This document shows, piece after piece, positions 1-64,000 of a DNA stretch of 64,000 nucleotides. Origin of the DNA: a virus (taxonomy: Duplodnaviria > Heunggongvirae > Uroviricota > Caudoviricetes > Thumleimavirales > Hafunaviridae); the IMG/VR virus record IMGVR_UViG_2595698612_000001, positions 10,520-74,519 of that record; one strand, given 5' to 3'. The position numbers and the translations under genes are program-made. The notes below the pieces were generated by a model, which searched no databases, was not told the origin of the DNA, and saw nothing but the letters and a program-made list of their open reading frames with translations. Position 1 is the first letter of the stretch. Every line of letters begins with the position of its first letter.

Positions 1-2689
1 GGCCGAGGAAGAAGCGCCCGAAATCATCAGCGAAGAACGGTTCGAGTACGAGAAGTCTGGATTCGAGGAGGACATTTCGGCGTCCGAACTTGAAGAAGGA
101 GACGTTCTCGACCTTCGCGGTGACGGGGTTAGCGGTCGGTACGTTGTCACGAACATTACTGGTGACTACATCGACGCGACGAACTACCGCGACACAATCA
201 ACGCGAATCTCGACCAGATGGTGTTCGGTGGGGGCTACCAGAACCTCCACGCCTACGGTCGCGTGGGCCACGTCTCCGGTTCGGAACTTTCCGTTGGAGA
301 TACGGTCTACAACAAGAACGGGCAGATTGGCGTTGTCACTCTCATTGACTCCGACGAGATAATCGTTGAGTTCGAGGATGATGTGGGGACGTATGAGAAC
401 GCGATTCGGCGTCCCACCAACGACTTCTACCTCGCTAACCCGGAGGAGGTCGTTGACGACGAAACCGACCCGTTCGACCGGGCGAGCCAGCTTTCCAGTA
501 TCACCCTCGATGGGGCGGAGACTGACGGGCTGGACGAGGATACGGCGGAGGCCCTACTCCGGCAGTTCGATAAGGTGATTCGGGGCCACAACTTCCCACC
601 AGCGTCGAAAATCGTGACGGACGACACTCTGGATACGATTGACGACGCGGTTCGACCGGGTGGCGATTCGAGCGTTCTCAAGATTCCGACTGGACTCATC
701 GAGCCGGGTGGCCGGATTGATGGAATCGAGGAAGCGAATGAGAACGTCGATTGGGACGAACACCGCCGGGCATACGGCGCTCTCAAAGACGGGAGTGGTG
801 CGGAGTACGCGCTGATGCACCAGTACGGGGAGTACCTGTTCGATAACCTCTCCGACGACGCGAAAGCGTACCTCGCAGAGAGCAGTACCACTATCGACCT
901 CGTTGATGGTGAGCTGGTTCCGTCCGACGAGTCCGTTCCGAACATCTGGAAGAAGTATTCCAGAATCGGCGGGGAGAGCCTAAAGAGCTACTTCGGTGAG
1001 AACTTCGCGGCCTACATCATGGACGACAACGATGTATTCCGCGAGGACTCTCTCACTCGTCGCTCCCGGTTCTTCGAGGTCGCGCTCGGCAACCCCGAGC
1101 AGTATTTCGACGTGGACGTTCCGAGCGATTGGGAGCGGCCCGACTACTACCTCGGCGTGGACTACGACGGCGAGCCGCTACGGGAATCCGACCTCCCCGA
1201 TGGATACAGCCTCGCGTTCGAGAGGTCGTTCGGTGACATAGACGACTTCAAGCGGGGAGAGAACTACATCGTTCAGACGAGCGACGGTGAGCTGGTCGAA
1301 ACGTATGTGTTCGAGCGCCTTCGGGCAGGAGAACACACTCTCGAACGGAACGAAGACCTCGTTCGGCTTGATGAGTCTGGTGGCGACCGGAACTTCTACT
1401 ACTTCGGTGGGGGTGAGAGCTTCAGAATCGTCGGTCAAGAAACTGAAGACTACGAGTTCGCCCAAATCGACCGTGGAGACTACGTTATCGTCAAACCGAG
1501 GGACGGCTACGACGGCGACGGTGAGGTAATCGACACCCACTACGCTCGCGTGAGTAGTCGCCCCGGTTACGACGATAGGTTCGGGGACTACCTCGGTGAA
1601 GCGACCGACGTGGTGACGGGAGAAACTGTCCAGTTGGACAGGTACAGTTTCTACGGTCGTCGTGAAACCCACCTCGATGAGTGGATGCGCGACGTGGAGA
1701 CTCTGGAAGACACCCCGGACTCGGAAATCCCCGAGAGTCTTACCACGAACTTCGACCCGGAACACATCGACTTGAGCTGGCGCTACGCTCACGAAGACCG
1801 CGACGGGAACGGCCCGGTGGTCTACATCAAGACTAAGGCCGGTGGGAAAGTCCACCCGGCGAAGGTCACGGGAGGTCGTGGTGACACTCTCAAGCTCGAA
1901 TCCACGCAGGTTGACGAGTTCGGTGAAACGAAGTCGTGGACTCGGGAAGGTGACGGGAGTGGGGACGTTGAAATCTACGCATACTCCCAAGACTACGAGA
2001 ACTTCCGTAGTTTGGAGGTGGAAGACGACATTATCATCGACCCGTCACTTCTTGACGTTGAAGACAATCCGTTCCCCGAGGACACGCTTGCGAGGGCGAC
2101 TGTTGATAGCGACTTCAACGGCGTCTTCGCAAGGCCGTGGGCTACCTCCGGTAATGGTGTGAGAATCAACCACGAGGCGTTCGTGGACATTCGGCAGAAC
2201 GTTCCGACTTGGGATGCTTACAACATCGAGGAGGGGTATCGGATTGAGTTCACCGTCAACGGTGAGACTCATACTGGACTCGTTGACCTCGTTCCGTACA
2301 ATAAGCGGTATCAGGTGTCCGAATACAAGGTCTACGACGAAACCGCCGGAACGACCGTTCGAGTTGATGCTCGTGACATTACGAGCTACGAGGAGAGTGA
2401 CTTCAAGGATAGAGTTGAGGACGCTCCTAACTTCCTAATTGACGGAACGGATTACGTCAAGCCGCCCGATGAACCGGGACAGGCCGAGAAAGGTGACGAG
2501 TACCTGCTATGGTCTTACCGGGAAGGGAAATTTGTGAGAGCGCGGGTTCGTTACGTATCCGACGTTCTTGGGGAAGTGAGGTTCGAGGTCATAGACGGCG
2601 ACGATAAACCATACGAATGGACGGGGAAGAATCCCGAGTACGACAGCTCGCTGTTCCCCGTGAAGCCGATGGGGTACAAGTCAGACTAA
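1..2689 (+). CDS. Large acidic protein, 5' partial (frame open to window edge); probable virion-associated protein upstream of tail module
   Basis: ORF 218..2689 reads through in-frame back to nt 2 without a stop. Strongly D/E-rich halophile-type composition. Repeated GDxVxxxxGxxGxV-like beta-rich segments. Lies 5' of the tail genes. Confidence 0.5.
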   Translation, partial: AEEEAPEIISEERFEYEKSGFEEDISASELEEGDVLDLRGDGVSGRYVVTNITGDYIDATNYRDTINANLDQMVFGGGYQNLHAYGRVGHVSGSELSVGDTVYNKNGQIGVVTLIDSDEIIVEFEDDVGTYENAIRRPTNDFYLANPEEVVDDETDPFDRASQLSSITLDGAETDGLDEDTAEALLRQFDKVIRGHNFPPASKIVTDDTLDTIDDAVRPGGDSSVLKIPTGLIEPGGRIDGIEEANENVDWDEHRRAYGALKDGSGAEYALMHQYGEYLFDNLSDDAKAYLAESSTTIDLVDGELVPSDESVPNIWKKYSRIGGESLKSYFGENFAAYIMDDNDVFREDSLTRRSRFFEVALGNPEQYFDVDVPSDWERPDYYLGVDYDGEPLRESDLPDGYSLAFERSFGDIDDFKRGENYIVQTSDGELVETYVFERLRAGEHTLERNEDLVRLDESGGDRNFYYFGGGESFRIVGQETEDYEFAQIDRGDYVIVKPRDGYDGDGEVIDTHYARVSSRPGYDDRFGDYLGEATDVVTGETVQLDRYSFYGRRETHLDEWMRDVETLEDTPDSEIPESLTTNFDPEHIDLSWRYAHEDRDGNGPVVYIKTKAGGKVHPAKVTGGRGDTLKLESTQVDEFGETKSWTREGDGSGDVEIYAYSQDYENFRSLEVEDDIIIDPSLLDVEDNPFPEDTLARATVDSDFNGVFARPWATSGNGVRINHEAFVDIRQNVPTWDAYNIEEGYRIEFTVNGETHTGLVDLVPYNKRYQVSEYKVYDETAGTTVRVDARDITSYEESDFKDRVEDAPNFLIDGTDYVKPPDEPGQAEKGDEYLLWSYREGKFVRARVRYVSDVLGEVRFEVIDGDDKPYEWTGKNPEYDSSLFPVKPMGYKSD

Positions 2690-2690
2690 C

Positions 2691-2912
2691 ATGGCAAGCG
2701 ACGAAATTGATTCTCTGACTGAAAAATGGGGCGAGGATAACGTCCGTAAGGCGTTTTGGCTCCAGAATCACATCAAGCACCACGGCTTGAAGGGGATTCA
2801 CTTCATGCACCCCGGCCCGGATGGGGGCGATAATGCTGAATCCCATATGAAGCAAGTCGGGCCGATGATGGCGAAACGAATCATCGAGGGTGAGATGGAC
2901 AACGTTTACTAA
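2691..2912 (+). CDS. hypothetical small protein (73 aa)
   Basis: ATG 2 nt after the upstream stop, same strand, coding-like acidic composition. Confidence 0.4.
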   Translation: MASDEIDSLTEKWGEDNVRKAFWLQNHIKHHGLKGIHFMHPGPDGGDNAESHMKQVGPMMAKRIIEGEMDNVY

Positions 2913-2948
2913 CGCTACGTAGCCCCTTTCTCCCCACTATTTTCTCCT

Positions 2949-3458
2949 ATGTTTCCTAAAGAAGCAGTCACAACTCTAATCACGGAACTGAACGGTCGAA
3001 TCCCCCCGCCTGTCCACACGGCAGGCATCGAGGAGGAACGACCGATTCCTGCGGTTCTGATTGACGGCGTTGACCTACGTAATCTCAACGTACACAATGA
3101 GAACTACGCTGGTTCTAAGTTTGATTCAACGACGGGGCACGAAGTTGCTCAAATCAAGCGGTTCTACTACACGCTTCGCTTCGACCTCGTTGTTCGAGAC
3201 GACTCCGAGACGGGAGCCTACGATATTCTCACTCATTTGCAGTCTGCGCTGGCTAATCTGAGCGAGAAGCCGTGGGAAACGTTCCACCCGGATGTGAACG
3301 AAATCCGGCTTCTCAGTTCTGGTTCGGTGAGCTACACGTTCAACGAACCCGCTGAGACTGAAATCCACCAAGCCTTCGAGCTTGTATCGTTCTTCGAGAC
3401 GACCGACGATAACCTCGATGTTATCGAGTCGTTCTCCGATTCAATCGAAATTTCCTAA
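2949..3458 (+). CDS. hypothetical protein, possible tail completion / sheath-proximal protein (169 aa)
   Basis: Lies immediately upstream of the putative sheath gene, as gpR/gpS-type tail completion proteins do. No motif recognised. Confidence 0.35.
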   Translation: MFPKEAVTTLITELNGRIPPPVHTAGIEEERPIPAVLIDGVDLRNLNVHNENYAGSKFDSTTGHEVAQIKRFYYTLRFDLVVRDDSETGAYDILTHLQSALANLSEKPWETFHPDVNEIRLLSSGSVSYTFNEPAETEIHQAFELVSFFETTDDNLDVIESFSDSIEIS

Positions 3459-3467
3459 TTCTAACCT

Positions 3468-4760
3468 ATGGCTGACTACGGCAACACTATCGAACCCGGT
3501 ATTGTTACGAACGTCAACTCGGCGCTTGCTGTCACTTCGAGTGGTGGCGCTCCCGCTGATGTTGGACTCGTTGGACAGGCTGACCTCGATGCGGGGACGG
3601 CTCAGGCGAACGCTGTCTATCAGGTCACTCGTGCGACGATGGCTCGTGAGTGGTTTGGCGAGGATAGCCCCCTCACTCAGAACGTCCTCGATGCTCTCGC
3701 GGAGGGAGCCTACCCGGTCTACGCGGTCGCGGTTGACCTCGTGGACGTTACGGGCGAAGACCTCTCCGGTCTTGCCTCGAACACGGGCACGCTGGCCGAG
3801 GGGCCGGTGAGCGAGGACGCCGCCGATACGGTGTTCACCATCAACGGCTCCGACCTCACGACCGTTCTGAAGTACGAAGACCTCTCTACTCTCTCGCCGG
3901 GTGCTGGCGAGGTCTACGTCAACCCATCGACGCGAGAGTTCAAGATTGACGCTGACGTAACCGTGGGCAACACGGGCGACTCCGTGGACTACGCCTACGG
4001 CGACTACGTTGCGGGCAATCAGGCTCTTGCTGACGACGCTGGTGGCGCGGTGGACTTCTTCGTTCCGCTGAGCGAGGACGCTGGCGCTACGCAGGACGCA
4101 CAGACCACGGTGGGTAACATGGCGAGCGAATACAACTTCGCAATCGCTATCGTCGGCGCTACGCCCGGCCTCGACCCGGCGAACTACTCCAACCAGTTCG
4201 ACGATTCTCGCGTTCAGGTCGTTTACCCGGCCCGCAACGCGGAGGGCTACTCCACGCTCGGTTCCTACGCCGGTCGGCGTGCGAAGCTCGGTATCACGAC
4301 TACGCCCATCAACAAGCGCCTCTCCACGCAGAAGTCGCTCGCTGTCAGTCTTGACCGCGCGGCCCGTGGTGCGCTGATTGACGAGCGCGTTGTTCCGCTG
4401 GCTGACGAGACGGAGGGCGCTCGGATTGCCGACGACGTGAACACCGTGAGCGACACGAACACGGACGAGGCGGGCATCCGCTTCGGCTTCACCCGGCTCG
4501 TGATGGACTACGTTATCACGGTCGTTCGCGTCAACGAACAGCCCTTCATCGGTCGGCTGAACAGCCGTGCGGTGCGGGCGTCCCTTGAGGGACTTCTGAG
4601 CAACCAGCTCAAGACCCTGAAGCGGTCGAACGCGATTATCGACTACAACGTGAACGTGTACCGTATCGACGCGACGAGCGCCGCCGTTGAGATTCAGGTT
4701 GAGACGGCCAAGCCGCTCCGCTTCATCGAGAACACGGTCACGATTGGCGCTTCGGCGTAA
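3468..4760 (+). CDS. contractile tail sheath protein (430 aa)
   Basis: N-terminus MADYxxxIEPGIVTNV resembles the sheath N-terminal consensus (M..Y..PGVYV.E). Gene order sheath-tube-chaperone-tape measure. Size typical of a sheath. Could alternatively be a capsid protein. Confidence 0.5.
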   Translation: MADYGNTIEPGIVTNVNSALAVTSSGGAPADVGLVGQADLDAGTAQANAVYQVTRATMAREWFGEDSPLTQNVLDALAEGAYPVYAVAVDLVDVTGEDLSGLASNTGTLAEGPVSEDAADTVFTINGSDLTTVLKYEDLSTLSPGAGEVYVNPSTREFKIDADVTVGNTGDSVDYAYGDYVAGNQALADDAGGAVDFFVPLSEDAGATQDAQTTVGNMASEYNFAIAIVGATPGLDPANYSNQFDDSRVQVVYPARNAEGYSTLGSYAGRRAKLGITTTPINKRLSTQKSLAVSLDRAARGALIDERVVPLADETEGARIADDVNTVSDTNTDEAGIRFGFTRLVMDYVITVVRVNEQPFIGRLNSRAVRASLEGLLSNQLKTLKRSNAIIDYNVNVYRIDATSAAVEIQVETAKPLRFIENTVTIGASA

Positions 4761-4788
4761 AGACTCAACTTCCACTTTTTAACTCATT

Positions 4789-5334
4789 ATGTCTGCTTCT
4801 AACGTTGACCGGATTGAGAGCGCGGCGAACATCACTCTGAACATCTCGCGTGGCGGGTCGCAGGTTACGTCGGACTCCGTTTCGGCTCCTGCTGACGACA
4901 CCGGGGGCTTCACGGATTCTGAGCGTGCTGACGTTGTTGACGCCGGTACGCTCCGAGTCCCCATCTCGCGGCTGGACACCACGAAGGACATTGAGATTTC
5001 CGAGATTCGGGAATCCTCGCTGAAGGCGAGTGGCTATTCGGTCACGTCCATCAGCTACTCCGGCTCGATGATGTTCAAGGGCGAGCGGGTTCACGGCCCC
5101 GACAACGAGCCGGTTTCCATCGAGTCGCTGATTTACGACGACGATGGCGTTCCGATTCCCTGCTCTGTCACCATCACCCACGAACTCTCTGGTAAGACGG
5201 AGACGTTCGAGGACGTTCTCGTGACCAGCGATTCCTACGAGGTTCAGTCTGAGTCTGAGACTGAGACGGCCTTCGACTGGATTGCGATGGATAAGGTCAC
5301 GAAAGACCCCGAGACGGACTCTGAGAGTTCGTAA
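4789..5334 (+). CDS. tail tube protein (181 aa)
   Basis: Small protein between the sheath candidate and the chaperone/tape-measure genes; position analogous to P2 FII or Mu M. Confidence 0.45.
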   Translation: MSASNVDRIESAANITLNISRGGSQVTSDSVSAPADDTGGFTDSERADVVDAGTLRVPISRLDTTKDIEISEIRESSLKASGYSVTSISYSGSMMFKGERVHGPDNEPVSIESLIYDDDGVPIPCSVTITHELSGKTETFEDVLVTSDSYEVQSESETETAFDWIAMDKVTKDPETDSESS

Positions 5335-5388
5335 TCGCGCTTCTCGCTGAATCGCTTTTCGACTAAATTTCTTTACACTTAACCTATT

Positions 5389-5859
5389 ATGACTGACGAA
5401 ACCGACAACGACAGTAACGACGTTAACATCTCGAAGCTCCGCGAACTCGCCCTCCGGGGGAAGAACTACCGGGAGGAGTTCGAGACTACCTACCTCGGTG
5501 AGAGTCTGACTCTCTACCTCAAGCCGCTGACGGACATTGAGTTCCTGCCGATTGCGGCGTTCCTCGAAGACAAGCTCGACATGGACGCCGAGGAAGCGAA
5601 GGAACGCATCGAGGAGGAGCGCGAATCCGGTGAAGACGACTCGATTGATATGGCGAACTTCGACGCGGAGTTCGTCGGTATCATGCAGGAGGCCGCCGCG
5701 AAGGGCGTTGACACCACGCAGGGTGACGCCGAAGGTCTGGACGAGGACTTGGTTCTCGAAACCATCCGCGACCTGATTGGTGGGAAGTCCATCGAGATTG
5801 CGGAGCGCGTTCTGGACATTTCCAGCAACGCGGAGGACGCCAAGAAGTTTCGCAGATAG
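5389..5859 (+). CDS. tail assembly chaperone (gpG/E-like), upstream frame
   Basis: Acidic 156-aa protein directly 5' of the tape measure gene. It overlaps a second ORF in the +1 frame by about 80 nt. Confidence 0.5.
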   Translation: MTDETDNDSNDVNISKLRELALRGKNYREEFETTYLGESLTLYLKPLTDIEFLPIAAFLEDKLDMDAEEAKERIEEERESGEDDSIDMANFDAEFVGIMQEAAAKGVDTTQGDAEGLDEDLVLETIRDLIGGKSIEIAERVLDISSNAEDAKKFRR

Positions 5860-6172
5860 CGGGGCCGCGAGCGTAATATTTGGCCTCAAGTCCGAGATTG
5901 GAGCTGGATTCGTTGGCTCAGACGACCAGCTCGAAATGACGCCGTTCCAGCGGCAGGTGTTCGAGGCCGAGAAGGTTCGGGAACACCGCGAACAGGAAAA
6001 GCAGATGGAGGCCGCCCGTAGCGGTCAGATGGGCGGTGGAGGTCGCACTCCGAACGCGGCTCACCCGAGCGTTCCTTCGAGTGGGAATAGCCGCTCTCGC
6101 CGCGAGACGGTACGGTATGTGAACGACAGTTCCGACGAGAATCCAGAGGCGAACGTCACGTTCGTTGACTAA
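5777..6172 (+). CDS. +1-frame extension of tail chaperone (gpGT/E'-like fusion by programmed frameshift) OR independent small gene starting at ATG ~5935
   Basis: ORF in frame 2 overlaps the end of 5389..5859 (frame 1) and ends 3 nt before the tape-measure ATG. A U-rich AAG AAG UUU C run lies just before the frame-1 stop. No ORF exists in the -1 frame. Confidence 0.35.
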   Translation: MVGSPSRLRSAFWTFPATRRTPRSFADSGAASVIFGLKSEIGAGFVGSDDQLEMTPFQRQVFEAEKVREHREQEKQMEAARSGQMGGGGRTPNAAHPSVPSSGNSRSRRETVRYVNDSSDENPEANVTFVD

Positions 6173-6174
6173 CC

Positions 6175-7995
6175 ATGTCTGTTACTATTGACCTCGACAT
6201 TCGTGCCGAGGACGTAATTGCGACTCTTGAAGGGGTTGAGGAACAACTCGACCGCCTCGAAAACGACTTCGATTTCTCGCTCGACGGCGACTTCAAGGCG
6301 CAGTTGGACGACATTATGGATTCGCTTGACAAGCTATCCGGTTCGCTTGTTGACGACCTCGATGAAGTTGCGTCCCGGCTCGAAGACCTCGAAATTGACG
6401 TTGGCGCTCCCGTAGGAGGGGGCGACTCTGGTGGCGACACCGGAAGTGATAGCGGAGATAGATATACGCCGGATGATTCCCGCCCCACGATGGGTATGCG
6501 GGAGATTCTGAACCGGGTCGCTGGTTCGGATTACTCCGGTACGACGATGGACGACCTCGCGGATGCTGACCTCGACTTTGAAATTAGTCGGCGTCAACGC
6601 ATCGAGGGGTTGTCCAATGCCCTGAGCGACACGATTGGTGACGGCCTTCTCTCTGGATTCCTCACCAATAACACTCCGTGGGCGAAGTTCACGAGCGACC
6701 GTGACCGTGGACTCGCTACGTTCCTGAACGCGAAGGGACTCAATGCCGACAACCTCAAATTCGGTCGGCTTGGGAAGTCGGCAAAGCGCCTGAGCGGGCG
6801 CGTCAGTAACCTCCGGGGGATTATCCGTAGTGCGATTCCCTCGATGGCGAAGTGGTGGCAACTAATCGCGCTCGCACTCCCGGCGCTGATTACGTTCGGT
6901 ACGCAGGCGGCGGGTGTCGCTGGTGCGATGCTCGCTATGGCGGGCGCTGGTGCGGCGTTCATCGGCCTCGGTCTTGCCGGTCACGGTAACACGCTGGCCG
7001 AGTCGATGGAGAACGCTAAGCTCGAAGTTCGGGACTTGAAACAAGACCTGTTCGAGACGTTCCAGCCCTCGATGCAGACCTTCGCTCCGATTCAGGGCGC
7101 GTTCTTTGACGTACTTCCTGTTCGGCTTCAGAAGGTCAACGACGAGCTGAAACAGCTTGCGGGAACGAGCTACCAGTACGCGCTGTTCGATGCTCTGGAT
7201 GGAGCTACTGACTTCGCGGCTGAGTTCATCCGAACGCTTCGGGACATGGACGGCGTTGTGTCCCAACTCTCGATGCGGTTCGGTGACATAATCGGGAGCG
7301 CGATTCTCGACTTCTTCGAGTGGCTTGTGATGGAAGCCTACCAGAATCAGGAATCCCTGATTCAACTCGGGGGCGTCATTAAGTCCGTAGTTGAGATTAT
7401 ATACAATCTCTCTAAGGTCTTCGCGCACCTCGTTATCATCTTCGCTCCGCTCATCGACCTGTTCGCGTGGCTGACTCGTGTTCTTAGTAGTCCGTTCTAC
7501 CGGGCGCTTGCGGCTGTGATAGTCCTGTTCGGGATTATTGGCGTCGTGATGGTGAAGACTATTCTCATCATCTCTAAGCTCCGTGTAGCAATGATGATTC
7601 TCGGCCTCACGGGGTCGGGAGCGATGGCCGGACTCGCTTCGAGTGCGGTCGGGGCGATGGCGACCGTGAAGGGCGCTGTTATGTCGGCGGTCGCGTCTCT
7701 CGGGTTACTTCAGGCGGCTCTGGTTGCTACGGGGATTGGCGCTCTCATCGTCGGTGGTGGCTACCTTGCCTACCAAGCGATGAAGCCGAAAGGCCCGCCC
7801 TCCGGGGGTGGCGATTACTCCGGCTACACGGGCGGCGGCAGTAACACGGTCATCAACGAGGGTGACACCTACAACTTCAACGTGGACGGTTCGACTGACG
7901 GGCCGACCACGGAGAAGATGATGGACGTAGCGAAGTTGAACAACAAGACCGACTCCACCCGGTCGCTCTCTCTTAGTGGTGGAAATGGACGATAA
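6175..7995 (+). CDS. tail tape measure protein (606 aa)
   Basis: Coiled-coil-like acidic N-terminus. Central long hydrophobic/Gly-Ala-rich helices (LIALALPALITFGTQAAGVAGAMLAMAGAGAAFIGLGLAG...). Lies after the frameshifted chaperone pair. Confidence 0.7.
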   Translation: MSVTIDLDIRAEDVIATLEGVEEQLDRLENDFDFSLDGDFKAQLDDIMDSLDKLSGSLVDDLDEVASRLEDLEIDVGAPVGGGDSGGDTGSDSGDRYTPDDSRPTMGMREILNRVAGSDYSGTTMDDLADADLDFEISRRQRIEGLSNALSDTIGDGLLSGFLTNNTPWAKFTSDRDRGLATFLNAKGLNADNLKFGRLGKSAKRLSGRVSNLRGIIRSAIPSMAKWWQLIALALPALITFGTQAAGVAGAMLAMAGAGAAFIGLGLAGHGNTLAESMENAKLEVRDLKQDLFETFQPSMQTFAPIQGAFFDVLPVRLQKVNDELKQLAGTSYQYALFDALDGATDFAAEFIRTLRDMDGVVSQLSMRFGDIIGSAILDFFEWLVMEAYQNQESLIQLGGVIKSVVEIIYNLSKVFAHLVIIFAPLIDLFAWLTRVLSSPFYRALAAVIVLFGIIGVVMVKTILIISKLRVAMMILGLTGSGAMAGLASSAVGAMATVKGAVMSAVASLGLLQAALVATGIGALIVGGGYLAYQAMKPKGPPSGGGDYSGYTGGGSNTVINEGDTYNFNVDGSTDGPTTEKMMDVAKLNNKTDSTRSLSLSGGNGR

Positions 7996-8559
7996 ATGGT
8001 AAACGCATTTGCGAGTGTCGGGGGAGCTTCCGACACCTACATTGAGGAAGACCCCATCGGCGCTGGCCCTAACGAGGGGATTCAATTCAAGGTTATCGCC
8101 TTGGGACAGCCCACCGTCGATGAGTCTAACAGCGACTCAAGTGAGCAGAATAAGCCCGCTCTGTTCGAGTTTAATCCGCTGTTCTTCCCCGACCGCTTCA
8201 ACCAGAAGTTCGACAAAGAACTTCGGCGCGAAGGTCAGCAATGCCGTGGTGAGGACGTTTCTATCAAGAATCTAAAGAACTCCGAGTTCCACGCAACCGG
8301 GGTTGTTCTTGAGGAAAACCTCCGTGTCGTCCAGAAGCTCGCTGAACACGATGGAGTAGTTGATATGATTACTCCGATTTCCCCGAACGGCGGGATGGAG
8401 TGTTACATCAAGGGCGGTGACGTTGGCGAGGTCGAAGGATGGAATCCGGTTGCTCGGCAATGGATGTTCACCTATACGCTCGACTTTGTTTCGACCGGCC
8501 TCGATGAGTTCGGCAACGATACGGAAAACGACGTGGTAAGCAGTATTCTTGACGGATGA
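7996..8559 (+). CDS. tail protein (gpU / Mu-N-like position)
   Basis: ATG overlaps the tape-measure stop (TAAATG). Position between tape measure and hub genes. Confidence 0.35.
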   Translation: MVNAFASVGGASDTYIEEDPIGAGPNEGIQFKVIALGQPTVDESNSDSSEQNKPALFEFNPLFFPDRFNQKFDKELRREGQQCRGEDVSIKNLKNSEFHATGVVLEENLRVVQKLAEHDGVVDMITPISPNGGMECYIKGGDVGEVEGWNPVARQWMFTYTLDFVSTGLDEFGNDTENDVVSSILDG

Positions 8560-9989
8560 ATTGTGAAGACGCAAATATCTCCATAGCGATTCTGGACGAC
8601 AGCGGAGATTTCCAGAATCCACTTGTGGAGATTCGGCCCTTGGAGTTCAATTTCCAGCGAAACCGAGGTGAGTTCGACTTCGTTCGAGCGAAATTCTCTC
8701 AGGGAGTTGCTGACCACATCCAATCTTCGGTTCAAGACGATGATGGCGCACTTCACCGCCGTCGTCCTGCTCTCATCAAGTTCGGGGATGTTATCGTTCA
8801 CCGGATGCTCTACCTGCCCGACGCCGTTCAGTTCGGCTCGCAGAACGTCCACATCGAGTTGCATGACGTTCAAAAGCACCTCGATATTGGGGTTGTAGAC
8901 TACCAGCGACAGAACGTTACTCTCGAAGAAGCCTACCGATACGTCTTCAATCAGAAAGACACATCAACCGGGGAGTTGTTCTCCGGTATCGAGTTTGCGG
9001 TTCCTGATTCTGCGTTCGAGCGGGTGATTGCTATGTCCTCGAAGAACGGACGCCGCCACTACGAACGTGCGATGGATAGGGAGTCGATGCGTGAAATTCA
9101 GGACGGGAACGCGCTCGGTGTTCTCGATAAGGCGAAAGCTCTGCGTATCTATGAGCAGGAAGAAAATCTGAATATCATCAAGTCGAATTACGCTCTCGAC
9201 TTTAAGCAGGTCACTCCGTGGGAGGCTATTCTCGAAATGAACGAGAAGTTCGGAGTCACTACGTGGGTGGCCCCGGATGGGAAGTTTTGGGTCGGCAGTC
9301 GTGGTGCTACTGGAATTGACCACGTTGCGACACCAGACGACTCCCGAGTGTGGAAACTAATCGACTACAACATCACCCCTCCACGCGACCCGATTATGAA
9401 GGTCGTCGTTCGAGGGAAGATGATTCACGACCCGAACGAAAGTTGGGGTGAACAGCTCGGTGAGCTGGTGAATATGAGTCGAGGAACCAAGGACTTCCGC
9501 GCCGAGGGTGTTGCCGAACGTCCCGACCTCGATTTCGGTCGAATTGTTGAACCGGAAGACCTCGAAGTTGCGGCTGACGGTTTGGAATACGTTGCGAAGC
9601 GCCGGATGAAGAATATTCAGCGCGACCAATGGAGCGGTAATCTCGAACTTCTACCGTCTCACTCCGGTACTACGTGGACTGATATTCGCAAGGTACAGGT
9701 CGGTGATAACATCGTTACCGTCCCGCCTGAGAATACAGGCGGTGACTGTGATACGAATATTCGCCACGAGGCGTTCAATATCACCGGAGTAAATCACATT
9801 CTGAATGAGTCGGGAGAGTGGCTTCTCCGCCTCGATGTGGTTCCGCTCATGGACGGACACCTTGACCCGGAACACATCAAGTCCTATATGCGGTACTTCG
9901 ACCCGCATAAGAAGGAATACATCTCGGAGGAAGCCTACGAAGCCGACAAGAAGGCAGATGAGGGGATTCAACTCTCCGACTTCATCTAA
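8556..9989 (+). CDS. baseplate hub / tail protein D-like (477 aa)
   Basis: Start overlaps upstream stop (ATGA). Size and position match P2 gpD / Mu gpP-class hub proteins. Confidence 0.4.
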   Translation: MNCEDANISIAILDDSGDFQNPLVEIRPLEFNFQRNRGEFDFVRAKFSQGVADHIQSSVQDDDGALHRRRPALIKFGDVIVHRMLYLPDAVQFGSQNVHIELHDVQKHLDIGVVDYQRQNVTLEEAYRYVFNQKDTSTGELFSGIEFAVPDSAFERVIAMSSKNGRRHYERAMDRESMREIQDGNALGVLDKAKALRIYEQEENLNIIKSNYALDFKQVTPWEAILEMNEKFGVTTWVAPDGKFWVGSRGATGIDHVATPDDSRVWKLIDYNITPPRDPIMKVVVRGKMIHDPNESWGEQLGELVNMSRGTKDFRAEGVAERPDLDFGRIVEPEDLEVAADGLEYVAKRRMKNIQRDQWSGNLELLPSHSGTTWTDIRKVQVGDNIVTVPPENTGGDCDTNIRHEAFNITGVNHILNESGEWLLRLDVVPLMDGHLDPEHIKSYMRYFDPHKKEYISEEAYEADKKADEGIQLSDFI

Positions 9990-9991
9990 TT

Positions 9992-10432
9992 ATGATTCAC
10001 GGAATAGCTACTTCTACGGATTTCAAGTCCGGTATTCTACTGGTTGACGTTCAGGTGGCACGAGCGGGGGTAACTTACAAGAACGTGCCCGTTCTCCACC
10101 AGTACCCCGGACACATACAGTCTATCACGGAGGGTTCTCGGGTTGTTCTCGAACAGACCGAGGATAATCTGTGGGTCATTCTCGGAGTCCTCGAAACAGA
10201 TGATACGCTTCTGACTGAGAAGCCTACTGACTACGAGCAGGTGATGAAGTTCGATGATGGGACTGAGATGAGCGTCAAGAAAGCGGAGTCCGGCGACGGA
10301 TACGACGTGAATATCAACGCATCGAGTCAGTTGAACATCAAGGCTTCCGGGGACGTGACGATTGAGACTGATGGACACCTTCAGTTCAAGTCGTCCTCTG
10401 TTGACTTCGATACCTCGGGTGGTTCTGCGTGA
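9992..10432 (+). CDS. baseplate spike protein, gpV-like (146 aa)
   Basis: Small beta-rich protein immediately followed by a PAAR-like gene; position as in P2 V / Mu gp45. Confidence 0.5.
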   Translation: MIHGIATSTDFKSGILLVDVQVARAGVTYKNVPVLHQYPGHIQSITEGSRVVLEQTEDNLWVILGVLETDDTLLTEKPTDYEQVMKFDDGTEMSVKKAESGDGYDVNINASSQLNIKASGDVTIETDGHLQFKSSSVDFDTSGGSA

Positions 10433-10791
10433 GCAAGAAGCTCGCTGTCCACGGTGCGACGTGTGAGGCTGACGGCCACCCTTCGGAGTGCCAAGCGGTC
10501 GTTTCTGGTTCGACGCAGGACGCTGACGGCGATACGTCTGTGACTATCAACGGAGTTCCTATCACAGACCACGGCGACTCGATGCACTTCGACTCTCATG
10601 CTCACGCATATAGCGAAGAAGACGGTTGTATCTCTCTCTCATCCCACGACCTCGTACCCGACGAGTCTCCCTCGTTCACGGTGAACGGTCGGCCCGTCGT
10701 TCGGGTTGGCGATTCTACGAGTGACCCCGGCGCGGGGACGGCTACGGTCGTTGATTCCGGTGGGAACGGAGCGGTAACGCACACGGAATAG
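10429..10791 (+). CDS. PAAR-repeat spike-tip protein (120 aa)
   Basis: GTG start overlaps the upstream TGA. PAAR-like repeats present (INGVPITDHGDS and VNGRPVVRVGDSTSDPG). Cys/His-rich, consistent with metal binding. Confidence 0.55.
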   Translation: MSKKLAVHGATCEADGHPSECQAVVSGSTQDADGDTSVTINGVPITDHGDSMHFDSHAHAYSEEDGCISLSSHDLVPDESPSFTVNGRPVVRVGDSTSDPGAGTATVVDSGGNGAVTHTE

Positions 10792-10855
10792 CTCACATCA
10801 TATATAAACCCTTTACCATTAATAGTAGTAGAGAACGCGCTTCTTCCCCCTTCTC

Positions 10856-11182
10856 ATGCTGGATTTAGCCCTAAATAGTGACTTCTCTGTTTTTCTCAAT
10901 GAGAACGGCGACCTCGGTACGGTAAGCGGGCGCGAGGAGTTCGAGCAGTCGGTTGTGATTCTAATGACCGAGCTAATGCGTAGCTCGGCTATCGGAGAGT
11001 TCGACCAGTCTACGATTGAGCAGAAGCTCAAGCTCGAAGCTACTCGTGTCGCTCGCAAACACGATTTCCTCACGGAGATTGCTAATATCGACGTTTCGCC
11101 GCACAAGGAGAACCCTCACACATACGTTGTTAGTATCGACTATAAATCAGACCGAATTTTCGAGGAAAATATTAGCGGATGA
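10856..11182 (+). CDS. baseplate wedge protein, gpW/gp25-like (108 aa)
   Basis: Pattern DLALNSDFSVFLNENGDLGTVSGREEFEQSVVILMTEL matches the GPW/gp25 signature (DL.L...GDL....G.E...Q.I...L.T..GE). Confidence 0.6.
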   Translation: MLDLALNSDFSVFLNENGDLGTVSGREEFEQSVVILMTELMRSSAIGEFDQSTIEQKLKLEATRVARKHDFLTEIANIDVSPHKENPHTYVVSIDYKSDRIFEENISG

Positions 11183-12414
11183 CGATTTCTCAAGACGGCT
11201 CTTTTGACGGCGACACCGAGGAGGAAATCCTCGATGCGATGATTGCCGACGCGAAGCAGTATTGGTCGGATGACATTAAGGAATCCGAGCTTGCTGTAAT
11301 CAGGCAGTTCTACCGGCCTATCGCTCGGCGTCTCGCACAGGCACAGGACGACATTGGACTTGTCCTCGAATCCACTCAGATTGATAACGCCGAAGGTACG
11401 GCCCTCGGGCTTCTGACGGCGCTTATCGGAGTGAAGCGACAGCCTTCCGTTCGGGCAACCGGAGAAGTCACATTTTCTCGGGAGAATGTCGCAGAGCTTG
11501 ATTACAACATCCCGGCGGGGACGAAAGTTCAGACGGCATCAGAGCCACCGACTGAGTTCGTCACTACGCAGGGTGCGACTATCGAGCAGGGGACTTCGAG
11601 CGCAACCGCTCCGGTTACTGCTATCGAACCCGGTGCTGATGGAAACGTTGGCGCTAACTCGATTACTGTTCTCCCCGTCCCACTCGCAGGTATCGAGACG
11701 GTCACAAATCCGAACGAAACTGTCGGTGGAGAGGACGAGGAGAGCGATGAACAACTCCGCAAGCGTGCGAAGGAGGAGTTAGCGGAGGGTTCGAGCGCGA
11801 CCGCCCCGGCGCTGGTGAGCGCGGTTCAGAACGTGGAGGGCGTCACGTCCGTCAGCATCCTCGTGAACGACACGAAGGACGACAACGGGCGAGGACACAA
11901 CCTCCCGTCTAACTCCGGCGAGCTGGTCGTCACGGGCGGCACGGACGAAGATGTGGCGCAGGCTATCCTCGAAACGAAGGGGATGGATTCGACTCTCGTG
12001 GCAGGAGTAAACGGTGTGGCTGTGACGGGAACTACGGCAAGCCTCCCGAACGGTCAGACCCTCCCGGTTGACTTCTCGCGGGCGAACCCCGTGACCATCT
12101 ACATCGAGGGAGATGTTCAGGTCGATTCCAACTACAAGAGCGACGATGACGTGCTGAACAACATCGTCGAGTATGTCGGCGGGCAGACCGTCGAAGGCTT
12201 CGAGCGCGACGGCAAGCTTGGCGTAACGGACGACGTTCTGTACGGCGAGATTGAGTACCGGATTCGGGAAATCCCCGGCGTGTACGACGTGACCTCCCTC
12301 ACGGTGGACAGGGTTAGTCCCCCGGTCGGGACGAGCAACGTCTCGATTGGCGATATGGAGGAAGCGACGACCGACGCCCGTTCGGACATTACGATTACGA
12401 CGACCGAGGTGTAG
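11179..12414 (+). CDS. baseplate J-like protein (411 aa)
   Basis: Overlapping start (ATGA) with gp25-like gene; size and order W-J-I typical of Mu/P2 baseplates. Confidence 0.55.
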   Translation: MTISQDGSFDGDTEEEILDAMIADAKQYWSDDIKESELAVIRQFYRPIARRLAQAQDDIGLVLESTQIDNAEGTALGLLTALIGVKRQPSVRATGEVTFSRENVAELDYNIPAGTKVQTASEPPTEFVTTQGATIEQGTSSATAPVTAIEPGADGNVGANSITVLPVPLAGIETVTNPNETVGGEDEESDEQLRKRAKEELAEGSSATAPALVSAVQNVEGVTSVSILVNDTKDDNGRGHNLPSNSGELVVTGGTDEDVAQAILETKGMDSTLVAGVNGVAVTGTTASLPNGQTLPVDFSRANPVTIYIEGDVQVDSNYKSDDDVLNNIVEYVGGQTVEGFERDGKLGVTDDVLYGEIEYRIREIPGVYDVTSLTVDRVSPPVGTSNVSIGDMEEATTDARSDITITTTEV

Positions 12415-12418
12415 CTGA

Positions 12419-13072
12419 ATGGCTACGCTTCACGACGAGATTGAGGAACTGGTTGACTCCCTTCCATCCTACTACGGGAATGGGGAGGACTCTGGTAACT
12501 GGAAACTGCTCGATGCGGTTGGCCGCCAAGTTGTAGACCTCGATGGCGACGTAACCGAGGTTGACAGAGAGACGACCGTTCAGGAAGCCCTCGACGTTGA
12601 CTCGCTTGAGGAGCTTGCCGGAATGGTTCAAGTTCAGCGGTACTCCGGTGAGAGCCGCGACCACTACCGGGCGCGGATTATCGCGGAGTATCAGCTCAAC
12701 ACGAGCGAGGGAACCATCGAGGACGTTTTCAACACGATGGCTACCATCCTCGGGTGCGAAGTGGAGGACGTGTGGTTTCAGGACTGGCGGTTCCTCTTTG
12801 GGGAAGTCCACGACCGCACGGTGTGTTTCCTCGTCCCCTACGACGACGTTCAGAACATCGACCTCTCCGGCGAGGATATTTCTGAGGTCGCCCGGAAGCT
12901 CGCGCCGGTCGGGACGACGGTGAAGACTCAGTATAACGGCTCGCTCCGCTACAAGACGAAGGAGGACTTCGAGAGCGGGAACTGGAACGGTTACGAAAAC
13001 GGCTACGACGCTCTTGACTCCGAGGGCAACCCGACCGGAACGGGCGGGACAAAAGGAGGACTGATTCAATAA
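12419..13072 (+). CDS. baseplate/tail protein gpI-like (217 aa)
   Basis: Follows the J-like gene and precedes the fibre genes. Confidence 0.45.
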   Translation: MATLHDEIEELVDSLPSYYGNGEDSGNWKLLDAVGRQVVDLDGDVTEVDRETTVQEALDVDSLEELAGMVQVQRYSGESRDHYRARIIAEYQLNTSEGTIEDVFNTMATILGCEVEDVWFQDWRFLFGEVHDRTVCFLVPYDDVQNIDLSGEDISEVARKLAPVGTTVKTQYNGSLRYKTKEDFESGNWNGYENGYDALDSEGNPTGTGGTKGGLIQ

Positions 13073-14482
13073 ATGGCGTACACTTCTAAGCTAAAGGAAT
13101 GGGGAGCTACCGCTAACGAGCGGGCTGAGTTCCCCGATGGGTACAGGTACACGAAGGAAAACCCGCCCGTCACCCACTACGACAACTTCCTCGTCTACAA
13201 TCTCATCGAGGACGTTCAGCACCTCGTTGACCTCACGAATCTTATCGACCCGGATAACGACGGGCAAGTGGCTGACGCCGAGACGATTCAGGGGAAGTCC
13301 CCTGAACAACTTGGTGGGTTCAAGTTCATTCAGTCGGACAACCCGACTGAGGATACTGCTGGCACGACGTGGTTCAAGAACACGAACCACCTTCTGTTCG
13401 TCGCTGACGGCTCCCGGTATGACGTATTCCCTGAGGTCGGCTATCAGGAATACGACTCGATGAACGCTGACGACCTGACTGTTCTCCACGAGACGGTTCC
13501 TCGGACGAAACTCACCGATGATGGGCGGATTATGCTCATCAACGAGCAGACCGTTGCTGACTTCGAGGATACCTACGAACCAAACCACGACGGGTGGGCG
13601 TGGACGAACGGTACATCGTTCCTTTCTGCTCAGTCTGGAACGGTTCTCTCGGGTACTCAGTCGCTTCAGGTTCAGGCCGCTGGTGAGAGGGCTACGCCCC
13701 ACCTCACGAGGGAAGCTCCGATTATCCAAGACCTCGAAGTGGCGATTCAGGTAGAGTCCGACACCGCGAACATCAACGACTTCGTTGGTATCGAGGTCTT
13801 CAACGGTGAGACTCGGATTCTCCGAATCCAGTATAACGACGGTGACGGCAACGTTCAGCTTGAAACTGGTAGCGGCACTACCGAGTTGATGGCGAGCTGG
13901 AATGTCGGAACAACTCACGCTTACGAGTTCGATTGGGACTTCGGTAACAACCAGTATGACCTCTACATCGACGGGGTTCTCGATGGAACCTACTCGCTGG
14001 AGAGCGCGGCTTCTGGATGGGACGAGTTCCGGGTTGACAATAACGCGGCAAATTCCGGCAACACCCGTAATGTCTACGTTGACGACATTCACACGGGCGC
14101 TCGGGAATACGGTGAGGCACTAATCCGTTGCCCCGACGCGGACGAACGCATCGAGGCGTGGGACTTGGTTCGTCACACCAAGACGCTCGCTGGCGAGTCG
14201 GTAATTCTTGATGTAGAGGACGAGAACGGTACTGTTCTTCTTGCGGATGTTCAGGACAACGAGGACATTAGCGCACACGTTTCGGCTGACGTGAATCCGC
14301 AGTTCCGTGTGAGGATTAGTCGGGAGAACAACGCGAACAATCCATCCTTCGATGCGTTGTTCCGCAGGTGGACGATGCGGCCCGGTGACACGGGAATCTC
14401 GAACAAGGAGAAGGAGGAGTGGAAGTCGATGGATATGAGAGCGAGATACCGCCACACGCGGCTCGCTCGGCGGCAAGCCTAA
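13073..14482 (+). CDS. tail fiber protein (469 aa)
   Basis: Starts 1 nt after upstream stop; beta-rich acidic protein in the fibre position. Confidence 0.45.
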   Translation: MAYTSKLKEWGATANERAEFPDGYRYTKENPPVTHYDNFLVYNLIEDVQHLVDLTNLIDPDNDGQVADAETIQGKSPEQLGGFKFIQSDNPTEDTAGTTWFKNTNHLLFVADGSRYDVFPEVGYQEYDSMNADDLTVLHETVPRTKLTDDGRIMLINEQTVADFEDTYEPNHDGWAWTNGTSFLSAQSGTVLSGTQSLQVQAAGERATPHLTREAPIIQDLEVAIQVESDTANINDFVGIEVFNGETRILRIQYNDGDGNVQLETGSGTTELMASWNVGTTHAYEFDWDFGNNQYDLYIDGVLDGTYSLESAASGWDEFRVDNNAANSGNTRNVYVDDIHTGAREYGEALIRCPDADERIEAWDLVRHTKTLAGESVILDVEDENGTVLLADVQDNEDISAHVSADVNPQFRVRISRENNANNPSFDALFRRWTMRPGDTGISNKEKEEWKSMDMRARYRHTRLARRQA

Positions 14483-14496
14483 TCAATTTCTAAATT

Positions 14497-15702
14497 ATGG
14501 TCAATTACGGAAGTGGACACCTTGGCGACGAAACGATTAGCACGGACGCTACCAAGAATACCCCAATTCTTGAGTACGAAAATCTAACAGTAGAAGAAGG
14601 GGCAACTCTCAGTTTGCCCTCCAGAGTTCGTCTGATGGTTAATGATACTCTTACGGTAAATGGAACCATCAGCGTCTCTAATGATATTTCAGGTTCGGGT
14701 GGAAATGCAAGTGGTGGGGATTCTGGAGGCAACCTCGAACTAATTGCCCGAACCATCGCCGGTACTGGACTAATAGAAGCAGATGGTGATAATGGGGATA
14801 CTGCTAATAACAGGGGAAATCGAAATAACGGCGGAGCTGGTTCTGGATACAGTATCCCGACTACTGGAGCATCGGGTTCTGGAGGTAGCGGTGGTGGAGT
14901 TGGTGCTAATGCGGACTATGATAGTGCAAATGGATGGAATGGCCCAAGAAATGGAGGCGGGGCCGGAAGTCAGCACTCGTCCATCTATAATGATTCAACT
15001 CTGAAGCCGTACCTTGAGGATTACCTTCTCTCGGGAGCATATATTACTCAGAGTCCCATCGACACTATTCTTCCCGGTTCTGGAGGAGCTGGTGGAGGTG
15101 GTGGTGGTGAAGGTCTTGACGACCCCCACTCAAACAACAACTACGCAACTGAGCAAGTAGAAGTTGGTGGAGGTGGAGGTGGTGCTGGTGGCAGTTTCGT
15201 CTCTAAGGGTGGTTCTGGTGGAAATGGACACCACAGACGAGACTACGACCACAATATAATCTCCAACAACACCGACTCCAATAACAACAACACCGGAGGT
15301 AATGCCTACATAAAAGGCGGCGGTGCTGGTGGTGGAGGCGGTGCTGGTGGCTTTATCCTGCTCGTTTCAGAAGAAGTGGGTGAAGGAGTTACCTTCTCTG
15401 CCATTGGCGGTGACGGTGGAGATGGATTCTGGAGTCTTGTTGACGGTCGAAATGTCGAATCTGGTGGAAATTACAGCAACTTCCAGTACGAAGAATCCTC
15501 CCGTGATGGTGGAGGTGGAGGCGGTGGTGCTGGAGGCGTGATTATTGGGTTCGTTGACAAAACGCCTACTATTGAGCTTTCTGGAGGTTCTGCTGGTATT
15601 CCGGGTGGTCAGCGCAGAGATGGTTCCAACTTCAACTCCAATGCTGGTTCCCCCGGCCAAGATGGAATCACGTTCTTCTACGACATTAAGGAGCTAATCT
15701 AA
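14497..15702 (+). CDS. glycine-rich tail fiber / receptor-binding protein (401 aa)
   Basis: Long low-complexity GGAGGGGG tracts separated by short variable segments, typical of distal fibre/adhesin proteins. Confidence 0.5.
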   Translation: MVNYGSGHLGDETISTDATKNTPILEYENLTVEEGATLSLPSRVRLMVNDTLTVNGTISVSNDISGSGGNASGGDSGGNLELIARTIAGTGLIEADGDNGDTANNRGNRNNGGAGSGYSIPTTGASGSGGSGGGVGANADYDSANGWNGPRNGGGAGSQHSSIYNDSTLKPYLEDYLLSGAYITQSPIDTILPGSGGAGGGGGGEGLDDPHSNNNYATEQVEVGGGGGGAGGSFVSKGGSGGNGHHRRDYDHNIISNNTDSNNNNTGGNAYIKGGGAGGGGGAGGFILLVSEEVGEGVTFSAIGGDGGDGFWSLVDGRNVESGGNYSNFQYEESSRDGGGGGGGAGGVIIGFVDKTPTIELSGGSAGIPGGQRRDGSNFNSNAGSPGQDGITFFYDIKELI

Positions 15703-15703
15703 A

Positions 15704-16087
15704 ATGGTTCAAGAAATTACAGTTCTTGTAGTCCCTCCGGGCTACGACGGTAACGATGTGGGCGACCCCCGCATTGACGAAGTTGAAGTTGACCCTGAAG
15801 TCGAGGATGCTTACCTCGACCACCGGATTGTCTCTGATGAGGGTTCCTCGGCAGTTGACCGCGCTCTGGTAAATCGTGAGCGCAAAAATATGGTCGCTGA
15901 TTCAATTCTCGTCTATCAGGAGGAGTCCTCGAAGGAAAATCCTGATGTTCAGGTTCAGCTCGATGCGCTTGAGCAGGCGGTGTCCTATATGTGGGACGTT
16001 GTGAGCGGCGAAGACGTTGGCTCTGAGGCTCAGCGAACTGCTGAAGCGGAAACTGGCGACTCGGTTGACGACTCTACCTCGGCGTAA
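15704..16087 (+). CDS. hypothetical acidic protein (possible fiber assembly factor)
   Basis: Starts 2 nt after the fibre gene stop; 127 aa, extremely acidic. Confidence 0.4.
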   Translation: MVQEITVLVVPPGYDGNDVGDPRIDEVEVDPEVEDAYLDHRIVSDEGSSAVDRALVNRERKNMVADSILVYQEESSKENPDVQVQLDALEQAVSYMWDVVSGEDVGSEAQRTAEAETGDSVDDSTSA

Positions 16088-16108
16088 GCCGGGGTTCTTT
16101 TTCTTTCT

Positions 16109-16600
16109 ATGTTCCCAAGATTTCTACTCGATAGTGACGACGACTGGCAAGAGGGTCTACGTGCGAACCTCTACCCACTCCTGCATCCGTATCTAAAGCC
16201 GTTCGGTGGCTACGCGGTCGGTGAGACGCGACCGAATCAGTACGTCGGGATGTTCGACGAGGATGAGGAAAGCATCGAGGTGGAGTTGGTCGATGTGGGC
16301 TTCCGGCGGAATCCGATTGCGTGTTTCAAGTCTCTCCCCGATGGACGAGAGAGCGAAGGGTCGTGGGTTCTTCTTCCCGAGGACGCTCCCGACCACGTTG
16401 CTCCGGGGATGCAACTTCACGTAACAATGTTCGAGCGAGCTGATGGGCAGAAAGGCCGCGAGTTTTACGCCCACTACGAAGACGATTGGCGCTCGGCTCC
16501 GGTCGCTCATCTCCGCGCAAAGAACTTCAGCGCCGCCGCTGGCGTTGACATTGCGCGGGATTACTTGGACAAGGAGACGTTCCTTGTCCGGCAAGAATAG
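16109..16600 (+). CDS. hypothetical protein (163 aa)
   Basis: Coding-like ORF ending the rightward structural block. Confidence 0.45.
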   Translation: MFPRFLLDSDDDWQEGLRANLYPLLHPYLKPFGGYAVGETRPNQYVGMFDEDEESIEVELVDVGFRRNPIACFKSLPDGRESEGSWVLLPEDAPDHVAPGMQLHVTMFERADGQKGREFYAHYEDDWRSAPVAHLRAKNFSAAAGVDIARDYLDKETFLVRQE

Positions 16601-16615
16601 TAGTTAATCAATCGG

Positions 16616-17452
16616 CTATTTGTCTCCCTCGTGAGGGAGCATCCGCGACCCCGGCTTCGGTTGCCAGCGACGGTCGCGGTACGTGGATACGTGTGAGCTA
16701 AGCTCTGTCTGAGTCCGTTGCTGTTCGAGGGCTTCTTCTTCCGTCATCAGGCGCGAAGTCGCGTCAGTAAGCATCGAATCGCGCTTGAAGGGAATCACCT
16801 GAACGATGGGCGTACCCGCGTCGAGGATTCCCTCGAAGTCACCACCCGTCCACATGAACGGCGCGTTCACGTAGTTGAAGTAATTATCGAGGTCTACGAC
16901 GCCCGAGAACGGAGTGAACTGCTGTCCCGGTCGGTTCATCGGATTAGTGATTAGGGCGGAGTATCCATCTGGAAGTTTCATACACCACCAGTTGTGGAAC
17001 TTGAGGACGGGCCACTCGTGGTTCGGGAACATCTCACCCCCGACTTGATTGAGACTGTGGGATGATACGAGAGTTCTATCAAACTCCCATTCGTACTCTA
17101 CGTACCCCTCATTCGCATTGAACATCACTTCTCCCGCAAGTGGAATAATCCATCCCATCGTCATTGCCTCCATGAATGGAGCGCACCGCTTGACTGTGGA
17201 ACTTGATAGTGCGGGTCGGGTGTTCGTTGAATCTTCGTCGGGTTCTCTGCTAACGTACTGACCAAGTTGCTTGTACCAATCCGGCATCACCTTGTTCGCC
17301 GGAATCGGCTCGGGAATCGCCCCGTACAATTCTTCCTCGGTCACGAACTCGATGAGCTGGTCTTCTTCCGGTTCTTCCTCTGCTGGCGTACCGTCAGGAC
17401 GAACTTTGGTAGAGAGGTCACTAACGGCGCTGGTTACACTCGAAAAATCCAT
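16616..17452 (-). CDS. hypothetical protein (about 279 aa; ATG at 17452, track uses GTG at 17458)
   Basis: Lone leftward gene between the structural block and nrdJ. Its start codon abuts copy i of the composite promoter element. Confidence 0.5.
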   Translation of the reverse strand: MDFSSVTSAVSDLSTKVRPDGTPAEEEPEEDQLIEFVTEEELYGAIPEPIPANKVMPDWYKQLGQYVSREPDEDSTNTRPALSSSTVKRCAPFMEAMTMGWIIPLAGEVMFNANEGYVEYEWEFDRTLVSSHSLNQVGGEMFPNHEWPVLKFHNWWCMKLPDGYSALITNPMNRPGQQFTPFSGVVDLDNYFNYVNAPFMWTGGDFEGILDAGTPIVQVIPFKRDSMLTDATSRLMTEEEALEQQRTQTELSSHVSTYRDRRWQPKPGSRMLPHEGDK

Positions 17453-17455
17453 CTT

Positions 17456-17506
17456 CACTCTAATAGACGTGAGACAAGGACTTAAAGATACCTCTTTGAG
17501 TCTTTA
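17456..17506 (-). promoter_or_regulatory. composite operator/promoter element, copy i (A: CACTCTAATAGACG; B: GACTTAAAGATACC; C: TCTTTGAGTCTTTA)
   Basis: One of six copies of a conserved ~50-bp element made of two palindromic modules. It sits directly upstream of gene 16616..17452. Confidence 0.55.
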
Positions 17507-17518
17507 ACACTCAACAAT

Positions 17519-17647
17519 ATGATACCTGAACTCGCAAACACGCCACCTCTCGTAGCGTGGCTACTCGGATTCTTCATGGCATTGGCACTCAAGCGCGGTC
17601 GAATCGAGCAGATAATTGACCGATTCCTCCCGACAGACGACTAACAC
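17519..17647 (+). CDS. small hydrophobic ORF (42 aa, not in track)
   Basis: MIPELANTPPLVAWLLGFFMALALKRGRIEQIIDRFLPTDD lies between inverted element copies i and ii. Predicted single TM helix. Confidence 0.25.
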
Positions 17648-17649
17648 TC

Positions 17650-17702
17650 TAAGAACAAAGTCGGCATCTTTAAGTCTTTAGTTGCCGTCTATTAGAGTGA
17701 GG
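17650..17702 (+). promoter_or_regulatory. composite operator/promoter element, copy ii (inverted relative to copy i; faces nrdJ)
   Basis: GGCATCTTTAAGTC ... CCGTCTATTAGAGTGAGG. Reverse-complement orientation of copies iii-v. Confidence 0.5.
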
Positions 17703-17744
17703 AGCTTACGACGAAGCGAACCTAACTGGTTCACCTCGAAATCC

Positions 17745-17783
17745 ACCCCACACTACCCAACTCGGTAGTGTGGGGCCTTTTTC
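17745..17783 (+). terminator. perfect 11-bp stem hairpin CCCCACACTAC-N8-GTAGTGTGGGG followed by CCTTTTTCC in the nrdJ leader (attenuator/terminator-like)
   Basis: Seen directly in sequence. Lies between promoter element ii and the nrdJ ATG. Confidence 0.4.
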
Positions 17784-17881
17784 CATCTAACTGATTCACT
17801 TAGTTGAGACTGAGATAGAACAAACACCTCGATGTAGTGAATCACTCTGAGTAGTTCACCTACTATATTACTATACACAAA

Positions 17882-20299
17882 ATGTCCGTAGTCACTACTG
17901 AAACCGAAACCGAAGAACAGACTGTTGAAACCCCCATCAAGACCGCCGACGATTCTCTCACCGTAGAAGAACGCCTTACAGACAACGCTCTCCACGGTAT
18001 TCTCCCGGCCCGCTACTTCCGCAAAGACTCGGAGGGTAACATCATCGAGGATGCTGACGACCTGTTCCGACGAGTCGCTGAAAACGTCGCTGGAGCTGAG
18101 AACGACGAGGACTTCGAGAAGTGGGCTGACGAGTTCCAGTACCAGATGGAAACCCTCCGGTTCATGCCGAACAGCCCGACCCTGATGAACGCCGGGACGG
18201 ACATGAACCAACTCTCTGCGTGCTTCGTGATTGAACCCCGCGACGACATGGAAGACATTTTTGAGACGGCTCAGCAGGCCGCTCTCATCTTCCAGAGCGG
18301 GGGCGGCGTCGGCTATGCCTTCTCCCACCTCCGACCCAAGGGAGCGTTCATCAATTCGACTGGCGGCGAAGCGAGCGGCCCGGTGAGCTTTATGCGGGTC
18401 TTCGATGAGACGTGTAATCAGGTGAAGCAGGGCGGGAAGCGCCGGGGCGCTCAGATGGGTATTCTCCGCGCCGACCACCCGGACGTGGGCCGGTTCATCG
18501 TGGCGAAGCGGAACGAGGGCGACCTTGCGAACTTCAACATCTCGGTCGCTACGACGGACGCCTTCATCGAGGCAGTTGACTCACAATCTTCCTACACTCT
18601 CTACGACCCCGAGACGGACTACGAGGAGCCGTACACCGTGCGGGAGGCATCGGCCCACTTCTACTCCCCCGAGTATCAGGACAACCCGCGTGACGCCTTT
18701 GACGACGGCGAGGGCGCTATCGTAGAGGAGAACCTGTGGCGGGACTACGCCGACGAAATCGAGTGCGAGCTGTACGGCGAGCGCGTCTCCCTCCGCGAGA
18801 AGTGGGAGGGCCACGAGGGTCTTCGCCTCGAAGTGGGTGAGCCGATGGAGCTTCCCGCCGCGTTCATTTGGGACGTGATGATTGACGGGGCGTGGCGCAA
18901 CGGTGAGCCGGGACTGTTCAACTTCGAGGAGTCGAACCGCCAGCACTCCTTCGACGTGGACGAGTACCCCGAGTTCCGAATGAACGCGACTAACCCCTGC
19001 GCCGAGCAGATGCTCGTGGAGTACGAGGCGTGCAACCTCGGTCACATCAACCTCAGTCTGATGCTGAACGAGGACGCCCCGACCTACGACGAGTTCCTTC
19101 AGGACAAGCTGATGGACATTGCGAACGGCGACCTTTCCACCCGCGAAGCCGTGGAGTGGTACTTCGAGGAGGTCACGAACTTTGAAGACCTGAATCGAAC
19201 CATCGAGGCTGGTACTCGCTTCCTCGATAACGTGGTCACGCAGTCCGACTTCCCCATCCCCGAGATTACCGAGCGCGTCAACGGGATGCGGAAAATCGGA
19301 CTCGGTATCATGGGCTTCGCGCAGATGCTTTTCCAGATGGGGATTCCCTACGGCACGCAGGACTCCTACGAGATGGCGCGGTGCGTCATGCGGTACATCG
19401 ACCGGAAGGGAACGTGGGCGTCCCACAATCTCGCCAAGGAGCGCGGCGTGTTCTCCTACTGGGACAAGTCGAAGTACGCCGACCCGACCGAGTACGACGA
19501 GTGGTTCGCGGCCCGCACCGGGCTTGACCCGAACGACTGGAAGGGTGGGTTCCCCATCCGAAACCACAACATCACGACAATCGCCCCGACCGGGACGACC
19601 TCGATGATTGCGAACACGACGGGTGGGTGTGAGCCTGCCTACAACGTGGCGAACTTCAAGAACGTCAGCGAGGACATTCAGGGCGACGACCTGCTCGTGG
19701 AGTTTGACGACTACTTCCTTCGGACGCTCGAAGCGAACGACCTCGATGTGGAGAGCATCAAGGAGGAGGCCGAGCGGCTGATGCGGAACAACGAGTTCGA
19801 CGGCGTTGACGACCTCTCTATCCCCGAGGAGATAGCCGAGATTTTCGTCACGACGCAGGACTTGTCCTCCGAACAGCACGGACTGATGCAGAGAGCGTTT
19901 CAGGAGTTTTGTGACTCCGGCATTAGCAAGACGGTCAACCTCCCGAACAGCGCGACCCACGACGACGTGAGCGAAGCCTACCAGCTCGCCCTCGATGCGA
20001 ACCGGCGCGGCGCGGTTATCAAGGGCCTCACCGTGTACCGGGACGGCTCTCGGGACGTTCAGGTTCTCACGACGCGCGTGGACAACAATCTGGACGACGA
20101 GGGCGACCGCGACGACGACCTGCTCGAACTATACCTCAAGGGAGAGGTGAGTGAGAAGGCGGCGGTTCAGCTCGGTATCGTTGGCGAGGACGACGTAGGT
20201 TCGGACACGCTCACCTGCCCGGAGTGCGGTGACGGTGAGCTTGAGAAGACGGACGACTGTGCGGTGTGTCCCGAGTGCTGGTACTCGCCGTGCAAGTAG
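17882..20299 (+). CDS. nrdJ: ribonucleotide reductase class II, adenosylcobalamin-dependent (805 aa) with C-terminal zinc ribbon
   Basis: Catalytic-site motif TNPCAEQ...EACNLGHINL and overall class II architecture. C-terminal CPECG...CAVCPECWYSPCK. Confidence 0.9.
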   Translation: MSVVTTETETEEQTVETPIKTADDSLTVEERLTDNALHGILPARYFRKDSEGNIIEDADDLFRRVAENVAGAENDEDFEKWADEFQYQMETLRFMPNSPTLMNAGTDMNQLSACFVIEPRDDMEDIFETAQQAALIFQSGGGVGYAFSHLRPKGAFINSTGGEASGPVSFMRVFDETCNQVKQGGKRRGAQMGILRADHPDVGRFIVAKRNEGDLANFNISVATTDAFIEAVDSQSSYTLYDPETDYEEPYTVREASAHFYSPEYQDNPRDAFDDGEGAIVEENLWRDYADEIECELYGERVSLREKWEGHEGLRLEVGEPMELPAAFIWDVMIDGAWRNGEPGLFNFEESNRQHSFDVDEYPEFRMNATNPCAEQMLVEYEACNLGHINLSLMLNEDAPTYDEFLQDKLMDIANGDLSTREAVEWYFEEVTNFEDLNRTIEAGTRFLDNVVTQSDFPIPEITERVNGMRKIGLGIMGFAQMLFQMGIPYGTQDSYEMARCVMRYIDRKGTWASHNLAKERGVFSYWDKSKYADPTEYDEWFAARTGLDPNDWKGGFPIRNHNITTIAPTGTTSMIANTTGGCEPAYNVANFKNVSEDIQGDDLLVEFDDYFLRTLEANDLDVESIKEEAERLMRNNEFDGVDDLSIPEEIAEIFVTTQDLSSEQHGLMQRAFQEFCDSGISKTVNLPNSATHDDVSEAYQLALDANRRGAVIKGLTVYRDGSRDVQVLTTRVDNNLDDEGDRDDDLLELYLKGEVSEKAAVQLGIVGEDDVGSDTLTCPECGDGELEKTDDCAVCPECWYSPCK

Positions 20300-20396
20300 A
20301 CTGAGGTAATCAGTTAGCAAGCTTCCCCATCGGGCCTTACGGCTCGGTGGGGATTTTTTGCGTTTCGGGGGAGAGAAAGAGCCTCGATGCGTCTGT

Positions 20397-20585
20397 TCAC
20401 GAGAAGATTTCCTCGGGCGGGACGTTCCCGTTGAGGTGCTGTTGTTTCTCCCACTCGATTTCGCCGGAGATTTTCCCGTAGAGTTCTGCGGCGATGGTTC
20501 GGTCTTCGTAGTCGCGGTCGGGGTTGTCCTTGATGTGTTCCATTTCGTGTTCGAGGAACGCGAGTTGTTTCGGGGTCAACTCCAT
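20397..20585 (-). CDS. hypothetical protein (62 aa from internal ATG)
   Basis: Acidic coding-like ORF. TTTTATATACC box about 25 nt upstream of the ATG at 20585 suggests a leaderless transcript. Confidence 0.4.
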   Translation of the reverse strand: MELTPKQLAFLEHEMEHIKDNPDRDYEDRTIAAELYGKISGEIEWEKQQHLNGNVPPEEIFS

Positions 20586-20810
20586 ATAAAGAACCACACA
20601 CCGTGGGTATATAAAACGGGGGGTGTCGGGTGGGACTTTATTTCCCATCATTCGGTTGTGGAAACGCGGTGATACACGCACGGCATACGGGGCTATACCC
20701 CCTATTTATTTATAAGCAGAGTTGGTAGTAGAGGGTACAGAGGCACGCAGAAGGGGTAGTTACCGGCAAAGGTAGCCCCTTTCAGGGCCGAAGGCCACCT
20801 CGGTAAAGCG

Positions 20811-20857
20811 CGTCCTTGGTAAGGACGAGAGCGGGGGTTCAAATCCCCCCTCAGGCT
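20811..20857 (+). other. tRNA-Thr(GGU)-like 3' half (anticodon arm to acceptor 3' strand); candidate attP core
   Basis: CGTCC-TTGGTAA-GGACG anticodon arm and GGGGG-TTCAAAT-CCCCC T-arm are present. The 5' half does not fold as a tRNA. Lies immediately upstream of the integrase. Confidence 0.4.
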
Positions 20858-20868
20858 TTCAGCCTTCA

Positions 20869-20893
20869 GGGGGCTTCTCACCCCCTTTTGCGT
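20869..20893 (+). terminator. hairpin GGGGG-cttctca-CCCCC followed by TTTTG
   Basis: Seen in sequence directly after the tRNA-like fragment. Confidence 0.35.
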
Positions 20894-21073
20894 GCTTCTT
20901 GGGAGCGAAAAAATGCACACCAAGAAAGCACTCTACCCACAAACGTACACCCCCGCGCCGTCTTGCGATTCCGTGAACTGTCAGGACACTATAACTCTGA
21001 ACCCCGCGCGAGCGCGTATCCTCAACGGTGGTGTCCCGGCTTGAACCGGAACGACCCACTCGACAGCGTGGAA

Positions 21074-22234
21074 ATGAGCGCGGCATCCGAGGATATACCA
21101 CCCGCGCCCGAACCCATCGAGTTCGGCTTCCCACTCGTGAGCCAACGCTCGCGCGAAGACCTCGAACAGTTCGGCCTCAACATGGTACAAGACTACCACG
21201 ACTTCAAAGAGGAAGTCCTGACGTGGCTCGGCAACTACGGGAAGAACCCCGACAAGTACGAAGGACTCGCCCGCACCACGCTTGAGTCCACGCACTACAA
21301 GCTCGAAACCGTCTTCCGCTGGTTATGGAAATACGAGGGCCAATACACAACCACCTTCACGCCCGAACACGCGGATAAATTCATCTCGCTGTTGAATCAA
21401 GCCGACTCGATGATTGACAGCACCGTGCTTCACCACGCCAAGGACATACGCCGGTACTTCCGCTACTGTAACCACGCGCAGGGCAAAGACTACGATTGGG
21501 AACCCGACCTCGAACTCAGTCAGTCCAACGGCGACGAGCGAGACTACCTCCGACGCGCCGCGTTCGAGCCGCTGTACCAATCCGCGCTCAGTCACTCATC
21601 GGTCAAGTCCTACTACTCGTGTACGCCGGAGGAACGCGCCGAGTTGAAAACCTACGTCTCTCAGCGCCTCCAAGTCCCGAAGGAAAAAGTCGGGGCCGAC
21701 GAGTTCAAGCAAGCAAACTCGTGGAAGTACCCATCTATGATTGCGACGACTCTCGATACCGGGCTTCGACCCATCGAGGTCGGACGAGCGAAGGTGTCGT
21801 GGGTGAACCTCCAAGATAACGAGCTGAACATCCCGAAGGACGAATCCACGAAGAACGAGGGCCATTGGAACTGCGCGATTCAGAAGCGCACGGCGAAGGC
21901 GCTCGAACGCTGGATAGACGAGCGAGACGCTATCGAGAAGTACGACAGTCGGGACGAACTATGGCTCACGCAGAAAGCCCGCCCCTACAACTCCGACTCG
22001 TGTAACGGCCTGCTTGACCGAATCATCGAGTCGGGGAACGTCCCGATACCCGACCACCGGAAAGACGACCTCTCGTGGTACAGCATCCGCCACGGAGTCG
22101 CTACGTACTGGGCGAACCACGTCGGCCCCCACCACGCGAAAGAACAACTCCGGCACAAGAGCGTCACGACGACGATGAAGTACCTCCACTCGGACTCAGA
22201 CACCCGAGGGAGCGCGGTCGAACAAATCTGGTAG
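21074..22234 (+). CDS. int: tyrosine recombinase / integrase (start trimmed to ATG 21074)
   Basis: C-terminal catalytic region contains HxxR and the KYLH tyrosine (WYSIRHGVATYW...LRHKSVTTTMKYLH). The track's longer N-terminal extension overlaps the tRNA-like element and is rejected. Confidence 0.8.
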   Translation: MSAASEDIPPAPEPIEFGFPLVSQRSREDLEQFGLNMVQDYHDFKEEVLTWLGNYGKNPDKYEGLARTTLESTHYKLETVFRWLWKYEGQYTTTFTPEHADKFISLLNQADSMIDSTVLHHAKDIRRYFRYCNHAQGKDYDWEPDLELSQSNGDERDYLRRAAFEPLYQSALSHSSVKSYYSCTPEERAELKTYVSQRLQVPKEKVGADEFKQANSWKYPSMIATTLDTGLRPIEVGRAKVSWVNLQDNELNIPKDESTKNEGHWNCAIQKRTAKALERWIDERDAIEKYDSRDELWLTQKARPYNSDSCNGLLDRIIESGNVPIPDHRKDDLSWYSIRHGVATYWANHVGPHHAKEQLRHKSVTTTMKYLHSDSDTRGSAVEQIW

Positions 22235-22235
22235 G

Positions 22236-22721
22236 TCAGTCGTCGGCAATCGACGCGACCGACTCCATCCCCCGCTGATTCAATCGGTACTCCTTCTTCC
22301 GACCGTCATTATCGTGGGGTCGCTTCTCTATGACTCCGCGCTCCGACAGCTCCCACAGGATTTGGCTCACGTCGTCCGGGTCTATATCGCAGTCCTCGGT
22401 GAGAGCGGCCTTCACCTCGTTCGTCGTATGCCACTCGTCTCCATTGTGGTTGTAGAGGAACGTGGCGAGCTTCCGTGTTCGTGACCCCTCCTCGAAGGTG
22501 ACTAACTCTATCCCTCCCCCATCCGGTTCTCCGTCCCTCTCGATTTCCTCTCCCGTGATGTATTCCGTGAGGTCAATCGGTGACTCAGCCTCGATTGTCA
22601 CCCTGATGTTCTCGATGGATTCGTTGAACCCGACTTCCTCCATGAACTGATTGAAAGCATCGAGGGAGTTGTCGCCCGACAATTCCAGAGTCATAACCCC
22701 GTCTGATTGGTTTGACGACAT
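22236..22721 (-). CDS. winged-helix transcriptional regulator (161 aa), convergent with integrase
   Basis: C-terminal wHTH-like segment (VSQILWELSERGVIEKRPHDNDGRKKEYRLN). Acidic N-terminal domain. Confidence 0.5.
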   Translation of the reverse strand: MSSNQSDGVMTLELSGDNSLDAFNQFMEEVGFNESIENIRVTIEAESPIDLTEYITGEEIERDGEPDGGGIELVTFEEGSRTRKLATFLYNHNGDEWHTTNEVKAALTEDCDIDPDDVSQILWELSERGVIEKRPHDNDGRKKEYRLNQRGMESVASIADD

Positions 22722-22851
22722 AATTAAACGGTTCAGTACCCCGCCTGATAAAATCCGTGGCCCTCAGATGTTCCGCACTCGTACTAAAAACAAAAAAGCC
22801 CCCGACCACGGGGGGTCGGGGGTGGCAAACACTACTGCATCTTTAGAACCG

Positions 22852-23142
22852 CTACGCCGTCGCTGGTTTGTTCTGCTCGCTATACTTCCAGAACTCAGTT
22901 TCCTCAGAGTGTAACCGAGCGTGGTCAGACGCCGACATGAGACTCAGATTAGACGGTCTGTTGTCCCACCGAACGCCGTTGAGGTGGTGGACTTGATTCT
23001 GACAGACAGCCTCGAAGCCGTACTCCGCGAGCATAATTAACCGATGAATCGCAACCTCCCGCTGGACGCCCTCGTACTCATTCGTCGCTATCTCGTAGCC
23101 GTGATGCCAGCAATGACCGGCTGGACTTGTATCAGACGACAC
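22852..23142 (-). CDS. HNH endonuclease (96 aa)
   Basis: HHLNGVRWDNRPSNLSLMSASDHARLH matches the HNH His-Asn-His motif; Cys/His-rich N-terminus. Confidence 0.65.
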   Translation of the reverse strand: MSSDTSPAGHCWHHGYEIATNEYEGVQREVAIHRLIMLAEYGFEAVCQNQVHHLNGVRWDNRPSNLSLMSASDHARLHSEETEFWKYSEQNKPATA

Positions 23143-23143
23143 G

Positions 23144-24508
23144 TTACTTCTTGAAGTTCATCACGGGCCGGAGACGGTCAACGACCTCTGCGGTCGGCTT
23201 GATGTGTTCCTCGATGAGTTCCGGCGGCTTGTAGGCTTCCGGCACTTCGTCACCCGGCACACGGGCCGAGTACGTTCCGTTCTCGTACATCCGCTTGCGG
23301 GCTTCGTCGGCGTCGAACTGCTCGTGTGCCCATCCACGGCTACCAAGTCGGCCCGCTCCGTGGGGAGCCGAGTAGTTGTAGTCCGGGTTCCCGTTCCCGA
23401 TACACAGAAGCGTTCCGTCCTCCATGTTCATCGGGATAGCGAACAGATTACCGGCAGAGGCTCGCGTGGAACCCTTCCGAATCATCATATCCTCGAAGTC
23501 CACGTAGTTGTGCGGGGAGTCGAGGAACTTGGTAATCGACGCATCGAGGGTTTGAGCCACTTCCTGAACCATCAGGAGGCGATTGAAGCTCGCGTAAGTC
23601 TGAGCGAGCATCATATCGTAGTAGTACCCGTAGGCTTCGCGGCCTTCGAGGTAGTCGAGGTCTTTGTTCCGGTTCGCGTCCGGGGAGTACGACTTGATTT
23701 CCTCCCCGATACGCCCGATTTCCTCGCCGTCGTTGTAGAGCTTGATTTTCTCCCAATCCGGGGAGCCGTCCGGGTTCGCGTAGTGCTTCAACCGCTCGCC
23801 CATCTCGCCCCACTTCACGTCGGCGTCACGGTGTTCGGTCGCCTTCTCCTGCCAGTACGCCGCGACCTTCTGACCGAGGTTGCGGGAACCGGAGTGAACG
23901 ACGACCCACAGCTCGTCGGACTGCTCGGACTCGGCAATCTCGATGAAGTGATTACCGGAGCCGAGCGTTCCGAGGGAACGGAGCGCGTATCTCTTTCTGA
24001 TTCCGACGCGCTTGCACATCTTCTCGAAGTAGTCCGGGCGGAACATCCCCTCGTCCCGGCTCTCGTAGTCGAAGTCCATCGCGTCGTAGAAGTGGAGTAG
24101 CTTCTCGTTGGCCTTCCACCACGGGAACGACCACTCAAGGTCAACCTCCGGCTCTTTGTGAACGCGACCAGTCCCCATCGGAATCCGGTCGCGCACCTCT
24201 TTGTTCACCTCGCGGAAGTCGTCTATGTCGGAGGGCTTGTCGGCTTCCGACACATCGAGGCGGGCCGCTGTCATTCCACAACCAATATCCCCGCCTACCG
24301 TTTTCGGAATCACGCGGTCTGTCAGAGGCATCGAGAACCCGACGATACAGGCAGGCCCGAGGCCTCCGTGACAGTCCGGCATGAACTTCACCGGGTTCTG
24401 GAACGCCTCGTGGTTAACCATCTCCTTTATCTCCTCTTGGAGTCCGTCTTCCACTTCTTCTTCTGGTAGGTGTACCTCTGCTGTCGTACTGCTTCCTTCT
24501 ACAATCAT
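23144..24508 (-). CDS. rtcB: RtcB-family RNA 3'-phosphate ligase (454 aa, no intein)
   Basis: Hallmark motifs DIGCGM, GSGNHFIEI and the HGAGR nucleophile-His motif. Full-length RtcB architecture. Confidence 0.85.
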   Translation of the reverse strand: MIVEGSSTTAEVHLPEEEVEDGLQEEIKEMVNHEAFQNPVKFMPDCHGGLGPACIVGFSMPLTDRVIPKTVGGDIGCGMTAARLDVSEADKPSDIDDFREVNKEVRDRIPMGTGRVHKEPEVDLEWSFPWWKANEKLLHFYDAMDFDYESRDEGMFRPDYFEKMCKRVGIRKRYALRSLGTLGSGNHFIEIAESEQSDELWVVVHSGSRNLGQKVAAYWQEKATEHRDADVKWGEMGERLKHYANPDGSPDWEKIKLYNDGEEIGRIGEEIKSYSPDANRNKDLDYLEGREAYGYYYDMMLAQTYASFNRLLMVQEVAQTLDASITKFLDSPHNYVDFEDMMIRKGSTRASAGNLFAIPMNMEDGTLLCIGNGNPDYNYSAPHGAGRLGSRGWAHEQFDADEARKRMYENGTYSARVPGDEVPEAYKPPELIEEHIKPTAEVVDRLRPVMNFKK

Positions 24509-24723
24509 TAGTTCTGTTTAGATAGAGTGTATAACTCTGAGTGTTCTACTACGGTACTGTCTTAGTTGAGTGAACAACCCTCGATGTGGTAAAACTCAAA
24601 GTAGGTAACTATCAGTAGGTAACTACTAAGAGTATATATCTAAGATAGATATTTCGCCCGCGTTATGCGCTCGCGCGAGCTTATTCGGATGTTTCGTCGT
24701 ATAGTACCGATACGGTACTATAT

Positions 24724-24753
24724 GACTTAAAGATGCCGATTTAAGTCTTGAGG
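24724..24753. promoter_or_regulatory. palindromic B-module GACTTAAAGATGCCGATTTAAGTC in RtcB upstream region
   Basis: Inverted halves GACTTAAA / TTTAAGTC. Preceded by a perfect inverted repeat ATAGTACCG-ata-CGGTACTAT at 24696-24718. Confidence 0.4.
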
Positions 24754-24755
24754 GG

Positions 24756-24968
24756 CTACTGAGGCGGCTCCAAAAACCGAATCGGAACCGACCACGAACC
24801 CTTCAAGAACCACACGAAGAACCACGGATACCCGAACATAGTCGCCAGCATATTCAGAAGCGAAACCACCAGCACCGCGTAGAACGCTACCTCCAAGAAC
24901 AGAAGCGAAAACACCTGAATCGTGAACCCGAGGTAGAACGAGTAGATGTAGGTGTTCTCAGTCTTCAT
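24756..24968 (-). CDS. small membrane protein (70 aa)
   Basis: Two predicted hydrophobic helices. Confidence 0.4.
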   Translation of the reverse strand: MKTENTYIYSFYLGFTIQVFSLLFLEVAFYAVLVVSLLNMLATMFGYPWFFVWFLKGSWSVPIRFLEPPQ

Positions 24969-25152
24969 CGTTCAGAGGCTTGGTGTGGTAGTTCACTCCG
25001 TGATAGCCGGTCGTCGGAACTGGCTTGTCGATACGCTCGATGAGCGGCCACGGAAGCTCGTACCGACCGAACAAGTAGCCGCAGACGTTCCCGTTGTGGT
25101 CAGTAATCGCCCGAACCTTCGCGTCGTCAGGAACTTCCAAGTCCATTGTCAC
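24958..25152 (-). CDS. hypothetical protein (64 aa)
   Basis: Overlapping stop/start with neighbours in the leftward operon. Confidence 0.35.
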   Translation of the reverse strand: MTMDLEVPDDAKVRAITDHNGNVCGYLFGRYELPWPLIERIDKPVPTTGYHGVNYHTKPLNDED

Positions 25153-25388
25153 ACCTCGATAACTCCGATTCCAACGTCCACGGTTGGCGGCCAGTTGAAA
25201 TCCTCGTCGTTCTTCAACCGAACGTAGTGGGCTACGTCTCCACCCTTCGTCCAGTAGAAATCCGTCTCGGAGTAGTGATATGACTGGTCTTGGAACAGCG
25301 GCGGAAACTCGAAGTCGGAGTCACCGGGTTCGGTAACGACCTCGATGAGTCCGTTCGTCACGGTTCCATCACAGCCCGCGCGAGCCAA
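25149..25388 (-). CDS. hypothetical protein (79 aa)
   Basis: ATGA-type overlap with downstream gene; acidic. Confidence 0.4.
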   Translation of the reverse strand: MARAGCDGTVTNGLIEVVTEPGDSDFEFPPLFQDQSYHYSETDFYWTKGGDVAHYVRLKNDEDFNWPPTVDVGIGVIEV

Positions 25389-25789
25389 TGCTTCGCCGTC
25401 TTCAGCGGGTCGTCGTGCTGTCGGTACTCGGACTCGGAGATGCTGAACCGGATTTTGGAAACCGGGTCGTGAGCATCGTAGGACTTCAGGTTAGCCAATT
25501 CCATCGAGTCAATTTCACAACGCTCGAACACCACGTCCTTCGCCTCAGCCTCGAACTCGTTGCGGAGATTGTAGAGTTCGTGTTCCGTCTCAGGTGAGAG
25601 CGAGCTACGGGGTAGTTCTTGAAGGAGAGCGTTCAGGTGTCGGGCAATCCGAACATCCCGAGACGGCTCGACCTCGGGAACGAACTGCTTGAGCGACCCG
25701 ACCTCGCCGGAAACGCCCTCGCCGTACACAGCTTCGTCTCCGAGTTTCGTCTGTTCCAGAAGCTCGTGGACTTGTTCGAGGCGATTCAT
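25358..25789 (-). CDS. hypothetical protein (143 aa)
   Basis: Coding-like acidic ORF in the operon. Confidence 0.4.
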   Translation of the reverse strand: MNRLEQVHELLEQTKLGDEAVYGEGVSGEVGSLKQFVPEVEPSRDVRIARHLNALLQELPRSSLSPETEHELYNLRNEFEAEAKDVVFERCEIDSMELANLKSYDAHDPVSKIRFSISESEYRQHDDPLKTAKHWLARAVMEP

Positions 25790-26334
25790 TGGAAGTCCTC
25801 GTACAGCCGAGAGGGAGTCGGCCCGGTCTGGTCGTTGTATTTGTTCCCGTTCTCCTCAGAGTAGGCCACGTCCGGCGTCGTCTTCATATCGTGAAGTGCG
25901 AGCTGGCAAATCCGCATCCCGTCGCGGAGTCGAATCGGGTACGGAGCCGCGTTGAACAGTTCGAGCGTCACCTGCCCCCGGAAACCGGGGTCGATGAAGC
26001 CTGCGTTGTGGATGAACAGGCCGAGTCGCCCGACCGAGCTACGTCCGTGGAGGATACCCACCTTGTCGTCGGGGATGGTGATGTTCTCCTCCGTGTGAGC
26101 CAGCGCGAACTTGCCGGGAGAGAGCGAAAGCTCGCTGGTTCTTTCGTAGTGAGCCGGGTAGGTGTCCCGGTCGTCCACCTCGACCACTCCGGTCGCGGCG
26201 GGAATCTTCAGTTCGTCTCCGAGGTGCAAATCCATCGAGGCAGGCTCGACGGCGAGTGGCTTCCCACCGCCACGGGTCGCCCCGAGGTCGCCACGGCTAA
26301 TCGCGTGCTGAATATCGTGCTGTGACAGAATCAT
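25786..26334 (-). CDS. dcd: dCTP deaminase (start trimmed to MILSQHDI)
   Basis: dUTPase-superfamily motifs (GFIDPGFRGQVTLELFN). Length and N-terminus are typical of Dcd. Confidence 0.75.
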   Translation of the reverse strand: MILSQHDIQHAISRGDLGATRGGGKPLAVEPASMDLHLGDELKIPAATGVVEVDDRDTYPAHYERTSELSLSPGKFALAHTEENITIPDDKVGILHGRSSVGRLGLFIHNAGFIDPGFRGQVTLELFNAAPYPIRLRDGMRICQLALHDMKTTPDVAYSEENGNKYNDQTGPTPSRLYEDFQ

Positions 26335-27035
26335 GGCGCTCGAATCGAGTTGTTGTTCAGGTGTTCTTCGTAGGCCGAGAAGACGAGCGGCGACCACTCC
26401 TTACACTCATCGAGAACCTTCGTGGCGAACTCGCGGGCCTCCCATTGGGCCTTCATGTTCTTCCGAAGGTCGAAGAAGTGCATCAGAGTCCGAGCGTTCG
26501 CGGAGAACGTCAGGTCAACCTCAACGCCGATGGGGAGGATGAACCGGGCGTCCTCCTTTGCCATTCCCTCCTCGATGAGTCGTTCGTAAAGCTCCACGGA
26601 GTTTACGAAATGCCCCTCGAAGGCGTCGGCTCCCGTGAAGTCCTCGGCGGGGCCGTCGTACTGACCGAGAACCACGTCCTCGGCGGCGGGGTTGTTCTTG
26701 TCGCCCGGCGGGACGACGATGTTCTTCTCGGAGAAGTCGCAGTACCGCTGGCTCTGAACGTCGAACGACATATGGCGGTGTCGCGTCACCTGAGCCATAG
26801 CCGACCGGGAGAGTCCTTCGACCGCGAAGAACGCTTGGATGTGTTCAAACGGCCCGAAGTGGCCGCGTCGGAGTAGTTCCCCGAGTAGTTCCTCGTGGGT
26901 CTTCGGCGTCCCGGCGAGGGCGTCCTCGATGTTCTTTCCGACGAGCGATTCACTCATGTAGTCGCCGCGAGCGGCCATTACGGGAACGTCGTCGGGGTTC
27001 TGCGTGCTGTATTCCGTCTTGAGTTCGACTTTCAT
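26331..27035 (-). CDS. thyX: flavin-dependent thymidylate synthase ThyX (start trimmed to MKVELKTEY)
   Basis: ThyX signature RHRHMSFDVQSQRY (RHRx7-8S). Confidence 0.85.
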   Translation of the reverse strand: MKVELKTEYSTQNPDDVPVMAARGDYMSESLVGKNIEDALAGTPKTHEELLGELLRRGHFGPFEHIQAFFAVEGLSRSAMAQVTRHRHMSFDVQSQRYCDFSEKNIVVPPGDKNNPAAEDVVLGQYDGPAEDFTGADAFEGHFVNSVELYERLIEEGMAKEDARFILPIGVEVDLTFSANARTLMHFFDLRKNMKAQWEAREFATKVLDECKEWSPLVFSAYEEHLNNNSIRAP

Positions 27036-27037
27036 TT

Positions 27038-27226
27038 TTAGAGTTGGAGGGCTTCGAGGTCGTCTTCGTGGGCATCGACCCACTCCTCGTACTCGGCGTA
27101 GGAGAGGTCGCCGTCCAGCATTTCGTCCAGTTTTCCTTCCACGAGAGCGGCGGCTTCTTCGAGGGAGATGATGCGAACGCGGAGTCCCCGCGCCCACTCC
27201 TCCTGCTCGTCGGTCAGCTCACTCAT
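27038..27226 (-). CDS. hypothetical acidic protein (62 aa)
   Basis: Coupled to thyX. Confidence 0.4.
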   Translation of the reverse strand: MSELTDEQEEWARGLRVRIISLEEAAALVEGKLDEMLDGDLSYAEYEEWVDAHEDDLEALQL

Positions 27227-27380
27227 GGTAGTAGGCGACAGAAAACTCGATTTCAGTCACTTCGGGTCGGAAGTGGTGGGTTTCGGTCAACCCCTCGATG
27301 CGGCAGTCCTCTCGTAGTACGTCGCTGAGAACGTCAGCGAGCATTGATGCAAGTTCGTCCTGCGTGGTAGGTGTAAGTCT
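27213..27380 (-). CDS. hypothetical small protein (~55 aa, not in track)
   Basis: ATG at 27380 preceded by the leader motif ACCAGAGAGA. Overlaps the next gene's ATG. Coordinates approximate. Confidence 0.3.
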
Positions 27381-27426
27381 CATAGATATGTCTCTCTGGT
27401 TCAGATTAGCGTACAGAACAGTCGCT

Positions 27427-27482
27427 CCTCACTCTATTAGACGGTGCGTAAAGACTTAAAAATTCCTCTTTTCGTCTTATCC
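27427..27482 (+). promoter_or_regulatory. composite operator/promoter element, copy iii (C module degenerate); heads the thyX-dcd leftward operon
   Basis: CCTCACTCTATTAGACGG ... AAGACTTAAAAATTCC ... Confidence 0.5.
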
Positions 27483-27857
27483 GAGGATAGAGTAGCGGTC
27501 AAGACTAACCTGAGTCTGGTATTTTCCCTCCGGTGGGCGCTTTACGTGTTCAACCAATGCCGTCTTCAGCCACGACATTTGCTTGCCGATACCACCGAGT
27601 CCCGCTTCCTGAAAGGGGAACCCGAGCTTCGGCGCTACGCGGTCTACGTCGCTATTCAACTCATCGAGGATGCTGTCCTCCTTCCGGGCGGCCTTCCGAA
27701 TGGCCTCACAGTATTTCTTCCCGGCGAGAACGTCCACTTCTTCGGCCCGCTCAAGTCCGATGAACGGCGACCGAAGTGAACAGAAGTTGCCGTGGGCGAG
27801 CTGGTCTACGAACACATCGAGGTCGCGGTCGTCGATGTGAGTCTCGTAGGGTTCCAA
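27477..27857 (-). CDS. hypothetical protein (126 aa)
   Basis: Acidic ORF downstream of polB operon. Confidence 0.4.
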   Translation of the reverse strand: MEPYETHIDDRDLDVFVDQLAHGNFCSLRSPFIGLERAEEVDVLAGKKYCEAIRKAARKEDSILDELNSDVDRVAPKLGFPFQEAGLGGIGKQMSWLKTALVEHVKRPPEGKYQTQVSLDRYSILG

Positions 27858-28216
27858 TTCCTTCCACGGAGGAACGAAGCCGTGTTCGGCTGAGACGATT
27901 AGCCAGCGGTCGTAGAACGTCTCTGCGTAGCGGCGCTTAAGGTCTAAAGTAGTTCGAGGTGTAGAGGTCTTCGGCGCGGGAGGCTTCGTCGCGCTTGGCG
28001 GCTCCGCACCCGACGACGGCGACCTTCTCGCTCATCGTAGTTCCCGTCCGAGTCCGATTTCGGCGGCCTCGAAGTGGGACTCCATCACCTCTTGGTTGAC
28101 TGCTTGACCCTGTTCGGTATCCAGTAAGCTGTTCAGTTTGTCTCCGACGTAGCAGGTTTCACACATTGGTTCGTAGTTCGTGGGTACGACGGTGAGATGG
28201 TTTAGCATACGATTCC

Positions 28217-30808
28217 TCAGCAGAACGCCGCCAGTCCGGTTTGGCTCTGACCCTCGATTGCGGCGTCAACGTCAATGTCCACCGCGTCGAGGATGTCCAC
28301 CATCGGGTTCCGAACGAGCGTGTCCTGCATCCGCTTTACGTCCACGGTGAGGCGGTCACGGAGGTCGTCCAGTTGCGCTCCCCGCTCGAATCCAATCACA
28401 TCGAGGGTGTCTTCTTCGAGCGTCGTGTGCTTGAGGTAGACCCGTTTGACTGTGTTCCCCTTCCCGAAGTTACAGTCCTTGATGAACTTGTTAGCGTAGA
28501 ACGCCGCTCGGGGCGAAGCACCCTTCGGCGTTCCGTTCGTCCACGAGTAGTCTTCAAGTTCTTTTCCAAGACCGCCGGGGATTCCGATTAGGTCGAAGTC
28601 CGGGTTCGAGGCGTCGATGCGCTCGGCCCCTTCCCGAATGATGCGGCGAATGTCGTCGCTGGAACCACCACGGACGATGGTTTCCAGCGTCTCTCGCTGA
28701 ACCTCCTTAGTGAGCTGAGCCGTGTTCGCCTTCTTACACGGGTAGCCGGAGATGGAGAGCTTACCCTTGCCGTCCTTGATTTGGGCGTCGTAGTCCATCC
28801 CCTCGTCCCACACCTTCACGTAGGCGTAGAACTTCTTTTGCCCGGACATGAAGAAGTGAGAGGCGTACATCTCAATCTCAATCTGGAACCGGCAGGGGTC
28901 GGTCGGCATCCCGTACTCGGCGGCCAGTTCGACGTAGACCTCGTTGTTCAGTTCGTCCGTGATGGATTCGGCTTCGCGGAGGCACTTCTCTTGCTCCCAC
29001 TCCGGGGGGAACTCGATGTAGTTTGAGTCGGTGTCTCCATATGCCACATTTGCGACAGTTTCCTCGTTGACGTGCTTCGCCGTGCGCTTAATCACAGCCT
29101 GCCCGGTAAGGGTGACAGCGGCGGCAATATCGTCGTCGTAGAGGAAGAACCGAACCCATCCAAGAACGCCGTAGATAGAGTTAACTATCGTCTTCCTGAC
29201 ACTATACTCCTCGGCCCACTCAGCCTTCTTCTCGGCGCTCAGGGAGTCGTCCTTCTTCATCTCCCCCGCGTGTTCCTTCAGGCGGAGAGCTTCGTCCACC
29301 AGTTCGCGGAACACGCCGTCGAAATCGAGCCGGAAGTAAACGTCGTTGGCCGCCTTCGCCACCGGCACGAGGTCGCCGCCTTCTTCGAGAACAGCGTAGA
29401 GGCCATCGTCGTGTTCCTCCACGTAGAGCGGGTCAACCTTCGTCTCCGGGCTGGCGTTCAGCATCCAGATAGCGTTCGGGTACAGCGAAGCGAGGTCGAT
29501 GCCGACCACGTTCTCCTTGAGTCCCTTGAACGCCGGGAACACGTAGGCCCCGTCGTACTTCTCGGTGTCCTCCGGCGGGTCGGCGGTCGGCCCGGCGTAG
29601 CCCTCTTTGTAGAGCTTCCGGCGAATCATCATCTCGATGAACTCGTTGTTCGCCGTGGTCTGCTCGAAGTCCAGACCAATTGTGTCACGGAGTGCCTTCT
29701 TGAACGCGAGAACATTCGCGGCTTCGTTGATACCGACCGTGAGGAAAACGTCCTTAGTGTTGTAGTTGAGGAACTTCCGGGTGTTCTCCGAGTATAGCTC
29801 GTAGAATCCCTTGTCCGTGTGTTCAATCTTCGCGTCTTCCAACTCCATCTGAGCGGCGTTGTCCAGCGCCCCGCTGACCTTCGTGAACTTCGTGTCCTTC
29901 CACGCTTCCATCAGGTCGTAGCAGGTACGTCCCTGAATCGTCGGGCCGCCGTACCCGGTGTATGCGTTCCCGGTGCGGGAAAGGCGGTCAGCGTTGACGC
30001 CGCGTTCCTTCATCCGCTCGATAACGAACGGGGTGTCGAACCCGTTGCTGTTCCAGCCAACCACGAGGTCGCTGTCCTTCTCGCTCACGTACTTGGCGAA
30101 CTCCGTGAGCATCTTCCGCTCGTTCGGCTCGAACTTGAGCTGGTCAAGGTGTTCGAGGCCGAGGTCGCTTGGGTGGCTCACCGCATCGAGGTCGGCGTCG
30201 GGGAAGCGTTCCCCAAGACCGTGACCGTCGAGGTCGATGAACCCAACGTACTCGTCGGTGTAGTTGTCGTGAGCGACGATGGAGAGGATACGGGCCTGTC
30301 CGTAGTCGGGGAAGCCCTCACCCCGGTCGTCCGTCTCTATGTCGAACGTGAGAACACGGGGCGGCGCGTCCATCTCCACCGGCTCAAGCTCGTCGGGAGT
30401 GACCCTGCCGGACGGGGCGCGAACGCCGGTCTTGATGTTGTAGTCGATTCGGAGCCGGTCGGTGTAGTCCACGTCGGCTTCCCACGACTTCGAGAAGAAC
30501 GACGCGACCTCGCCGGTCTTCTTCGGGTTGTTGACGATTACCTTCGCCAACTCGTCTCCGTCCACGAGGCCGGTGAACTCGGTGTCGTCGTACCCCTCGA
30601 TGTGGTCATTATCGAACGGGTCTACCTTCCCCTTCTCCTCGGCGGGGACGTAGAAGTAGGCGGGGAAGTTCTCCACCACGATTGAGTCGTGCTTCCCTGC
30701 TTCGGTTCGACCGAACAGCTTGACCTTCGGGGTGTAGTCTTCGTAAATCAGTTCGGTGTTTGTGACGTAGATTTCCTTCATTTTAAACGAGGCAGGCGCT
30801 CCATCCAC
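28217..30808 (-). CDS. polB: family B DNA polymerase (863 aa)
   Basis: Exonuclease motif FDIETDD, polymerase motif A DLASLYPNAI, motif C YGDTDS. Confidence 0.9.
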   Translation of the reverse strand: MDGAPASFKMKEIYVTNTELIYEDYTPKVKLFGRTEAGKHDSIVVENFPAYFYVPAEEKGKVDPFDNDHIEGYDDTEFTGLVDGDELAKVIVNNPKKTGEVASFFSKSWEADVDYTDRLRIDYNIKTGVRAPSGRVTPDELEPVEMDAPPRVLTFDIETDDRGEGFPDYGQARILSIVAHDNYTDEYVGFIDLDGHGLGERFPDADLDAVSHPSDLGLEHLDQLKFEPNERKMLTEFAKYVSEKDSDLVVGWNSNGFDTPFVIERMKERGVNADRLSRTGNAYTGYGGPTIQGRTCYDLMEAWKDTKFTKVSGALDNAAQMELEDAKIEHTDKGFYELYSENTRKFLNYNTKDVFLTVGINEAANVLAFKKALRDTIGLDFEQTTANNEFIEMMIRRKLYKEGYAGPTADPPEDTEKYDGAYVFPAFKGLKENVVGIDLASLYPNAIWMLNASPETKVDPLYVEEHDDGLYAVLEEGGDLVPVAKAANDVYFRLDFDGVFRELVDEALRLKEHAGEMKKDDSLSAEKKAEWAEEYSVRKTIVNSIYGVLGWVRFFLYDDDIAAAVTLTGQAVIKRTAKHVNEETVANVAYGDTDSNYIEFPPEWEQEKCLREAESITDELNNEVYVELAAEYGMPTDPCRFQIEIEMYASHFFMSGQKKFYAYVKVWDEGMDYDAQIKDGKGKLSISGYPCKKANTAQLTKEVQRETLETIVRGGSSDDIRRIIREGAERIDASNPDFDLIGIPGGLGKELEDYSWTNGTPKGASPRAAFYANKFIKDCNFGKGNTVKRVYLKHTTLEEDTLDVIGFERGAQLDDLRDRLTVDVKRMQDTLVRNPMVDILDAVDIDVDAAIEGQSQTGLAAFC

Positions 30809-30898
30809 AGTTCAGGCAGGTGCGGCATCCGCCCTGCGGGGCTATTCGGGGGTTGTTACATCCACACGGTGCGGCTTGCTGGTGACTCTGGTTCTTAC

Positions 30899-31372
30899 TC
30901 ATCGCTGTTTGGTGATTTTGACCTCAGAACGCTCCCACGTTGTTTTCGCCGTCGCTTCCGGCGCGACGTGCTGTACGTCCTCGAAACCGTCTCGGTTCCG
31001 CTCGATGCGGCTCTTTCCTTCGATGATGGTGTTCGCTTCGGGGTCGTATGCGACGACCTCGCCATCTAAGAACGCCACCGGGTCGTACTCGATAACCCGG
31101 CTGTCGTCGCGTTCCACGATGAAGATGGACTTGACGCCCATCCCACGAACTTGATTCAGAACATCCTCGGAGATTGCGTACCCCGCGAACTTGCGGAAGT
31201 AGTGCTGGTCGGCTTCACCCTTCCCGTGTCGATTCCGGGGGAAGGCGGCAACCCGACCACGGTGAGCGTCCTCTCCGAAGTGGCCGATTACTACATCCGA
31301 TTTACGTATCGGAGCAACGAGTGTCGTTTTCGGTGCTGGTGTTTTTGCGTAGTCGTGTAGTGTGCTACTCAT
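30899..31372 (-). CDS. hypothetical protein (157 aa)
   Basis: Coding-like ORF upstream of polB. Confidence 0.45.
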   Translation of the reverse strand: MSSTLHDYAKTPAPKTTLVAPIRKSDVVIGHFGEDAHRGRVAAFPRNRHGKGEADQHYFRKFAGYAISEDVLNQVRGMGVKSIFIVERDDSRVIEYDPVAFLDGEVVAYDPEANTIIEGKSRIERNRDGFEDVQHVAPEATAKTTWERSEVKITKQR

Positions 31373-31553
31373 TCTCTCGTTGTCGTTCCCGCATCGTCGC
31401 GTTCTTCGCTATCTCCAAGCAGAAATGGCAGAGCGACTTGCCGGGAATTGGCTCTCTATTATCGCACTTTCGGCATTTCGTCATGTCTCTGGATTCGTGC
31501 CGCACCGCCAGCGGATGCTGACGGCGTTTCGACCGAAACAGAGATACAGAGAA

Positions 31554-32468
31554 TTAGAGATACGCCGGGGACTCGCCCCGATACTCGTCTTTCCACTCAG
31601 CGTAGCTGAGCGTGTCGTCGCGGTAGAAGTAAGCCCGACCGGGGAACGGGTGTTCCTCGTCGGGGCCGATACACATTTCGTCCCGAGAGGGAGGTCGGGC
31701 CTTCCGCTCGGTTTCGAGAAGCGACGGAGTTTGTGGGTGTTCGACCTCCCGCCGTCGCCGGTTTAGGAACGCGGAGTCAACGCGGTCTTCCTTGTTCCAC
31801 GAGAGCAGGACGTTCTCCATCGACCGCTCGATGCGGTCATAATAGTTGTAGCCGTCCTCCCCCCACTTATCGCCCTGCCACACACTCCCGAATTGAGCCG
31901 CCTTCAACGGCGAGGCTGTGTCAACGGAGTGAACAGGGACGTAGTGGGATAACTCGAATTGTCGGTGGGGGCTACCACCGAGGATGTGAACGCTTCGGCA
32001 GTTACGGTATTCCCATACAGGCCACGGTACACCACCAAAGCGGTCTTGAGCGGGGAGTCCAACGCGGAACCGAGAGGGAACACGGTCGGGCTTGACGCCC
32101 TTTGGAACCACGATGACAACCTCTGCGTGGCGGCGAAGCTGGTCAGCCTTAGCAAGAGTAGAATTGAGGGAAGACTCGTCCTCAATATCAGGCGCAACAG
32201 CATATTTTGGCTTTTCGCGTTTCACCACATCGAGGTGGGATTCCCACTTCTGGTCGAACGGAATATCATCTTGAAGAAACGGCCAATCGACGAACTCCAC
32301 CGGAATTTCCCTCGGTGGTCGGGCTTTCGTACTTTCCATCCCCACAAGCGAGCCACCACGGTAGGCCGCTCGGGGCATATCCTCGCCACCGCAGGACGTT
32401 ACTATAACATCAATTCGGTCGGGTGAGCTGGTGCTGTCGCTGGTCGATGCGTACTCGGTGAGACTCAT
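31554..32468 (-). CDS. hypothetical protein (304 aa)
   Basis: Long coding-like ORF; no motif recognised. Confidence 0.5.
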   Translation of the reverse strand: MSLTEYASTSDSTSSPDRIDVIVTSCGGEDMPRAAYRGGSLVGMESTKARPPREIPVEFVDWPFLQDDIPFDQKWESHLDVVKREKPKYAVAPDIEDESSLNSTLAKADQLRRHAEVVIVVPKGVKPDRVPSRFRVGLPAQDRFGGVPWPVWEYRNCRSVHILGGSPHRQFELSHYVPVHSVDTASPLKAAQFGSVWQGDKWGEDGYNYYDRIERSMENVLLSWNKEDRVDSAFLNRRRREVEHPQTPSLLETERKARPPSRDEMCIGPDEEHPFPGRAYFYRDDTLSYAEWKDEYRGESPAYL

Positions 32469-32651
32469 TAGGAATTGTCGGCTACTTCAGGGAGTGAGCG
32501 TGCTGTGCGTACAACGTATTGCGGATGGTTTCCGCCCGCTCCGCTTCCTCGTGCTGTCTCACCACACGCTTCATCTGAGCGTACTCCGTGAGGAACGAGG
32601 CGAGGTCATCGAACGATTCGTTGTGTAGGACGAAGCTGAGGTTTCCTTCGG

Positions 32652-32861
32652 TCATTTTCGGTTTTTGTAGAGCTTGTATTCGCGCTTCAGTACGTCGTAG
32701 ATGGTTCCGAGTCCGTAGCTCAGGACGAGAACCCCGAGCGGAATCAGGCAGAGTCGCAGGAACGCTTCCTCATCACTCATCGACGCCGAGTTGTGAGGGG
32801 ATTTTCGTGTTACCGAACGGAGCGCACCCCTTACAGTAGACGACCGAGGCGGTCGCCCCAC
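32652..32861 (-). CDS. small membrane protein (69 aa)
   Basis: C-terminal hydrophobic helix. Confidence 0.35.
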   Translation of the reverse strand: MGRPPRSSTVRGALRSVTRKSPHNSASMSDEEAFLRLCLIPLGVLVLSYGLGTIYDVLKREYKLYKNRK

Positions 32862-33012
32862 GGTAGCGGGCGCTTCGTTTCTGAACCACGTAGTAATCGT
32901 CGTTCGACTCGGGGTTCAGGTAGTTGAACTCCTTTCCGCACTTCGTACAGTTGTGGGGGAGATTGAAGTCCATCAGGCGACCCCCGCCGCTTCGAGTCTG
33001 TCGTTCACCCAC
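32773..33012 (-). CDS. zinc-ribbon protein (79 aa)
   Basis: CTKCGKEF ... CKGC cysteine pairs. Confidence 0.4.
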   Translation of the reverse strand: MGERQTRSGGGRLMDFNLPHNCTKCGKEFNYLNPESNDDYYVVQKRSARYRGATASVVYCKGCAPFGNTKIPSQLGVDE

Positions 33013-33185
33013 CGGAGGGTCGAACGCTCCTTGTCCGTCGTCGCTTGAATCATCGCCAGCGGAGCGTTGACCTGAACGGTCGCGGCTTCGTCAGCGTAAT
33101 TCTCCCGGTCGGGAATCCGGCTGTCGTTCTCGATTTCTTCGAGTCGCTGTTCGATGCTGTCTTTCAACTCCCGTAGCTCACTCAT
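32973..33185 (-). CDS. hypothetical protein (70 aa)
   Basis: Coupled small ORF. Confidence 0.4.
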   Translation of the reverse strand: MSELRELKDSIEQRLEEIENDSRIPDRENYADEAATVQVNAPLAMIQATTDKERSTLRWVNDRLEAAGVA

Positions 33186-33405
33186 TGATACTCAACACCT
33201 CGATGTTGCCTTGCCGCAGGTCGATTCCGTCTCGGATGATTTCGAGGGGGTCGTTGTGGAACCAGTAGTCGGCATCCACAGCGTTCTCGATTTCATCCGG
33301 TGGGTAGATTGTCAGTCGTTGCGTGAACTCTACGTCGAGTGTGATTCCATCTTCCATTAGTGAATCCGAACGAGGCCCCAACAGTTGTGACACTTCGTAG
33401 CCCAC
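33178..33405 (-). CDS. hypothetical protein (75 aa)
   Basis: Coupled small ORF. Confidence 0.4.
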   Translation of the reverse strand: MGYEVSQLLGPRSDSLMEDGITLDVEFTQRLTIYPPDEIENAVDADYWFHNDPLEIIRDGIDLRQGNIEVLSINE

Positions 33406-33484
33406 GTTTCGCCGTCGTGGTGGTCGGGGCTGATTTCTTCCTTGTAGTAGTCCTGTTCCTCAGGTGGACAGTCGCAATGGCTCA

Positions 33485-34501
33485 TCAGTAGGGATACCAG
33501 TTCTTCGTTCGCTTGTGGTTCGTTATCTCGTCCTTCGGCTTCGTGGAGCCGTCCGGTTCCGCGAATCCGTGGTAGCCTTCACCGCCCTTCTTCCCCCACG
33601 TCGAGGCGCACTCGTCGTAGAAGAAGCACTTGCCGTGACCGTAGTGACAGAGCGGGCCGGTGTTCAACTCGTAGTTCTCCTCGGTCGGCTTCATGTGCAT
33701 CCCGAGGACGGCTTTGCGGATGATGTGTCGCCGGTCTTCGTCCGGGTAGGGACTGACGACCAGCTCATCCTCTTGCGGGTAGTACCCGGCGACCCCGGCG
33801 ATTTCGTAGTCGAGTTCGTTCTCGAACAGCCAGCCGTAGAACTCTCCTTCGAGGTAGATTCCCTTGTGGCGGTACTTCTCGTCCTGAACCTTCCCGGTCT
33901 TGTAGTCAACTATGACCACACCTTCGTCGGCTTCGATACCGGGGACGGTCGCGGCGTGGAGTAGTGCGTCGGCGTACCCCATCCACGGGAGTTGTCCGAT
34001 GGGAATGTCGTCGCCTTCGAGTCGGCCTTCGACCTCTACCCCGAGGGGGAGCCACGCATCGAGGGCGTACTCCATCACGGTCTTGCCGTCGCGGGGGTCG
34101 TCCAGAGCGCGGAACTTCGCGGCGGCGTAGTCACAGGCCAGCTCCCACCGCTTGTCCTCGAACTTCCAGAAGTTCTCGATGTGTGGGTGAAGCCATTGTG
34201 CGTAGTCCTCCCACGGCCCCATCACATCGGCATACCACTCAGGGCGCTCTCCGTGTTCCTCAACGTACTCGATGAGGTTGAGGTGGAAGTCCTCGTAGGC
34301 CCGGTGAATCTGACTCCCCTTCTCCGTGTGGTAGGAACCGGGAGTCCGGTTGTCCATCCAGTAGGAGTAGAGGAACTTCCGAGGGCATTGGAGGTACGTC
34401 TTGATTCGTGACTTCGAGATGTGTTCGAGGCCGTTCTCGGCGTGGTCGTCGGGAACAGTCAGGTCGATTTCTCGCCCGTCGTCAGTTAGTGCCTTGCTCA
34501 T
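33485..34501 (-). CDS. Cas4/RecB-like PD-(D/E)xK nuclease with Fe-S cysteines (338 aa)
   Basis: N-terminal CPRKFLYSYW plus C-terminal CHYGHGKCFFYDEC (four-Cys cluster). Catalytic IVDYKTGK motif. Confidence 0.75.
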   Translation of the reverse strand: MSKALTDDGREIDLTVPDDHAENGLEHISKSRIKTYLQCPRKFLYSYWMDNRTPGSYHTEKGSQIHRAYEDFHLNLIEYVEEHGERPEWYADVMGPWEDYAQWLHPHIENFWKFEDKRWELACDYAAAKFRALDDPRDGKTVMEYALDAWLPLGVEVEGRLEGDDIPIGQLPWMGYADALLHAATVPGIEADEGVVIVDYKTGKVQDEKYRHKGIYLEGEFYGWLFENELDYEIAGVAGYYPQEDELVVSPYPDEDRRHIIRKAVLGMHMKPTEENYELNTGPLCHYGHGKCFFYDECASTWGKKGGEGYHGFAEPDGSTKPKDEITNHKRTKNWYPY

Positions 34502-34715
34502 CTTCCAGTACCTCTACGTGTTCGGTTATGTCCATCGCGTGAAGCTCTCCGTCTCGTGTTTTGAACTCGATTACCGCTCGGTCTTCCCCGGCGGCCCTGC
34601 GAAGAATATCCATCAGAATATCCTTCGTTTCCTGAGGGAGTCCGACGCTCACGAGAACAACGCCTCCGCTTGATTCTTCATCACACGGGGTTCCGGGTCG
34701 AACACGCCCTCCCAC
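34482..34715 (-). CDS. hypothetical protein (77 aa)
   Basis: Coupled small ORF. Confidence 0.35.
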   Translation of the reverse strand: MGGRVRPGTPCDEESSGGVVLVSVGLPQETKDILMDILRRAAGEDRAVIEFKTRDGELHAMDITEHVEVLEDEQGTN

Positions 34716-34806
34716 TTTTTGTTCCGCTCCTTTGCTATCTTGATTGCTCGCTCTATTTCGATTGCGAGAGCGTCAATCTCGTCGTGTAGGTCTTGGTCTT
34801 CTTCGT

Positions 34807-35151
34807 TCATCGTAGGTTGCTGGCGAGATTGACGTAGCCGAGACGGTCACGGTAGTCGTCCTCGTTGTAGTCGCCGCCCTGCGCTCGGGCCAGCTTGAAC
34901 AACGCCATCAGTTCCGCCACGTCAGAGCTGGTTAGTTCCCATTCGAGTCCGTACTGAATCGAGAGGTAGGTTGACCAGTACGCGGCGATTCTGCTGAAAG
35001 AGTCCTCGGGAGGGCCGTGTGTTTCCGAACGCCCCTCGATGATTTCCTTCGCTTCTTCGAGCAACACTCCGTTATTTATCTCGTCCATGTCGTACTCGGT
35101 CGTATTTGATTTCGTCCACGTCCATTCGGTCGTGTTCTGTCGGTTCCTCAC
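34807..35151 (-). CDS. hypothetical protein (114 aa)
   Basis: Acidic ORF. Confidence 0.4.
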   Translation of the reverse strand: MRNRQNTTEWTWTKSNTTEYDMDEINNGVLLEEAKEIIEGRSETHGPPEDSFSRIAAYWSTYLSIQYGLEWELTSSDVAELMALFKLARAQGGDYNEDDYRDRLGYVNLASNLR

Positions 35152-35458
35152 AGACCGGACACATCATCTCGGTCTGCTCACCCCTGTCTCGCTGGCTGAT
35201 TACGTCCGTATCGAACGCTTGGCACTTGGAACACCGATACCGGAAGGCGTCCTTGATACCCCGAACTTGCGACCGGACGATTCGACCGCCCTGAATCTGC
35301 TTGAGGCCGTTCTCGTAGTAGAACTTGACCGTCCCATCAGGGAGGTTCATCACATCGACTACGTTCTCGTACTCCCGAAAGTCCGTGAGGTTGCCGTCGT
35401 CGTCAACCTGAGCGAGATGGATGTTGTGGCTGATTCCGTCTGTTCCGAAACTCATCAT
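35072..35458 (-). CDS. zinc-ribbon protein (128 aa)
   Basis: YRCSKCQAFD and CPVCEEPTEHD. Confidence 0.4.
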   Translation of the reverse strand: MMSFGTDGISHNIHLAQVDDDGNLTDFREYENVVDVMNLPDGTVKFYYENGLKQIQGGRIVRSQVRGIKDAFRYRCSKCQAFDTDVISQRDRGEQTEMMCPVCEEPTEHDRMDVDEIKYDRVRHGRDK

Positions 35459-35473
35459 TGTAGTGGAGGGCGC

Positions 35474-35854
35474 TTACTCGTCGTCCGGTGCGAAGTACCC
35501 GGAGTGCTTACCGTCGCGTTCTCCGAGCAGTTCGAGGTCGCCGCGCTGAAGTCTGAGGTAGACGCCGAAAGAAGACTCCTTGAGTCCTTCCAGAATCTCT
35601 ATGAGCTGTTCGTCTTCGTCGCCCTTCGCCATGAGAATCCTCTCATCGAGGGCGTTACTCAACTTGAGCGCCCCCGACTTGTAGGCGTCCAGCTCTTGAT
35701 GAGCCGTCTTAATGTCGCCCACGAGGTCGGCCAGCGACTCGTCCTCGCCGCCGATTTCCACGGTCGTCTCACTCATCAGGCGTTTCAACTCCTCGGTCTT
35801 CTCGGTGGGGTCAGTCACGTCCATATTAGATTCCTCCTGCTTCCGCGTCAACAC
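35474..35854 (-). CDS. hypothetical coiled-coil protein (126 aa)
   Basis: Acidic helical ORF. Confidence 0.4.
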   Translation of the reverse strand: MLTRKQEESNMDVTDPTEKTEELKRLMSETTVEIGGEDESLADLVGDIKTAHQELDAYKSGALKLSNALDERILMAKGDEDEQLIEILEGLKESSFGVYLRLQRGDLELLGERDGKHSGYFAPDDE

Positions 35855-36251
35855 GACCCGCCGCCTTCGGGTCGTTCACGATTTTGTAGGTCGGTCGTCC
35901 TTCGTCGCAGATGAGGCCACACTCGGGACACACCGGCTCTCCGGTGTCTATCTTCCGAGCGGCTTCCTCACAGTCAGGGCAGGTGAGGGTTTCCTCAGTC
36001 ACCTTCTTCTTGAGAACGCGACCTCTCGGCGCGTCGTGAGCGACGGGAATGAACTCGTCGTAGTAGCCCTCCATCAACTCGCCGTCAATCATCCGTCCGG
36101 GGTGGTAACGGCGGAGGTGGGTGGGCATCCAGTCGTACTTGGTTTCGAGAGCGAACTTGTGGAGCGCCCAGTAGTCGTGGATTCCGGGGCCGCTTTCGAT
36201 GGTAGTGGTGTCGGCTCTTGGCTTCCCGAAGAACTCGTCTTTGTTTTCCAT
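35826..36251 (-). CDS. zinc-ribbon protein (141 aa)
   Basis: CPDCEEAARKIDTGEPVCPECGLICDEG. Confidence 0.4.
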   Translation of the reverse strand: MENKDEFFGKPRADTTTIESGPGIHDYWALHKFALETKYDWMPTHLRRYHPGRMIDGELMEGYYDEFIPVAHDAPRGRVLKKKVTEETLTCPDCEEAARKIDTGEPVCPECGLICDEGRPTYKIVNDPKAAGRVDAEAGGI

Positions 36252-36339
36252 TTAGTGTCCTGCTGGTTGCGTACTGCTAAAGAGTCGGAGAGCGGTACAT
36301 AACTCTTAAGATAAGAGTCGGAACTATCTCGATGAGTCT

Positions 36340-37518
36340 TTACGGCTGGTACTGAACGTCGTAGAGCCACGTCAGCGGGAGGGAGTCAGAGACGCCGTGG
36401 ATTGTCGCACCCGGCATCGACCACTCGCTGATGGACTCCTCGAAGTCACCCGGCGGCTTGATGGAACCGGAGCGAATCACGGGAACGTTCATCACGCGGT
36501 CAACGCCCTGCGTGTGGTAGTGCCCTGCGTAGGCAATGTCGAAGTCGTGCTGAAGGAGCCATCCGCGCCAGTCGCGCTTCGAGGCCGCAGTCCCGATGTG
36601 TTCCGCCGCGTTCTGTCCGTGTCGGACGTGAGCGTTGTGTCCCCGAATCTCGAAGTTCGTGAAGCCCGTTCGGTCGTTACGGATGAAGGTGATGTTGTCG
36701 TACTCCGACGCCCGGACAACCGCATCGAGCATCCGGTACACAATGTCGTCACCATTCGCTTGTTGGCTCGAACCACTAATGCGAATCTCGCCGTGGTTGC
36801 CGGTCTGACACACCACCTGAACAGCGTCGAACTTCTCCGCGAGAATCCGAATCTGCTCGAAGTGAGCCTGAGTCGCAACGTCAATCTGCTCGTTCAGGTT
36901 CATCTCCATCTCCCACGCCTGCCCTCGGTAGATACCGGAGCCGGTGATAATGTCGCCGCCCATCACGTAGTGAACGGTGTGGAAGTCCCACCCGGCCTTC
37001 CGCTGTCGCTCGACCAGTTCGAGAGCCTTCTTCGTCCGGTAGCGAATCCGCTCAAGAGCGATTTCGGTGTTGAAGACCTCGTTCCCGAACTCGTCTTCGA
37101 GAACGTCTCCAATGTGGTCGTCCGTGACGTGAATCACCACGTCTTCCTCGCCGCCCTCGGAGAGCGGGACGGCGCTGATAGCGGGTTCCGTGTTGTTCAG
37201 AACCTTATCGAGACGCTTCGAGAGCGACCCGGCGGCCTTGTTCAGCCGCTTCGTCTTGGTGGCCTTCGTGGTGGAACCGTACTCGCGGGTCTTGTTCTGG
37301 TTCGTGGGGTGTTCCTTCTCCACGTCCCGCATATACGCTTCGACCTTCCCCTCGATGCGTCTTTTCGCAAGGGGAGCGCCCTTGCGCTCGATACTGCTGA
37401 TGTGGTCGCGGGCGGTTGACTCGGAGAAGCCGAACTCCTCGGAGAGCTGAGAGTAGCCAGCGGGCAGGTAGTCGATGATTTCCAGTTCGGTGGGTGTGAG
37501 GTTCTGTTCGTAGTTCAT
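36340..37518 (-). CDS. HTH domain fused to calcineurin-like metallophosphoesterase (Mre11/SbcD-like, 392 aa)
   Basis: N-terminal HTH. Phosphoesterase motifs GNHGEIR (GNH[DE]) and GHYHT (GHxH). Confidence 0.65.
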   Translation of the reverse strand: MNYEQNLTPTELEIIDYLPAGYSQLSEEFGFSESTARDHISSIERKGAPLAKRRIEGKVEAYMRDVEKEHPTNQNKTREYGSTTKATKTKRLNKAAGSLSKRLDKVLNNTEPAISAVPLSEGGEEDVVIHVTDDHIGDVLEDEFGNEVFNTEIALERIRYRTKKALELVERQRKAGWDFHTVHYVMGGDIITGSGIYRGQAWEMEMNLNEQIDVATQAHFEQIRILAEKFDAVQVVCQTGNHGEIRISGSSQQANGDDIVYRMLDAVVRASEYDNITFIRNDRTGFTNFEIRGHNAHVRHGQNAAEHIGTAASKRDWRGWLLQHDFDIAYAGHYHTQGVDRVMNVPVIRSGSIKPPGDFEESISEWSMPGATIHGVSDSLPLTWLYDVQYQP

Positions 37519-38753
37519 TGAGGTACGTATTCGTTTTCGTAGATTCGGCAGGATTCGTCCGAGTAGTCATTCATTCCGACGCAGAACTCGCCGCCTGCGT
37601 CCCATACGTTCTGACAAACGAACGGGCCGTCGTAGCGAGAGATGAGGTCTTCAACCAGCGAGCGTGTCGTGGACTCGTTGTACCCCTCGATGGGGCGAAA
37701 GAAGTTCACGATAACCTCGATGGGAACCTTCTTCTGAATCAGCTCCTTCATCACGTTAATCTCCATCACGCGGCTTTCAGAACCGTAGGAGTAGGAGTCG
37801 TCGCGCTTGATGAACTCCATGATGCAGGGCTTGTTAGCGACGAGAAGCGGAATGTCGCTGACCTTGATTCGGTCGTTCGATTCTTCCCGGTATTTCTTCA
37901 CGGCTTTCGGGTCTTTCACCGACCCACGGCGCTCGCTGTACGTGCTGTCACCACCGCTGGCGTTCCGCACTTCGAGAGCTACTTCCCGGCGTCCTGCCGC
38001 TGATGGCGACCGCTCCTTCACGGGAACGGGCCGGGGGCCGCTGGTAAGTTCGAGATAGTCGTCCGGGGTGAGGTCTACCAGTTCCTCGATGCTTACCGGG
38101 ACACACCACGCGGTTTCCTCCCGGTGTTCAGCGCCGGGGTGTGGCGTGTTTGGATGCCGGACGAGTCGGGCGAGGTCGCTTGAGTCAACGTCAACCCACG
38201 GGTCGATGTTGATTCCACCAGCGATTTCGTCCAACTGCTCTATCATTTGGTTGCCGTACTTTTCGAGTCCACGCTTGAACTGAGTGTACGACCCGTTGGC
38301 TACGTCCACCGGCTCGAAGTCGAAGAATAGGTGGATTCCTTTGTGACCTGAGAGGGACGCTCGCCAATGCTGTTCTTTGCCGCCTTCGAGGATTGCCTCA
38401 GCGACCAACTGAACGCGAATCAGGAGGTCGCTCATCGAGCGTTTCCACGCATCGAGGGTTCGGTTTCGTTCGCGGTACTCGGAGTCAGCGGGAACGTCGA
38501 AGTCGATGAAGATAGTGTCTATCTTCGGGATGTTGTCCCCGTCGTCCGTGTGACCCCGAGGGAAGGAGTAGGTCGATACGAACCCGTCCTTTCCTGCGCG
38601 ACCGGCCTCAAGAAGACTGCTTACCAACTCTACTCGATTGTTCGCCGGTTCCTGTATCCTAAACCGGGTGCTTACCCTCCGTGGAGCGTCCGGCCCCACG
38701 TCGGGACACCATACTTTACTCGCTTCCCATAGAAGCTTCTCGTGATTTCCCAT
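37515..38753 (-). CDS. archaeo-eukaryotic primase (AEP/PrimPol-like, 412 aa)
   Basis: Motif I IFIDFDVP (DxD), motif II SGHKGIHLFFDF, downstream acidic motif III. Confidence 0.6.
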   Translation of the reverse strand: MGNHEKLLWEASKVWCPDVGPDAPRRVSTRFRIQEPANNRVELVSSLLEAGRAGKDGFVSTYSFPRGHTDDGDNIPKIDTIFIDFDVPADSEYRERNRTLDAWKRSMSDLLIRVQLVAEAILEGGKEQHWRASLSGHKGIHLFFDFEPVDVANGSYTQFKRGLEKYGNQMIEQLDEIAGGINIDPWVDVDSSDLARLVRHPNTPHPGAEHREETAWCVPVSIEELVDLTPDDYLELTSGPRPVPVKERSPSAAGRREVALEVRNASGGDSTYSERRGSVKDPKAVKKYREESNDRIKVSDIPLLVANKPCIMEFIKRDDSYSYGSESRVMEINVMKELIQKKVPIEVIVNFFRPIEGYNESTTRSLVEDLISRYDGPFVCQNVWDAGGEFCVGMNDYSDESCRIYENEYVPQ

Positions 38754-38878
38754 GTGTGTGAGTGGTCATTCGGTACACCTCTCGGTGAAGCTCGTACAGC
38801 CCGCGCTCTGACACTCGGGACAGTATTCGGCAACACCACCCGTCGATGCGTCACAACATCGGCAGTTCCACCGACCGT

Positions 38879-40363
38879 TCATCCGAGCGTGCCGCCAGCG
38901 AAGGCTTGCTCCGCGTCGGACTCATCCTCGGCGTCGTCGGCGTCGTCGGAACCGCCACCGTAGAGGTCTTGGGAGAACACGTCTTCCTCCTGCTCGGTCG
39001 CGTCTTCGACCTTATCTTCGAGGATGTTCTGCTTCGTGATGTTCAGCTTCTCACCCGTGAACGGGTGGGTCACGAACAGGCCGTCACCCTCGCAGAACCG
39101 CTCGATGTATTCCTCCGCAATATCCTCGGGGAGTGCCTGCCGAGCGGTTTCCTTCGTGTCCTCCACGATTTCCTCCCAGTTGAGAGTCACGTCACGCTTC
39201 GCTTGAGCCGCGAACTCGGACGCCTTCCACATCACGGGGTTCTCGTTCTGGTCTTTCCGCACGTAGCCCTTCGTGAGCATATTGTTCAGCGCGGAGTGAA
39301 CGTCCCGGTTCGTGATGTTGAAGCCACGGTCGCGCATCTCCATCTGAATCTCCGCCTTCGAGTACCCGCTGTTCGTGTCTCGAAGCATCGACAGCATCTC
39401 GAAGTCGATTTCTCGGAGGTTCAGCGCCGAGAGAATCATCTGCTCACCGAAGATTCGCATGGCGTACCACACGTCGGCGGGCGTGATTAGGAGAGTCGCC
39501 GTCTCCTTCCGGTCGGGAAGGGCGGGCGTCATTCGGTCTTTGTAGTGGAACAGAGCCACCGACCGGCAGAAGTCCAGCAGTCGCGGGAAGTCCTGACGGG
39601 CCTCCGTGAAGTGCTGAGGGAGCGGATTCTGGTTGTTCAGCGCGACCGACACCGGGTTGAGCGTACCTCCGTTCGGCCCCTCGTCGGAAGCGAACATCTT
39701 GACGGGGATGCCGGAGACGTACCGGCGAATCTCGTCGCGCTCATCCTCGGTGAAGTTATACTCGACGAGGCCCGCTTCCTGTCGTGCCTGCCGCTCGTTC
39801 ACCATCTTCGTCAGCTCCTCGCTGGCGTCGATGGAGACGACGAGAGCGCGGTTCCGAAGTTCGGGGTAGTCGTTGAGGTCTACCTGCTCGTTGTCCGAAG
39901 CCACGAACAGCACGAAAGCGTCCGGGGGCTTCAGCTCGAACGACTCGGTTTGACCGCTCGTACCGAGAGCGCGGGAGTGGGTAGCCGACTTGCCCTCTCC
40001 GTGGCGCTTCATAATTTCCTCCAAGTGCTGTTTGTCTTGAAGTGTCGCAATGTCCGGGTAACGGTGGACACGGGCCGAGTTCATCTGGTCTTCCTTCATG
40101 TAGAGGTCTGTCTTACTGGTGGAATCGGGAACCTTGAACACGAAGTCCCCCATCGTACAGTAGTCAGCCGCGTCCACCACCATGTCCTTGCCACCTCGTG
40201 AGAGGCCGGTCATAGCGACGAACCCTCCGTTGAACCACGAGAGGAACACGGTCTGAAGGGTGTCTTCTTCCCCCATCAGCCCGAAGTCCTCTTTCATCAG
40301 CGTTAGGTCGTACAGGTTCGGAATGTAGGTATCTTCCATCTGGTTGAGAACGGGTATGTGCAT
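38879..40363 (-). CDS. P-loop NTPase, putative replication initiator/helicase-like protein with C-terminal winged helix (494 aa)
   Basis: Walker A-like GLSRGGKD and Walker B-like LVVSIDA; C-terminal wHTH-like region. Confidence 0.45.
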   Translation of the reverse strand: MHIPVLNQMEDTYIPNLYDLTLMKEDFGLMGEEDTLQTVFLSWFNGGFVAMTGLSRGGKDMVVDAADYCTMGDFVFKVPDSTSKTDLYMKEDQMNSARVHRYPDIATLQDKQHLEEIMKRHGEGKSATHSRALGTSGQTESFELKPPDAFVLFVASDNEQVDLNDYPELRNRALVVSIDASEELTKMVNERQARQEAGLVEYNFTEDERDEIRRYVSGIPVKMFASDEGPNGGTLNPVSVALNNQNPLPQHFTEARQDFPRLLDFCRSVALFHYKDRMTPALPDRKETATLLITPADVWYAMRIFGEQMILSALNLREIDFEMLSMLRDTNSGYSKAEIQMEMRDRGFNITNRDVHSALNNMLTKGYVRKDQNENPVMWKASEFAAQAKRDVTLNWEEIVEDTKETARQALPEDIAEEYIERFCEGDGLFVTHPFTGEKLNITKQNILEDKVEDATEQEEDVFSQDLYGGGSDDADDAEDESDAEQAFAGGTLG

Positions 40364-40440
40364 TGCGAGCGTAATTTCAGGAACCTATTTCATGGCCTAA
40401 GCTCGGGACTATACTACTTCATCGAGCGGGAGAACAGAGC

Positions 40441-40686
40441 CTACTCGTCCTTTCGGACGTGCTTCTCCCACCGCTCCATGATGCTCCTCTCCGTCGCTTC
40501 CCACGCGAGGTCTTCCAGCGCCTCGATGACTTCCTCCGGGTCGTCAACAGGCTCGCCGCCCTCGTGGGGAATCTCGGCGGTCAGGAACGTGTGGGCCGTC
40601 GCTGGCTCGTACTGACCGAGCTGTTTCTTCTTGTCCGTACCGACCTGTACCTCCGTCACGTATTGCTTGGCGTCGTCCTTGTCCAT
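40441..40686 (-). CDS. hypothetical acidic protein (81 aa)
   Basis: GAGTCTTTA motif 25 nt upstream of ATG. Confidence 0.4.
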   Translation of the reverse strand: MDKDDAKQYVTEVQVGTDKKKQLGQYEPATAHTFLTAEIPHEGGEPVDDPEEVIEALEDLAWEATERSIMERWEKHVRKDE

Positions 40687-40717
40687 TTCTAAGAGTTAGG
40701 GGCGTGTTTCCGAGTCT

Positions 40718-41671
40718 TTACATCCGACGCTCGATTTCTGCAACCACCGCATCGAGGTCGTAGTCAGCGTCACCGACTTCGCCGTTCACGAGCTGTTCGA
40801 CGTTCTCCGGGTTCGTCTCGCCCGTGTTCGCCATGAAGTCGATAATCTGGTCAGCGGCCTGCGGGACACCCTCGGGAAGCCCCTCGTCGTCGCTCTCGTC
40901 GCCACCGAGCGAACCACCGGAGTCACCGGAGGACTCGTCGCCGCCGTCGCTGTCACCGCCGCCGTTGTTAGCGATGGTGATACCGGCCAGCGTCTCGGCG
41001 TCGAGAACCTTCGCGTCCGTGTATTCCACGTAGTCGTCTTCGCTCTCCGCGTCGTCCGGCAGGAAGCCGTCCTTGTAGTAGGAGAGGATGATACGGCGGC
41101 CTTCGAGGTCGTCGCGGAGTTCGAGAGCGTCCTCGTTCAGCCAGTTGTAGTTGTCGTCCTTGTCGTCCACGGCGTCGTGACCGGCGGGAGTGACGACCTT
41201 GGCGAAGGTGCGGTTCTTCGTCCCGTTCGAGAGCCACAGCGTACAGTTGCCGAGGCTCACCGGGTCGTCGCCCTCCTGAACCGTCTCGGAGAGTTTGTAC
41301 GTGAAGTCGTTGCTCCCGAACTGCTCGTTGTGCCGGGAGGGAACTTCGTCGCCGCTCACGTCCTCCGCGAGTGCGCCGTTCTCGTCGGTGGCGAACCACG
41401 TATCCCACCCGAAGACCTTGACCGTATCATCGTCCGGGTCGCCGGGCGACCGCTCCATCACGATTCCGTCGATTACCTCCACGTCGTCGGCGTCCACGAT
41501 GAGGGACTGACCGTAGGACGAACCCGTGTATTCCCCGAGACGGGAAATCTTGAACGAGATGAAGGCGTAGTTGTTCATCTTGAGCGAAAGGCGCTCCTCG
41601 AAGTCGCCGCCATTCGCTCCGCTGTTGTTGTTGCTACCGCCGCTGTTGTAGTCGGTGTCGAAAAGGCTCAT
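40718..41671 (-). CDS. hypothetical acidic protein (317 aa) with Gly/Asp/Ser-rich C-terminal tract
   Basis: Long coding ORF, first gene after the tRNA cluster. Confidence 0.5.
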   Translation of the reverse strand: MSLFDTDYNSGGSNNNSGANGGDFEERLSLKMNNYAFISFKISRLGEYTGSSYGQSLIVDADDVEVIDGIVMERSPGDPDDDTVKVFGWDTWFATDENGALAEDVSGDEVPSRHNEQFGSNDFTYKLSETVQEGDDPVSLGNCTLWLSNGTKNRTFAKVVTPAGHDAVDDKDDNYNWLNEDALELRDDLEGRRIILSYYKDGFLPDDAESEDDYVEYTDAKVLDAETLAGITIANNGGGDSDGGDESSGDSGGSLGGDESDDEGLPEGVPQAADQIIDFMANTGETNPENVEQLVNGEVGDADYDLDAVVAEIERRM

Positions 41672-41752
41672 TATGTTGAACTCTGGTTTCTCTGGTTCTG
41701 GTCGTTGGTCGGTACGTAGCCAGCTACGGCATAGGTATTTGCGCCGTAGAAA

Positions 41753-41823
41753 GTCTGGACGGACGGAATCGAACCGCCCTTGGGAGGGTTACAGCCTCCG
41801 CGTTCGCCTTGAACACTTCCAGA
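41753..41823 (-). tRNA. tRNA-like gene, possible tRNA-Tyr(GUA) with non-canonical acceptor/D-arm
   Basis: Perfect anticodon arm GGAGG-CTGTAAC-CCTCC and T-arm GGCGG-TTCGATT-CCGTC. Acceptor 6/7 bp and D-arm short (GTTC-AAGGC-GAAC). Boundaries approximate. Confidence 0.35.
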
Positions 41824-41903
41824 AATGGCCTATGATTGGGGGTGTCCACACCGCGTGAACGGGAGTGGCTACAAAGGTACGGCCAGCACCTCGCGTAGCC
41901 AAG

Positions 41904-41976
41904 CGCCGAGGACGGGACTCGAACCTGTGGCTACCTGATTAACAGTCAGGCGCTCTACCAACTGAGCTACCTCGGC
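41904..41976 (-). tRNA. tRNA-Asn(GUU)
   Basis: GCCGAGG acceptor, D-arm GCTC-AGTTGGTAG-AGCG, anticodon arm CCTGA-CTGTTAA-TCAGG, T-loop TTCGAGT; acceptor ends complementary. Confidence 0.85.
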
Positions 41977-42003
41977 AAGAGAAGGGGAGGATTGGGTGCT
42001 TGT

Positions 42004-42058
42004 CCTCACTCTATTAGATGTGGGACTAAGACTTAAAGATACCTATTTGAGTCTTAAG
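42004..42058 (+). promoter_or_regulatory. composite operator/promoter element, copy iv; heads tRNA-Asn and downstream leftward genes
   Basis: CCTCACTCTATTAGATG ... GACTTAAAGATACC ... TATTTGAGTCTTAAG. Confidence 0.55.
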
Positions 42059-42139
42059 AGTCGTCGGGAGGGATACCCCGCTCGATGAAGTGAATTGGAA
42101 GTGGAGAACCGAAGCCGGGGAGAGAAATGATAGAAGACA

Positions 42140-42349
42140 TTACTTATCGAAGCGGTTGACCCACGTAGAGAGATTCTTGACGGAGAGGCCGTCAGAGCGA
42201 ATATCGTCAGCGAGAGAATTGATAGCAGAGAGTAGAGTAGAATCGTTCCACGAGGCGGGGTAGTCGAGAGAGATGATGTCCACCTCGTCGCCGTTGCCGA
42301 AGGGTTCGAGAGTCGCTTCGAGGTCGCCGGAGGTCTGAGTGTAGCTCAT
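42140..42349 (-). CDS. hypothetical protein (69 aa)
   Basis: Coding-like small ORF. Confidence 0.35.
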   Translation of the reverse strand: MSYTQTSGDLEATLEPFGNGDEVDIISLDYPASWNDSTLLSAINSLADDIRSDGLSVKNLSTWVNRFDK

Positions 42350-42477
42350 GCGGGAGTGTTGATGGGATTCACGACGTGGTTCGGCTCCGCAGAGGGAGCG
42401 AGCGGGACTTCCGGGCCGGTGGGAGTATCGAAGGAGACAGCGCCGACGCCACCCGCCGGAGGGAGGTCGTCGTCCAT

Positions 42478-42885
42478 TTACTCCTCCGCGAGAGCGTCGA
42501 AGTTCGGGACGACCGTGCCGTTCACTCGGTTGCCGGGAACGGACATTCCCGTAAGCTCGAACACGTCGGCCACCTTTTCGATACCGAACGCATCGAGCAG
42601 GTCGAAGAACTCAGCGGAAGCATCCTCGATTCCATCAGGGAGGTCGAACTCCAAGTCTGCCGGGTTCGGGCCGTTCTCTGTGTACGTGGGAATGACCACG
42701 TACAGGTCTTCGGTCAGCTCACCACGGTCGATGAGTCTCGGCTCACCGAGCTGAATCTGCACCTCGAAGCCGGAGTCGGTGCGTTCCGTGATTGCGTTGA
42801 AGACTGCCTCCGCCCCACCGAGGTCGAGGTAGTCGTATTCGTCGCCGTTGCTACTGAACAGTAGGTTTCGGATGAAGCCAAACAT
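42478..42885 (-). CDS. hypothetical acidic protein (start trimmed to MFGFIRNLLF, 135 aa)
   Basis: Start preceded by the ACCAGAGAGAAA leader motif. The N-terminal extension in the track is Arg-rich and unlikely to be real. Confidence 0.45.
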   Translation of the reverse strand: MFGFIRNLLFSSNGDEYDYLDLGGAEAVFNAITERTDSGFEVQIQLGEPRLIDRGELTEDLYVVIPTYTENGPNPADLEFDLPDGIEDASAEFFDLLDAFGIEKVADVFELTGMSVPGNRVNGTVVPNFDALAEE

Positions 42886-42967
42886 AGTTTCTCTCTGGTT
42901 TCCAGCAGATAACCGCCGCTGGCACGGCTTAGGTAGCGTAGTACCGAATCCCCTATGACGGAGGGGA

Positions 42968-43039
42968 GAGCAACCGGCGGGAATCGAACCCGCAGAGCGT
43001 GGCTTTCGCTTCGCCCCCATTGCCAGTAGGTGTCGGTTG
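42968..43039 (-). tRNA. tRNA-like element: perfect 7-bp acceptor stem and T-arm, non-canonical D/anticodon region (anticodon undetermined; possible pseudo-tRNA)
   Basis: GCAACCG...GCGGG-TTCGATT-CCCGC-CGGTTGC-T. The internal 40 nt do not give a standard cloverleaf. Confidence 0.4.
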
Positions 43040-43115
43040 CGAGTCGCGGATTGCCGCGCCCACGCCCATCAAGGGGCATGGTCACGCGGCCTCCACCGGG
43101 GCGACTACCCGGCTC

Positions 43116-43186
43116 ATGCGACCGGAGGGAATCGAACCCTCGTTGGCGGCTTGGAAGGCCGCCGTGATACCACTACACTACGGTCG
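43116..43186 (-). tRNA. tRNA-Gly(UCC)
   Basis: GCGACCG acceptor, D-arm TAGTGTAGTGGTATCAC, anticodon arm GCGGC-CTTCCAA-GCCGC, T-arm GAGGG-TTCGATT-CCCTC, 3' CGGTCGC-A. Confidence 0.85.
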
Positions 43187-43196
43187 CAAAACGGAG

Positions 43197-43331
43197 AACG
43201 AGCGTTCTACTCGTTCTTCATTTCGTACATCGTCTCCTCGTGTTCCAGCTCAGCCTGCCGCCGGAAGTAGCCGAACGCGACCACCGTAACCACGGTCACG
43301 AGGAACAGCCACAGAAGAATCAAGAAGACGA
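43197..43331 (-). CDS. small membrane peptide (44 aa, not in track)
   Basis: MFKVVFLILLWLFLVTVVTVVAFGYF... lies directly downstream of the SPFH gene. Coordinates approximate. Confidence 0.3.
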
Positions 43332-43342
43332 CTTTGAACATC

Positions 43343-44218
43343 CTACTCGTCCTCGTCGTTCGTGTCCTTCACGAGAGTCGGAGTTTCGTCGGAGGGGAGG
43401 TAGATGGTCTTCCCGTCCGAGTTCTTGATTGCCTCGATGTAGCGAATCTGGATGAGTTCGGGGTTGTTACGAACGGACTCAGCGACGATGCGGTTCGCCT
43501 CTGCCTCACCGCGAGCCTTCTCGATTTCGGCGCGAGCCTCCTGCTTCGCCACCTCAACCTCGGCCTCAGCCTTCAGTTCGCGCTGTTGGGCGACCTCCTT
43601 CTCGGTGATGGAACGCTCGTAGGACTCGGGGAAGTTGACCTTCGTAATCTGAACGGAGTCCAGAACGAGTCCCGTCTCAGAGAACTTCTCCTCAAGCTGT
43701 TCACGAGCATCCATCGTAATCTCGGTCTGACCCTGCGACGTGTAGACCTCGCTCGTCGGCATACTGCCCGTGGTCACGAGCATCTGCTTGGCGAGCGTCG
43801 TCCGAATCATCCGCTTCTCGGCGTTCTCAAGAGTGCGGTAGTCCGTGTAGAAGTCAGTCACCGCCTCCGGGTCGTTCGGGAGCTGGTAGCGAACGGTCAC
43901 GTCGAAGGTCGCCTCCACACCATCGGCGGTTTTCACCACGATGGGGTCAGCATATTCCTTCGCGCCCTCTCCGGGGTTCGAGGTCATGGTGTACGCCTGC
44001 TGTCGGGTGGAGAGCGTCACCACGTCGTTCTTGACGGGAGTAATCCAGTTTGCTCCGGGCTGAATTACCTCTCCGGTTGCGTCACCCCACTCGGTGACGA
44101 CGCCGACGTTTCCTTCATCAACGGGGTTCCATGCCATCGCACCGACGATTCCCGACGTGAGAATCAGGAACGCCATTGCGACTCCGATTGCCTTCAGTTT
44201 GAAAGTAGTTAGTTCCAT
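43343..44218 (-). CDS. SPFH/band-7 (stomatin/prohibitin-like) membrane protein (start trimmed to MELTTFKLK, 291 aa)
   Basis: N-terminal TM helix, then SPFH core, then a long EA-repeat coiled coil (ELKAEAEVEVAKQEARAEIEKARGEAEANRI). Confidence 0.7.
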   Translation of the reverse strand: MELTTFKLKAIGVAMAFLILTSGIVGAMAWNPVDEGNVGVVTEWGDATGEVIQPGANWITPVKNDVVTLSTRQQAYTMTSNPGEGAKEYADPIVVKTADGVEATFDVTVRYQLPNDPEAVTDFYTDYRTLENAEKRMIRTTLAKQMLVTTGSMPTSEVYTSQGQTEITMDAREQLEEKFSETGLVLDSVQITKVNFPESYERSITEKEVAQQRELKAEAEVEVAKQEARAEIEKARGEAEANRIVAESVRNNPELIQIRYIEAIKNSDGKTIYLPSDETPTLVKDTNDEDE

Positions 44219-44270
44219 TTCGTAGATTTCTCTCTGGTCTGTTTCATAGAGCGATACACCGCATCGAGTT

Positions 44271-44290
44271 GGGAGGAATCGAACCTTCCC
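44271..44290 (-). other. isolated T-arm-like hairpin (GGAAGG-TTCGATT-CCTCCC) upstream of SPFH gene; possible tRNA remnant
   Basis: T-loop consensus is present but no complementary acceptor strands were found. Confidence 0.25.
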
Positions 44291-44404
44291 TCTAAGCGTA
44301 CCAGCAACCCGGAAAAGCCACCGCAGGGCGGTAGCTGGACACCAACGAGTTAAACCATGACAGGACTCAGCCAAGCAAACGAGTCGAGGGGGCCACCGCG
44401 ACCT

Positions 44405-44458
44405 CCTCACTCTATTAGACGTGGTACTATGACTTAAAGATACCGCTTTGAGTCTTTG
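44405..44458 (+). promoter_or_regulatory. composite operator/promoter element, copy v; heads the SPFH leftward operon
   Basis: CCTCACTCTATTAGACG ... GACTTAAAGATACC ... GCTTTGAGTCTTTG. Confidence 0.55.
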
Positions 44459-44514
44459 ACCCCGTGCTAAACAGATAGCAAAGACTTAAGCGAGCTAACT
44501 CCGTCTTTGTACGC

Positions 44515-45066
44515 ATGGCGAAGACGAAGCACAAGAATCAGGAGAAAGTCGTCAAGTGTCCCGTGGAGGGATGTGACCACGAGGGCTTATCCCGTGGGAT
44601 GCACCTTCACGTTCGTCAATCCAGCGGGAACGGCCACGGGCCGAACGGGGATGTACCCGAACACTTGGACTTTAGTGACTTGGAAGTAGTGGGGACAAAA
44701 GAAGTTGAAATGGATTACCCGTCTGAGCGCAAAGGAGAGGACGTAGCCCGTCTCTGCCCCTTCTGCCGACGCCCGTTCAGCGGGTATCAGGGAGTGATGA
44801 TTCACCTCGGTCAGATTCAGGGGAAGGAGAACCACCCTGAGGACGCGACCGAGATGGTCGATAAGGGAGACTGCCCGGTTGCTCACGTCGATGAGAACCG
44901 CAACGTGATTGAAGTGGTCGATGAGGGCGACCCCGACCTTATGCCGTCCACGGAAGACCGACGCGAAGGCTCCATCCCCCGCGCCGATGTGATTGGCTAC
45001 ATCGAGTGGGCGGAATCAGAAGGCCATCTCACGGCGGCCAACAAAGCCCGTGAAATGCTACTCTAA
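44515..45066 (+). CDS. zinc-finger protein (183 aa)
   Basis: CPVEGCDHEG...H.H and CPFCRRPF...H motifs. Confidence 0.5.
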   Translation: MAKTKHKNQEKVVKCPVEGCDHEGLSRGMHLHVRQSSGNGHGPNGDVPEHLDFSDLEVVGTKEVEMDYPSERKGEDVARLCPFCRRPFSGYQGVMIHLGQIQGKENHPEDATEMVDKGDCPVAHVDENRNVIEVVDEGDPDLMPSTEDRREGSIPRADVIGYIEWAESEGHLTAANKAREMLL

Positions 45067-45584
45067 GTCTCGATTTCGTCTCGCCACTTATTCGAGAAGA
45101 ACTCCGTCTCGTACTTCCACTTATTGATGGACGGGTCGTTACGGTACAACTCGTTCGTCAACTTCACCATCTCGTAGAAGCCCTGCTTCGTCAGGTACTC
45201 CTTCTCCCGGTACGCCGGGAGGATTTCTCCCATGAAGATGGACGCCAGCTCGCTCTGCTGAACCAAGTACGGAGCCAGCGGCCCGTAGAACCGCTCGATT
45301 GATTCAGCATCCGAGATTTTGAACAGCATCGTCGTCCCGCTATCCTTGATTTCCCACCGGACTCCCTGTTCGGAACAGTATTCCTCGAAAAGCCCGAACA
45401 CGGCGGTCTGTGGGTCGCTACGACTGATTTGAACGTATGGTTCTATCTTGTATCCTATCTTGAAGTCTTCATCCTCGCTTATTTCCACTCGGAACCGACC
45501 GAGTGAATCGACCACTCCGGCTATGTACGCTACGTCGTCCTCTTTCATACCACCCACTTTCGGGGCGGCCTGTGTTAATGTCAT
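45063..45584 (-). CDS. LAGLIDADG homing endonuclease, single-motif type (173 aa)
   Basis: AYIAGVVDSLGRF matches LAGLIDADG. Free-standing ORF antisense to its neighbours. Confidence 0.6.
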   Translation of the reverse strand: MTLTQAAPKVGGMKEDDVAYIAGVVDSLGRFRVEISEDEDFKIGYKIEPYVQISRSDPQTAVFGLFEEYCSEQGVRWEIKDSGTTMLFKISDAESIERFYGPLAPYLVQQSELASIFMGEILPAYREKEYLTKQGFYEMVKLTNELYRNDPSINKWKYETEFFSNKWRDEIET

Positions 45585-45598
45585 TCATTGTGCTGTCA

Positions 45599-45653
45599 CC
45601 AAAGACTTAGAATCGGTATCTTTAAGTCCTTAGTTACCGTCTATTAGAGTGAG
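45599..45653 (-). promoter_or_regulatory. composite operator/promoter element, copy vi (inverted); faces the AT-rich leader of gene 45838
   Basis: AAAGACTTAGAATC GGTATCTTTAAGTC ... CCGTCTATTAGAGTGAGG. Confidence 0.5.
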
Positions 45654-45837
45654 GAGTTCTTCCGAACGGATTACTACACAGTATAGTACCTACTCTACTC
45701 TAACTACTCTGATAACACTCAGTTAGCTAAAGAGACTCGATGTAGTAAACTACTATTAGTAATACACTTAGTAGTTATACTCTTAGTTATACTGTTAGGT
45801 CAGTTATCGGGGAACTCTACCTCTGAGATGATTCTAA

Positions 45838-46317
45838 ATGGAAACCCTAACCGAGAAGCAACCACCTGAAGTCATTACTCCCGACACCGAGAACGCAACG
45901 TACTTCGACCCGAACGAACGAAACGCTGATTCTGACAAATTCAAGCGGCTGATGCTCTACAACCGGGGAACGTGGCTCGGCCCCGGCGAGGAAAACAAGA
46001 AGGTCACGCACCGACAGGACAACCTCGCAATCCTCGATTCCCTGAGCGGCCAGCTCGAACTAACTCCCTTCCAGAAGGGGAAAGCCCGACGAATCTATGA
46101 TGCTCTCGACCTCCAAGACCTCGGCAAGCCTGCTTGCCTCGTTGCTTTCGGCGTTTGCGCTCTCGTTGCTAACGACGACGTTCACGACGGGACTCGCTAC
46201 TGGCCGACCGCCAACGACACCTGCGAGCTGTTCGAGAACATCGCTGGCAACCTCGGGTTCACGGAGAATCAACAGCTCAGCATCATCCTCACCATCGACC
46301 ACCGGAGGCCGGAATGA
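45838..46317 (+). CDS. hypothetical protein (159 aa)
   Basis: Coding-like ORF. Confidence 0.45.
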   Translation: METLTEKQPPEVITPDTENATYFDPNERNADSDKFKRLMLYNRGTWLGPGEENKKVTHRQDNLAILDSLSGQLELTPFQKGKARRIYDALDLQDLGKPACLVAFGVCALVANDDVHDGTRYWPTANDTCELFENIAGNLGFTENQQLSIILTIDHRRPE

Positions 46318-46778
46318 GCGAGTTCACCATTCTCCGCGACACTCGGGAACACGAGGGCCACGGTTACTGGTTCGAGGACTACCCCGTGAAGGTGAAGGAG
46401 AAGAAGCTCCGCACCGGAGACTACGCCGTAGAGGAACTGGGCTACTACGGCAAGCACGGAACCTACGTCCCCCCGTTCGCCGTCGAACGGAAGGCGAAGG
46501 GTGACTTCCTTAACTCCATCACTCACGAACGCGACCGCTTCGAGCGGGAGCTGAAGCGAGCCGACGATTGGGAAGCCCCGATGCCGGTCGTGGTCGAAGC
46601 CCCGTGGCTTGACTTCACGCAAGGAAACTACTGGCGGAACATCAATCCCAACTCGATTATCGGGACGGTGGAGAAGTGGCCGGGCTACTACAACGTGGAC
46701 TTCTTCTTCAAGCCGACCGATACTGACGCAGAGAAATTCACCTACGAGTTCCTCAAATGGTGGAACAACCGTGGGTGA
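46314..46778 (+). CDS. ERCC4-type (XPF/Hef/Mus81-like) nuclease domain protein (154 aa)
   Basis: DTREHEG ... GDYAV ... FAVERKAKGDFLNSI: ERCC4 signature (DxRE, GDY, ERKxxxDFxxSI). Confidence 0.5.
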   Translation: MSEFTILRDTREHEGHGYWFEDYPVKVKEKKLRTGDYAVEELGYYGKHGTYVPPFAVERKAKGDFLNSITHERDRFERELKRADDWEAPMPVVVEAPWLDFTQGNYWRNINPNSIIGTVEKWPGYYNVDFFFKPTDTDAEKFTYEFLKWWNNRG

Positions 46779-47076
46779 ACGTGAACACCTCTGCCGACGA
46801 GTTTCTGCTCAAGCGTGATTGAATTACGATGCCGTAAAAGTCGCGTCTGACACTCTATGCTACTGCTCGTTACTGCCTGTACGTTTATCATACGTGGATA
46901 ACTCTACGACCTTTCCAAGATGCAAGATTACTCGGTCGGTCGCACTCAACTTCTCGCGGATAACAAGGGGAGAACGCGGGACGGCTGTTAGCTTCTTTCT
47001 CGTGCTGTGCAACCGCTGGTCGATGAAGGTAGACATTTGGTGCTTTGTCGTTCTGTGCGGTTGGAAGGCTGTGCCC

Positions 47077-47277
47077 CTACGCTCGAAGAACGTCAGACTG
47101 CGCGGCTTCGAGCGCAGAGACGGCCTCATCGAGATAATCTTCAGCGGCGTGACCGGCAATCTCGTCGTGACCTCTCACAAGGGAGAGAGCTTCAATAACA
47201 TCCGAGAAGAAATCCGCGACGTTTTCAGTATCCTGTTCCTCCACATCGAGTCCTGTTACGTTTGCCTGAATTTTCAT
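47077..47277 (-). CDS. hypothetical acidic protein (66 aa)
   Basis: Coding-like ORF. Confidence 0.3.
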   Translation of the reverse strand: MKIQANVTGLDVEEQDTENVADFFSDVIEALSLVRGHDEIAGHAAEDYLDEAVSALEAAQSDVLRA

Positions 47278-47289
47278 TAAGCCGTTGTC

Positions 47290-47452
47290 ACTCAGAGAAG
47301 CCGCTCTTTTTCCAGTTGCTTCTCAAGTTTTGCGCGTCGTTCTTCGTTTCGCTTCTCCGAGATTTCCTTCTGAAGAAGGAACACGGGAAGGAGTGCGACT
47401 ACCACGAGGAACATCGCCCCGAATACAGCGAGGCCAGCCATCACGTCACTCA
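47290..47452 (-). CDS. small membrane/coiled-coil peptide (~54 aa, not in track)
   Basis: MSDVMAGLAVFGAMFLVVVALLPVFLLQKEISEKRNEERRAKLEKQLEKERLL. Coordinates approximate. Confidence 0.3.
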
Positions 47453-47793
47453 TGGTTCTCAGACACCCACGTTACTGCCGTAGCGAGGGCGCTCATCATC
47501 TCCATGAAGTACGGCCCGGTCTGTTGAGGGAAGACGGGGTAGCCGTCCTCGATATACTCGTCGGGAGTCCCCTCGTTCACTATCTCGAACTCTCGAACGA
47601 CGATGTTGTATCCCTCGTCGGGGTCGTCGTTCTCAGGGTACACCTCCACTTCAACGCACTTCTCGTAGTTGACGAGCCGGAAGTCGTATCCCCCGGTGGC
47701 CCCGCTGATTGGGACGTACTCCCAATCGTACTTCGTGAGGTCGGGGCCGACGTGGTTGCCGGTCGTGTCGGTCTTGACCGCCACTACAACCAC
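47446..47793 (-). CDS. hypothetical protein (115 aa)
   Basis: Coding-like ORF. Confidence 0.4.
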   Translation of the reverse strand: MVVVAVKTDTTGNHVGPDLTKYDWEYVPISGATGGYDFRLVNYEKCVEVEVYPENDDPDEGYNIVVREFEIVNEGTPDEYIEDGYPVFPQQTGPYFMEMMSALATAVTWVSENHE

Positions 47794-48080
47794 CCGAGGT
47801 CTTCCGCAATATCCCTCCCGACCCTCGCCTTTCGCTCGGCGGCGTACTCATCCTCCTCGATGCTTTCGACCGCCGCGAGCCACGCTTGTCGGGCTTTCTC
47901 CTCGGGAATTACGGAGTGGGCGTTGCCCAAGTCAAGTTCCCGAACGTAGTAGTCGTAAGTCTCTGCTATCTCGGTGGACTCGTCGCCCGTGTTCGGAGCG
48001 AATCCCGCCGCGACCGCCGGGCAACAGCATCCACCAATCGTGTCCTTTCCGTAAGCGAAGTTCTTGTTTTGCGTACTCAT
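47784..48080 (-). CDS. hypothetical protein (98 aa)
   Basis: Coding-like ORF. Confidence 0.4.
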   Translation of the reverse strand: MSTQNKNFAYGKDTIGGCCCPAVAAGFAPNTGDESTEIAETYDYYVRELDLGNAHSVIPEEKARQAWLAAVESIEEDEYAAERKARVGRDIAEDLGWL

Positions 48081-48601
48081 TGTTTGTAGACGACCTCGTA
48101 CTTGTTACCGACTCGAACCCGAACGTACCCGTCACCGTAGTCGTTCGGCGGGTCAACGTCCAGAAGCTCGATTTCCTCGAAGTCCGTGATTTCCACGGCC
48201 ACCAGAGCGTCCTCGTACAGCCGCTCGATGAAGCCCCACTCGTTGTGGTGGTCTTCTTCCGATGCGAGGTAAGTCACGTCCGGCTCACCGTCGCGGAGCA
48301 GAATCACGCGCTCCACGTCGCACCGGAACCACCGGGTTTCCTCACACTCCCACCCCTCGCCGTAGCGACCTTCCGCATAGCCGCAGGCTTCGTGGAACAT
48401 CGCCGCTCCATCCTCGAAGATGGGGCCTTCGGTGTCCCACCACTCGTGTTCGTGGGAGTGGTCGGGCTGATTGTAAGGCGCTCGGGGGTCGTTCGCCGCC
48501 CCCGGTGGGTAGTTCCAGCCGAATTTCCCCATTAGTCTGAACACCTCGGACAACTTCGGCGGCTTCCGGGGACGGCTGGCTCCCTCCATGTGAACCCGCA
48601 A
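48077..48601 (-). CDS. hypothetical protein (174 aa; true start possibly internal)
   Basis: Coding-like ORF. Confidence 0.4.
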   Translation of the reverse strand: MRVHMEGASRPRKPPKLSEVFRLMGKFGWNYPPGAANDPRAPYNQPDHSHEHEWWDTEGPIFEDGAAMFHEACGYAEGRYGEGWECEETRWFRCDVERVILLRDGEPDVTYLASEEDHHNEWGFIERLYEDALVAVEITDFEEIELLDVDPPNDYGDGYVRVRVGNKYEVVYKQ

Positions 48602-48634
48602 CTGAAACAGCGGCGCTCTCGGTCGTTCGGGTTG

Positions 48635-48976
48635 TTACTCCGCATTAGTCACCTCCGCTCGGGGCGTCGAGGACGGCCCGTAGCTCAGGATAGCCGAGAA
48701 CGAGAGGGACTTTCGCTGACCACGATTCAGGTCGTGCTTCTCGGCGTGTTTCTCGACGATTTCTGTCTGCCGGTCGCCATCGAGGTAGTGTTCCGAGTAC
48801 CACCCGGAACCGTACTCGTCGGGGTTTTCCAGCACATCATCGAAATCGAGGGGCGGTTCTGCCTCCGCGTACATCTCACGGAGAACATCGTTGAGGACTT
48901 CTCGTAGGTTTGTCATAGGCTGAATCGCTCGTTCCACCGGGGATTGTCCATGAACGTCGTACCACAGTCGGGACAC
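48635..48976 (-). CDS. hypothetical protein (113 aa)
   Basis: Coding-like ORF. Confidence 0.4.
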   Translation of the reverse strand: MSRLWYDVHGQSPVERAIQPMTNLREVLNDVLREMYAEAEPPLDFDDVLENPDEYGSGWYSEHYLDGDRQTEIVEKHAEKHDLNRGQRKSLSFSAILSYGPSSTPRAEVTNAE

Positions 48977-49053
48977 TCGAACGTCGTCTCACGTCCGTCC
49001 TGTAACACGGCTGTACCGGGGCAGTTGACGCAGGAGCGTGTCTCTGCCATCAC

Positions 49054-49479
49054 TTACTTGTAGACGACCGGGGCGATTGCGAGGTACTTCTCGGAGTCCT
49101 CGGGCTTCACCACGAGAATGAAGTTCCACTCGGGGTGGATGAACAGCGCCTCCGTGTTCTCCCGAAGGTTCACGTCGAAGAACTCCTCGGCGTGGTCGAA
49201 GTAGGAGAACTGAACGCGAGTCTTCTTGCTCTCGTCGCCCTCCTCTGGGTAGAGGTCAACGTAGTGGCCGTTGTCCGTTCGCTGAACGTCCACCGGGTGT
49301 TCCGACGCGAGCTGGTAGTCCCACGTAATCCGCTTGTTCTTCTGCCTCAGGTCTTCGCCGTAGGTTCCGAGACAGACCGTGTTCTCATCGTTCTCGATTG
49401 CGCCTTCCAGCGTATCGGAGTTGACGCTACCGAACAGTTCCTCGAACTTCTCCTCATCTTTAGTAGTGGCAACACTCAT
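49054..49479 (-). CDS. hypothetical protein (141 aa)
   Basis: GAGTCTTTG motif 12 nt upstream of ATG. Confidence 0.45.
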   Translation of the reverse strand: MSVATTKDEEKFEELFGSVNSDTLEGAIENDENTVCLGTYGEDLRQKNKRITWDYQLASEHPVDVQRTDNGHYVDLYPEEGDESKKTRVQFSYFDHAEEFFDVNLRENTEALFIHPEWNFILVVKPEDSEKYLAIAPVVYK

Positions 49480-49481
49480 TA

Positions 49482-49904
49482 TTACTTCTCTGAGTCTTTG
49501 TCTCGAAGTTCGTACAACGTCTTCACGAACTCCGTCATATCCTCGAAGCTACTCCGTTCGACCTTCTCGCCGTCGTAGTAGGCCGATTGATTGTCTCGAA
49601 CCAAATCGAGGCAGTTGTCGCACAGTCCGTTCCGGGGGCCGGGAGTCTCGTTACCACAGACTTCGTAGTATTCACACTCCCAATCCTCCGGTCGGGGTTC
49701 AGCTCGGGTCTTGTGCTTCGTGTGGGTCGTATCGACGCCGAGCTTGTCCATCCAGTAGGAGATTGTCCCGGCGGAACAGCCGAGTTCGTCTCCCATCTCG
49801 GACTGGTCAAGCCCTTCGTCGTGGTACAACTCGTGGAGAACGTCGGCGTCCTTCCACGCTTCCTCCTCGGGGATTTCCGCCCCGAAGTCAGCGAGCGTAC
49901 TCAT
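49482..49904 (-). CDS. HTH transcriptional regulator with Cys-rich C-terminus (140 aa)
   Basis: LDQSEMGDELGCSAGTISYWMDKLG helix-turn-helix-like; CxxC pairs. Confidence 0.45.
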   Translation of the reverse strand: MSTLADFGAEIPEEEAWKDADVLHELYHDEGLDQSEMGDELGCSAGTISYWMDKLGVDTTHTKHKTRAEPRPEDWECEYYEVCGNETPGPRNGLCDNCLDLVRDNQSAYYDGEKVERSSFEDMTEFVKTLYELRDKDSEK

Positions 49905-50080
49905 TAGTGAAGCCTCCGTTCTTTGAACTCCTCGATGTGGATAGACTCGAACTGTTCCTCACCGTCCTCGTACCCCACGGAACACCACACGTAGGGATGC
50001 TCCGGGGACGGCCCGGCCTTCACGAGAACGCGACCGTAGCCTTCGAGGTCGTAGCCGCTTCCTTTTGATGGTGCTTTCAT
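49904..50080 (-). CDS. hypothetical protein (~58 aa, start trimmed to MKAPSKG)
   Basis: ATGA overlap with the upstream zinc-ribbon ORF. Confidence 0.35.
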   Translation of the reverse strand: MKAPSKGSGYDLEGYGRVLVKAGPSPEHPYVWCSVGYEDGEEQFESIHIEEFKERRLH

Positions 50081-50214
50081 ATCTTTTCCAGCTCCTTCTT
50101 GCCGCACTTGAAGCAGATGTAGCTCGCGTTCCCTTCGTCGTCGTATCTCAGTCCGAATACGATTCCGTGGGAACCGTTCTCCCGAGCCGATTCGCCGCAC
50201 TCGGTACACGGCAT
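50077..50214 (-). CDS. zinc-ribbon peptide (~45 aa, not in track)
   Basis: MPCTECGESAREN...ICFKCGKKELEK has two CxxC pairs. Coordinates approximate. Confidence 0.3.
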   Translation of the reverse strand: MPCTECGESARENGSHGIVFGLRYDDEGNASYICFKCGKKELEKI

Positions 50215-50364
50215 TAGTCTACGACGCCGTGTTCATCGGGTTCATCCCCTCGTTGCCCTCCATCCAGAAGATAGGGAAGGGGTGAGTCGGGAGTAACAAT
50301 TCGGGAGGACATACCGAAGCTAATTGCCTCGGGTTCAACTCCTGTTCTTTCGGAACGCGACACC

Positions 50365-50631
50365 TTACCACCAGCCCTCGAATCCCATCACTTGACGGGC
50401 GAGATTGTCGATTGAATCCCGACCGCTGAGGAAAAGGACGTTCGACACCATCTGCTTGATAGCATCGAGGCGGGGGAATCGGGCGTTCCGAACCTCCATC
50501 CACTTGTTCACCACCGACCGGATAGACCGGGCGGAGTCGTAGAACGCCGTCACCAGTTCAGCCGAGAACTGTCGGGCGAGGTTCCACGCTTCGAGCTGTT
50601 CGAGGTAGCGTCCGTGTAGTCCGTTGTTCAT
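50365..50631 (-). CDS. hypothetical protein (88 aa)
   Basis: Coding-like ORF. Confidence 0.4.
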   Translation of the reverse strand: MNNGLHGRYLEQLEAWNLARQFSAELVTAFYDSARSIRSVVNKWMEVRNARFPRLDAIKQMVSNVLFLSGRDSIDNLARQVMGFEGWW

Positions 50632-51030
50632 CTAAATAGTCACCTCCGGGGCGTGTTCGGGCCGAGTCGCGTTGATGCGGTACTCCCCGAACACTTCGAG
50701 CAGGATTGCTCGGTTGTTGTAGTCGGCGCGACCCCACGCTCGGTAGAGGTCGCCGTCCCACAGCGCCGAGAAGAAGTCACCGCCGTAGTGGGTGAAGTCC
50801 TCGGCCTTCTCCTCAGTCAGCGACTCCCACTCGCGGAGGTACTTCTTGACCTCCACGAGAGCGGAGTTGCGGGTCACGGCCTTGCCGTCGTCTCGCGTGC
50901 TTTCCATCGAGGTTACGTCGAACGAGCAGACCTCGATGAGTCGTTCGTCGGCTCCGGCCCACCGGAGTAGGCGTCGTTCGTGGTCGGTCAGGTCGGGCGT
51001 CGGGTCGGTGAAGTCGGTGAGTTCTGTCAT
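50632..51030 (-). CDS. hypothetical protein (132 aa)
   Basis: Coding-like ORF. Confidence 0.45.
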   Translation of the reverse strand: MTELTDFTDPTPDLTDHERRLLRWAGADERLIEVCSFDVTSMESTRDDGKAVTRNSALVEVKKYLREWESLTEEKAEDFTHYGGDFFSALWDGDLYRAWGRADYNNRAILLEVFGEYRINATRPEHAPEVTI

Positions 51031-51079
51031 TGTTTGTGTTCTCCTAAGACTCAGAGTAGTATCTATAAGTCTTTATCGG

Positions 51080-52876
51080 TTATCGCCACGGTGCGGCTTC
51101 CGGGTCGTTCCAATGCTCCGGGGGTTCATCCCGAATCGCCTCGGTGAACCACTCCGGCGGCTTCGTCCGGTTCATCAGCTTGTTGAACGCCCCGTCGATG
51201 ACGTAGTACGACGCGGCTTCACTCGGTTCGGGGCCACGAACGGCGCGACCCACGGACTGCTGAACATCGAGGGAAGCGGATTCCATATACCACTTCCAGT
51301 CGTTCCGCTCATCGAGCAGGTAGGACACTCGGCTGTCCCCGAGGTACGGGTAGGGAACCTTCAGGAGAACCTGCCACCGGCAACGGTCGCCGTAGAGGTC
51401 AACGCCCTCCATCATCGACGGGGAGATGAGAATGTCCTTGTCGGAGTTAACCCACTCCTCAATCATCTCCTCCTTGTCCTTCTCTTGGTCTTGAACGATA
51501 GCGTTCTCACTCCCAAGAGACGCGCCAAGCTTCTCCGCTCGCTTGTAGGAGTTCGTGTGAATCAGTCCCTTTTCGCCCTCGTGGTGACTGTGAATCTCGT
51601 TGATAGTGCGAATCACCTTCGACCAGTTGCGGTCTTCGCCGTCTCCACTCATCGAGCCGACGATGGTGTTCGTGTGGATGAGTCGGTGTTCCTCGGGGAA
51701 CGGCATCGTCCGGCTGATGAGCTTCGTAGAACCTTCGAGGCCAATCCGGTCGGCCCACTCTGCGATGTTCTCCCGGTAGGGAATCGTAGCCGACGAGATA
51801 ACGCGCTTCCGACCACGGCTCCAAATGAACCGTTCGAGGAACTTGTCCACGTCCACCGGACTAACGACCATCTTCTTCTGGTGGGACTTCCCGAACTTGC
51901 TAACCGTCACAGTCCACGGTCGGTCTTCCTTCACTTCTCGGTGGCAGTATTCGACCTTCTTGATGAAGTCCTTACATTGGTCAACCTCTGCCTGTCGGTT
52001 CGGGTCTTCGTCGTGTCGGTCAACGAAGTTCGTCGCCCGGTCGTAGAGGCTGTTGAGGATGGGTGTAATGTCCTCGAACCGCTCGAAGTCCCACGAAATC
52101 CGGTCGCCCGTGTTCCGGTAGACCTCGTTCGGGAGAACCCACGGCGAGATAGTGAACCCCGCGAACAACGAAGCCACTTGGCTTTCGAGGCCGTGTCCTT
52201 CGTCCACAATCACGAGGTCGCGGTTATCGAAGGAAATCTGCGCCTCTTGAACCTGATTCACCATAATCGTCGTCGGGAGGTAGTTGTCCACGACGAGCAT
52301 AGCGAACGTGAGCGCCGCTATGTCGGCGTCCATCGCTCGGGCCTTCGCTCGCCAGTAGGTACACCCGGCGATTGTTCGGCAGGACTCTCCCTCCGTCTCG
52401 TCGGCCAGCGTACAGTCCTTACAGTTGTCGCCGCTCGCCCCGCAGATGTAGTCCTGCCGGGACTTCAACATCGTGACGTATTCCTGAAGGTCAACGTCGT
52501 TGGCGAGCTGGTTTCGGAGTTGCTTCTGTGGGGTCGTGTAGAACGATTTGCCCCCGTCGATGCCGTAGAGCTTGTAGTTGAAGTGGTCTTCAATCCGGCT
52601 CTTGTTCTTAGCGAGGTGGGAAACCACCCGGCCAAGCGTCACGTTGATGGGAGACTTCCCAATCCCGGTGGGGCCGTCGATTACGACGTTCGTGTGACCG
52701 TCGATGAACAGGGCTTCGAGAGCATCCTTTAGGATTTCATCTTGGTAGTCACGGTATCCGGGGAAGGGGAACAGGTCGTCAGCGAGGTCGAACAGGTACT
52801 CGCGGAGGCCGTCCCGGTTCCTCGAATAGTTAGCTAACGGTTCTACTCTCTGGTTCTGGATTGCTGTTGTGGACAT
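51080..52876 (-). CDS. XPD/Rad3/DinG-family Fe-S DNA helicase (598 aa)
   Basis: Walker A VIDGPTGIGKS, four-Cys Fe-S insert (CGASGDNCKDCT...CRTIAGC), DEAH-type LVIVDEGH, C-terminal helicase motifs. Confidence 0.75.
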   Translation of the reverse strand: MSTTAIQNQRVEPLANYSRNRDGLREYLFDLADDLFPFPGYRDYQDEILKDALEALFIDGHTNVVIDGPTGIGKSPINVTLGRVVSHLAKNKSRIEDHFNYKLYGIDGGKSFYTTPQKQLRNQLANDVDLQEYVTMLKSRQDYICGASGDNCKDCTLADETEGESCRTIAGCTYWRAKARAMDADIAALTFAMLVVDNYLPTTIMVNQVQEAQISFDNRDLVIVDEGHGLESQVASLFAGFTISPWVLPNEVYRNTGDRISWDFERFEDITPILNSLYDRATNFVDRHDEDPNRQAEVDQCKDFIKKVEYCHREVKEDRPWTVTVSKFGKSHQKKMVVSPVDVDKFLERFIWSRGRKRVISSATIPYRENIAEWADRIGLEGSTKLISRTMPFPEEHRLIHTNTIVGSMSGDGEDRNWSKVIRTINEIHSHHEGEKGLIHTNSYKRAEKLGASLGSENAIVQDQEKDKEEMIEEWVNSDKDILISPSMMEGVDLYGDRCRWQVLLKVPYPYLGDSRVSYLLDERNDWKWYMESASLDVQQSVGRAVRGPEPSEAASYYVIDGAFNKLMNRTKPPEWFTEAIRDEPPEHWNDPEAAPWR

Positions 52877-52955
52877 TTCTTAGAAGGTTCTGGTCAGCTC
52901 GTCACAGCCGGGGCGACCAACTCCCGACGACGCCCCAAAGTGGGGCGTTTCGCCG

Positions 52956-53165
52956 TTACCGCGTCGTGTAGATTTCCTCTCCGCGTTCCATGTCGTAGAG
53001 GGAAACAATCCCTCGATGTAGGTGAACACCGAGTTCGTAAGCGTCTCCGTCAGCCTCGAACTCCATCTGGAACCAATCGCCCTCGGTCTTAACGTAGACC
53101 TCAGGCCGATTCGGGAGAGCGTTCAGAATGTCCAGTACGTCCTCGCTCCGCATTTCGTTGCTCAT
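52956..53165 (-). CDS. hypothetical protein (69 aa)
   Basis: Coding-like ORF. Confidence 0.4.
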   Translation of the reverse strand: MSNEMRSEDVLDILNALPNRPEVYVKTEGDWFQMEFEADGDAYELGVHLHRGIVSLYDMERGEEIYTTR

Positions 53166-53507
53166 TTTGTGGATTCTGCCATTCTCGGCGCTCTATGTTG
53201 ATTATCTCCGATACATCCCGTCGCGGAGCGGATTTTCCACGACGCCGCCAGCAAGCCTTTCGACGGAGGGAGTAAAAATACTCGTAGTCGGCTTGCTCTA
53301 TCTTCTCAATGTCTTCTCCTTCCATACTACCGTAAGTGACACCGCAGGTTGTTCGTCAGTAGTTACTACGTGGCGACAGCTCGCCGCCGAGTCCCGCTGG
53401 CTCCGCCCTCGGAACCGGGCACTTCGTCGGTTCGAGCGTCATTTGGTCAACCCCGTGCTTCGAGAGGGGTTCACCACACCGACCACACCGCTCGTCGTCT
53501 CGGGGCA

Positions 53508-53837
53508 TTACGATTCTGCCTCGAACCAGAACTTCACCCCGACGCCCTTCCCGGTGAGGGTTGCGAACTTGAACTCGAACCCGAAGTCCGAGAGCGTGTT
53601 TCGCTCCGTGTTCATCAGGATGTGGGAGGACAGTTCGCCTTCCCCATCCCGCCACGGTTGGTGAGGAATCAGAATCATCTGAACGTCCCCCATCCGGCCT
53701 CGGCGGAGGTGACTCAGTTCACCGAACCGCTCAGGAAGCTCGTCGAGGATTTGTTCTTCGAGGGCGTCGTAGTCCACGTCCTCGGTCGTCGTCTCGTCGG
53801 TGCTGGTGCTGTCGGTCGTGCTGGTGGTCGTACTCAT
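53508..53837 (-). CDS. hypothetical protein (~109 aa, start trimmed to MSTTTSTTD)
   Basis: Thr/Ser-rich N-terminus then acidic domain. Confidence 0.35.
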   Translation of the reverse strand: MSTTTSTTDSTSTDETTTEDVDYDALEEQILDELPERFGELSHLRRGRMGDVQMILIPHQPWRDGEGELSSHILMNTERNTLSDFGFEFKFATLTGKGVGVKFWFEAES

Positions 53838-53844
53838 TGTAGGA

Positions 53845-54498
53845 TTACTCGCTGGTTTCTCGCTCTCGTTCCCTCCGGGCGCAGATGTTATCGAGGAACA
53901 GCTTGAGCGAATACTCGGGAATCGGTCGGTCGGCGTTCTCCACGGCAACCCGTGGGCTGATTACCTCGAACGGCTCGCCGTCCGGGTCGTACATCCGCCA
54001 CTCTCCTTGACCGAGAGCTTCGAGAGTGTACGTCACCGGGTCTTTCGAGGACAGCCGGATGTAGTAGTCGTACTCGTACCGGACTCCCTTCGAGTGAAGC
54101 GGCCCTTCGAGCAGTTGTATCGCTTCACCCAAATCCTCACGGGTTTCCTCGATGAAGCGGAGCTTCGTGATGATGTCGTTGTAGAACCCGGCGAGGGCGA
54201 GTTGCTGAACGGACTCCTGTTGGTCTTCCGGGTCGTTGTAGAACCGCTCACCACCCTCGTTGTAGAACCCCTCCTCGGCGTGATAGATTACACACCGCTG
54301 GTAATACTGAATCAGCTCGTGGTTCTCCACGGCGGCTTCAGCGATAGCCCACAGAGGGACTTCCTCGGGTAACTCCTCCGGGTCGTAGCCCGTGGTGCGT
54401 ATCTCCTCCCCACCTTCCATCGCGTAGTCGTAGTATCGCTTTGCCGTTGCCTGTACCTCTCGGATGTAACTCTCGAATGAATCGTACTTGTTAGTCAT
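53845..54498 (-). CDS. hypothetical protein (217 aa)
   Basis: Coding-like ORF. Confidence 0.45.
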   Translation of the reverse strand: MTNKYDSFESYIREVQATAKRYYDYAMEGGEEIRTTGYDPEELPEEVPLWAIAEAAVENHELIQYYQRCVIYHAEEGFYNEGGERFYNDPEDQQESVQQLALAGFYNDIITKLRFIEETREDLGEAIQLLEGPLHSKGVRYEYDYYIRLSSKDPVTYTLEALGQGEWRMYDPDGEPFEVISPRVAVENADRPIPEYSLKLFLDNICARRERERETSE

Positions 54499-54505
54499 AG
54501 TCTGA

Positions 54506-54955
54506 TTACCGCCGGAGTCCCTTCATCGACGGGCAACCCGCCTCGATGTAGCTGAACAGAGCGCAGGTGTAGAAGTCCTGCTTGAACCGCCACGGAGTGT
54601 GGGGGTGGTTCACCATCGCTTCCATCTCGTAGAACAGCGTCGGGGTGACGCTGGCCGTGAGCTGGTTCTCGCTCGTTCTGTTAGCGACTTCCAGAATCTC
54701 CTCAACGTCACGAGTCTCCCCGGTCGCATCGAGGTAGAACAGAAGCGCGTCGTTCACGAACTGACTGACGCTCCGCCACTTCGCGCTCCGAATCGCCGTC
54801 TCGGTCACGTAGTTCTTGACCTTATCGTTGACCGTGACGGGAACCGACGCCGTTCGGTTCTCATCGGTCGTCTTGAACTTGTAGGTGACTGCTTCGCTCG
54901 GGGTGTGGTCGTCGTACAGTTCAGCGTCGGCTTCCGTTGCGGTGTTTGCGGCCAT
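54506..54955 (-). CDS. ribbon-helix-helix (CopG-like) DNA-binding protein (149 aa)
   Basis: ASVPVTVNDKVKNYVTETAIRSAKWRSVSQFVNDALLFYLDA fits strand-helix-helix. Confidence 0.4.
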   Translation of the reverse strand: MAANTATEADAELYDDHTPSEAVTYKFKTTDENRTASVPVTVNDKVKNYVTETAIRSAKWRSVSQFVNDALLFYLDATGETRDVEEILEVANRTSENQLTASVTPTLFYEMEAMVNHPHTPWRFKQDFYTCALFSYIEAGCPSMKGLRR

Positions 54956-55195
54956 AGTAGACTCGTTGTTTGCTCCTCCGCCTTTCCGTGGCTGGCATCA
55001 TCAGACTACCCGAACCACCGGGTAGTGACACCCCTCGATGGGGTGTTTCGCCATTAGAATATCTCAGGTCGAACTACCTCGAACACGATTATCGCAATCC
55101 AGAGAACGAAGGACGCAAGAAGAACCTCAGCAGGAATCATACCGGGACAGCGGCCCCGCCGCCACCCCGTCGCTTGAAGAACTCTCGTAGGAGGT

Positions 55196-56047
55196 CTACC
55201 ACAGTTCCACCCCCGGAGTGTCCACGTACAGCGGGCCGATTAGTTCGGCCACCTCGCTGAAGTTCTCGGGTTTCACGATGAAGCCCCGCCAAGCGAGACT
55301 GAACTTCCCGAGGTCGCGCTCCTTCAGCTCGTCGTCCAAGACTCGGCAGATGTGTTCGTTGTAGAGCCGGGGAACCACGAAGAACCCCTGAGGGAACTGT
55401 TCTATCTGGAAGGTCGTCGGCTTCTCCTTCACGAGTGAACCCCACAGGTGGGTCTTCTCCGGGTCGCCGCCGTGTTGGGAAACCCACATCTGAGTCACGA
55501 GGCTCCGGTAGCGTTCGTGGGTGTGGAGGGCTTCGACGTTCCTCGGTTCCTTCAACACATCGAGGGTGTCTATCTCATCGAGGTGGTGCTTGAGGTCGTC
55601 CACCACGAGGGCCTTTGCGATGTTCTGGTTCAGCTCCCTCATCGTCCCGTAGAGGGTGTCCGACGCCCATCCATCCTCCACGGTCTGCTCGATTGTCTCC
55701 GGGTCGAGAACGAACCGCCGGTAGTAGCCCCACACCTTCCCACCGACCGACTCGTAATACTGCTCGATGCGTCCGAACTCCGTCTCCCACACCTTCGGGT
55801 CGTCGTTAGCGGCCTCGAAGTCGGGGCGGTTCTCGTAAATCGTCTTGCTCTTGCCGTTGAAGATTTCCCGAATCCAGAAGTCGTCGTAGAGGGGCTTCGG
55901 GTCGTCCGGGTCAGTCAGTTGACCGGCCTTCCACACCGGATGAACCGGGTCGTCGGGCTTCAGGGTCGTCGTTCCGACGTGTTTGTTCTTCTTGAGTTCG
56001 ACTAACGATTCTCCGGCCTTCGTCTCGATAGCAGTTGGAACGCTCAT
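55196..56047 (-). CDS. hypothetical protein (283 aa)
   Basis: Long coding ORF. TTTAAAGACTC abuts the ATG. Confidence 0.5.
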   Translation of the reverse strand: MSVPTAIETKAGESLVELKKNKHVGTTTLKPDDPVHPVWKAGQLTDPDDPKPLYDDFWIREIFNGKSKTIYENRPDFEAANDDPKVWETEFGRIEQYYESVGGKVWGYYRRFVLDPETIEQTVEDGWASDTLYGTMRELNQNIAKALVVDDLKHHLDEIDTLDVLKEPRNVEALHTHERYRSLVTQMWVSQHGGDPEKTHLWGSLVKEKPTTFQIEQFPQGFFVVPRLYNEHICRVLDDELKERDLGKFSLAWRGFIVKPENFSEVAELIGPLYVDTPGVELW

Positions 56048-56056
56048 TTTGAGTCT

Positions 56057-56242
56057 TTAAATCATTCGCCGCGCCGCCATTCCACCAACGAACTTCTGGT
56101 GGTGCTGTCCACAGAGGATGAACCGCGCCGTGTCGTCCTCCGCAATCCGCGTTCCCTGATACGGGCAGGGGTCGTCGTCGGTCGCTACTTCTCGTCCGTG
56201 GTGGCACATCTCGTCGCCGTGGTAGTGTTCAAAGTCAACCAT
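56057..56242 (-). CDS. Cys/His-rich small protein (~61 aa, start trimmed to MVDFEHYHGDEMCHH)
   Basis: Metal-binding-like CHH/CPY/CGQHH residues. Confidence 0.35.
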   Translation of the reverse strand: MVDFEHYHGDEMCHHGREVATDDDPCPYQGTRIAEDDTARFILCGQHHQKFVGGMAARRMI

Positions 56243-56493
56243 TAGTGAGTCTCCGCGTAGTGTTGTTCGTGGGTCTTTGCGCTGAACATCGGGAGTTTGT
56301 CCTGCCACCACCGCTTCCAGAGACAACGGAAGTTCGAGCAACGGACTCCGTAGGAGCGTTCTTCGACCGTTGAATCGCAGGCAGGGCAGTTCTCCGGGTA
56401 GTCGTCGTGTGGTTCCATTACTGAGTGACCTCCTTCGCACAACTCCGGCAGTAGTATCGCTTGTCTGAATCGCTCGGGAAAGCAATTCGCCAC
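56242..56493 (-). CDS. zinc-finger protein (83 aa)
   Basis: CPACDSTVEER...CSNFRC. Confidence 0.35.
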   Translation of the reverse strand: MANCFPERFRQAILLPELCEGGHSVMEPHDDYPENCPACDSTVEERSYGVRCSNFRCLWKRWWQDKLPMFSAKTHEQHYAETH

Positions 56494-56699
56494 TCTCCCG
56501 TCTCCTTATCCCGAGTAACAGGAGTTCCGTTCAGTCGGGGGCCGCTACATCTCTCGCACTCTAAGGCCACGTTCCACCTCGAAACTCGATGAAGCGGTCT
56601 TCGTCGTGGTCGTAGTAGCCTCGGAGTTGTCGGTGACAGTCGTTACATCGCCACTTCGCCCGCTTTCCCCGACCGACCAGCCAGCGTCGGTCTTTATGC

Positions 56700-56969
56700 T
56701 TACACATTGATGGTTAGTTCCTGAATCTCGCTCGTTCGGAACGGCTTGCTCGGGTCTTGTCCCTGAACGGTGGACTCGATAACGACCTCCGCGACCTTCT
56801 CGTGGGGATAGTCTTTAGCGAACACTCCGGAGTCTTCGAGCCTCGATGCGACTTCCCGCCGTGTTTCGAGCGGGAGTTTGTTCGGCTTGAGGTGGAACAT
56901 ATGTCCACCACGGGAGTCGTTCTTCGGCCTTGCTACTACGTCGTGGGTCTTGGTGTGGGTGACACTCAT
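56700..56969 (-). CDS. hypothetical protein (~89 aa, start trimmed to MSVTHTKTHD)
   Basis: Coding-like ORF. Confidence 0.4.
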   Translation of the reverse strand: MSVTHTKTHDVVARPKNDSRGGHMFHLKPNKLPLETRREVASRLEDSGVFAKDYPHEKVAEVVIESTVQGQDPSKPFRTSEIQELTINV

Positions 56970-57289
56970 CGTTCGTTCAGGGTGAACCGCGTCTCGTACT
57001 GTTCGACCGGGAGAAGCGAGCCGTTCTCGTAGAGGTTCATCAACTCCACGAACAGCCACCGGGGGTAGTCCACCTCCTTCGTGTTGTTGAGGCTAACTAC
57101 GGGGGTTCCCCCTACGGAGAGGGTAGCCCATTCCATCCCCTCCTCGATGTAGTAATCCTCTACGTCATCGAACTCAATTTGAAGTCCATCGGGGATGTTC
57201 AGGACGTAGCCGGTATCCATCGAGGCTATCAGCTTGGTGTGTCCATCGGAGCGGTACGTGTCGCTGACCTGTTCCAGAATCTCACTCAT
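56966..57289 (-). CDS. hypothetical protein (107 aa)
   Basis: Coding-like ORF. Confidence 0.4.
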   Translation of the reverse strand: MSEILEQVSDTYRSDGHTKLIASMDTGYVLNIPDGLQIEFDDVEDYYIEEGMEWATLSVGGTPVVSLNNTKEVDYPRWLFVELMNLYENGSLLPVEQYETRFTLNER

Positions 57290-57657
57290 CGGTTCTTGGG
57301 GTGGAAGATGTGGTTCTCGGGGTAGTCTCGGTCAGCCGACCATCCGAAGGACTTGAGCCAAACGCTCAGACAGCTCTCACAGAGGTAGACTGTCATATAG
57401 CCCCCGGCGAGTCCTCCGGTGTAGTCGCTCAGCACTCCTTTGTCCCGACCTCCCCGGTTACACTCCGGGCAACGGTCGTCGTGGTGGTATCCCTCGAAGT
57501 GAATCCCCGAAGGCATCGACCGGAAGGGGTTGTCGTCCGAAGCGTGAGGCATCTCGAAGACCTCGGTATCCACGCCCCACGTTTCCACGAGGGCTTCCCG
57601 TCGCTCGATTCCGATTAACTCTCTATCACCGTCGCTGTCGTTGGTTTCAACACTCAT
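57286..57657 (-). CDS. zinc-ribbon protein (123 aa)
   Basis: CPECNRGGRD...CESC. GAGTCTTTA 11 nt upstream of ATG. Confidence 0.4.
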   Translation of the reverse strand: MSVETNDSDGDRELIGIERREALVETWGVDTEVFEMPHASDDNPFRSMPSGIHFEGYHHDDRCPECNRGGRDKGVLSDYTGGLAGGYMTVYLCESCLSVWLKSFGWSADRDYPENHIFHPKNR

Positions 57658-57675
57658 TATTGTCTCTCCGAGTCT

Positions 57676-58344
57676 TTAGACCGAACCGACGACCGTAATC
57701 TCGCCACTCTCGATAGCGGCGTCCAACTCCATCGAGTCCATCCAGACCTTCGAGCAGTCCTCACAGAACGCCTCCGCTCCGTAGGTTCCTCGGTCGGTCA
57801 CTACGTGGTCGTGGTCACAGACCTCGTTCTGGTAGTGGAATTTCTCCTCGCGGAGTTCGTCGATTCGTTCTTCGACGGCCCAATGAAGGCCATTTCGGAT
57901 GGAAGCCTCGATTTCGGCCTCGTTGACGCCGTTCTCGTAGGCATCCTTAATCTCTCCCGGCGTTGCCTCGACGGTGAACTCGACAGTCACCGTTCCCCAC
58001 TTCTCTCCGGTGTATTCCTCACATCGGAGCTTCGAGCCGCCACGGGAGCCGTGCTTCATCTCCCACTTGCCACGGGAGTAGGGAACGACCTGCCAATCCG
58101 GGGAACAGGAATACTTCGCCATCCCCTCGATGTGTCCCTTATGGTCGTAGGTTTTCAGGGTGACGTGGGGGAGTTTCACCCGGAGATGCTTCATATCCCT
58201 CGGGTACATCTCGAACCACCGACCCATCAGGCGGGCCTTCCGAAGCTTCTTCCACGCTTCTTCGTCGTTGGCGTGGAATCGGTAGTGGTAGTCTCGACCG
58301 TCCGGGTTCCCCATCCAGTCCTCGGGGTACTCTCGCCACGTCAT
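57676..58344 (-). CDS. hypothetical protein (222 aa)
   Basis: Coding-like ORF with Cys/His-rich C-terminus. Confidence 0.5.
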   Translation of the reverse strand: MTWREYPEDWMGNPDGRDYHYRFHANDEEAWKKLRKARLMGRWFEMYPRDMKHLRVKLPHVTLKTYDHKGHIEGMAKYSCSPDWQVVPYSRGKWEMKHGSRGGSKLRCEEYTGEKWGTVTVEFTVEATPGEIKDAYENGVNEAEIEASIRNGLHWAVEERIDELREEKFHYQNEVCDHDHVVTDRGTYGAEAFCEDCSKVWMDSMELDAAIESGEITVVGSV

Positions 58345-58462
58345 TACTCGTCGTCCTCCGGTAACAGGTCGCCGTACTTCGTCTTGCTACGCTTGCTTCT
58401 CCGCTCGGCTTTCTCGATGCTTTCCAGCTCGTCCTCGCTGAGGGTATCTTCCAGAGTCGTCA

Positions 58463-58711
58463 TTAGGCTTCGACCTCCTCGATGGGGAGAACCAGCGGCT
58501 CGTTCTCGGTGTCTATCGGGTCTTCCGACCAGAAGAACACACCAAACGTTTCCTCGTCGTACTGATGGAGGTCGTAGGCTTCGGTGTAGTTCTCATCGTC
58601 GTCAAACGACTCGTTGAACGCCACGACCGCTTCCTCCTCAGTCTCCGCAGTAACGGTGATTTCGTAGCGGTTCTCCTGTTCGGGGTGGTCAGTTAGTCCA
58701 AGTATTCCCAT
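58463..58711 (-). CDS. hypothetical acidic protein (82 aa)
   Basis: Coding-like ORF. Confidence 0.4.
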   Translation of the reverse strand: MGILGLTDHPEQENRYEITVTAETEEEAVVAFNESFDDDENYTEAYDLHQYDEETFGVFFWSEDPIDTENEPLVLPIEEVEA

Positions 58712-58821
58712 CTCTCACTCCACGATGTAGTGGCCGTTCGGCGTCTCGTAGACCGTTCCGGGCTTCACGTAGTCGTCGTCCTCTGCCATTACCTCGTCAA
58801 CCGCGATTTCGAGAATGTTCA

Positions 58822-59094
58822 TTAGTATCCTGCCTCGTAGACCGCTTCCGCTTGCTCGAACGCCGATTCCTTAGCGTCGGTGAACACCTCTATCTCCACC
58901 ACAGCACGGGGATAGCCCTCGGTGTCCACGTTGAAGTTCTCGTAGAGAATCCAGCGGCCATCGAGGTCTTCTTCGAGAAGGTCGCAGGCCGCGAAGATTG
59001 CTTCCACGTCGTCGCTTTCGTCCACGGCGTACTCCGTGGCGAACACGTCCAAGTCCTCCTTCAGCCGCTCGATGATGTGTTCTTCCAGACTCAT
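58822..59094 (-). CDS. hypothetical acidic protein (90 aa)
   Basis: Coding-like ORF. Confidence 0.4.
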   Translation of the reverse strand: MSLEEHIIERLKEDLDVFATEYAVDESDDVEAIFAACDLLEEDLDGRWILYENFNVDTEGYPRAVVEIEVFTDAKESAFEQAEAVYEAGY

Positions 59095-59619
59095 CCCTTG
59101 ATGATTTGGAGGCCCTTGTTCGCTTCGAGGACGTGTTCCGCCGCTTCCTTCGTGGGGAAGGACTCGATAATGTCGAACTGAACGCCGGTCTTTCCTACGT
59201 CGAAGTACGGTTCTGTCGGGTCGATTAGGTGGTATTCGTTCATACTGTTATCAGCTCAGGCTTCGCTTCGTGGTTCGGTTCTGCCGTAGGAGCCAAGCTC
59301 AGTTTGGGGCCGCTCGGCTCCCTCGTTACCATCACGGCTCCCGCCGCTGGTGGGTCGTCGTCGTCGCCCCCTCCGCCTCGTGGATTGATTTCGAGAAGCG
59401 GATTCGCGTTGCTCTCGTCGTCGTCGCTCCCATCGTTCTCGGCGGATTGTTTGGGCAAGAATGTCACCACTCAAAGGTGTGCCACTTTCTCCATCGGGTC
59501 GTTGAAGCCGTCCAGTTCGTCCATATCGAAGCCGGGAGTGTCTCGGTCGTCGTAACTTGCCGCGTCGTTCATCTCGGGGTCGTGGAAGTCGGGATAGTAG
59601 TTGTCGTACATCGTTCTCG

Positions 59620-59910
59620 TTAGAGGTCGTTCAGGGCGTTTTCCAGCTCGCGGTCGAACAGAGCAACCAGTTGCTCGATGTATTGTCCGTCTCGGGGAAT
59701 CGGCTCTCGCATCTCCCCGTCGATGCCTCGAATCAGGTAGGAGTCGTCGCTCGGGATTACCTCGATGCCGCCCCACCAGATTTCGTCGTCGTAGAACTTC
59801 GCCACCGAAGCCCGGCGGAGTCGAAGCACGTAGTCTCCGACCTTCCGTTCGAGGTCGGGTTCGCTTAGGTCGATACGTCGGTCGTTGCTTGTCGCTGTTG
59901 CTACTGCCAT
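59620..59910 (-). CDS. hypothetical protein (96 aa, start trimmed to ATG 59910)
   Basis: The longer track ORF would run through the structured leader element. Internal ATG is preceded by GAGTGACACCT. Confidence 0.45.
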   Translation of the reverse strand: MAVATATSNDRRIDLSEPDLERKVGDYVLRLRRASVAKFYDDEIWWGGIEVIPSDDSYLIRGIDGEMREPIPRDGQYIEQLVALFDRELENALNDL

Positions 59911-59920
59911 AGGTGTCACT

Positions 59921-59983
59921 CGGTAGTATGGACTACCGGAAGCCCCGCTACGGAGTCGAACCGTAGTTCCCGCCACTCGGGGC
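59921..59983 (-). ncRNA. tRNA top-half-like structured leader element, copy A (hairpin CGGTAG/CTACCG + acceptor-like stem GCCCCG/CGGGGC enclosing T-arm-like hairpin CTACGG-TTCGACT-CCGTAG)
   Basis: Read in sequence on the - strand. The loop TTCGACT matches the T-loop consensus. Shares architecture with copy B but has different, compensating stems. Confidence 0.5.
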
Positions 59984-60196
59984 AAAGGGTTAGAGTTGCT
60001 TACTTGAGTCTTTAGAGTCTATGGAATCCACGCCTCCGGTCGGCTCTCTCGGCTCGTTCGAGGTCACAGTACCAGCAGTTACACTCCGGGTTGAACGAAT
60101 GTGGTTTCTTCATTTGGGGTTACTCGCATCGAGTCGTTGTCCCCGAGAAAGGTCTTCACTCTCAAAGACAACGTTGCGTTATTAAGTCTTTGCGGT

Positions 60197-60553
60197 TCAC
60201 ATCCACGCTCCGGTATAGGCCGCTCCGCGACCTTCCCGAACCTTTCGCTCGCGTTCCTTCCGTCGTTCCTCCTGCGTTCGGAGGGTCTTGAGTTTCTTAC
60301 CAGTCCCCCAGTAGGTCGAAACGATGTATTCGCTCTTGGGGTCAATCACGACCGTCATTACCGCTCCGCTCCACTTCGTTTCCAGCAGGACGTTTCCGCT
60401 GTGTCCCTGATAGGCGTCTCCCTCCTCGATGGCTTGGTCTATCGCTTCCATCGGAATCCGTCGCTCGCGTCGTCGGTTCCCACCGTGGGAACTGGGGTTG
60501 TAGTCGTAACTCGATGCGTCTCTGCTGAATTGAATCTCGTTCATCGTTGTCAC
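60197..60553 (-). CDS. hypothetical protein (118 aa)
   Basis: Coding-like ORF. Confidence 0.4.
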   Translation of the reverse strand: MTTMNEIQFSRDASSYDYNPSSHGGNRRRERRIPMEAIDQAIEEGDAYQGHSGNVLLETKWSGAVMTVVIDPKSEYIVSTYWGTGKKLKTLRTQEERRKERERKVREGRGAAYTGAWM

Positions 60554-60879
60554 TCGCTGTCGTGGTAATCGGAGTAGCGCCGCCGGTACTTCTCGGCCTT
60601 CTTCCGTCGCTCGATTTCCTCATCACTCAGGCCGGAGCCTTCGTATTCCTCAGGCTCCGACGTTTTCTCGTGATGGGGATGAATCTCACTCGGGTCGGGA
60701 GTCCATCCCATAAACTCGGCCAGTTCCTCACCTTTCAGGAGTTCTCCCTCGCGTTTTTCCTCAACTACCGCTCCGAAGGCTCGATGCCTCTGGTCGATTT
60801 TGAGGTCAGCTCGGTGGCTCCATTGGTTCTGTTCCTCACGCTCCGAGGTTCGGACAGTCCCAAGTCTCGGTGAGAACAT
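60550..60879 (-). CDS. hypothetical protein (109 aa)
   Basis: Start ATG overlaps the upstream small ORF's TAA (TAATG). Confidence 0.45.
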   Translation of the reverse strand: MFSPRLGTVRTSEREEQNQWSHRADLKIDQRHRAFGAVVEEKREGELLKGEELAEFMGWTPDPSEIHPHHEKTSEPEEYEGSGLSDEEIERRKKAEKYRRRYSDYHDSE

Positions 60880-61010
60880 TACTCGCTATCCTCACTATCC
60901 GCCGCGTTCAGCGCCGCTAACTTGTCCATCTCCCTCCGGTAATCCTCGTCGCTCAGAGGGTTGGTCAGACTACCAGCGCCGCCGCTACGTCGTGGATACT
61001 CTCGTCCCAT
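60879..61010 (-). CDS. small protein (43 aa, not in track)
   Basis: MGREYPRRSGGAGSLTNPLSDEDYRREMDKLAALNAADSEDSE. ATG preceded by GAGTGACACCT as in copy A. Confidence 0.3.
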   Translation of the reverse strand: MGREYPRRSGGAGSLTNPLSDEDYRREMDKLAALNAADSEDSE

Positions 61011-61022
61011 AGGTGTCACTCA

Positions 61023-61083
61023 CGGTAGCCGTTGCTACCGAAGGCCCTTCCGGGGAGTCGAACCCCGGTGTCGCCACTAAGGG
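61023..61083 (-). ncRNA. tRNA top-half-like structured leader element, copy B (CGGTAG/CTACCG hairpin + outer stem CCCTT/AAGGG enclosing CCGGGG-TTCGACT-CCCCGG)
   Basis: Same architecture and conserved loop/linker (AGTGGCG) as copy A, with covarying stems. Confidence 0.5.
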
Positions 61084-61112
61084 TTAATGAAGCGTCTTTG
61101 AGTCTTTGCGCC

Positions 61113-62012
61113 TTACTCGGAGTTTTCGAGCAACTGCTGAAGGAGTGCGTCCTTCTCGCGCTGGCTCATCTCACTCACGTCGGGAACCTCCGGCTCGGGA
61201 AGTTCGACGTGTTCCTCGTAGTCCTCGTAGTTGATACTAACCTCATTCTCCACGATGAACTGAAGGAACGTCTCCCCGAGGTTGTTCCCGATACCCTTCA
61301 CTTCCGTAGGGTCGAAAAGGTCGTCGGGGAGGTCGAGGCCGGTGTCACTCTCGCCGTCGCTACCGCTACCGCCGTTGTTCTTATCGCTCGTTTCCGCCGT
61401 CTCATCGACTTCGACTTCTCCGAAGTAGTCACTCAGAAGGGTCTTGAGGCGTTCCTCGGCTTCCTCGTAAGTCGGGACGCTCCCGACCTCGAAGCCATCC
61501 GCCGCCTCTTGACGACCTTCACTTGCCACTACCGGGACAATCGGCTCCCCGTCGCTGTTGATGGGAACCATCACGGTGTCACTTGCCTCGATGATTTCCT
61601 GACTGAGCAGTAGCTCACGCTGGAACTCATCGACCTCACCGAGAGGCTTCACACCGAATCCGCCGTTTTCCTCCTCTAAGGAGGCGTACTTGCCACTAAA
61701 GGCGTTGTAGTCGTTGGCGGTGTAGTCGGTGGACAGGAAGAACGCCCTCCCGAGAGAGCCGTCGCTATCGTTTGCTTCGCACGGCTCAATCAGGTTCACA
61801 TTCCGGGGCGCTTCACACCACTTAGCGATGTCACTCTCGCCGCCCTTCTTCACAGAATCCTCTCCGAACGCCTTACGCACTTCGTGGGCAAGGCTCACGA
61901 TGGAGTGGTCGTCCTTCTGAAGAAGGTCGTAGAGGTCGCTAACAGGGTTAGCGCCGAGGGTGTTCACCGTGTTCTCAACGAAGTCGCCGTCGCTGTTGAC
62001 TTTCACAGACAT
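61113..62012 (-). CDS. hypothetical acidic protein with helix-hairpin-helix motif (start trimmed to MSVKVNSDGDF, ~299 aa)
   Basis: DPTEVKGIGNNLGETF matches an HhH DNA-binding motif. First gene of the long leftward array. Confidence 0.5.
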   Translation of the reverse strand: MSVKVNSDGDFVENTVNTLGANPVSDLYDLLQKDDHSIVSLAHEVRKAFGEDSVKKGGESDIAKWCEAPRNVNLIEPCEANDSDGSLGRAFFLSTDYTANDYNAFSGKYASLEEENGGFGVKPLGEVDEFQRELLLSQEIIEASDTVMVPINSDGEPIVPVVASEGRQEAADGFEVGSVPTYEEAEERLKTLLSDYFGEVEVDETAETSDKNNGGSGSDGESDTGLDLPDDLFDPTEVKGIGNNLGETFLQFIVENEVSINYEDYEEHVELPEPEVPDVSEMSQREKDALLQQLLENSE

Positions 62013-62069
62013 AGTTCGTTGGGTGTCACTTAGTGCTACTTTCCGAGGGGGAAGCACCAAACCCCCCAT

Positions 62070-64000
62070 TCCGACAAATCGGAGTGAGAATTGTTCTCAC
62101 TCACGACTGTCGTGGTTTGCTTAGCGAGGGTCTTAGACCCTCAAAGCACTACCCGTCAATCGGGTTCAGCTTACGCTGGAACCTTTACGTCTATCCTTCC
62201 CCGCCCCTTACGGGACGGGCCGAACATACTAACGAGCGTTTTAAACGTGACACTCATCCCTCAAAGCCGACTGCTATACGCTACGCTGTGCGAACGTTTC
62301 GCTATGCGAGTTTCAAGCCTCAAAGAGTCTTTCGCGTTATTCGCTATGAGCATTTGCTCTTGACTACTACGTACTTCTCCCTACGAACCTGTTTTATGGC
62401 ATAGACTTTCAGTCCATAGGCTAAGCACCTATTGTTTTAACCGCAACCGCAACCGAAAGTGGGCGGGATTCACGTTTCCATAGATGTATCTAATACATCC
62501 GGTTCGACAGTTTCGAGACGTTAATCGCTCGATGTGTCTATTTTCGTCACTCTTTGCCCTAAGGGTCGCTCTTTGTCCGGGCCATACTCCCCCTGTTACC
62601 TGAAAATACACACCGAAACACCGTGTTTCGGTTTCCGACCGACATACCGGGGCGGGGCCGCTTTCGCGGGCCGTCCCGTTCGGGCCGTACTTCAAACGTA
62701 ACACCGGGAAAGGCGTTTGGGGCCGCGCTATGCTACCTTTGAGGTTATCGCCGGACTCACGCGGGGCCTTTCCTTTGTCGTATCAGGGGCGGGGCCGGTT
62801 TCACGGTTACAAACCGTTTCGCCGGGCCGCCCCCTCTTTCCCGCCCCGGCCCCTAAGGGCCGGTAAATCTCCCCCGTACTAAGACGGGCCTATGTGGTTT
62901 AGGGCCGTTTCGGGACGCTTTCGGGTTATCTCCCCGTCTCTCGGGGAATTGTCGGTTAATCCGACGTTTCCGTACTAACGAACCTACTAAGAATCCCGGC
63001 CCCGGTATCCACACCGGGGTTTCCGGCCCCTAAGGGCCGTTTCACCGTGAAAGACGGGCCGTTTCCGGCCCCGTCTCCTACATTCCGTAAGGGTCAATTC
63101 GGCGTTTGTTCCGTCTCTCGGGGCGGCCCGTAACAGGGGCCGAAACCCGAGAGAACTACCAAACACGTACTTACCCGCCCCCGACCGTTCGGGGGGAGAT
63201 TAGCGGTAATTCCGTTTGAAGGTGGCAACGTACTAACGGAAACATCCAACGGGGGGCGCATATGGCAACGCCCCCGGAAAGCGGGACTTAAACCGCTTTT
63301 CCGGTGTTTCCGGGCCTTTTACGCCGGGGAGTGTATCCCCCGGCCCATTTCAGGGGGCCGCCGTCCCGGTTAACATCAAACCGGGGCGGGCCGCCTTTCG
63401 CCGGGCGACATTCAACCAGAATACCCGGTTTCATATAAACCCGTCGATTTGGATTAGTATATAAAGACGGGAAACACCGGAAACGCCGAACGTGAAGGGT
63501 ACAAGCCTCGATGCGGTAAAACACGGAAAACACAAAAGAGGGAGATATACCCGATTATGGGATAGGGTAGGGGGGCCGAACGGGACGGACACACCGGGAC
63601 ACACCAAAAAGACGGGACACACCGGGACGGACACACAAGAAACGGGCCGTAGTTGCCTTTCCCGGCGTTTTCAGGGGCCGGGGGATACCGGGATACGGCC
63701 CGTATGGACACACCGGGGAGACGGACATACGGCCCCCGCGCGGGACGAGAGACGGGACGGGACGGGCCGGGCCGGGCCGGGACGAGAGACGGCCCCAGTA
63801 GGGACGGACACACCGGGGCCGGGGCCGGGGCCGGGGCCGGGGCCGGGACGGGGGCCGACCGGGACACATCAGCAGGCAGGCGGGACGCCCGCGCGTAGGG
63901 CGGCCAACAACGCCAATATCCGAGGGTACAAGCCCCAACGAAGGGGCGGGGACGGCCCCCGGTTAGAACATTAAGGTACATTCCGCACACGAGCTTTAGT
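62070..64000. repeat. ~1.9-kb non-coding region dense in inverted repeats, direct repeats and G-rich iterons; candidate replication origin / control or packaging region
   Basis: No credible ORFs (only Pro/Arg/Gly-rich GC-artefact frames). Inverted repeats: GAGTGAGAA-ttg-TTCTCACTC, CCGAAACAC-cg-GTGTTTCGG, GATGTAT-ctaa-ATACATC. CCTCAAAG occurs 3 times. GGGGCGGGGCCG-N-TTTCRCGG occurs 3 times. CGTACTAACG occurs twice. GGGAC(GG)ACACACC repeats. Confidence 0.6.
63815..63847. repeat. (GGGGCC)n hexamer tandem array, ~5.5 copies; nearby (GGGCC)3 at 63764-63782
   Basis: Seen directly; G4-forming potential. Confidence 0.7.

Follow-up and report, generated by a model that had tools for sequence, protein, structure and literature searches.

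The window analysed here, a single stretch of 64,000 nucleotides, is a 100% match to positions 10520-74519 of the record of Halorubrum tailed virus 8 (HRTV-8; KC292020.1; genus Haloferacalesvirus). It carries six full copies of a conserved repeat, listed below together with a partial copy and a reduced palindromic site; names in brackets are those of the counterparts in the halovirus HF2, and TSS stands for transcription start site.

17453..17507, minus strand: copy i (HF2 IR6), predicted TSS at G 17460, 53/56 identical to IR6
17650..17704, plus strand: copy ii (HF2 IR5c), predicted TSS at G 17695, 54/56 identical to IR5c
24700..24751, minus strand: seventh, partial copy (HF2 IR4.5), nhmmer E = 6e-7, upstream of RtcB (23144-24508)
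27425..27480, minus strand: copy iii (HF2 IR4), predicted TSS at G 27434, 41/56 identical to IR4
42002..42057, minus strand: copy iv (HF2 IR3), predicted TSS at G 42011, 52/56 identical to IR3
44403..44458, minus strand: copy v (HF2 IR2), predicted TSS at G 44412, 48/56 identical to IR2
45600..45656, plus strand: copy vi (HF2 IR1c), predicted TSS at G 45647, 54/56 identical to IR1c
51043..51075, no strand assigned: alpha/beta-only palindrome that lacks gamma, TAAGACTCAGAGTAGTATCTATAAGTCTTTA

These repeats are not a new family: they are the published class I intergenic repeats (IRs) of HF1/HF2-type haloviruses, a class made up of IR1c, IR2, IR3, IR4, IR4.5, IR5c and IR6 (Tang et al. 2002; Russ, Pfeiffer and Dyall-Smith, Viruses 2021, PMC8707807). 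In the GenBank record of HF2, IR1c, IR2, IR3, IR4, IR5c and IR6 are annotated as "intergenic repeats that contain promoter motifs". The correspondence between the two viruses is one-to-one (i with IR6, ii with IR5c, iii with IR4, iv with IR3, v with IR2, vi with IR1c, and the partial copy with IR4.5), with 41-54 of 56 nt identical copy for copy. A profile made from the HRTV-8 copies recovers the six with nhmmer E-values of 1e-16 to 1e-18, and on HF2 it finds exactly the six annotated sites plus IR4.5; the reciprocal search agrees. Searching CTCACTCTAWTAGA with up to two mismatches gave six matches, which are the six sites alone (0.27 expected from shuffles), and 30 columns of the 56-nt core are invariant across the six HRTV-8 copies. 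A previous, sequence-only reading of this DNA had located all six copies with an offset of only 1-3 nt, and had correctly assigned one orientation to copies i, iii, iv and v and the opposite one to ii and vi. Its count of six holds for the full copies, but the partial seventh (24700-24751) and the alpha/beta-only site (51043-51075) were overlooked, and the ORF bracketed by copies i and ii, given there as 42 aa, encodes 41 aa. The functional orientation of the repeats is the reverse complement of the notation used in that reading and fits every downstream gene named in it.

The genes that follow the repeats are those of the replication arm. Copy i would drive gene 36 (16616-17452), whose ATG lies 8 nt after the predicted TSS, and copy ii would drive nrdJ (ATG 17882) through a structured 187-nt leader. 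Copy iii heads the unit that leads from gene 52 to thyX and dcd, with a first ATG at 27383 and a leader of 51 nt. The predicted TSS of copy iv is 35 nt upstream of tRNA-Asn (41976-41904), at the head of a long leftward replication unit; from its HF2 counterpart, IR3, an 18-kb transcript is made in which PolB and RtcB are contained (PMC8707807). Copy v heads a unit with a tRNA-Arg remnant and an SPFH/prohibitin gene, and copy vi faces genes 86/87 (45838 onward), 191 nt downstream, gene 87 encoding an ERCC4-type endonuclease. Copies ii, vi and v lie 187-194 nt upstream of their first protein-coding gene, not directly at it.

The partial copy keeps alpha and beta intact (CAAGACTTAAATCGGCATCTTTAAGTC) but has, in place of gamma, an inverted repeat of 9 bp, ATAGTACCG-ATA-CGGTACTAT (24701-24721). 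This arrangement of IR4.5, alpha and beta without gamma, is also found in HF2, HRTV-16 and HCTV-7, and has been described for HF2 (PMC8707807). The palindrome at 51043-51075 sits in the 49-bp gap between the stop of the Rad3-helicase gene and the start of gene 101, and its position is kept in HF2 (12171-12207), HRTV-16 and HCTV-7; the alpha/beta palindrome also stands alone at this eighth conserved site.

In HF2, class I IRs were characterised as archaeal promoters by reporter fusions, primer extension and scanning mutagenesis, with the TATA box in TCTTTAAGTC and the start G inside CGTCTNNTAGAG (PMC8707807). Every class I IR was active when fused to bgaH as reporter gene; the mapped start is a G within gamma, 26 nt downstream of the TATA motif, and mutating either the TATA box or the gamma/initiator (INR) abolishes activity (PMC8707807). 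Alpha and BRE mutations leave activity unaffected, and the non-TATA part of beta is likewise dispensable for basal activity (PMC8707807). Read in the direction of transcription, the cassette runs from alpha (tAAAGACTyAAAg) through a BRE-like region to beta (ATCTTTAAGTC) and, after 9 nt, to gamma (CGTCTAWTAGAGTGAGGAG); beta contains the TATA box TTTAAG, and the start G, that of TAG, follows the first T of this box by 26 nt.

The sequence of the HRTV-8 copies fits this layout closely. Beta is exactly TCTTTAAGTC in the partial copy and in every full copy except iii, and a search for GACTTAAAGATACC with up to one mismatch finds the IR sites alone in the genome. The gamma core CGTCTNNTAGAG is exact in 5/6 copies at an invariant spacing of 9 nt from beta; copy iv has CATCT, which it shares with most IR3-type orthologues, HF2 IR3 itself having CGTCT. 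As a matter of geometry only, position +26 counted from the TATA T is taken by the G of TAGAG in each of the six HRTV-8 copies and in their orthologues. The TSS positions in the list are predictions extrapolated from the HF2 mapping. Alpha (AAAGACTYA...) precedes the TATA box by some 18-19 nt and is present in copies i, iv, v and vi as well as in the partial copy, copy vi having 1 nt more between alpha and beta than the others. Copy iii has a weakened alpha and copy ii a degenerate one (TAAGAACAAAG), the latter just as in HF2 IR5c. Comparing HRTV-8 with HF2, motifs, length (~56 bp), number (six full copies and one partial), downstream genes and orientation are the same, and nothing essential differs. 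The most diverged pair is copy iii/IR4, in which alpha is weak and the TATA flank is altered, TTTTTAAGTC replacing TCTTTAAGTC in copy iii; besides, the tRNA-Arg downstream of IR2 is only a remnant in HRTV-8, and the two genomes were deposited in opposite orientations.

Each class I IR of HRTV-8 is most probably a self-contained promoter cassette read by the host archaeal RNA polymerase, and the set would launch seven early/middle units in the replication arm, namely those of gene 36, nrdJ, RtcB, thyX-dcd, tRNA-Asn through primase and PolB, SPFH, and the endonuclease unit. The archaeal TATA box that had been suspected in the TCTTTAAG core agrees with the experiments on the orthologous HF2 elements, and so does the suggestion of a shared promoter-type element, which would serve early/middle replication, nucleotide-metabolism and tRNA units. 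Experimental support (activity, TSS position, need for TATA box and initiator) comes from HF2; for HRTV-8 the evidence consists of sequence identity, orthology, synteny, orientation, genus restriction and the dyad described below. Taken together, we are highly confident that the repeats are class I IR promoter cassettes for early/middle units that include a putative regulator-binding inverted repeat.

The element is confined to its genus. A 66-nt copy compared with 50,697 phage records matched exactly the 41 haloferacalesvirus records, in 4-6 places each and at syntenic positions, and an exact-pattern scan for beta plus gamma in 185,579 prokaryotic species genomes gave 0 matches, with no sign of proviral or host copies in that collection. 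An nhmmer scan that covered record positions 10520-74519 placed the copies at window positions 17.4-45.7 kb, in the early/middle arm, and found none at 1-17 kb, in the morphogenesis arm. IR order, orientation and downstream genes are identical in HRTV-8, HF2, HRTV-16 and HCTV-7. The sequence-only reading had staked its proposal on conserved position in related viruses, and position is kept in all relatives examined, in line with the conservation of position and sequence already reported for IRs in the genus of HRTV-8 (PMC8707807).

Some of the regions behind the repeats have features of their own. The annotated GTG start of the SPFH gene (44410) overlaps copy v and is most likely over-extended, ATG 44218 being the better candidate from sequence comparison. 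We rejected a leaderless start at this GTG inside gamma: homology to the HF2 prohibitin begins at Met65, and the intervening DNA is the tRNA-Arg remnant. In the nrdJ leader, a hairpin at 17746-17775 followed by T5 shows compensatory changes. A search of the whole window with Rfam at gathering thresholds returned no match at the repeats or at the nrdJ leader, its matches being three tRNAs and two type II hammerheads only. The notion of a leader terminator after every IR was dropped, since a terminator scan was not enriched over shuffles (22 vs 18.6; 21 vs 17.8); the nrdJ leader hairpin was its sole standout after the repeats.

The cassette also has internal symmetry. The palindrome TCTAWTAGA noted by the sequence-only reading is present in 6/6 copies and in 56/58 distinct relatives. 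Its second dyad, GACTYAAAG ... CTTTAAGTC, is real but imperfect: clear in copies i and iv, weaker in iii, v and vi, and absent from ii. In i and iv, 10/12 arm positions pair, a level that 23 and 35, respectively, out of 2000 shuffles also reached. For single copies the dyad exceeds chance only modestly (shuffle p ~0.01-0.12; absent in ii/IR5c), and the copies being homologous, its recurrence is not independent evidence. Alpha is the mirror of the TATA-containing beta, with 9-13 of 15 positions matching the reverse complement in 52/58 distinct IR sequences. The half-sites AAGACT / AGTCTT lie on either side of the BRE and the TATA box at a centre-to-centre distance of 20 bp, or 21 bp in vi/IR1c, and 14/17 occurrences of AAGACTYA fall in intergenic DNA, which is 12% of the sequence. 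This mirror symmetry of alpha and beta is not mentioned in the HF2 study (PMC8707807).

Alpha and the non-TATA part of beta are near-invariant over the 58 distinct IR sequences, yet dispensable for basal activity in HF2, and because of this we infer an operator. The strongly conserved but dispensable parts (alpha and the non-TATA beta flanks) would form an inverted repeat that is likely to be bound by a putative dimeric regulator, probably of viral origin, which would set the timing of early/middle expression by controlling access of TBP/TFB. We tentatively propose, as a minority view even among our own expectations, that the IR is more than a promoter: a palindrome of ~30-40 bp with half-site AAGACTT, its centres two helical turns apart, would bracket BRE/TATA as the putative operator for a dimeric viral protein, specific to the genus, that acts as a switch for the whole early/middle regulon, and at some copies it might double as a mirrored TATA box for the leaderless gene of the 41-aa membrane peptide and for antisense RNAs. 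Published work on class I IRs describes neither the dyad nor its dual use as operator and mirrored TATA box, the conjecture of a regulator as such having also been made by the authors of the HF2 work (PMC8707807). HF2 promoters are active in Haloferax volcanii without any viral protein (PMC8707807), so any regulator would modulate the promoter and not be required for it.

Two encoded proteins are possible candidates for this role, although their matches to wHTH/MarR-like domains are weak and below threshold. One is the wHTH protein HRTV8_42 (22236..22721), encoded downstream of the RtcB unit and found in 41/41 element-bearing genomes. The other is the early CxxC-HTH protein HRTV8_96 (49482..49904), found in 51 records and homologous to HrrHF2_165, which the HF2 authors named as a candidate too (PMC8707807). 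A protein at 54506-54955, put forward earlier as an RHH regulator, was rejected as a general regulator: it has no Pfam match at E <= 0.01 and occurs in only 13/41 element-bearing records.

The same symmetry could serve a bidirectional promoter and not an operator, alpha on the opposite strand (TTTGAGTCTTT or TTTAAGTCTTT) being a second, mirrored TATA box; copy i would then fire the 41-aa ORF in the divergent direction, copies v and vi would fire gene 84 or 85, and the long antisense transcripts of HF2 would arise likewise. We find this possible but rather doubtful. The copy-i orthologues of HRTV-16 and HCTV-7 have an alpha arm that reads as a perfect TCTTTAAGTC on the opposite strand, with the ATG of the conserved 41-aa ORF following 23 nt later; in HRTV-8 and HF2 this distance is 24-25 nt. 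Such a geometry fits a leaderless mRNA, yet with 23-25 nt it is on the short side of what was mapped in HF2 (-24 to -28). Around copies i, v and vi the flanking genes diverge, so that a promoter is needed for the other direction too, while a reverse promoter at ii, iii or iv would meet the 3' ends of convergent genes and yield antisense RNA only. As for activity, HF2 IR1c and IR3 have weak reverse activity and IR3 has been proposed as the start of antisense transcript R52, but reporters with reversed class I IRs gave low values for these two and negligible ones for the rest, IR6 included (PMC8707807). Moreover, conservation of alpha is highest at AAGACT and not at the A/T stretch from which a mirrored TATA box would be formed. 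A strong promoter with no dedicated regulator is an unlikely alternative reading of the same conservation, in which the 56 bp would be optimal for the machinery of Halorubrum or Haloarcula, alpha would be an extended BRE/UP-like element in native hosts, and temporal control would come from elsewhere (transcript processing, antisense RNA, leader terminators). Constitutive activity of the HF2 promoters in a heterologous host without viral factors speaks for it (PMC8707807), as do the long leaders with conserved structure that follow some copies (the nrdJ hairpin and T5), which offer a control point after initiation. Against it, alpha and BRE mutations left HF2 activity unchanged (PMC8707807), and the exact sequence is strictly kept across paralogous sites, next to a separate class II late repeat, suggesting class-specific recognition.

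Two other explanations assign the repeats a role in DNA rearrangement. That they are mainly recombination or module-boundary sequences promoting mosaic exchange, with promoter activity secondary, seems quite improbable to us. A known large HF1/HF2 recombination junction does lie at or beside the IR5c/IR6 pair, as seen from the identity of HF1 and HF2 over 46500 to 48079, the first difference at 48080 (inside IR6) and dense divergence from 48232, and IRs are located at module boundaries. This is, however, one junction only, and module boundaries and promoters coincide anyway. In addition, homologous recombination would be poorly served by 56 bp with ~75% identity between paralogs, no rearrangement between paralogous IRs was seen in the four genomes compared, where order and orientation are fixed, and conservation of the TATA box and initiator is fully explained by the experimental promoter activity. 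The chance that the repeats are a MITE-like miniature mobile element spread through the genome is practically negligible, despite multiple copies in both orientations with an internal inverted repeat in each. We rejected it because every copy keeps its syntenic place and its orientation across the genomes compared; there is also no copy outside the early/middle arm, the aligned copies show no terminal inverted repeats at their ends and no flanking duplications, and the exact-pattern scan of 185,579 prokaryotic species genomes found 0 copies.

The element informs how tailed haloarchaeal viruses programme expression on the host RNA polymerase, and was already recognised and tested in HF2. What is added for HRTV-8 is a map of seven cassettes with predicted start sites, the probable correction of one over-extended gene start (SPFH), and the observation that the conserved-but-dispensable parts of the cassette form a dyad around the TATA box. 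From its sequence, this dyad may offer a concrete binding-site model for the putative temporal regulator.

Within the same viruses, the closest comparison is with the class II IRs of HF2 (29 bp), the late promoters of the morphogenesis arm, which are likewise conserved, repeated and reporter-active cassettes (PMC8707807). They differ from class I in being unrelated in sequence, shorter, strongly bidirectional and restricted to the late arm, and in starting transcription at A (PMC8707807). One class II-like copy lies in the window at ~10800-10824 (ATATATAAACCCTTTACCATTAATA). In other archaeal viruses, operator-over-promoter control is known from the repressor operators of phiH1 and from the F55 sites of SSV1 at the T5/T6/Tind promoters. 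There, dimeric HTH or RHH proteins sit on dyads over the TATA box or TSS and block TBP/TFB or RNA polymerase, an arrangement that for class I IRs would be a working model only; the sequences are unrelated, and the class I cassette is reused at seven transcription units, unlike a single lysis/lysogeny switch. Near-identical promoter copies that define a temporal gene class are known from the T7 class II/III promoters and from the T4 middle promoters with MotA boxes, and class I IRs resemble these in the many near-identical copies per temporal class. To our knowledge, HF2-group viruses encode no RNA polymerase. While T7 and T4 need a phage RNA polymerase or a sigma appropriator, class I IRs are read by the host archaeal TBP/TFB/RNAP.

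Over 11 kb around the first repeat copies, the sequence matches Halorubrum tailed phage 8 (HRTV-8, KC292020.1; family Hafunaviridae, genus Haloferacalesvirus) at 100% identity, and 40 further Haloferacalesvirus records match at 86-94%. Window positions equal record positions minus 10519, and the gene table of the repeat region was taken from GenBank. The six copies (i to vi) reported by the sequence-only reading are all present where it placed them, offset by 1-3 nt. With up to 2 mismatches allowed, the 14-mer CTCACTCTAWTAGA matches exactly these six copies, vs 0.27 matches expected from shuffles. They align without gaps save for a single additional base separating the upstream modules of copy vi, share 30 invariant columns out of 56 in their core, and score E = 1e-16 to 1e-18 against a profile HMM. 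The profile also uncovered two features that had been overlooked: a seventh, partial copy (24700-24751), in which both upstream modules are kept and a 9-bp inverted repeat, ATAGTACCG-ATA-CGGTACTAT, takes the place of the CGTCTAWTAGAG module, and a site with the two upstream modules only (51043-51075), in the 49-bp gap past the Rad3-helicase gene.

The type member of this genus is HF2. Its "class I intergenic repeats" (IRs), seven in number and 56-58 bp long, have three conserved motifs, namely alpha, beta (TCTTTAAGTC) and gamma (core CGTCTNNTAGAG) (Russ, Pfeiffer and Dyall-Smith, 2021; PMC8707807). In native orientation, all of them drive a bgaH reporter in Haloferax volcanii; primer extension maps the starts to a common G of gamma (2 nt further downstream in IR4.5), with a TATA box from -26 and a BRE at -33 to -37. 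When IR4 was subjected to scanning mutagenesis, the TATA box and the gamma/initiator region proved essential, and basal activity did not require alpha, the BRE or the rest of beta outside the TATA box (PMC8707807). Run against HF2, the HRTV-8 profile recovers exactly the six annotated IR sites (IR1c, IR2, IR3, IR4, IR5c and IR6, labelled in the GenBank record as repeat regions "that contain promoter motifs") plus IR4.5, and flanking genes give a one-to-one mapping between the two viruses.

Read in its functional orientation, the reverse complement of the earlier notation, the HRTV-8 cassette is tAAAGACTyAAAg (alpha), GG, tATCTTTAAGTC (beta, TATA = TTTAAG), 9 nt, and CGTCTAWTAGAGTGAGGAG (gamma). 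The start-site rule derived from HF2 (26 nt past the initial T of TTTAAG) leads to the same G of TAGAG in 6/6 HRTV-8 copies and in every orthologue checked.

Repeat copies in HRTV-8: predicted start and strand, distance to the first gene, HF2 counterpart (downstream gene) and identity to it
17460 (-), copy i: gene 36 ATG after an 8-nt leader; IR6 (gene 36 / HrrHF2_475), 53/56 nt
17695 (+), copy ii: nrdJ after a 187-nt leader; IR5c (ribonucleotide reductase), 54/56 nt
Partial copy (extent 24700-24751): IR4.5 (RtcB)
27434 (-), copy iii: gene 52 after a 51-nt leader; IR4 (thyX-dcd), 41/56 nt
42011 (-), copy iv: tRNA-Asn after 35 nt; IR3 (tRNA-Asn, replication genes), 52/56 nt
44412 (-), copy v: probable SPFH ATG 44218 after 194 nt; IR2 (SPFH/prohibitin), 48/56 nt
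45647 (+), copy vi: gene 86 after 191 nt; IR1c (ERCC4-endonuclease unit), 54/56 nt

Each of the six full cassettes points toward the genes that the sequence-only reading had named, so its placement of the element at operon heads is correct; its interpretation as a shared promoter-type element was essentially right too. By orthology with the HF2 promoters, each HRTV-8 cassette would be a host-RNA-polymerase promoter of an early/middle transcription unit.

Three of the copies (ii, v and vi) are followed by a protein-coding gene only after ~190 nt. The HF2 interval past IR1c holds further, separately mapped promoters within 12-bp repeats (PMC8707807), and CTNTTAGT boxes of a similar kind are found in the corresponding part of HRTV-8. 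Repeated CTNTTAGT(A/T) boxes at 45740-45800 (+), in the stretch that separates copy vi from gene 86, include TACTATTAGTAA and TACTCTTAGTTA at 27 nt from each other; the boxes are the counterpart of the complex bidirectional promoter region of HF2 with its 12-bp direct repeats (T-17064/T-17022); their core resembles the gamma start-site sequence CTATTAG. The nrdJ leader past copy ii (17695-17884, +; 187 nt predicted) is unusually structured (MFE z = -6.45) and matches no Rfam family. Its terminator-like hairpin at 17746-17775, a 12-bp stem followed by T5, is retained across six distinct haloferacalesvirus leaders, in which two base-pair changes are compensatory. It may work as an attenuator or give rise to a short leader RNA ahead of the B12-dependent reductase gene. 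At copy v, the annotated GTG start of the SPFH CDS (HRTV8_83, 43343-44410, -) falls within gamma. Homology to HF2 prohibitin begins only at Met65 (ATG 44218), so the annotated CDS probably begins 64 codons too early; the surplus stretch (44218-44412 region) runs through the remnant of a tRNA-Arg present here in relatives, from which a 27-nt deletion in HRTV-8 has removed the anticodon arm.

HRTV-16 and HCTV-7 have the same seven sites in unchanged order and orientation. The element thus occupies the same syntenic positions in relatives, and the proposal, for which a lack of such conservation had been named as the refuting observation, survives. As a blastn query, a 66-nt copy matches only the 41 haloferacalesvirus records out of 50,697 phage records, at 4-6 places each. 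Searched as an exact pattern, beta plus gamma occurs in six isolates and five metagenomic viral contigs of IMG/VR, and 185,579 prokaryotic species genomes gave 0 matches. The element is characteristic of the genus. No difference separates HF1 from HF2 over 46500-48079; the first is at 48080, within IR6, and divergence is dense from 48232, so their known large recombination junction coincides with the IR5c/IR6 pair (HRTV-8 copies ii and i).

The palindrome TCTAWTAGA noted earlier is indeed in all six copies, and in 56/58 distinct relatives (W is A in 24 and T in 32). We give it no independent meaning, since four-base arms are unsurprising by chance in an element this long and it overlaps the start site essential for initiation. 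The second palindromic module reported in the sequence-only reading holds for copies i and iv (23 and 35 of 2000 shuffles), is weaker in iii, v and vi (p ~0.07-0.12) and is absent from copy ii. In a set of 58 distinct full-length IRs, alpha has the consensus tAAAGACTcAaA, which mirrors beta plus its 3' flank (reverse complement aAnGACTTAAAGAT): 9-13 of 15 arm positions match in 52/58 sequences, and 20 bp separate the GACT centre from the AGTC centre (21 bp for IR1c-type repeats). Individual copies exceed shuffles only modestly, and recurrence is not independent proof because the copies are homologous. The dyad still deserves notice: its positions are exactly the conserved positions that HF2 mutagenesis found unneeded for basal promoter activity, and the palindrome also occurs without gamma at the conserved eighth site (51043-51075). 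The 2021 HF2 paper makes no mention of a palindrome or dyad (PMC8707807). Intergenic DNA, 12% of the sequence, holds 14/17 occurrences of AAGACTYA, including three early-region promoters whose counterparts in HF2 were cloned there under the names IRA, IRB and IRC. The corresponding segments (59905-60020, 60150-60195 and 61003-61110, all -) start with alpha-like AAAGACTYAA; two share a ~110-nt repeat that contains a GGTTCGACTCC hairpin resembling a tRNA T-arm and finishes with GAGTGACACCTATG at a start codon, and the third has a gamma-like GAGAGTGAAGA ~26 nt past a TTAATAA box.

The alpha/beta dyad would be the binding site of a dimeric regulator, straddling the BRE and the TATA box. A competing reading takes alpha as a mirrored TATA box on the opposite strand. 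In the copy-i orthologues of HRTV-16 and HCTV-7, the opposite strand of alpha reads exactly TCTTTAAGTC, which lies 23 nt ahead of the ATG of a 41-aa ORF; the distance is 24-25 nt in HRTV-8 and HF2, and a spacing of 23-25 nt fits a leaderless mRNA. In reverse orientation, however, IR1c and IR3 of HF2 gave low reporter activity and the other repeats a negligible one, a result that is not decisive because the 58-bp fragments lacked the native start region. The hydrophobic ORF itself (17519-17644, +), which copies i and ii flank, has conserved, annotated counterparts in HF2, HF1, HRTV-16 and HCTV-7 and belongs to no Pfam family.

Returning to a regulator at the dyad, the HF2 authors also propose virus-encoded factors acting on the IRs, and their promoters are active without viral proteins (PMC8707807); a putative regulator would therefore modulate expression, most simply by repression. 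Among the candidates proposed earlier, the wHTH protein (22236-22721) has only sub-threshold MarR/PadR-type matches; its copies in relatives are annotated as winged-helix, and it is found in exactly the 41 element-bearing records. The HTH protein (49482-49904), with a sub-threshold MarR match, is 76% identical to HrrHF2_165, a CxxC and HTH protein singled out by the HF2 authors (PMC8707807), and occurs in 51 records, including more distant relatives without the element. Phyletic co-occurrence is weak evidence here because many genus-specific genes share the pattern. The "RHH" protein (54506-54955) cannot be a general regulator, having no Pfam match and being present in only 13 records.

Elsewhere, two type II hammerhead ribozyme matches lie in the early gene arm (54986-55053 and 52889-52955, both -; 51.2 and 45.4 bits, both exceeding the gathering score of Rfam); in HF2, one is annotated in the corresponding position, ahead of the Rad3 helicase gene. 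In the morphogenesis arm, 10800-10824 (+), ATATATAAACCCTTTACCATTAATA, fits the published 29-bp class II (late) intergenic repeat, described as three A/T blocks with C runs between them and containing CCCTTTAC, and is probably the IR11c homologue.

The HRTV-8 element is not novel: earlier work on this genus has described it and characterised it by experiment. To the HF2 account we add HRTV-8 coordinates and predicted start sites, the overlooked partial copy and the alpha/beta-only site, the mirror symmetry of alpha and beta, a possible reverse-TATA geometry at the small ORF, and a probable correction of the SPFH start codon.

Follow-up and report, generated by a model that had tools for sequence, protein, structure and literature searches.

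The closest described systems are the attachment sites of the HF1-group viruses. In the passages of Dyall-Smith et al. 2020 (PMC7230728) that treat this feature, it is proposed as an attP that every HF1-group virus carries, with Halorubrum tailed virus 8 (HRTV-8) as one of the seven considered, and two proviruses, Hdep-prov1 of Halorubrum depositum and ELPmg-prov1, are reported to sit in tRNA-Thr genes, with both ends given. One section of Russ et al. 2021 (PMC8707807) is headed 'tRNA-like gene HrrHF2_450 of HF2 is attP', and Liu et al. 2021 (PMC8651126) described integrase-encoding hafunavirus proviruses with flanking direct repeats. Since papers of 2020-2021 on this virus group already contain the site, the tRNA-Thr gene that it targets and natural proviruses, we consider the attachment site itself as already known; what HRTV-8 possibly adds is a repeat that brackets the site, a single-base difference between core and host, and errors in the public annotation. 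The attPs of HF2 (HrrHF2_450), Serpecor1 (HrrSp1_205) and Hardycor2 (HrrHc2_210) occupy the locus homologous to that of HRTV-8 and share with it a partial tRNA-Thr(GGT), a small ORF of the CxxC type, a site-specific integrase and 57 nt of identity to the Halorubrum tRNA, whereas the HRTV-8 record carries a plain tRNA label and omits the small ORF.

Bacterial attachment sites within tRNA genes, of the anticodon-loop class and served by the tyrosine integrases of temperate phages and integrative islands, include those of mycobacteriophage L5, HP1 and P4-like islands. As in these, the tRNA segment running from the crossover to the 3' end regenerates the gene, int adjoins the site and the stem would supply inverted half-sites; unlike them, the HRTV-8 site belongs to an archaeal tailed virus with an archaeal host, and its crossover is inferred from sequence. 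In SSV-type systems attP lies inside int, which is split on integration. SSV1 (Sulfolobus fuselloviruses, tRNA-Arg) is likewise an archaeal virus that uses a tyrosine recombinase to integrate into a tRNA gene, but the HRTV-8 site lies upstream of int, in a non-partitioning arrangement as found in pNOB8-type and bacterial systems. The arrangement is not of the SSV type, because int is intact in the lysogen junctions described below.

The tRNA-like element and its neighbourhood

The window, that is, the whole 64,000-nt stretch of DNA analysed, represents the last 64,000 nt of the linear HRTV-8 genome (KC292020 / NC_021321, 74,519 nt); subtracting 10,519 from a position in the HRTV-8 record gives the window position used here. 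In a megablast search of phage records, window 19000-24000 matched HRTV-8 over its full length at 100% identity and 39 other records at 85-98% identity, which places the virus in Haloferacalesvirus (Hafunaviridae). The isolation host is Halorubrum sp. B2-2; according to the relevant passages of PMC7230728, the isolates of HRTV-8 and related viruses are lytic, and a lysogen of HRTV-8 has not been reported. The GenBank record lists a 'tRNA-Thr (ggt)' as gene 40 (record 31306-31376, window 20787-20857), followed by an integrase (window 21041-22234), a convergent hypothetical protein, an HNH endonuclease and RtcB; true tRNAs are encoded by HRTV-8 in addition to the RtcB ligase. Labels for the same feature conflict among the relatives, ranging from a 71-nt tRNA-Thr to a 132-nt 'tRNA-Pro(CGG)', with an 83- or 89-nt tRNA-Thr and a 57-nt partial 'probable attP' as further variants, the wording 'probable attP' thus already standing in the GenBank notes of sister viruses. 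The features of the locus are as follows.

20703-20715, plus strand: AT-rich TATA-box region TATTTATTTATAA, assigned by homology to HF2, identical or nearly so in 15 relatives
20739-20756, plus strand: left arm of inverted repeat I1, 18 nt, AGAGGCACGCAGAAGGGG, starting 2 nt after the predicted transcription start
20757-20800, plus strand: rest of the viral left (P) arm, containing a 14-nt pseudo 5' end (20787-20800)
20801-20857, plus strand: putative attP core, 57 nt, reaching from the D-loop as far as the discriminator base, 56/57 identical to Halorubrum tRNA-Thr(GGU)
20811-20827, plus strand: anticodon arm CGTCC-TTGGTAA-GGACG, anticodon GGT at 20818-20820
Between anticodon arm and T-arm, plus strand: variable loop of 5 nt, from the sequence
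20833-20849, plus strand: T-arm GGGGG-TTCAAAT-CCCCC, from the sequence
20850-20856, plus strand: acceptor 3' strand CTCAGGC, with the discriminator T at 20857
20869-20889, plus strand: hairpin GGGGG-CTTCTCA-CCCCC plus TTTT in the right (P') arm, stem 20869-20873 / 20881-20885, TTTT 20886-20889
20882-20899, plus strand: right arm of I1, 18 nt, CCCCTTTTGCGTGCTTCT, overlapping the CCCCC strand of the hairpin
20897-20925, plus strand: hairpin TCTTGG / CCAAGA, invariant and paired in 15/15 viruses, with the small-ORF ATG (20913) in its loop
20913-21044, plus strand: conserved small ORF, 43 aa, MHTKKALYPQTYTPAPSCDSVNCQDTIT..., its stop overlapping the integrase start
21041-22234, plus strand: tyrosine integrase, 397 aa, TTG start at 21041 (GenBank), alternative ATG at 21074
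22236-22721, minus strand: convergent protein, 161 aa, winged HTH by annotation in relatives

The tRNA-like 3' half described in the first-pass annotation is present in all its parts, namely anticodon arm, T-arm and acceptor 3' strand. The 47-nt core proposed there is real and occurs once in the window (0/100 shuffles contain it), but was drawn too short, since the block shared with the host extends over 57 nt and starts in the D-loop. By contrast with this block, the 14 nt immediately 5' of it (20787-20800) match the host tRNA at only 3/14 positions.

A 220-nt region around the element is common to 41 phage records, all of them Hafunaviridae of the genus Haloferacalesvirus, from which 15 representatives were aligned. 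Among the 15, window 20807 to 20861 forms a near-invariant block. Upstream of ~20801 the HJTV-2/HSTV-3 clade carries unrelated sequence, so that conservation begins within the annotated 'tRNA' and not at its 5' end, and in the 15 relatives the point where viral conservation begins is the point where host identity begins. Only four core positions vary: tRNA position 47 (G/C), T-stem positions 50 and 64, and one T-loop base. The G-to-C change at position 50, the sole change in the T-stem, is always compensated by C-to-G at 64, and it tracks host tRNA alleles, as the same two versions are found in viruses and hosts. G is present at position 47 in HRTV-8 (G20831), HRTV-14, HRTV-17, HRTV-18 and Serpecor1, in place of C. 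Across the sister isolates, whose sources in the records retrieved include Thailand, Italy, Israel, Australia and China, integrase identity is at least 89%. The protein search of phage records returned no free-virus integrase between 89% and 34% identity, and more divergent complete attP sites for covariation are therefore lacking.

The adjacent gene encodes a tyrosine integrase (Pfam PF00589, Phage_integrase, E = 2.5e-16, residues 225-385), as anticipated from the sequence, although the GenBank start is the TTG at 21041 rather than the previously assumed 21074; TTG is used in HRTV-8 and Serpecor1 versus ATG in most relatives. Residues R243, K271, Y347, R350, H372 and Y381 are invariant between HRTV-8 and 14 homologues of 41-76% identity. 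This catalytic set is of the tyrosine-recombinase type with Tyr replacing the first His, and the expected RHR/Y signature thus reads R-K-Y-R-H-Y and not strictly R-H-R-Y. A phmmer search with the integrase against PDB sequences found nothing. The small ORF, unannotated in the HRTV-8 record, is annotated in HF2, Hardycor2, Serpecor1 and others. For the 161-aa convergent protein the Pfam matches (MarR_2/PadR) were all sub-threshold, and regulation of lysogeny, as suggested in the first-pass annotation, is a candidate role for it; a gene in this wHTH position adjoins int in the provirus junctions L043, L021 and L162.

Host tRNA-Thr genes and integrated relatives

We scanned 185,579 species-representative genomes with a 50-nt block that was degenerate at the four variable positions, which returned 20 loci, all haloarchaeal. 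In 19/20 the block is preceded by GCCTGGGTAGCTTAGCGGTAA, yielding a canonical tRNA-Thr(GGU). The C47 / GGGGG version was found in six Halorubrum genomes (trapanicum, sodomense, distributum, xinjiangense, GN11 and Atlit-26R), the G47 / GCGGG version in Haloquadratum, Haloglomus, Haloarchaeobius and Ca. Halobonum, and the C47 / GCGGG version in Natronomonas and Halobellus marinus. Thus, the host tRNA-Thr with a matching 3' part that the first-pass annotation had called for does exist, in several Halorubrum species, as a contiguous block equal to the 3' portion of the gene up to its 3' end at 56/57 positions, the sole difference being a host C for the viral G at tRNA position 47. The combination of G47 with the GGGGG/CCCCC T-stem is absent from the 185,579 species-representative genomes, for which 56/57 is the best match; inside a tRNA, the exact HRTV-8 core was found only in lysogen junction L043, where G47 may be of viral origin. 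For HF2, the section of PMC8707807 on this element reports that H. trapanicum and H. sodomense match exactly over the 57 nt, and that the lytic host, H. coriense, has no matching tRNA.

Four natural junctions of the attL type (L043, L162, L021 and L028) consist of an intact host tRNA-Thr, called by ARAGORN, after which come the viral right arm, the small ORF and an integrase of 71-93% identity. The BLAST match to the window has its left end exactly at 20801 in each of the three that were compared (L043, L021 and L028). Junction L043, recovered by scanning metagenomes for the exact HRTV-8 core fused to the 5' half of the host gene, has its ARAGORN tRNA-Thr at 9-80, with G47 and the exact core, and continues with the viral right arm, the small ORF, a 93%-identical integrase, the wHTH gene and RtcB. 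The order in L162 is host DUF7114 gene, Halorubrum-type tRNA promoter, intact tRNA-Thr and an HF2-type right arm, with a 93%-identical integrase and then a 155-aa protein in the wHTH position further downstream. The remaining two are an IMG/VR contig (L021) and Halobellus ordinarius (L028). One junction is of the attR type, in a Haloferacaceae MAG (L027), where the viral promoter, left arm and core are followed by a non-viral flank and homology to the window spans 20680-20857, ending at the discriminator. Integrated relatives with attL and with attR therefore both exist, although these ends come from separate loci and not from one provirus; of the resident proviruses flanked by core repeats that had been predicted, four attL junctions and one attR junction were recovered, but no single provirus with both ends.

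More distant integrases of 66-76% identity, from Halolamina salifodinae, Halorubrum ezzemoulense and metagenome contigs, lie directly after an intact tRNA-Thr(GGU), with the host DUF7114 gene upstream in all except the contig-truncated L160, and the elements differ in cargo. A Haloferax relative occupies the same slot with a tRNA copy that is not canonical. The shared slot indicates that tRNA-Thr(GGU) is the target of the whole integrase family. Among viral contigs, the integrase search recovered six isolate genomes and the L021 contig only, and a homologue search with the neighbouring gene gp39 added one left arm, which is truncated (L168). The invariant 15-mer TTGCGTGCTTCTTGG gave 102 loci in viral contigs and was set aside; a sequence of this length can match by chance among 2.9 million contigs, and the recognisable loci were known isolates.

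Crossover position and nature of the site

The anticodon arm (20811-20827) is the probable site of strand exchange, providing two inverted core-type half-sites around a 7-nt overlap, as judged from identity boundaries in related, partly decayed elements. The left limit of tRNA identity falls at position 16 in sites of the HRTV-8 type, at 22 in those of the HJTV-2 type and at 30 in a decayed third attR-like copy at L027, and the right limit at position 42 (L028, second integrase) or 45 (Haloferax L158/L159), where attL is without a canonical tRNA. The segment common to all boundaries is CC-TTGGTAA-GGAC, that is, the anticodon loop and the inner stem pairs. Sublocation classes of tRNA integration, reportedly distinguished by Williams in 2002, include a well-known anticodon-loop class in which the stem forms inverted core half-sites, and the common segment fits this class. 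The position-47 mismatch of HRTV-8 lies 3' of the segment, and its base would travel into attL, as L043 shows.

According to the mechanism that we propose, the linear HRTV-8 genome would circularise before integration, and the tyrosine integrase would pair the 57-bp block with the same stretch of the host tRNA-Thr(GGU) gene, the strands being exchanged most probably within the anticodon loop or next to it. The resulting attL would start with the promoter and the 5' 15 nt of the host gene, pass through the shared 57 nt and end in the viral right arm, which brings the small ORF and int; it would again be a complete tRNA-Thr gene. The resulting attR, in which the viral promoter and left arm lead into the 57 nt and then into the 3' flank of the host, would be a non-functional pseudo-tRNA.

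The reading of the element in the GenBank record, a working viral tRNA-Thr(GGU) gene, draws on its tRNA annotation, on an Rfam RF00005 score for 20787-20857 of 33.4 bits, marginally above the gathering score of 29, and on the presence of true tRNAs and an RtcB ligase in the same virus. However, ARAGORN called no tRNA at the element in HRTV-8, Serpecor1 or HSTV-3, and the two clear tRNAs of HRTV-8 score 73 bits. The Rfam alignment shows two mismatches in the acceptor stem (5/7 paired), a D-stem with 2/4 pairs intact and a gap at positions 8-9; as these mismatches and the gap are all in the 5' part, the score derives mainly from the 57 host-identical bases. Folded alone by minimum free energy, the 71-nt element is not a cloverleaf because its 5'-terminal 18 nt pair among themselves; cloverleaves are obtained with both the host tRNA and the attL hybrid. 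The 5' half thus fails to fold as a tRNA, just as had been noted from the sequence. Nor is the gene conserved as a whole, since the 5' part differs between virus clades while the 3' 51-57 nt are kept, and the passages on the element in PMC8707807 give it as non-functional in the judgement of the authors. A working tRNA gene is, accordingly, highly improbable. Even less can be said for the element being the attL or attR of an already integrated element. The resemblance is general, attR likewise being a viral left arm followed by the core, but the window is collinear with and 100% identical to the packaged linear HRTV-8 genome, the core is single in the full 74.5-kb virion genome, being absent from the first 10.7 kb of the record, which include the 10.5 kb outside the window, and the sequence on either side of it is viral and is shared, with conservation, by 40 sister virus genomes. 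A second copy, which would have betrayed an integrated end, is found neither in the window nor in the rest of the virion genome. Single copy and viral flanks identify the HRTV-8 site as an attP and refute the attL or attR reading, to which we assign virtually no probability.

The third alternative accepts the site and its integrase as inherited from a temperate ancestor but holds that HRTV-8 no longer integrates, the integrase having another role, e.g. in resolving genome multimers, or none. Consistent with such a relic or re-purposed module, the isolates are lytic, the core has one mismatch to every sampled host tRNA, and int starts with TTG in HRTV-8 and Serpecor1 instead of the ATG of most relatives. 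Against it, the integrase has been kept at 89% identity or more across widely sourced sister isolates and the core is nearly invariant, integrases of 93% identity occur in natural lysogens, including one whose core is exactly that of HRTV-8, and the position-47 mismatch falls outside the predicted crossover region; we therefore consider a relic unlikely. The proposal that the virus carries the 3' portion of a host tRNA gene as an attP beside its integrase is supported by the 56/57 core, by the attL and attR junctions and by the single copy, and window 20801-20857 is very probably the attP core of HRTV-8, a member of Haloferacalesvirus, Hafunaviridae. HRTV-8 itself is presumably capable of integration.

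The integrase transcript and inverted repeat I1

Primer extension in HF2 mapped transcription starts at T-40936 and T-40979, and the part of PMC8707807 on this region reports that attP, the small CxxC ORF and int form one transcript from a promoter upstream of attP, with its start at T-40936, and that the TATA box also fires in the opposite direction. In the alignment T-40936 falls on window 20737, and ~25 nt upstream of it stands the conserved TATTTATTTATAA, the predicted promoter of the attP / small ORF / int transcript in HRTV-8. The GGGGG-N7-CCCCC-TTTT hairpin seen earlier behind the tRNA fragment, a candidate terminator, is present at 20869-20889 but is unremarkable (z = -1.1; 28/200 shuffles fold as well), is not listed by the terminator scan and loses its stem in the VOLN27B/HJTV-2/HSTV-3 clade, where the T-run is largely kept. 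Given the co-transcription reported for HF2, a complete transcription stop at the hairpin is unlikely in the free virus. In a lysogen, the hairpin directly follows the host tRNA gene that integration has regenerated, and the T-run could act as terminator of this gene.

The core is bracketed by I1, an inverted repeat of 16 Watson-Crick and 2 G-T pairs whose midpoint, 20819, coincides with the middle of the anticodon loop. No 18-nt inverted repeat with 16 matches occurred in 100 dinucleotide shuffles of 20650-20950 (maximum 15), and TTTGCGTGCTTCTTGG in the right arm is invariant in all 15 viruses. A general operator motif was considered and rejected, the sequence occurring at these two places only in the 64 kb. 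In the fold of the predicted leader RNA (20737-20912), at -90 kcal/mol (z = -5.3), I1 forms the closing stem, and RNAalifold recovered I1 in all 15 viruses. I1 and the 'terminator' hairpin are alternatives, since in the leader fold the CCCCC strand pairs with the left arm of I1. Most of the variation in I1 consists of A/G facing an invariant T, an exchange that RNA wobble tolerates, and 97.4% of the cells are paired; as only one pair is doubly changed and 38/500 shuffles score as high, RNA pairing of I1 remains a candidate, and inverted arm-type integrase sites would also explain the pattern. Targeted term searches of Dyall-Smith 2020 and Russ 2021 found no mention of I1 in the passages they returned, and its bracketing of the core is possibly new.

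Integration would separate the two arms, sending the promoter and left arm to attR and placing the right arm, T-run, small ORF and int behind the host tRNA. One can tentatively imagine, although we think it doubtful, that the core sits in a 5' mRNA leader at the tip of an I1 stem that rivals the hairpin, so that integration splits an RNA element and rewires integrase expression, on the principle of lambda sib retroregulation. Enzymes of tRNA processing could, in addition, act on the tRNA-like leader.

For this virus group, the HRTV-8 GenBank and RefSeq records mislabel a very probable attP as a tRNA gene and omit a conserved small ORF. The position-47 variant, unmatched in the sampled hosts yet present in a natural lysogen junction, suggests candidate hosts for lysogeny, and I1 may offer a handle on integrase expression or attP architecture in archaeal tailed viruses, for which little is known of either.

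RNA features and annotation of the HRTV-8 window

In the GenBank records of the sister viruses (L001-L015), the attP feature carries conflicting annotations, namely a 71-nt tRNA-Thr, a 57-nt partial attP, or an 83- or 89-nt tRNA-Thr, and in HRTV-19 it is annotated as a 132-nt tRNA-Pro(CGG). Other RNA features fall elsewhere in the window:

Other RNA features of the window
20324-20353: strong 13-bp hairpin followed by TTTTTT, directly past the ribonucleotide reductase gene
41753-41822, minus strand: ARAGORN call of 'tRNA-Tyr(gta)'
52889-52955, minus strand: type II hammerhead ribozyme match (45.4 bits, above the Rfam gathering score)
54986-55053, minus strand: type II hammerhead ribozyme match (51.2 bits, above the Rfam gathering score)

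A conserved hammerhead is mentioned for the virus group of HRTV-8 in Dyall-Smith et al. (PMC7230728), where the tRNA-Arg of this virus is also reported with a 28-nt deletion. The 'tRNA-Tyr(gta)' call, for which Rfam at the gathering threshold gave no support, may be a remnant of that tRNA-Arg. The hairpin past the ribonucleotide reductase gene is a far better terminator candidate than the GGGGG/CCCCC hairpin near the attP core (20869-20889).

Conserved elements around the attP core and ahead of the integrase

Three further elements lie around the attP core and ahead of the integrase gene:

Conserved elements around the attP core
20739-20756 and 20882-20899: 18-nt inverted repeat flanking the attP core on both sides (16 of 18 Watson-Crick pairs plus 2 G-T pairs)
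20897-20925: invariant hairpin TCTTGG/CCAAGA, with a 17-nt loop that contains the ATG of the small ORF
20913-21044: conserved 43-aa ORF (M..KKALYPQT.TPAPSCD...CQDTIT), with a stop codon that overlaps the integrase start

The inverted repeat is kept in all 15 relatives and has no other occurrence within the window; its left arm begins 2 nt past the transcription start inferred by alignment to HF2. The repeat could represent either the stem of an RNA leader or arm-type integrase sites. The 43-aa ORF, which is without annotation in the HRTV-8 record, occurs in viruses and also in integrated elements that are not viral. At the nucleotide level its codons CCGTCTTGCGAT, like the stretch TGTCAGGACAC, are invariant or nearly so, even between elements with integrases 66-75% identical to that of HRTV-8, and this near-invariance despite integrase divergence suggests that a DNA or RNA signal overlaps the ORF at these positions.

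Two short assemblies from the same run (ERR10323222), L168 and L163, are each broken within the tRNA core, one finishing with the viral left arm and the other beginning with the right arm, which is how an assembler behaves when viral and host surroundings share the core within a single sample. The left arm in L168 contains GTACGC in place of the GCACGC of all isolates, a change that would give a U-G wobble if the right arm were unchanged.

The tRNA-Thr(GGU) locus as an integration hot spot

Integration has a hot spot at the tRNA-Thr(GGU) locus. Haloquadratum walsbyi J07HQW2 (L025, L026, L041) has three tRNA-Thr copies on one scaffold, each followed by an integrase homologue; the Haloferacaceae MAG locus with the attR-type junction (L027) contains a tRNA along with two additional copies of the left arm and core of the virus, at spacings of 1.4 and 1.7 kb; and the attL-type junction in Halobellus ordinarius (L028) has two tandem integrase genes. 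Downstream of the integrase relatives in L147-L159, mixed cargo occupies the same tRNA site (among it DUF4365, HEPN/ApeA, SIR2-like and MmeI-type restriction-modification genes), and it looks like the content of a defence island rather than of a tailed virus.

In a related element type with an integrase 67-68% identical, attL diverges from the tRNA sequence past GGAC(GAG), and ARAGORN made no tRNA call on this attL.

Loci bearing on the related element type
L158/L159: about 2790-2900
L028: reverse complement of 4381-4700 and 901-1300
L021 (attL-type junction): 1-124
L035

L028, L021 and L035 each have a complete tRNA-Thr, and the sequence upstream of it is alike across genera, which suggests that the related element brings, at its opposite end, both a promoter and a tRNA 5' half of its own.

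Follow-up and report, generated by a model that had tools for sequence, protein, structure and literature searches.

Genes and features at the rtcB locus

The window, that is, the whole stretch of 64,000 nucleotides analysed, matches Halorubrum tailed virus 8 (HRTV-8, Halorubrum tailed phage 8; KC292020) with 100% identity, a record in which gene 44 has been annotated as RtcB and gene 43 as HNH since 2013. The coordinates of these two genes and of the other features considered in this work are presented in Table 1. The original prediction had placed RtcB immediately after the HNH gene. The two genes are indeed contiguous, with the GTG start codon of the HNH gene located 1 nt past the rtcB stop codon, but both are encoded on the minus strand and rtcB therefore precedes HNH in the direction of transcription.

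Table 1. Coordinates of the genes and RNA features of the HRTV-8 window related to rtcB.
Feature	Position	Strand	Description
rtcB (HRTV-8 gene 44)	23144..24508	-	454-aa RtcB-family protein, putative 3'-phosphate/2',3'-cyclic-phosphate to 5'-OH RNA ligase
Free-standing HNH_3 endonuclease gene (HRTV-8 gene 43)	22852..23142	-	96 aa; PF13392, phrog_7545
Terminator-like GC hairpin and T-run closing the rtcB(-HNH) unit	22789..22822	-	9-bp stem with 8 G-C, then CTTTTTTGTT
Partial class I intergenic repeat, possible promoter	24719..24751	.	Repeat family D3, 79% identity to reference copy
tRNA-Asn(GUU)	41904..41976	-	Rfam tRNA 73 bits; ARAGORN; no intron; candidate substrate or replacement tRNA
tRNA-Gly(UCC)	43117..43187	-	Rfam tRNA 72.6 bits; ARAGORN; no intron; candidate substrate or replacement tRNA
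'Tyr-like' tRNA	41753-41822	-	ARAGORN only
tRNA-Thr-like element	20787-20857	+	33 bits
Hammerhead_II (RF02276), upstream copy	54986-55053	- (rtcB strand)	51.2 bits; canonical core CUGAUGA...GAAA...GUC
Hammerhead_II (RF02276), helicase copy	52889-52955	- (rtcB strand)	45.4 bits; variant core

The terminator sequence is kept in 7/7 aligned congeners, and it lies directly 3' of rtcB where the HNH gene is absent. Upstream of rtcB there is a 247-nt gap that contains the partial class I intergenic repeat. Repeats of this class bear promoters in HF2 (PMC8707807), and the HRTV-8 copy is a possible promoter for rtcB. A sigma-70 promoter scan found nothing, this model not being relevant to an archaeal virus. 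RtcB and PolB are carried on one 18-kb transcript in HF2 (PMC8707807), and the HRTV-8 gene would be expressed from a leftward early-to-middle replication operon.

Identity, active site and predicted fold of HRTV-8 RtcB

The 454-aa protein was predicted to be a full-length RtcB with the motifs DIGCGM, GNHFIEI and HGAGR, and this description proved accurate. The three motifs were found at residues 74-79, 185-191 and 383-387, respectively, and the match to PF01139 (RtcB, Pfam) covers model positions 4-425 of 426, that is, the full length, with 189 bits (E 1.9e-55), above the curated cut-off of 27 bits. The protein also matches phrog_1075, 'tRNA splicing ligase', with 412 bits (E 7e-123). Residues D74, C77, N186, H187, H205, H333, N334, H383 and R387 are invariant in the 121 clade members. 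Six of them (D74, C77, N186, H187, H205 and H383) correspond by alignment to D95, C98, N202, H203, H234 and H404 of the Pyrococcus horikoshii enzyme (PH1602), while the pair H333-N334 was matched to H329 by motif position only. Apart from the nucleophile H404, these P. horikoshii positions make up the set of metal-binding Asp, Cys and His residues plus Asn. The nucleophilic histidine would be H383, located in the sequence PHGAGR, which aligns with H404 in the sequence CHGAGR of P. horikoshii.

The AF2 model of the protein (pLDDT 89.9, pTM 0.87) was compared with the PDB by Foldseek, and the best 16 matches were all RtcB/RTCB structures (E 1e-22 to 3e-14), the next match having an E value of 0.02. 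HRTV-8 RtcB thus shares with the family (PF01139, arCOG04246/COG1690; PH1602, human RTCB, E. coli RtcB) the full-length domain, every catalytic residue tested, the guanylyl-histidine and the predicted fold. It differs from the solved RtcB structures, to which it is about 20% identical and against which it scores 42 bits in pairwise comparison and 0.55-0.67 in TM-score, with a mostly helical stretch between His205 and His333 that is unaligned to them in sequence searches. Bacterial RtcB subfamilies appeared in the NCBIfam search only as partial, sub-threshold matches, so a finer subfamily name is not assignable. There is no archease among the annotated genes of the HRTV-8 genome.

The dN/dS values of rtcB against six congeners (0.15-0.22) indicate purifying selection. 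It had been considered that homologues in related viruses might be intein-bearing fragments devoid of function, a possibility that fails because the copies of the relatives are full-length and intein-free. At the level of sequence and predicted fold, HRTV-8 RtcB looks like a genuine, intact, conserved and functional protein, and it is predicted to seal RNA ends.

Distribution and relatives of the viral RtcB

All 31 Haloferacalesvirus isolates carry RtcB (Liu 2021 supplement). The two described HF1-group proviruses are both devoid of it (PMC7230728), and RtcB is thus dispensable for the virus as such. The closest cellular relatives of the HRTV-8 protein are chromosomal haloarchaeal RtcBs (43-52% identity), and in sequence comparisons the viral protein falls within the haloarchaeal RtcB radiation, so that the label of 'archaeal-type' ligase given in the original prediction holds in this sense. 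Since haloarchaeal chromosomes encode an RtcB of the same clade, a virus would have no obvious reason to bring its own.

Homologues are also present in 593 phage records (phrog_1075). The proteins of mycobacteriophages, Listeria A511-like, Bacillus SPO1-like and jumbo phages belong to the same family as HRTV-8 RtcB, which scores 412 bits, they share with it a tendency to neighbour tRNA genes, and the repair hypothesis has been proposed for them too (PMC7824862). HRTV-8 RtcB differs from them as an archaeal-virus copy that groups with the haloarchaeal cellular proteins (43-52%) and not with the bacterial phage copies (26-37%).

The HNH gene as a mobile insertion

The HNH protein matches HNH_3 (PF13392) with 43 bits (E 2.7e-11, cut-off 24.8) and phrog_7545 with an E value of 1.9e-25, and the catalytic residues H52-H53, N61/N65 and H74/H78 were assigned by eye from the sequence. 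Alignment of the congeners revealed that the gene is a clean indel of about 310 bp, located between the rtcB stop codon and the terminator and absent from HF2 and three other congeners. At this site it is found in 4/31 congeners (HRTV-8, HRTV-14, HRTV-17 and Serpecor1), with orthologues at least 93% identical, and in the remaining congeners rtcB is followed either at once by the terminator or by another insert. HNH paralogues are found at a distance of 4-5 kb or belong to other virus families, and closer homologues (54-56% identity) lie at sites unrelated to this one, as in HVTV-1, a virus that is not one of those bearing RtcB. The rtcB regions of HRTV-14 and HRTV-17 are 99.9% and 99.3% identical to that of HRTV-8, respectively, and both viruses, unlike HRTV-8, contain a second copy of the HNH gene, located after PolB in HRTV-14.

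On these comparisons the HNH gene is a selfish mobile insertion of the homing-endonuclease type, unrelated to RtcB function, which would be passively co-transcribed on the rtcB transcription unit. The adjacency had been taken as a functional hint, a suggestion that loses its basis because the gene is a sporadic mobile insertion. As in the free-standing HNH homing endonuclease genes of phages (I-HmuI-like, HNH_3), the HRTV-8 gene encodes an HNH_3 domain, is intergenic beside a conserved gene and shows a patchy distribution among near-identical genomes. HHpred ties the protein to I-HmuI, 1U3E (Liu 2021 supplement), and a sequence search against PDB chains gave no match. It differs from those endonucleases in its 96 aa and in having no recognisable DNA-binding extension, and it is a putative homing endonuclease.

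A functional module of two genes in which the HNH nuclease is paired with the RtcB ligase, like the Rnl2-HNH fusions of some phages, would agree with the spacing of 1 nt, with the common terminator and with the existence of such fusions in phages (PMC7824862) and in HGTV-1 gene 233. This module is extremely improbable in view of the presence of the HNH gene at the rtcB site in only 4 of the 31 congeners, the homologues found elsewhere and the absence from HRTV-8 of the second copy of HRTV-14 and HRTV-17 despite the near-identical rtcB regions. In addition, the 3'-OH/5'-P ends produced by HNH nucleases do not serve RtcB as substrates. The functional pairing was ruled out by the indel alignment and the phyletic pattern. 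HCTV-1, considered as a second case of RtcB next to HNH, was also rejected, the nuclease annotated there as HNH being really an ERCC4/Hef-type nuclease.

tRNA genes of the window and association of viral RtcB with tRNA genes

The virus had been credited with its own Asn, Gly and Tyr-like tRNA genes and several tRNA-like elements. The Asn and Gly genes are solid, whereas the other two elements are degenerate or correspond to attP: the 'Tyr-like' tRNA has no Rfam listing even at E<=1, and the integrase-adjacent counterpart of the tRNA-Thr-like element in HF1/HF2 and in two proviruses is attP (PMC7230728, PMC8707807). The two good tRNA genes are about 17-19 kb from rtcB. The codons GGA and GGG account for 44% of the Gly codons in viral ORFs, and codon-usage compensation may explain the presence of the HRTV-8 tRNA genes without any nuclease.

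A comparison of viral loci from IMG/VR has revealed tRNA genes within 10 kb of RtcB in 20/60 loci and in 1/60 control viral loci (Fisher p = 4e-6; 1e-3 with one clonal group collapsed). This significant association of viral RtcB with tRNA genes speaks for the original prediction. In one 59-kb contig RtcB is placed within a 28-tRNA array. The halovirus HGTV-1 has two intron-containing tRNAs (Ala and Asp), the tRNA-Asp gene being located 1.1 kb from RtcB, and a TROVE/Ro60 protein is encoded 4 kb from RtcB. HGTV-1 further encodes a CCA-adding enzyme together with two proteins annotated as RNA ligases (Rnl2 family per Liu 2021).

The tRNA association fits equally well a role in RNA maturation, in which the viral RtcB would boost the joining of pre-tRNA exons and the processing of BHB-cleaved rRNA at host shut-down or under high translation demand, with no defence nuclease involved. 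Such a supplement to splicing would be in line with the two intron-containing tRNAs of HGTV-1, one of them so close to RtcB, and with a viral enzyme of the same clade as the chromosomal haloarchaeal RtcBs. Nevertheless, no intron-containing tRNA was found in the HRTV-8 window by ARAGORN with introns allowed at default stringency (relaxed settings yielded noise), and a viral tRNA of this kind was consequently discarded as the reason for HRTV-8 RtcB. The host RtcB is presumably adequate already and, to our knowledge, most bacteriophage RtcBs are found in viruses whose hosts have no protein-spliced tRNA introns. We consider this maturation role rather unlikely.

A role on DNA has also been considered, in which RtcB would act not on RNA but on DNA 3'-phosphate ends, guanylylating or sealing them in the course of replication. 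E. coli RtcB is able to cap DNA 3'-phosphate ends, the neighbours of HRTV-8 rtcB are nucleotide-metabolism and replication genes (dCTP deaminase, ThyX and PolB), and HCTV-1 RtcB is flanked by a Hef-type nuclease and a MazG-like pyrophosphatase. However, gene order in compact operons is weak functional evidence, it is with tRNA genes that viral RtcB is significantly associated, and activity on DNA ends appears highly improbable.

Hammerhead ribozymes in the rtcB operon

Both Hammerhead_II matches of the window are above the Rfam gathering threshold of RF02276 (37). They are located in the same leftward operon as rtcB, and their cleavage products are exact RtcB substrates. For the 'tRNA-like leader elements' of the virus mentioned in the original prediction no confirmation was obtained, and the structured RNAs conserved here are these two hammerheads. 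In the covariation analysis, which supported stems I-III, 98.1% of cells were paired and 10/18 pairs had changed on both sides, a result reached by 0/500 shuffles, with at most 54% paired in slid controls, although fitting the alignment to the model gives structure an advantage.

The helicase copy is a homologue of the type II hammerhead of HF1/HF2 ('HHphage', Perreault 2011), which precedes the helicase start codon by 13 nt and shares the variant core with an insertion near C3. Unlike HF1/HF2, both HRTV-8 and HRTV-14 have, 2.1 kb further upstream, an additional hammerhead whose core is canonical, and three are present in HRTV-10. The publications consulted mention one copy only. A mapped transcript 5' end in HF2 lies no more than 3 nt from the cleavage site of the helicase hammerhead (PMC3088659), and this ribozyme is thus probably active in vivo in HF2.

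The end chemistry of hammerhead products (5'-OH and 2',3'-cyclic phosphate) fits RtcB exactly, and the viral enzyme could re-join hammerhead-cut viral transcripts or circularise the RNA of about 2.1 kb between 55026 and 52930 (55026..52930), whose predicted circle junction would rebuild a hammerhead fold. The two covariation-supported matches on the rtcB strand and the probable activity of the helicase copy in HF2 are consistent with this proposal, but the comparative data argue against it. The congeners differ in how many hammerheads they have (1 to 3) but not in the presence of RtcB, and the Rfam ribozyme scan found none in the other two RtcB-bearing halovirus lineages examined, HGTV-1 (whole genome) and HCTV-1 (first 100 kb, all but the last 3.3 kb). 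A custom hammerhead model gave no match within 10 kb of RtcB in 80 IMG/VR viral loci (1.43 Mb), and a general co-occurrence of hammerheads and RtcB was rejected on these grounds. Hammerheads of this type are common in IMG/VR (at least 119 stretches), and 3 are on contigs also among the RtcB matches listed. Cleaved 5' ends accumulate in vivo, and Perreault et al. examined clustered phage hammerheads for spliced or circularised products without finding any. A helicase-bearing relative, on a contig not among the RtcB matches listed, showed no hammerhead in the 4 kb upstream, which counts for little because only 6.3 kb were examined. A dedicated link between RtcB and the hammerheads is therefore not supported by the comparative evidence, and we regard the rejoining of ribozyme products as very unlikely. 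If true, an RtcB-closed circular RNA would be a natural counterpart, in an archaeal virus, of the engineered 'Tornado' system.

Proposed role of RtcB in tRNA repair

The best explanation of these data is that HRTV-8 has a working RtcB that reseals nicked host and viral tRNAs during lytic growth, with an unrelated, selfish HNH gene downstream, a proposal to which we give about an even chance. The tRNA-repair role is plausible. By the mechanism of the family, the enzyme would depend on GTP and Mn2+, His383 would be guanylylated and the GMP passed to the RNA 3'-phosphate, and the 5'-OH end would then attack the activated 3' end to form the new bond, so that RNA ends with a 2',3'-cyclic phosphate or a 3'-phosphate would be joined to 5'-OH ends. 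The breaks would be made by metal-independent host ribonucleases, stress- or defence-induced, and the most likely job of RtcB would be to keep the host and viral tRNA pool intact in lytic growth by resealing the cut tRNAs. PIN-type VapC toxins are metal-dependent, and their expected ends (3'-OH/5'-P) are not sealable by RtcB.

This one-step RNA repair would be analogous in its outcome to that of T4 Pnkp and Rnl1 acting on tRNA-Lys cleaved by PrrC, in which the viral enzymes restore tRNAs cut to 2',3'-cyclic phosphate and 5'-OH ends. In T4 the ends are healed and then sealed by two enzymes, with an ATP-dependent ligase, whereas RtcB would seal directly with GTP. For T4 both the nuclease of the host and the phenotype of mutants have been established, whereas HRTV-8 RtcB is known here from its sequence and predicted fold. 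The original prediction proposed a repair-or-replace strategy against host tRNA-targeting defences. Its RtcB and tRNA part agrees with our results, but no host anticodon nuclease is known for these hosts: no tRNA-cutting nuclease system of Halorubrum turned up in the literature searches, and none linked to these viruses or hosts.

The tRNA-repair idea was already proposed for viral RtcB by Liu 2021, and according to Iyer et al. 2021 (PMC7824862) phage RtcB adds to the effect of phage-encoded tRNAs in that it rejoins tRNAs cleaved by RNase effectors. GenBank and the literature already contain the gene, the family to which it is assigned and the repair hypothesis. The present work adds the identification of the HNH neighbour as an unrelated mobile element, the placement of the viral RtcB within the haloarchaeal radiation, its purifying selection, the statistical link of viral RtcB with tRNA genes, and two hammerheads whose products would be chemically ideal for RtcB, with comparative data against a dedicated link. 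Proof of the tRNA-repair role would provide the first case of an archaeal virus countering its host by RNA repair, and would imply that haloarchaea deploy tRNA-cutting defences that are so far undescribed.

Identification of the rtcB and HNH genes

Comparison with public records has revealed that a 3.5-kb segment around rtcB and the HNH gene was 100% identical to Halorubrum tailed virus 8 (HRTV-8, KC292020/NC_021321, 74,519 bp), which belongs to the genus Haloferacalesvirus of the Hafunaviridae; window positions are record positions minus 10,519. The original prediction of a full-length RtcB was borne out by the near-complete coverage of the Pfam model and by all three quoted motifs, and the product also matched the phage family phrog_1075 'tRNA splicing ligase' (412 bits). 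The HNH gene starts with GTG 1 nt past the rtcB stop codon, so the two genes adjoin as described, but both are on the minus strand and therefore rtcB comes first in transcription and the HNH gene second. Both were already annotated in KC292020 (gene 44 'RtcB', gene 43 'HNH protein') and, as 'RNA-splicing ligase RtcB' and 'HNH endonuclease', in HRTV-14, in which the rtcB region is 99.9% identical. Overall, the original observation was confirmed, and its interpretation is partly supported.

Features of the window and of comparison loci (positions are those of the window unless another locus is named)
Feature	Position	Strand	Description
GGT/GGA-rich imperfect repeat run	14871-15537	+	would encode a glycine-rich stretch
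Class I intergenic repeat, ~57 nt	17452-17508, 24719-24751, 27426-27482, 42003-42059, 44404-44460, 61076-61108
Class I repeat, inverted copies	17661-17704, 45613-45656
Degenerate tRNA-Thr(GGT)-like element	20787-20857	+	Rfam 33 bits; no ARAGORN call at default settings
Integrase gene	~21041-22234	+
Conserved GC hairpin with T-run	22822-22789		downstream of rtcB unit
HNH gene	22852..23142	-	96 aa; HNH_3 PF13392, E 2.7e-11; phrog_7545
rtcB	23144..24508	-	454 aa; Pfam RtcB, model positions 4-425 of 426, 189 bits
Aberrant 'tRNA-Tyr(GTA)'	41753-41822	-	ARAGORN only; without D-arm
Aberrant tRNA-like element	42968-43040	-	76 nt downstream of tRNA-Gly
Hammerhead, helicase-proximal	52889-52955	-	45.4 bits; variant core; 13 nt upstream of Rad3-like helicase start codon
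Hammerhead, upstream copy	54986-55053	-	51.2 bits; canonical core; 30 nt upstream of another ORF
HSTV-4 insert	L015 ~5363-5560
RtcB of a 59-kb contig	L023 10001-11482		IMGVR_UViG_3300028340_000001
HGTV-1 RtcB/tRNA-Asp/TROVE cluster and second intron-containing tRNA	L105 20440-23179 and 16069-17598; L104 49226-49328
Hammerheads in tRNA array, 42.7-kb contig	L122 2721-4653		IMGVR_UViG_3300025138_000088
Chromosomal haloarchaeal rtcB locus 1			beside ribosomal protein S8e
Chromosomal haloarchaeal rtcB locus 2			beside thiolase
Chromosomal haloarchaeal rtcB locus 3			region of ArgRS, riboflavin-kinase, LigT

The 247-nt gap upstream of rtcB holds a partial class I intergenic repeat (24719-24751), a type of element that carries promoters in HF2 (PMC8707807). 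Further direct and inverted copies, and a run of repeats that would encode a glycine-rich stretch, are present elsewhere in the window.

Evidence for a functional ligase

On sequence and modelled fold, all criteria applied identify the HRTV-8 protein as an RtcB family member. Residues D74, C77, N186, H187, H205 and H383 align with D95, C98, N202, H203, H234 and H404 of the P. horikoshii RtcB (PH1602), in which H404 is the guanylylated histidine, and these six catalytic residues, H333-N334 and R387 were invariant in HRTV-8 RtcB and 120 homologues. The AlphaFold model (pLDDT 89.9, pTM 0.87) retrieved RtcB/RTCB structures as its best 16 of 16 PDB matches (E 1e-22 to 3e-14, TM-scores 0.55-0.67), with every further match at E >= 0.02. 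When compared to six congeners (88-91% amino-acid identity), dN/dS was 0.15-0.22, and none of these copies or that of HRTV-8 was interrupted (453-454 aa). The gene has been recorded in 31 of 31 Haloferacalesvirus isolates (Liu et al. 2021 supplement, PMC8651126); the two known HF1-group proviruses are devoid of it (Dyall-Smith et al. 2020, PMC7230728). In HF2, rtcB and PolB share one 18-kb transcript (PMC8707807). Residues, fold, selection, distribution and expression taken together, the enzyme is probably functional.

Origin and distribution of RtcB

The viral protein is distant from solved RtcBs (~20% identity; 42 bits against PH1602), and among named cellular proteins its nearest relatives are haloarchaeal members of the RtcB family, which are equally distant from PH1602. 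The three cellular relatives examined were located in ordinary chromosomal settings, not in proviruses, and a SBP_bac_5-PAP2 gene pair near rtcB was common to the thiolase and the ArgRS/riboflavin-kinase/LigT loci. Viral-cellular identity was 43-52%, a range also seen among cellular copies of different haloarchaeal orders; the ligase described as 'archaeal-type' is thus rightly so in the sense of 'haloarchaeal-type', and its acquisition is old.

The haloarchaeal chromosomal proteins (L019, L100 and L101; ~42 bits against P. horikoshii RtcB, 43-52% between orders) are more divergent than is usual for a tRNA ligase presumed to have a housekeeping role. About 1.3 kb upstream of the Halalkaliarchaeum rtcB is a gene for a 2H phosphoesterase of the LigT type.

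Virus-encoded RtcB is common. Homologues were detected by tblastn in 593 of 50,697 phage records, including phages of Mycobacterium (215), Bacillus (59) and Listeria (58), with 48 from haloarchaeal viruses. The HRTV-8 copy belongs to a well-populated class of phage-encoded RtcBs.

The HNH gene as a mobile insertion

Seven congeners were aligned over the segment that runs from the rtcB 3' end up to where the following gene, coding for a winged-helix protein, begins. The HNH gene is a clean insertion of about 310 bp, extending from directly after the rtcB stop codon to just before the conserved terminator hairpin, that is present in HRTV-8 and Serpecor1 and absent from HF2 and three others. This interval appears to be an insertion hot spot. 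HSTV-4 carries a different insert of about 180 bp at the same site.

In the phage collection, orthologues with at least 93% identity at the rtcB site were restricted to HRTV-8, HRTV-14, HRTV-17 and Serpecor1. In other congeners, paralogues with ~42% identity are found at a distance of 4-5 kb, and nearer homologues (54-56%) occupy unrelated sites in Druskaviridae, including HVTV-1, a virus absent from the RtcB-bearing set. A second copy was found in HRTV-14, where it follows PolB, and in HRTV-17, with none in HRTV-8. Since many HNH and LAGLIDADG genes are scattered through these genomes, the neighbour of rtcB is best described as a mobile selfish gene in an intergenic landing site. A functional RtcB-HNH pairing was rejected on the clean indel, the patchy presence and the homologues at unrelated sites, and the HNH gene named in the heading of the original prediction was a red herring. 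A candidate second pairing, the 'HNH' beside RtcB in HCTV-1, was really an ERCC4/Hef-type nuclease.

Hammerhead ribozymes on the rtcB strand

Scanning the window with Rfam models has revealed two hammerhead ribozymes of type II, encoded on the same strand as rtcB and within the leftward early operon. The copy nearer the helicase gene is a homologue of the salt-adapted 'HHphage' of HF1/HF2 (Perreault et al. 2011, PMC3088659), and no mention of the upstream copy was found in the literature on HF1/HF2-group viruses. With a model built from eight copies, the helicase hammerhead was detected in 7 of 7 distinct congeners examined. The fold is supported by covariation: 98% of cells were paired, with compensatory changes in 10 of 18 pairs, a level equalled by 0 of 500 shuffles. 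Most congeners have one hammerhead, HRTV-8 and HRTV-14 two, and HRTV-10 three, two of them flanking the helicase gene.

The RNA ends produced by hammerhead cleavage, a 2',3'-cyclic phosphate and a 5'-OH, are exactly those that RtcB joins. This match in chemistry would allow RtcB to be tied to the hammerhead products, the 2.1-kb RNA between the two ribozymes being circularisable in principle, and its end-to-end junction is predicted to refold as a hammerhead. Such a tie is nevertheless very improbable, and the comparisons speak against a dedicated link: no Rfam ribozyme was found in the RtcB-encoding viruses HGTV-1 (whole genome) and HCTV-1 (first 100 kb), none of 80 viral loci had a hammerhead within 10 kb of RtcB, and hammerheads of this type occur widely in IMG/VR (at least 119 stretches), with only three stretches on RtcB-positive contigs among the RtcB matches listed. 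Moreover, the cleaved ends accumulate in vivo (PMC3088659). No connection of these ribozymes to RtcB was found in the literature on haloviruses and phage hammerheads.

Two matches to the type II hammerhead lie among the 10 genes of a tRNA array in another viral contig (L122), a layout that suggests ribozyme processing of the tRNA cluster.

tRNA genes and the substrate of RtcB

Among the tRNA genes originally assigned to the virus (Asn, Gly and Tyr-like), only tRNA-Asn(GUU) and tRNA-Gly(UCC) were convincing, about 17-19 kb from rtcB and neither with an intron, whereas the Tyr-like one proved aberrant. The element downstream of tRNA-Gly has a good acceptor stem and T-arm without a proper D-arm or anticodon arm. 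For HRTV-8, a remnant of tRNA-Arg(TCT) that has lost 28 nt has been described (Dyall-Smith 2020, PMC7230728). The tRNA-Thr-like element adjoins the integrase gene and is the counterpart of the attP published for the HF1 group (PMC7230728, PMC8707807). As 44% of the viral Gly codons are GGA or GGG, codon-usage compensation may explain tRNA-Gly(UCC). A tRNA-cleaving nuclease of the host is not known for these virus-host systems.

The strongest comparative signal on the RtcB substrate is its association with tRNA genes, which were present in 20 of 60 IMG/VR loci with relatives of HRTV-8 RtcB (flanks of up to 10 kb on either side, 1.04 Mb in total) versus 1 of 60 unrelated viral loci (0.54 Mb). 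The Fisher p value was 4e-6, or 1e-3 with one clonal group collapsed, against an imperfect control of shorter loci from other phage types. All 103 tRNAs in the RtcB loci were on the RtcB strand. In the 59-kb contig L023, RtcB (39% identical to the HRTV-8 protein) is embedded centrally in a tRNA array of 28 genes, all on the same strand. In HGTV-1, an intron-containing tRNA-Asp lies at a distance of 1.1 kb from RtcB, and a TROVE/Ro60 protein is encoded 4 kb from it; the second intron-containing tRNA (Ala) is within a tRNA array, and among the genes of this virus are those for 36 tRNAs, for a CCA-adding enzyme and for two annotated RNA ligases, assigned to the Rnl2 family (Liu et al. 2021, PMC8651126). 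These surroundings resemble a neighbourhood for the repair and quality control of RNA in an archaeal virus.

It has been hypothesized that RtcB-type ligases of phages complement the phage tRNAs by resealing tRNAs that RNase effectors have cleaved (Iyer et al. 2021, PMC7824862). 'Repair of viral tRNAs' was suggested for HGTV-1 RtcB, in a study reporting that Hafunaviridae also encode RtcB and tRNAs (Liu et al. 2021, PMC8651126), and 'tRNA repair' is listed among the functions of this genome region (Dyall-Smith et al. 2021, PMC8707807). Given these proposals and the GenBank annotation, the finding, although correct, is already known as to the gene, its family and the tRNA-repair idea, the repair function being putative. 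The association with tRNA genes and the HGTV-1 context point to a role of RtcB in tRNA repair or maturation, with which countering host defence and supporting splicing would fit alike.
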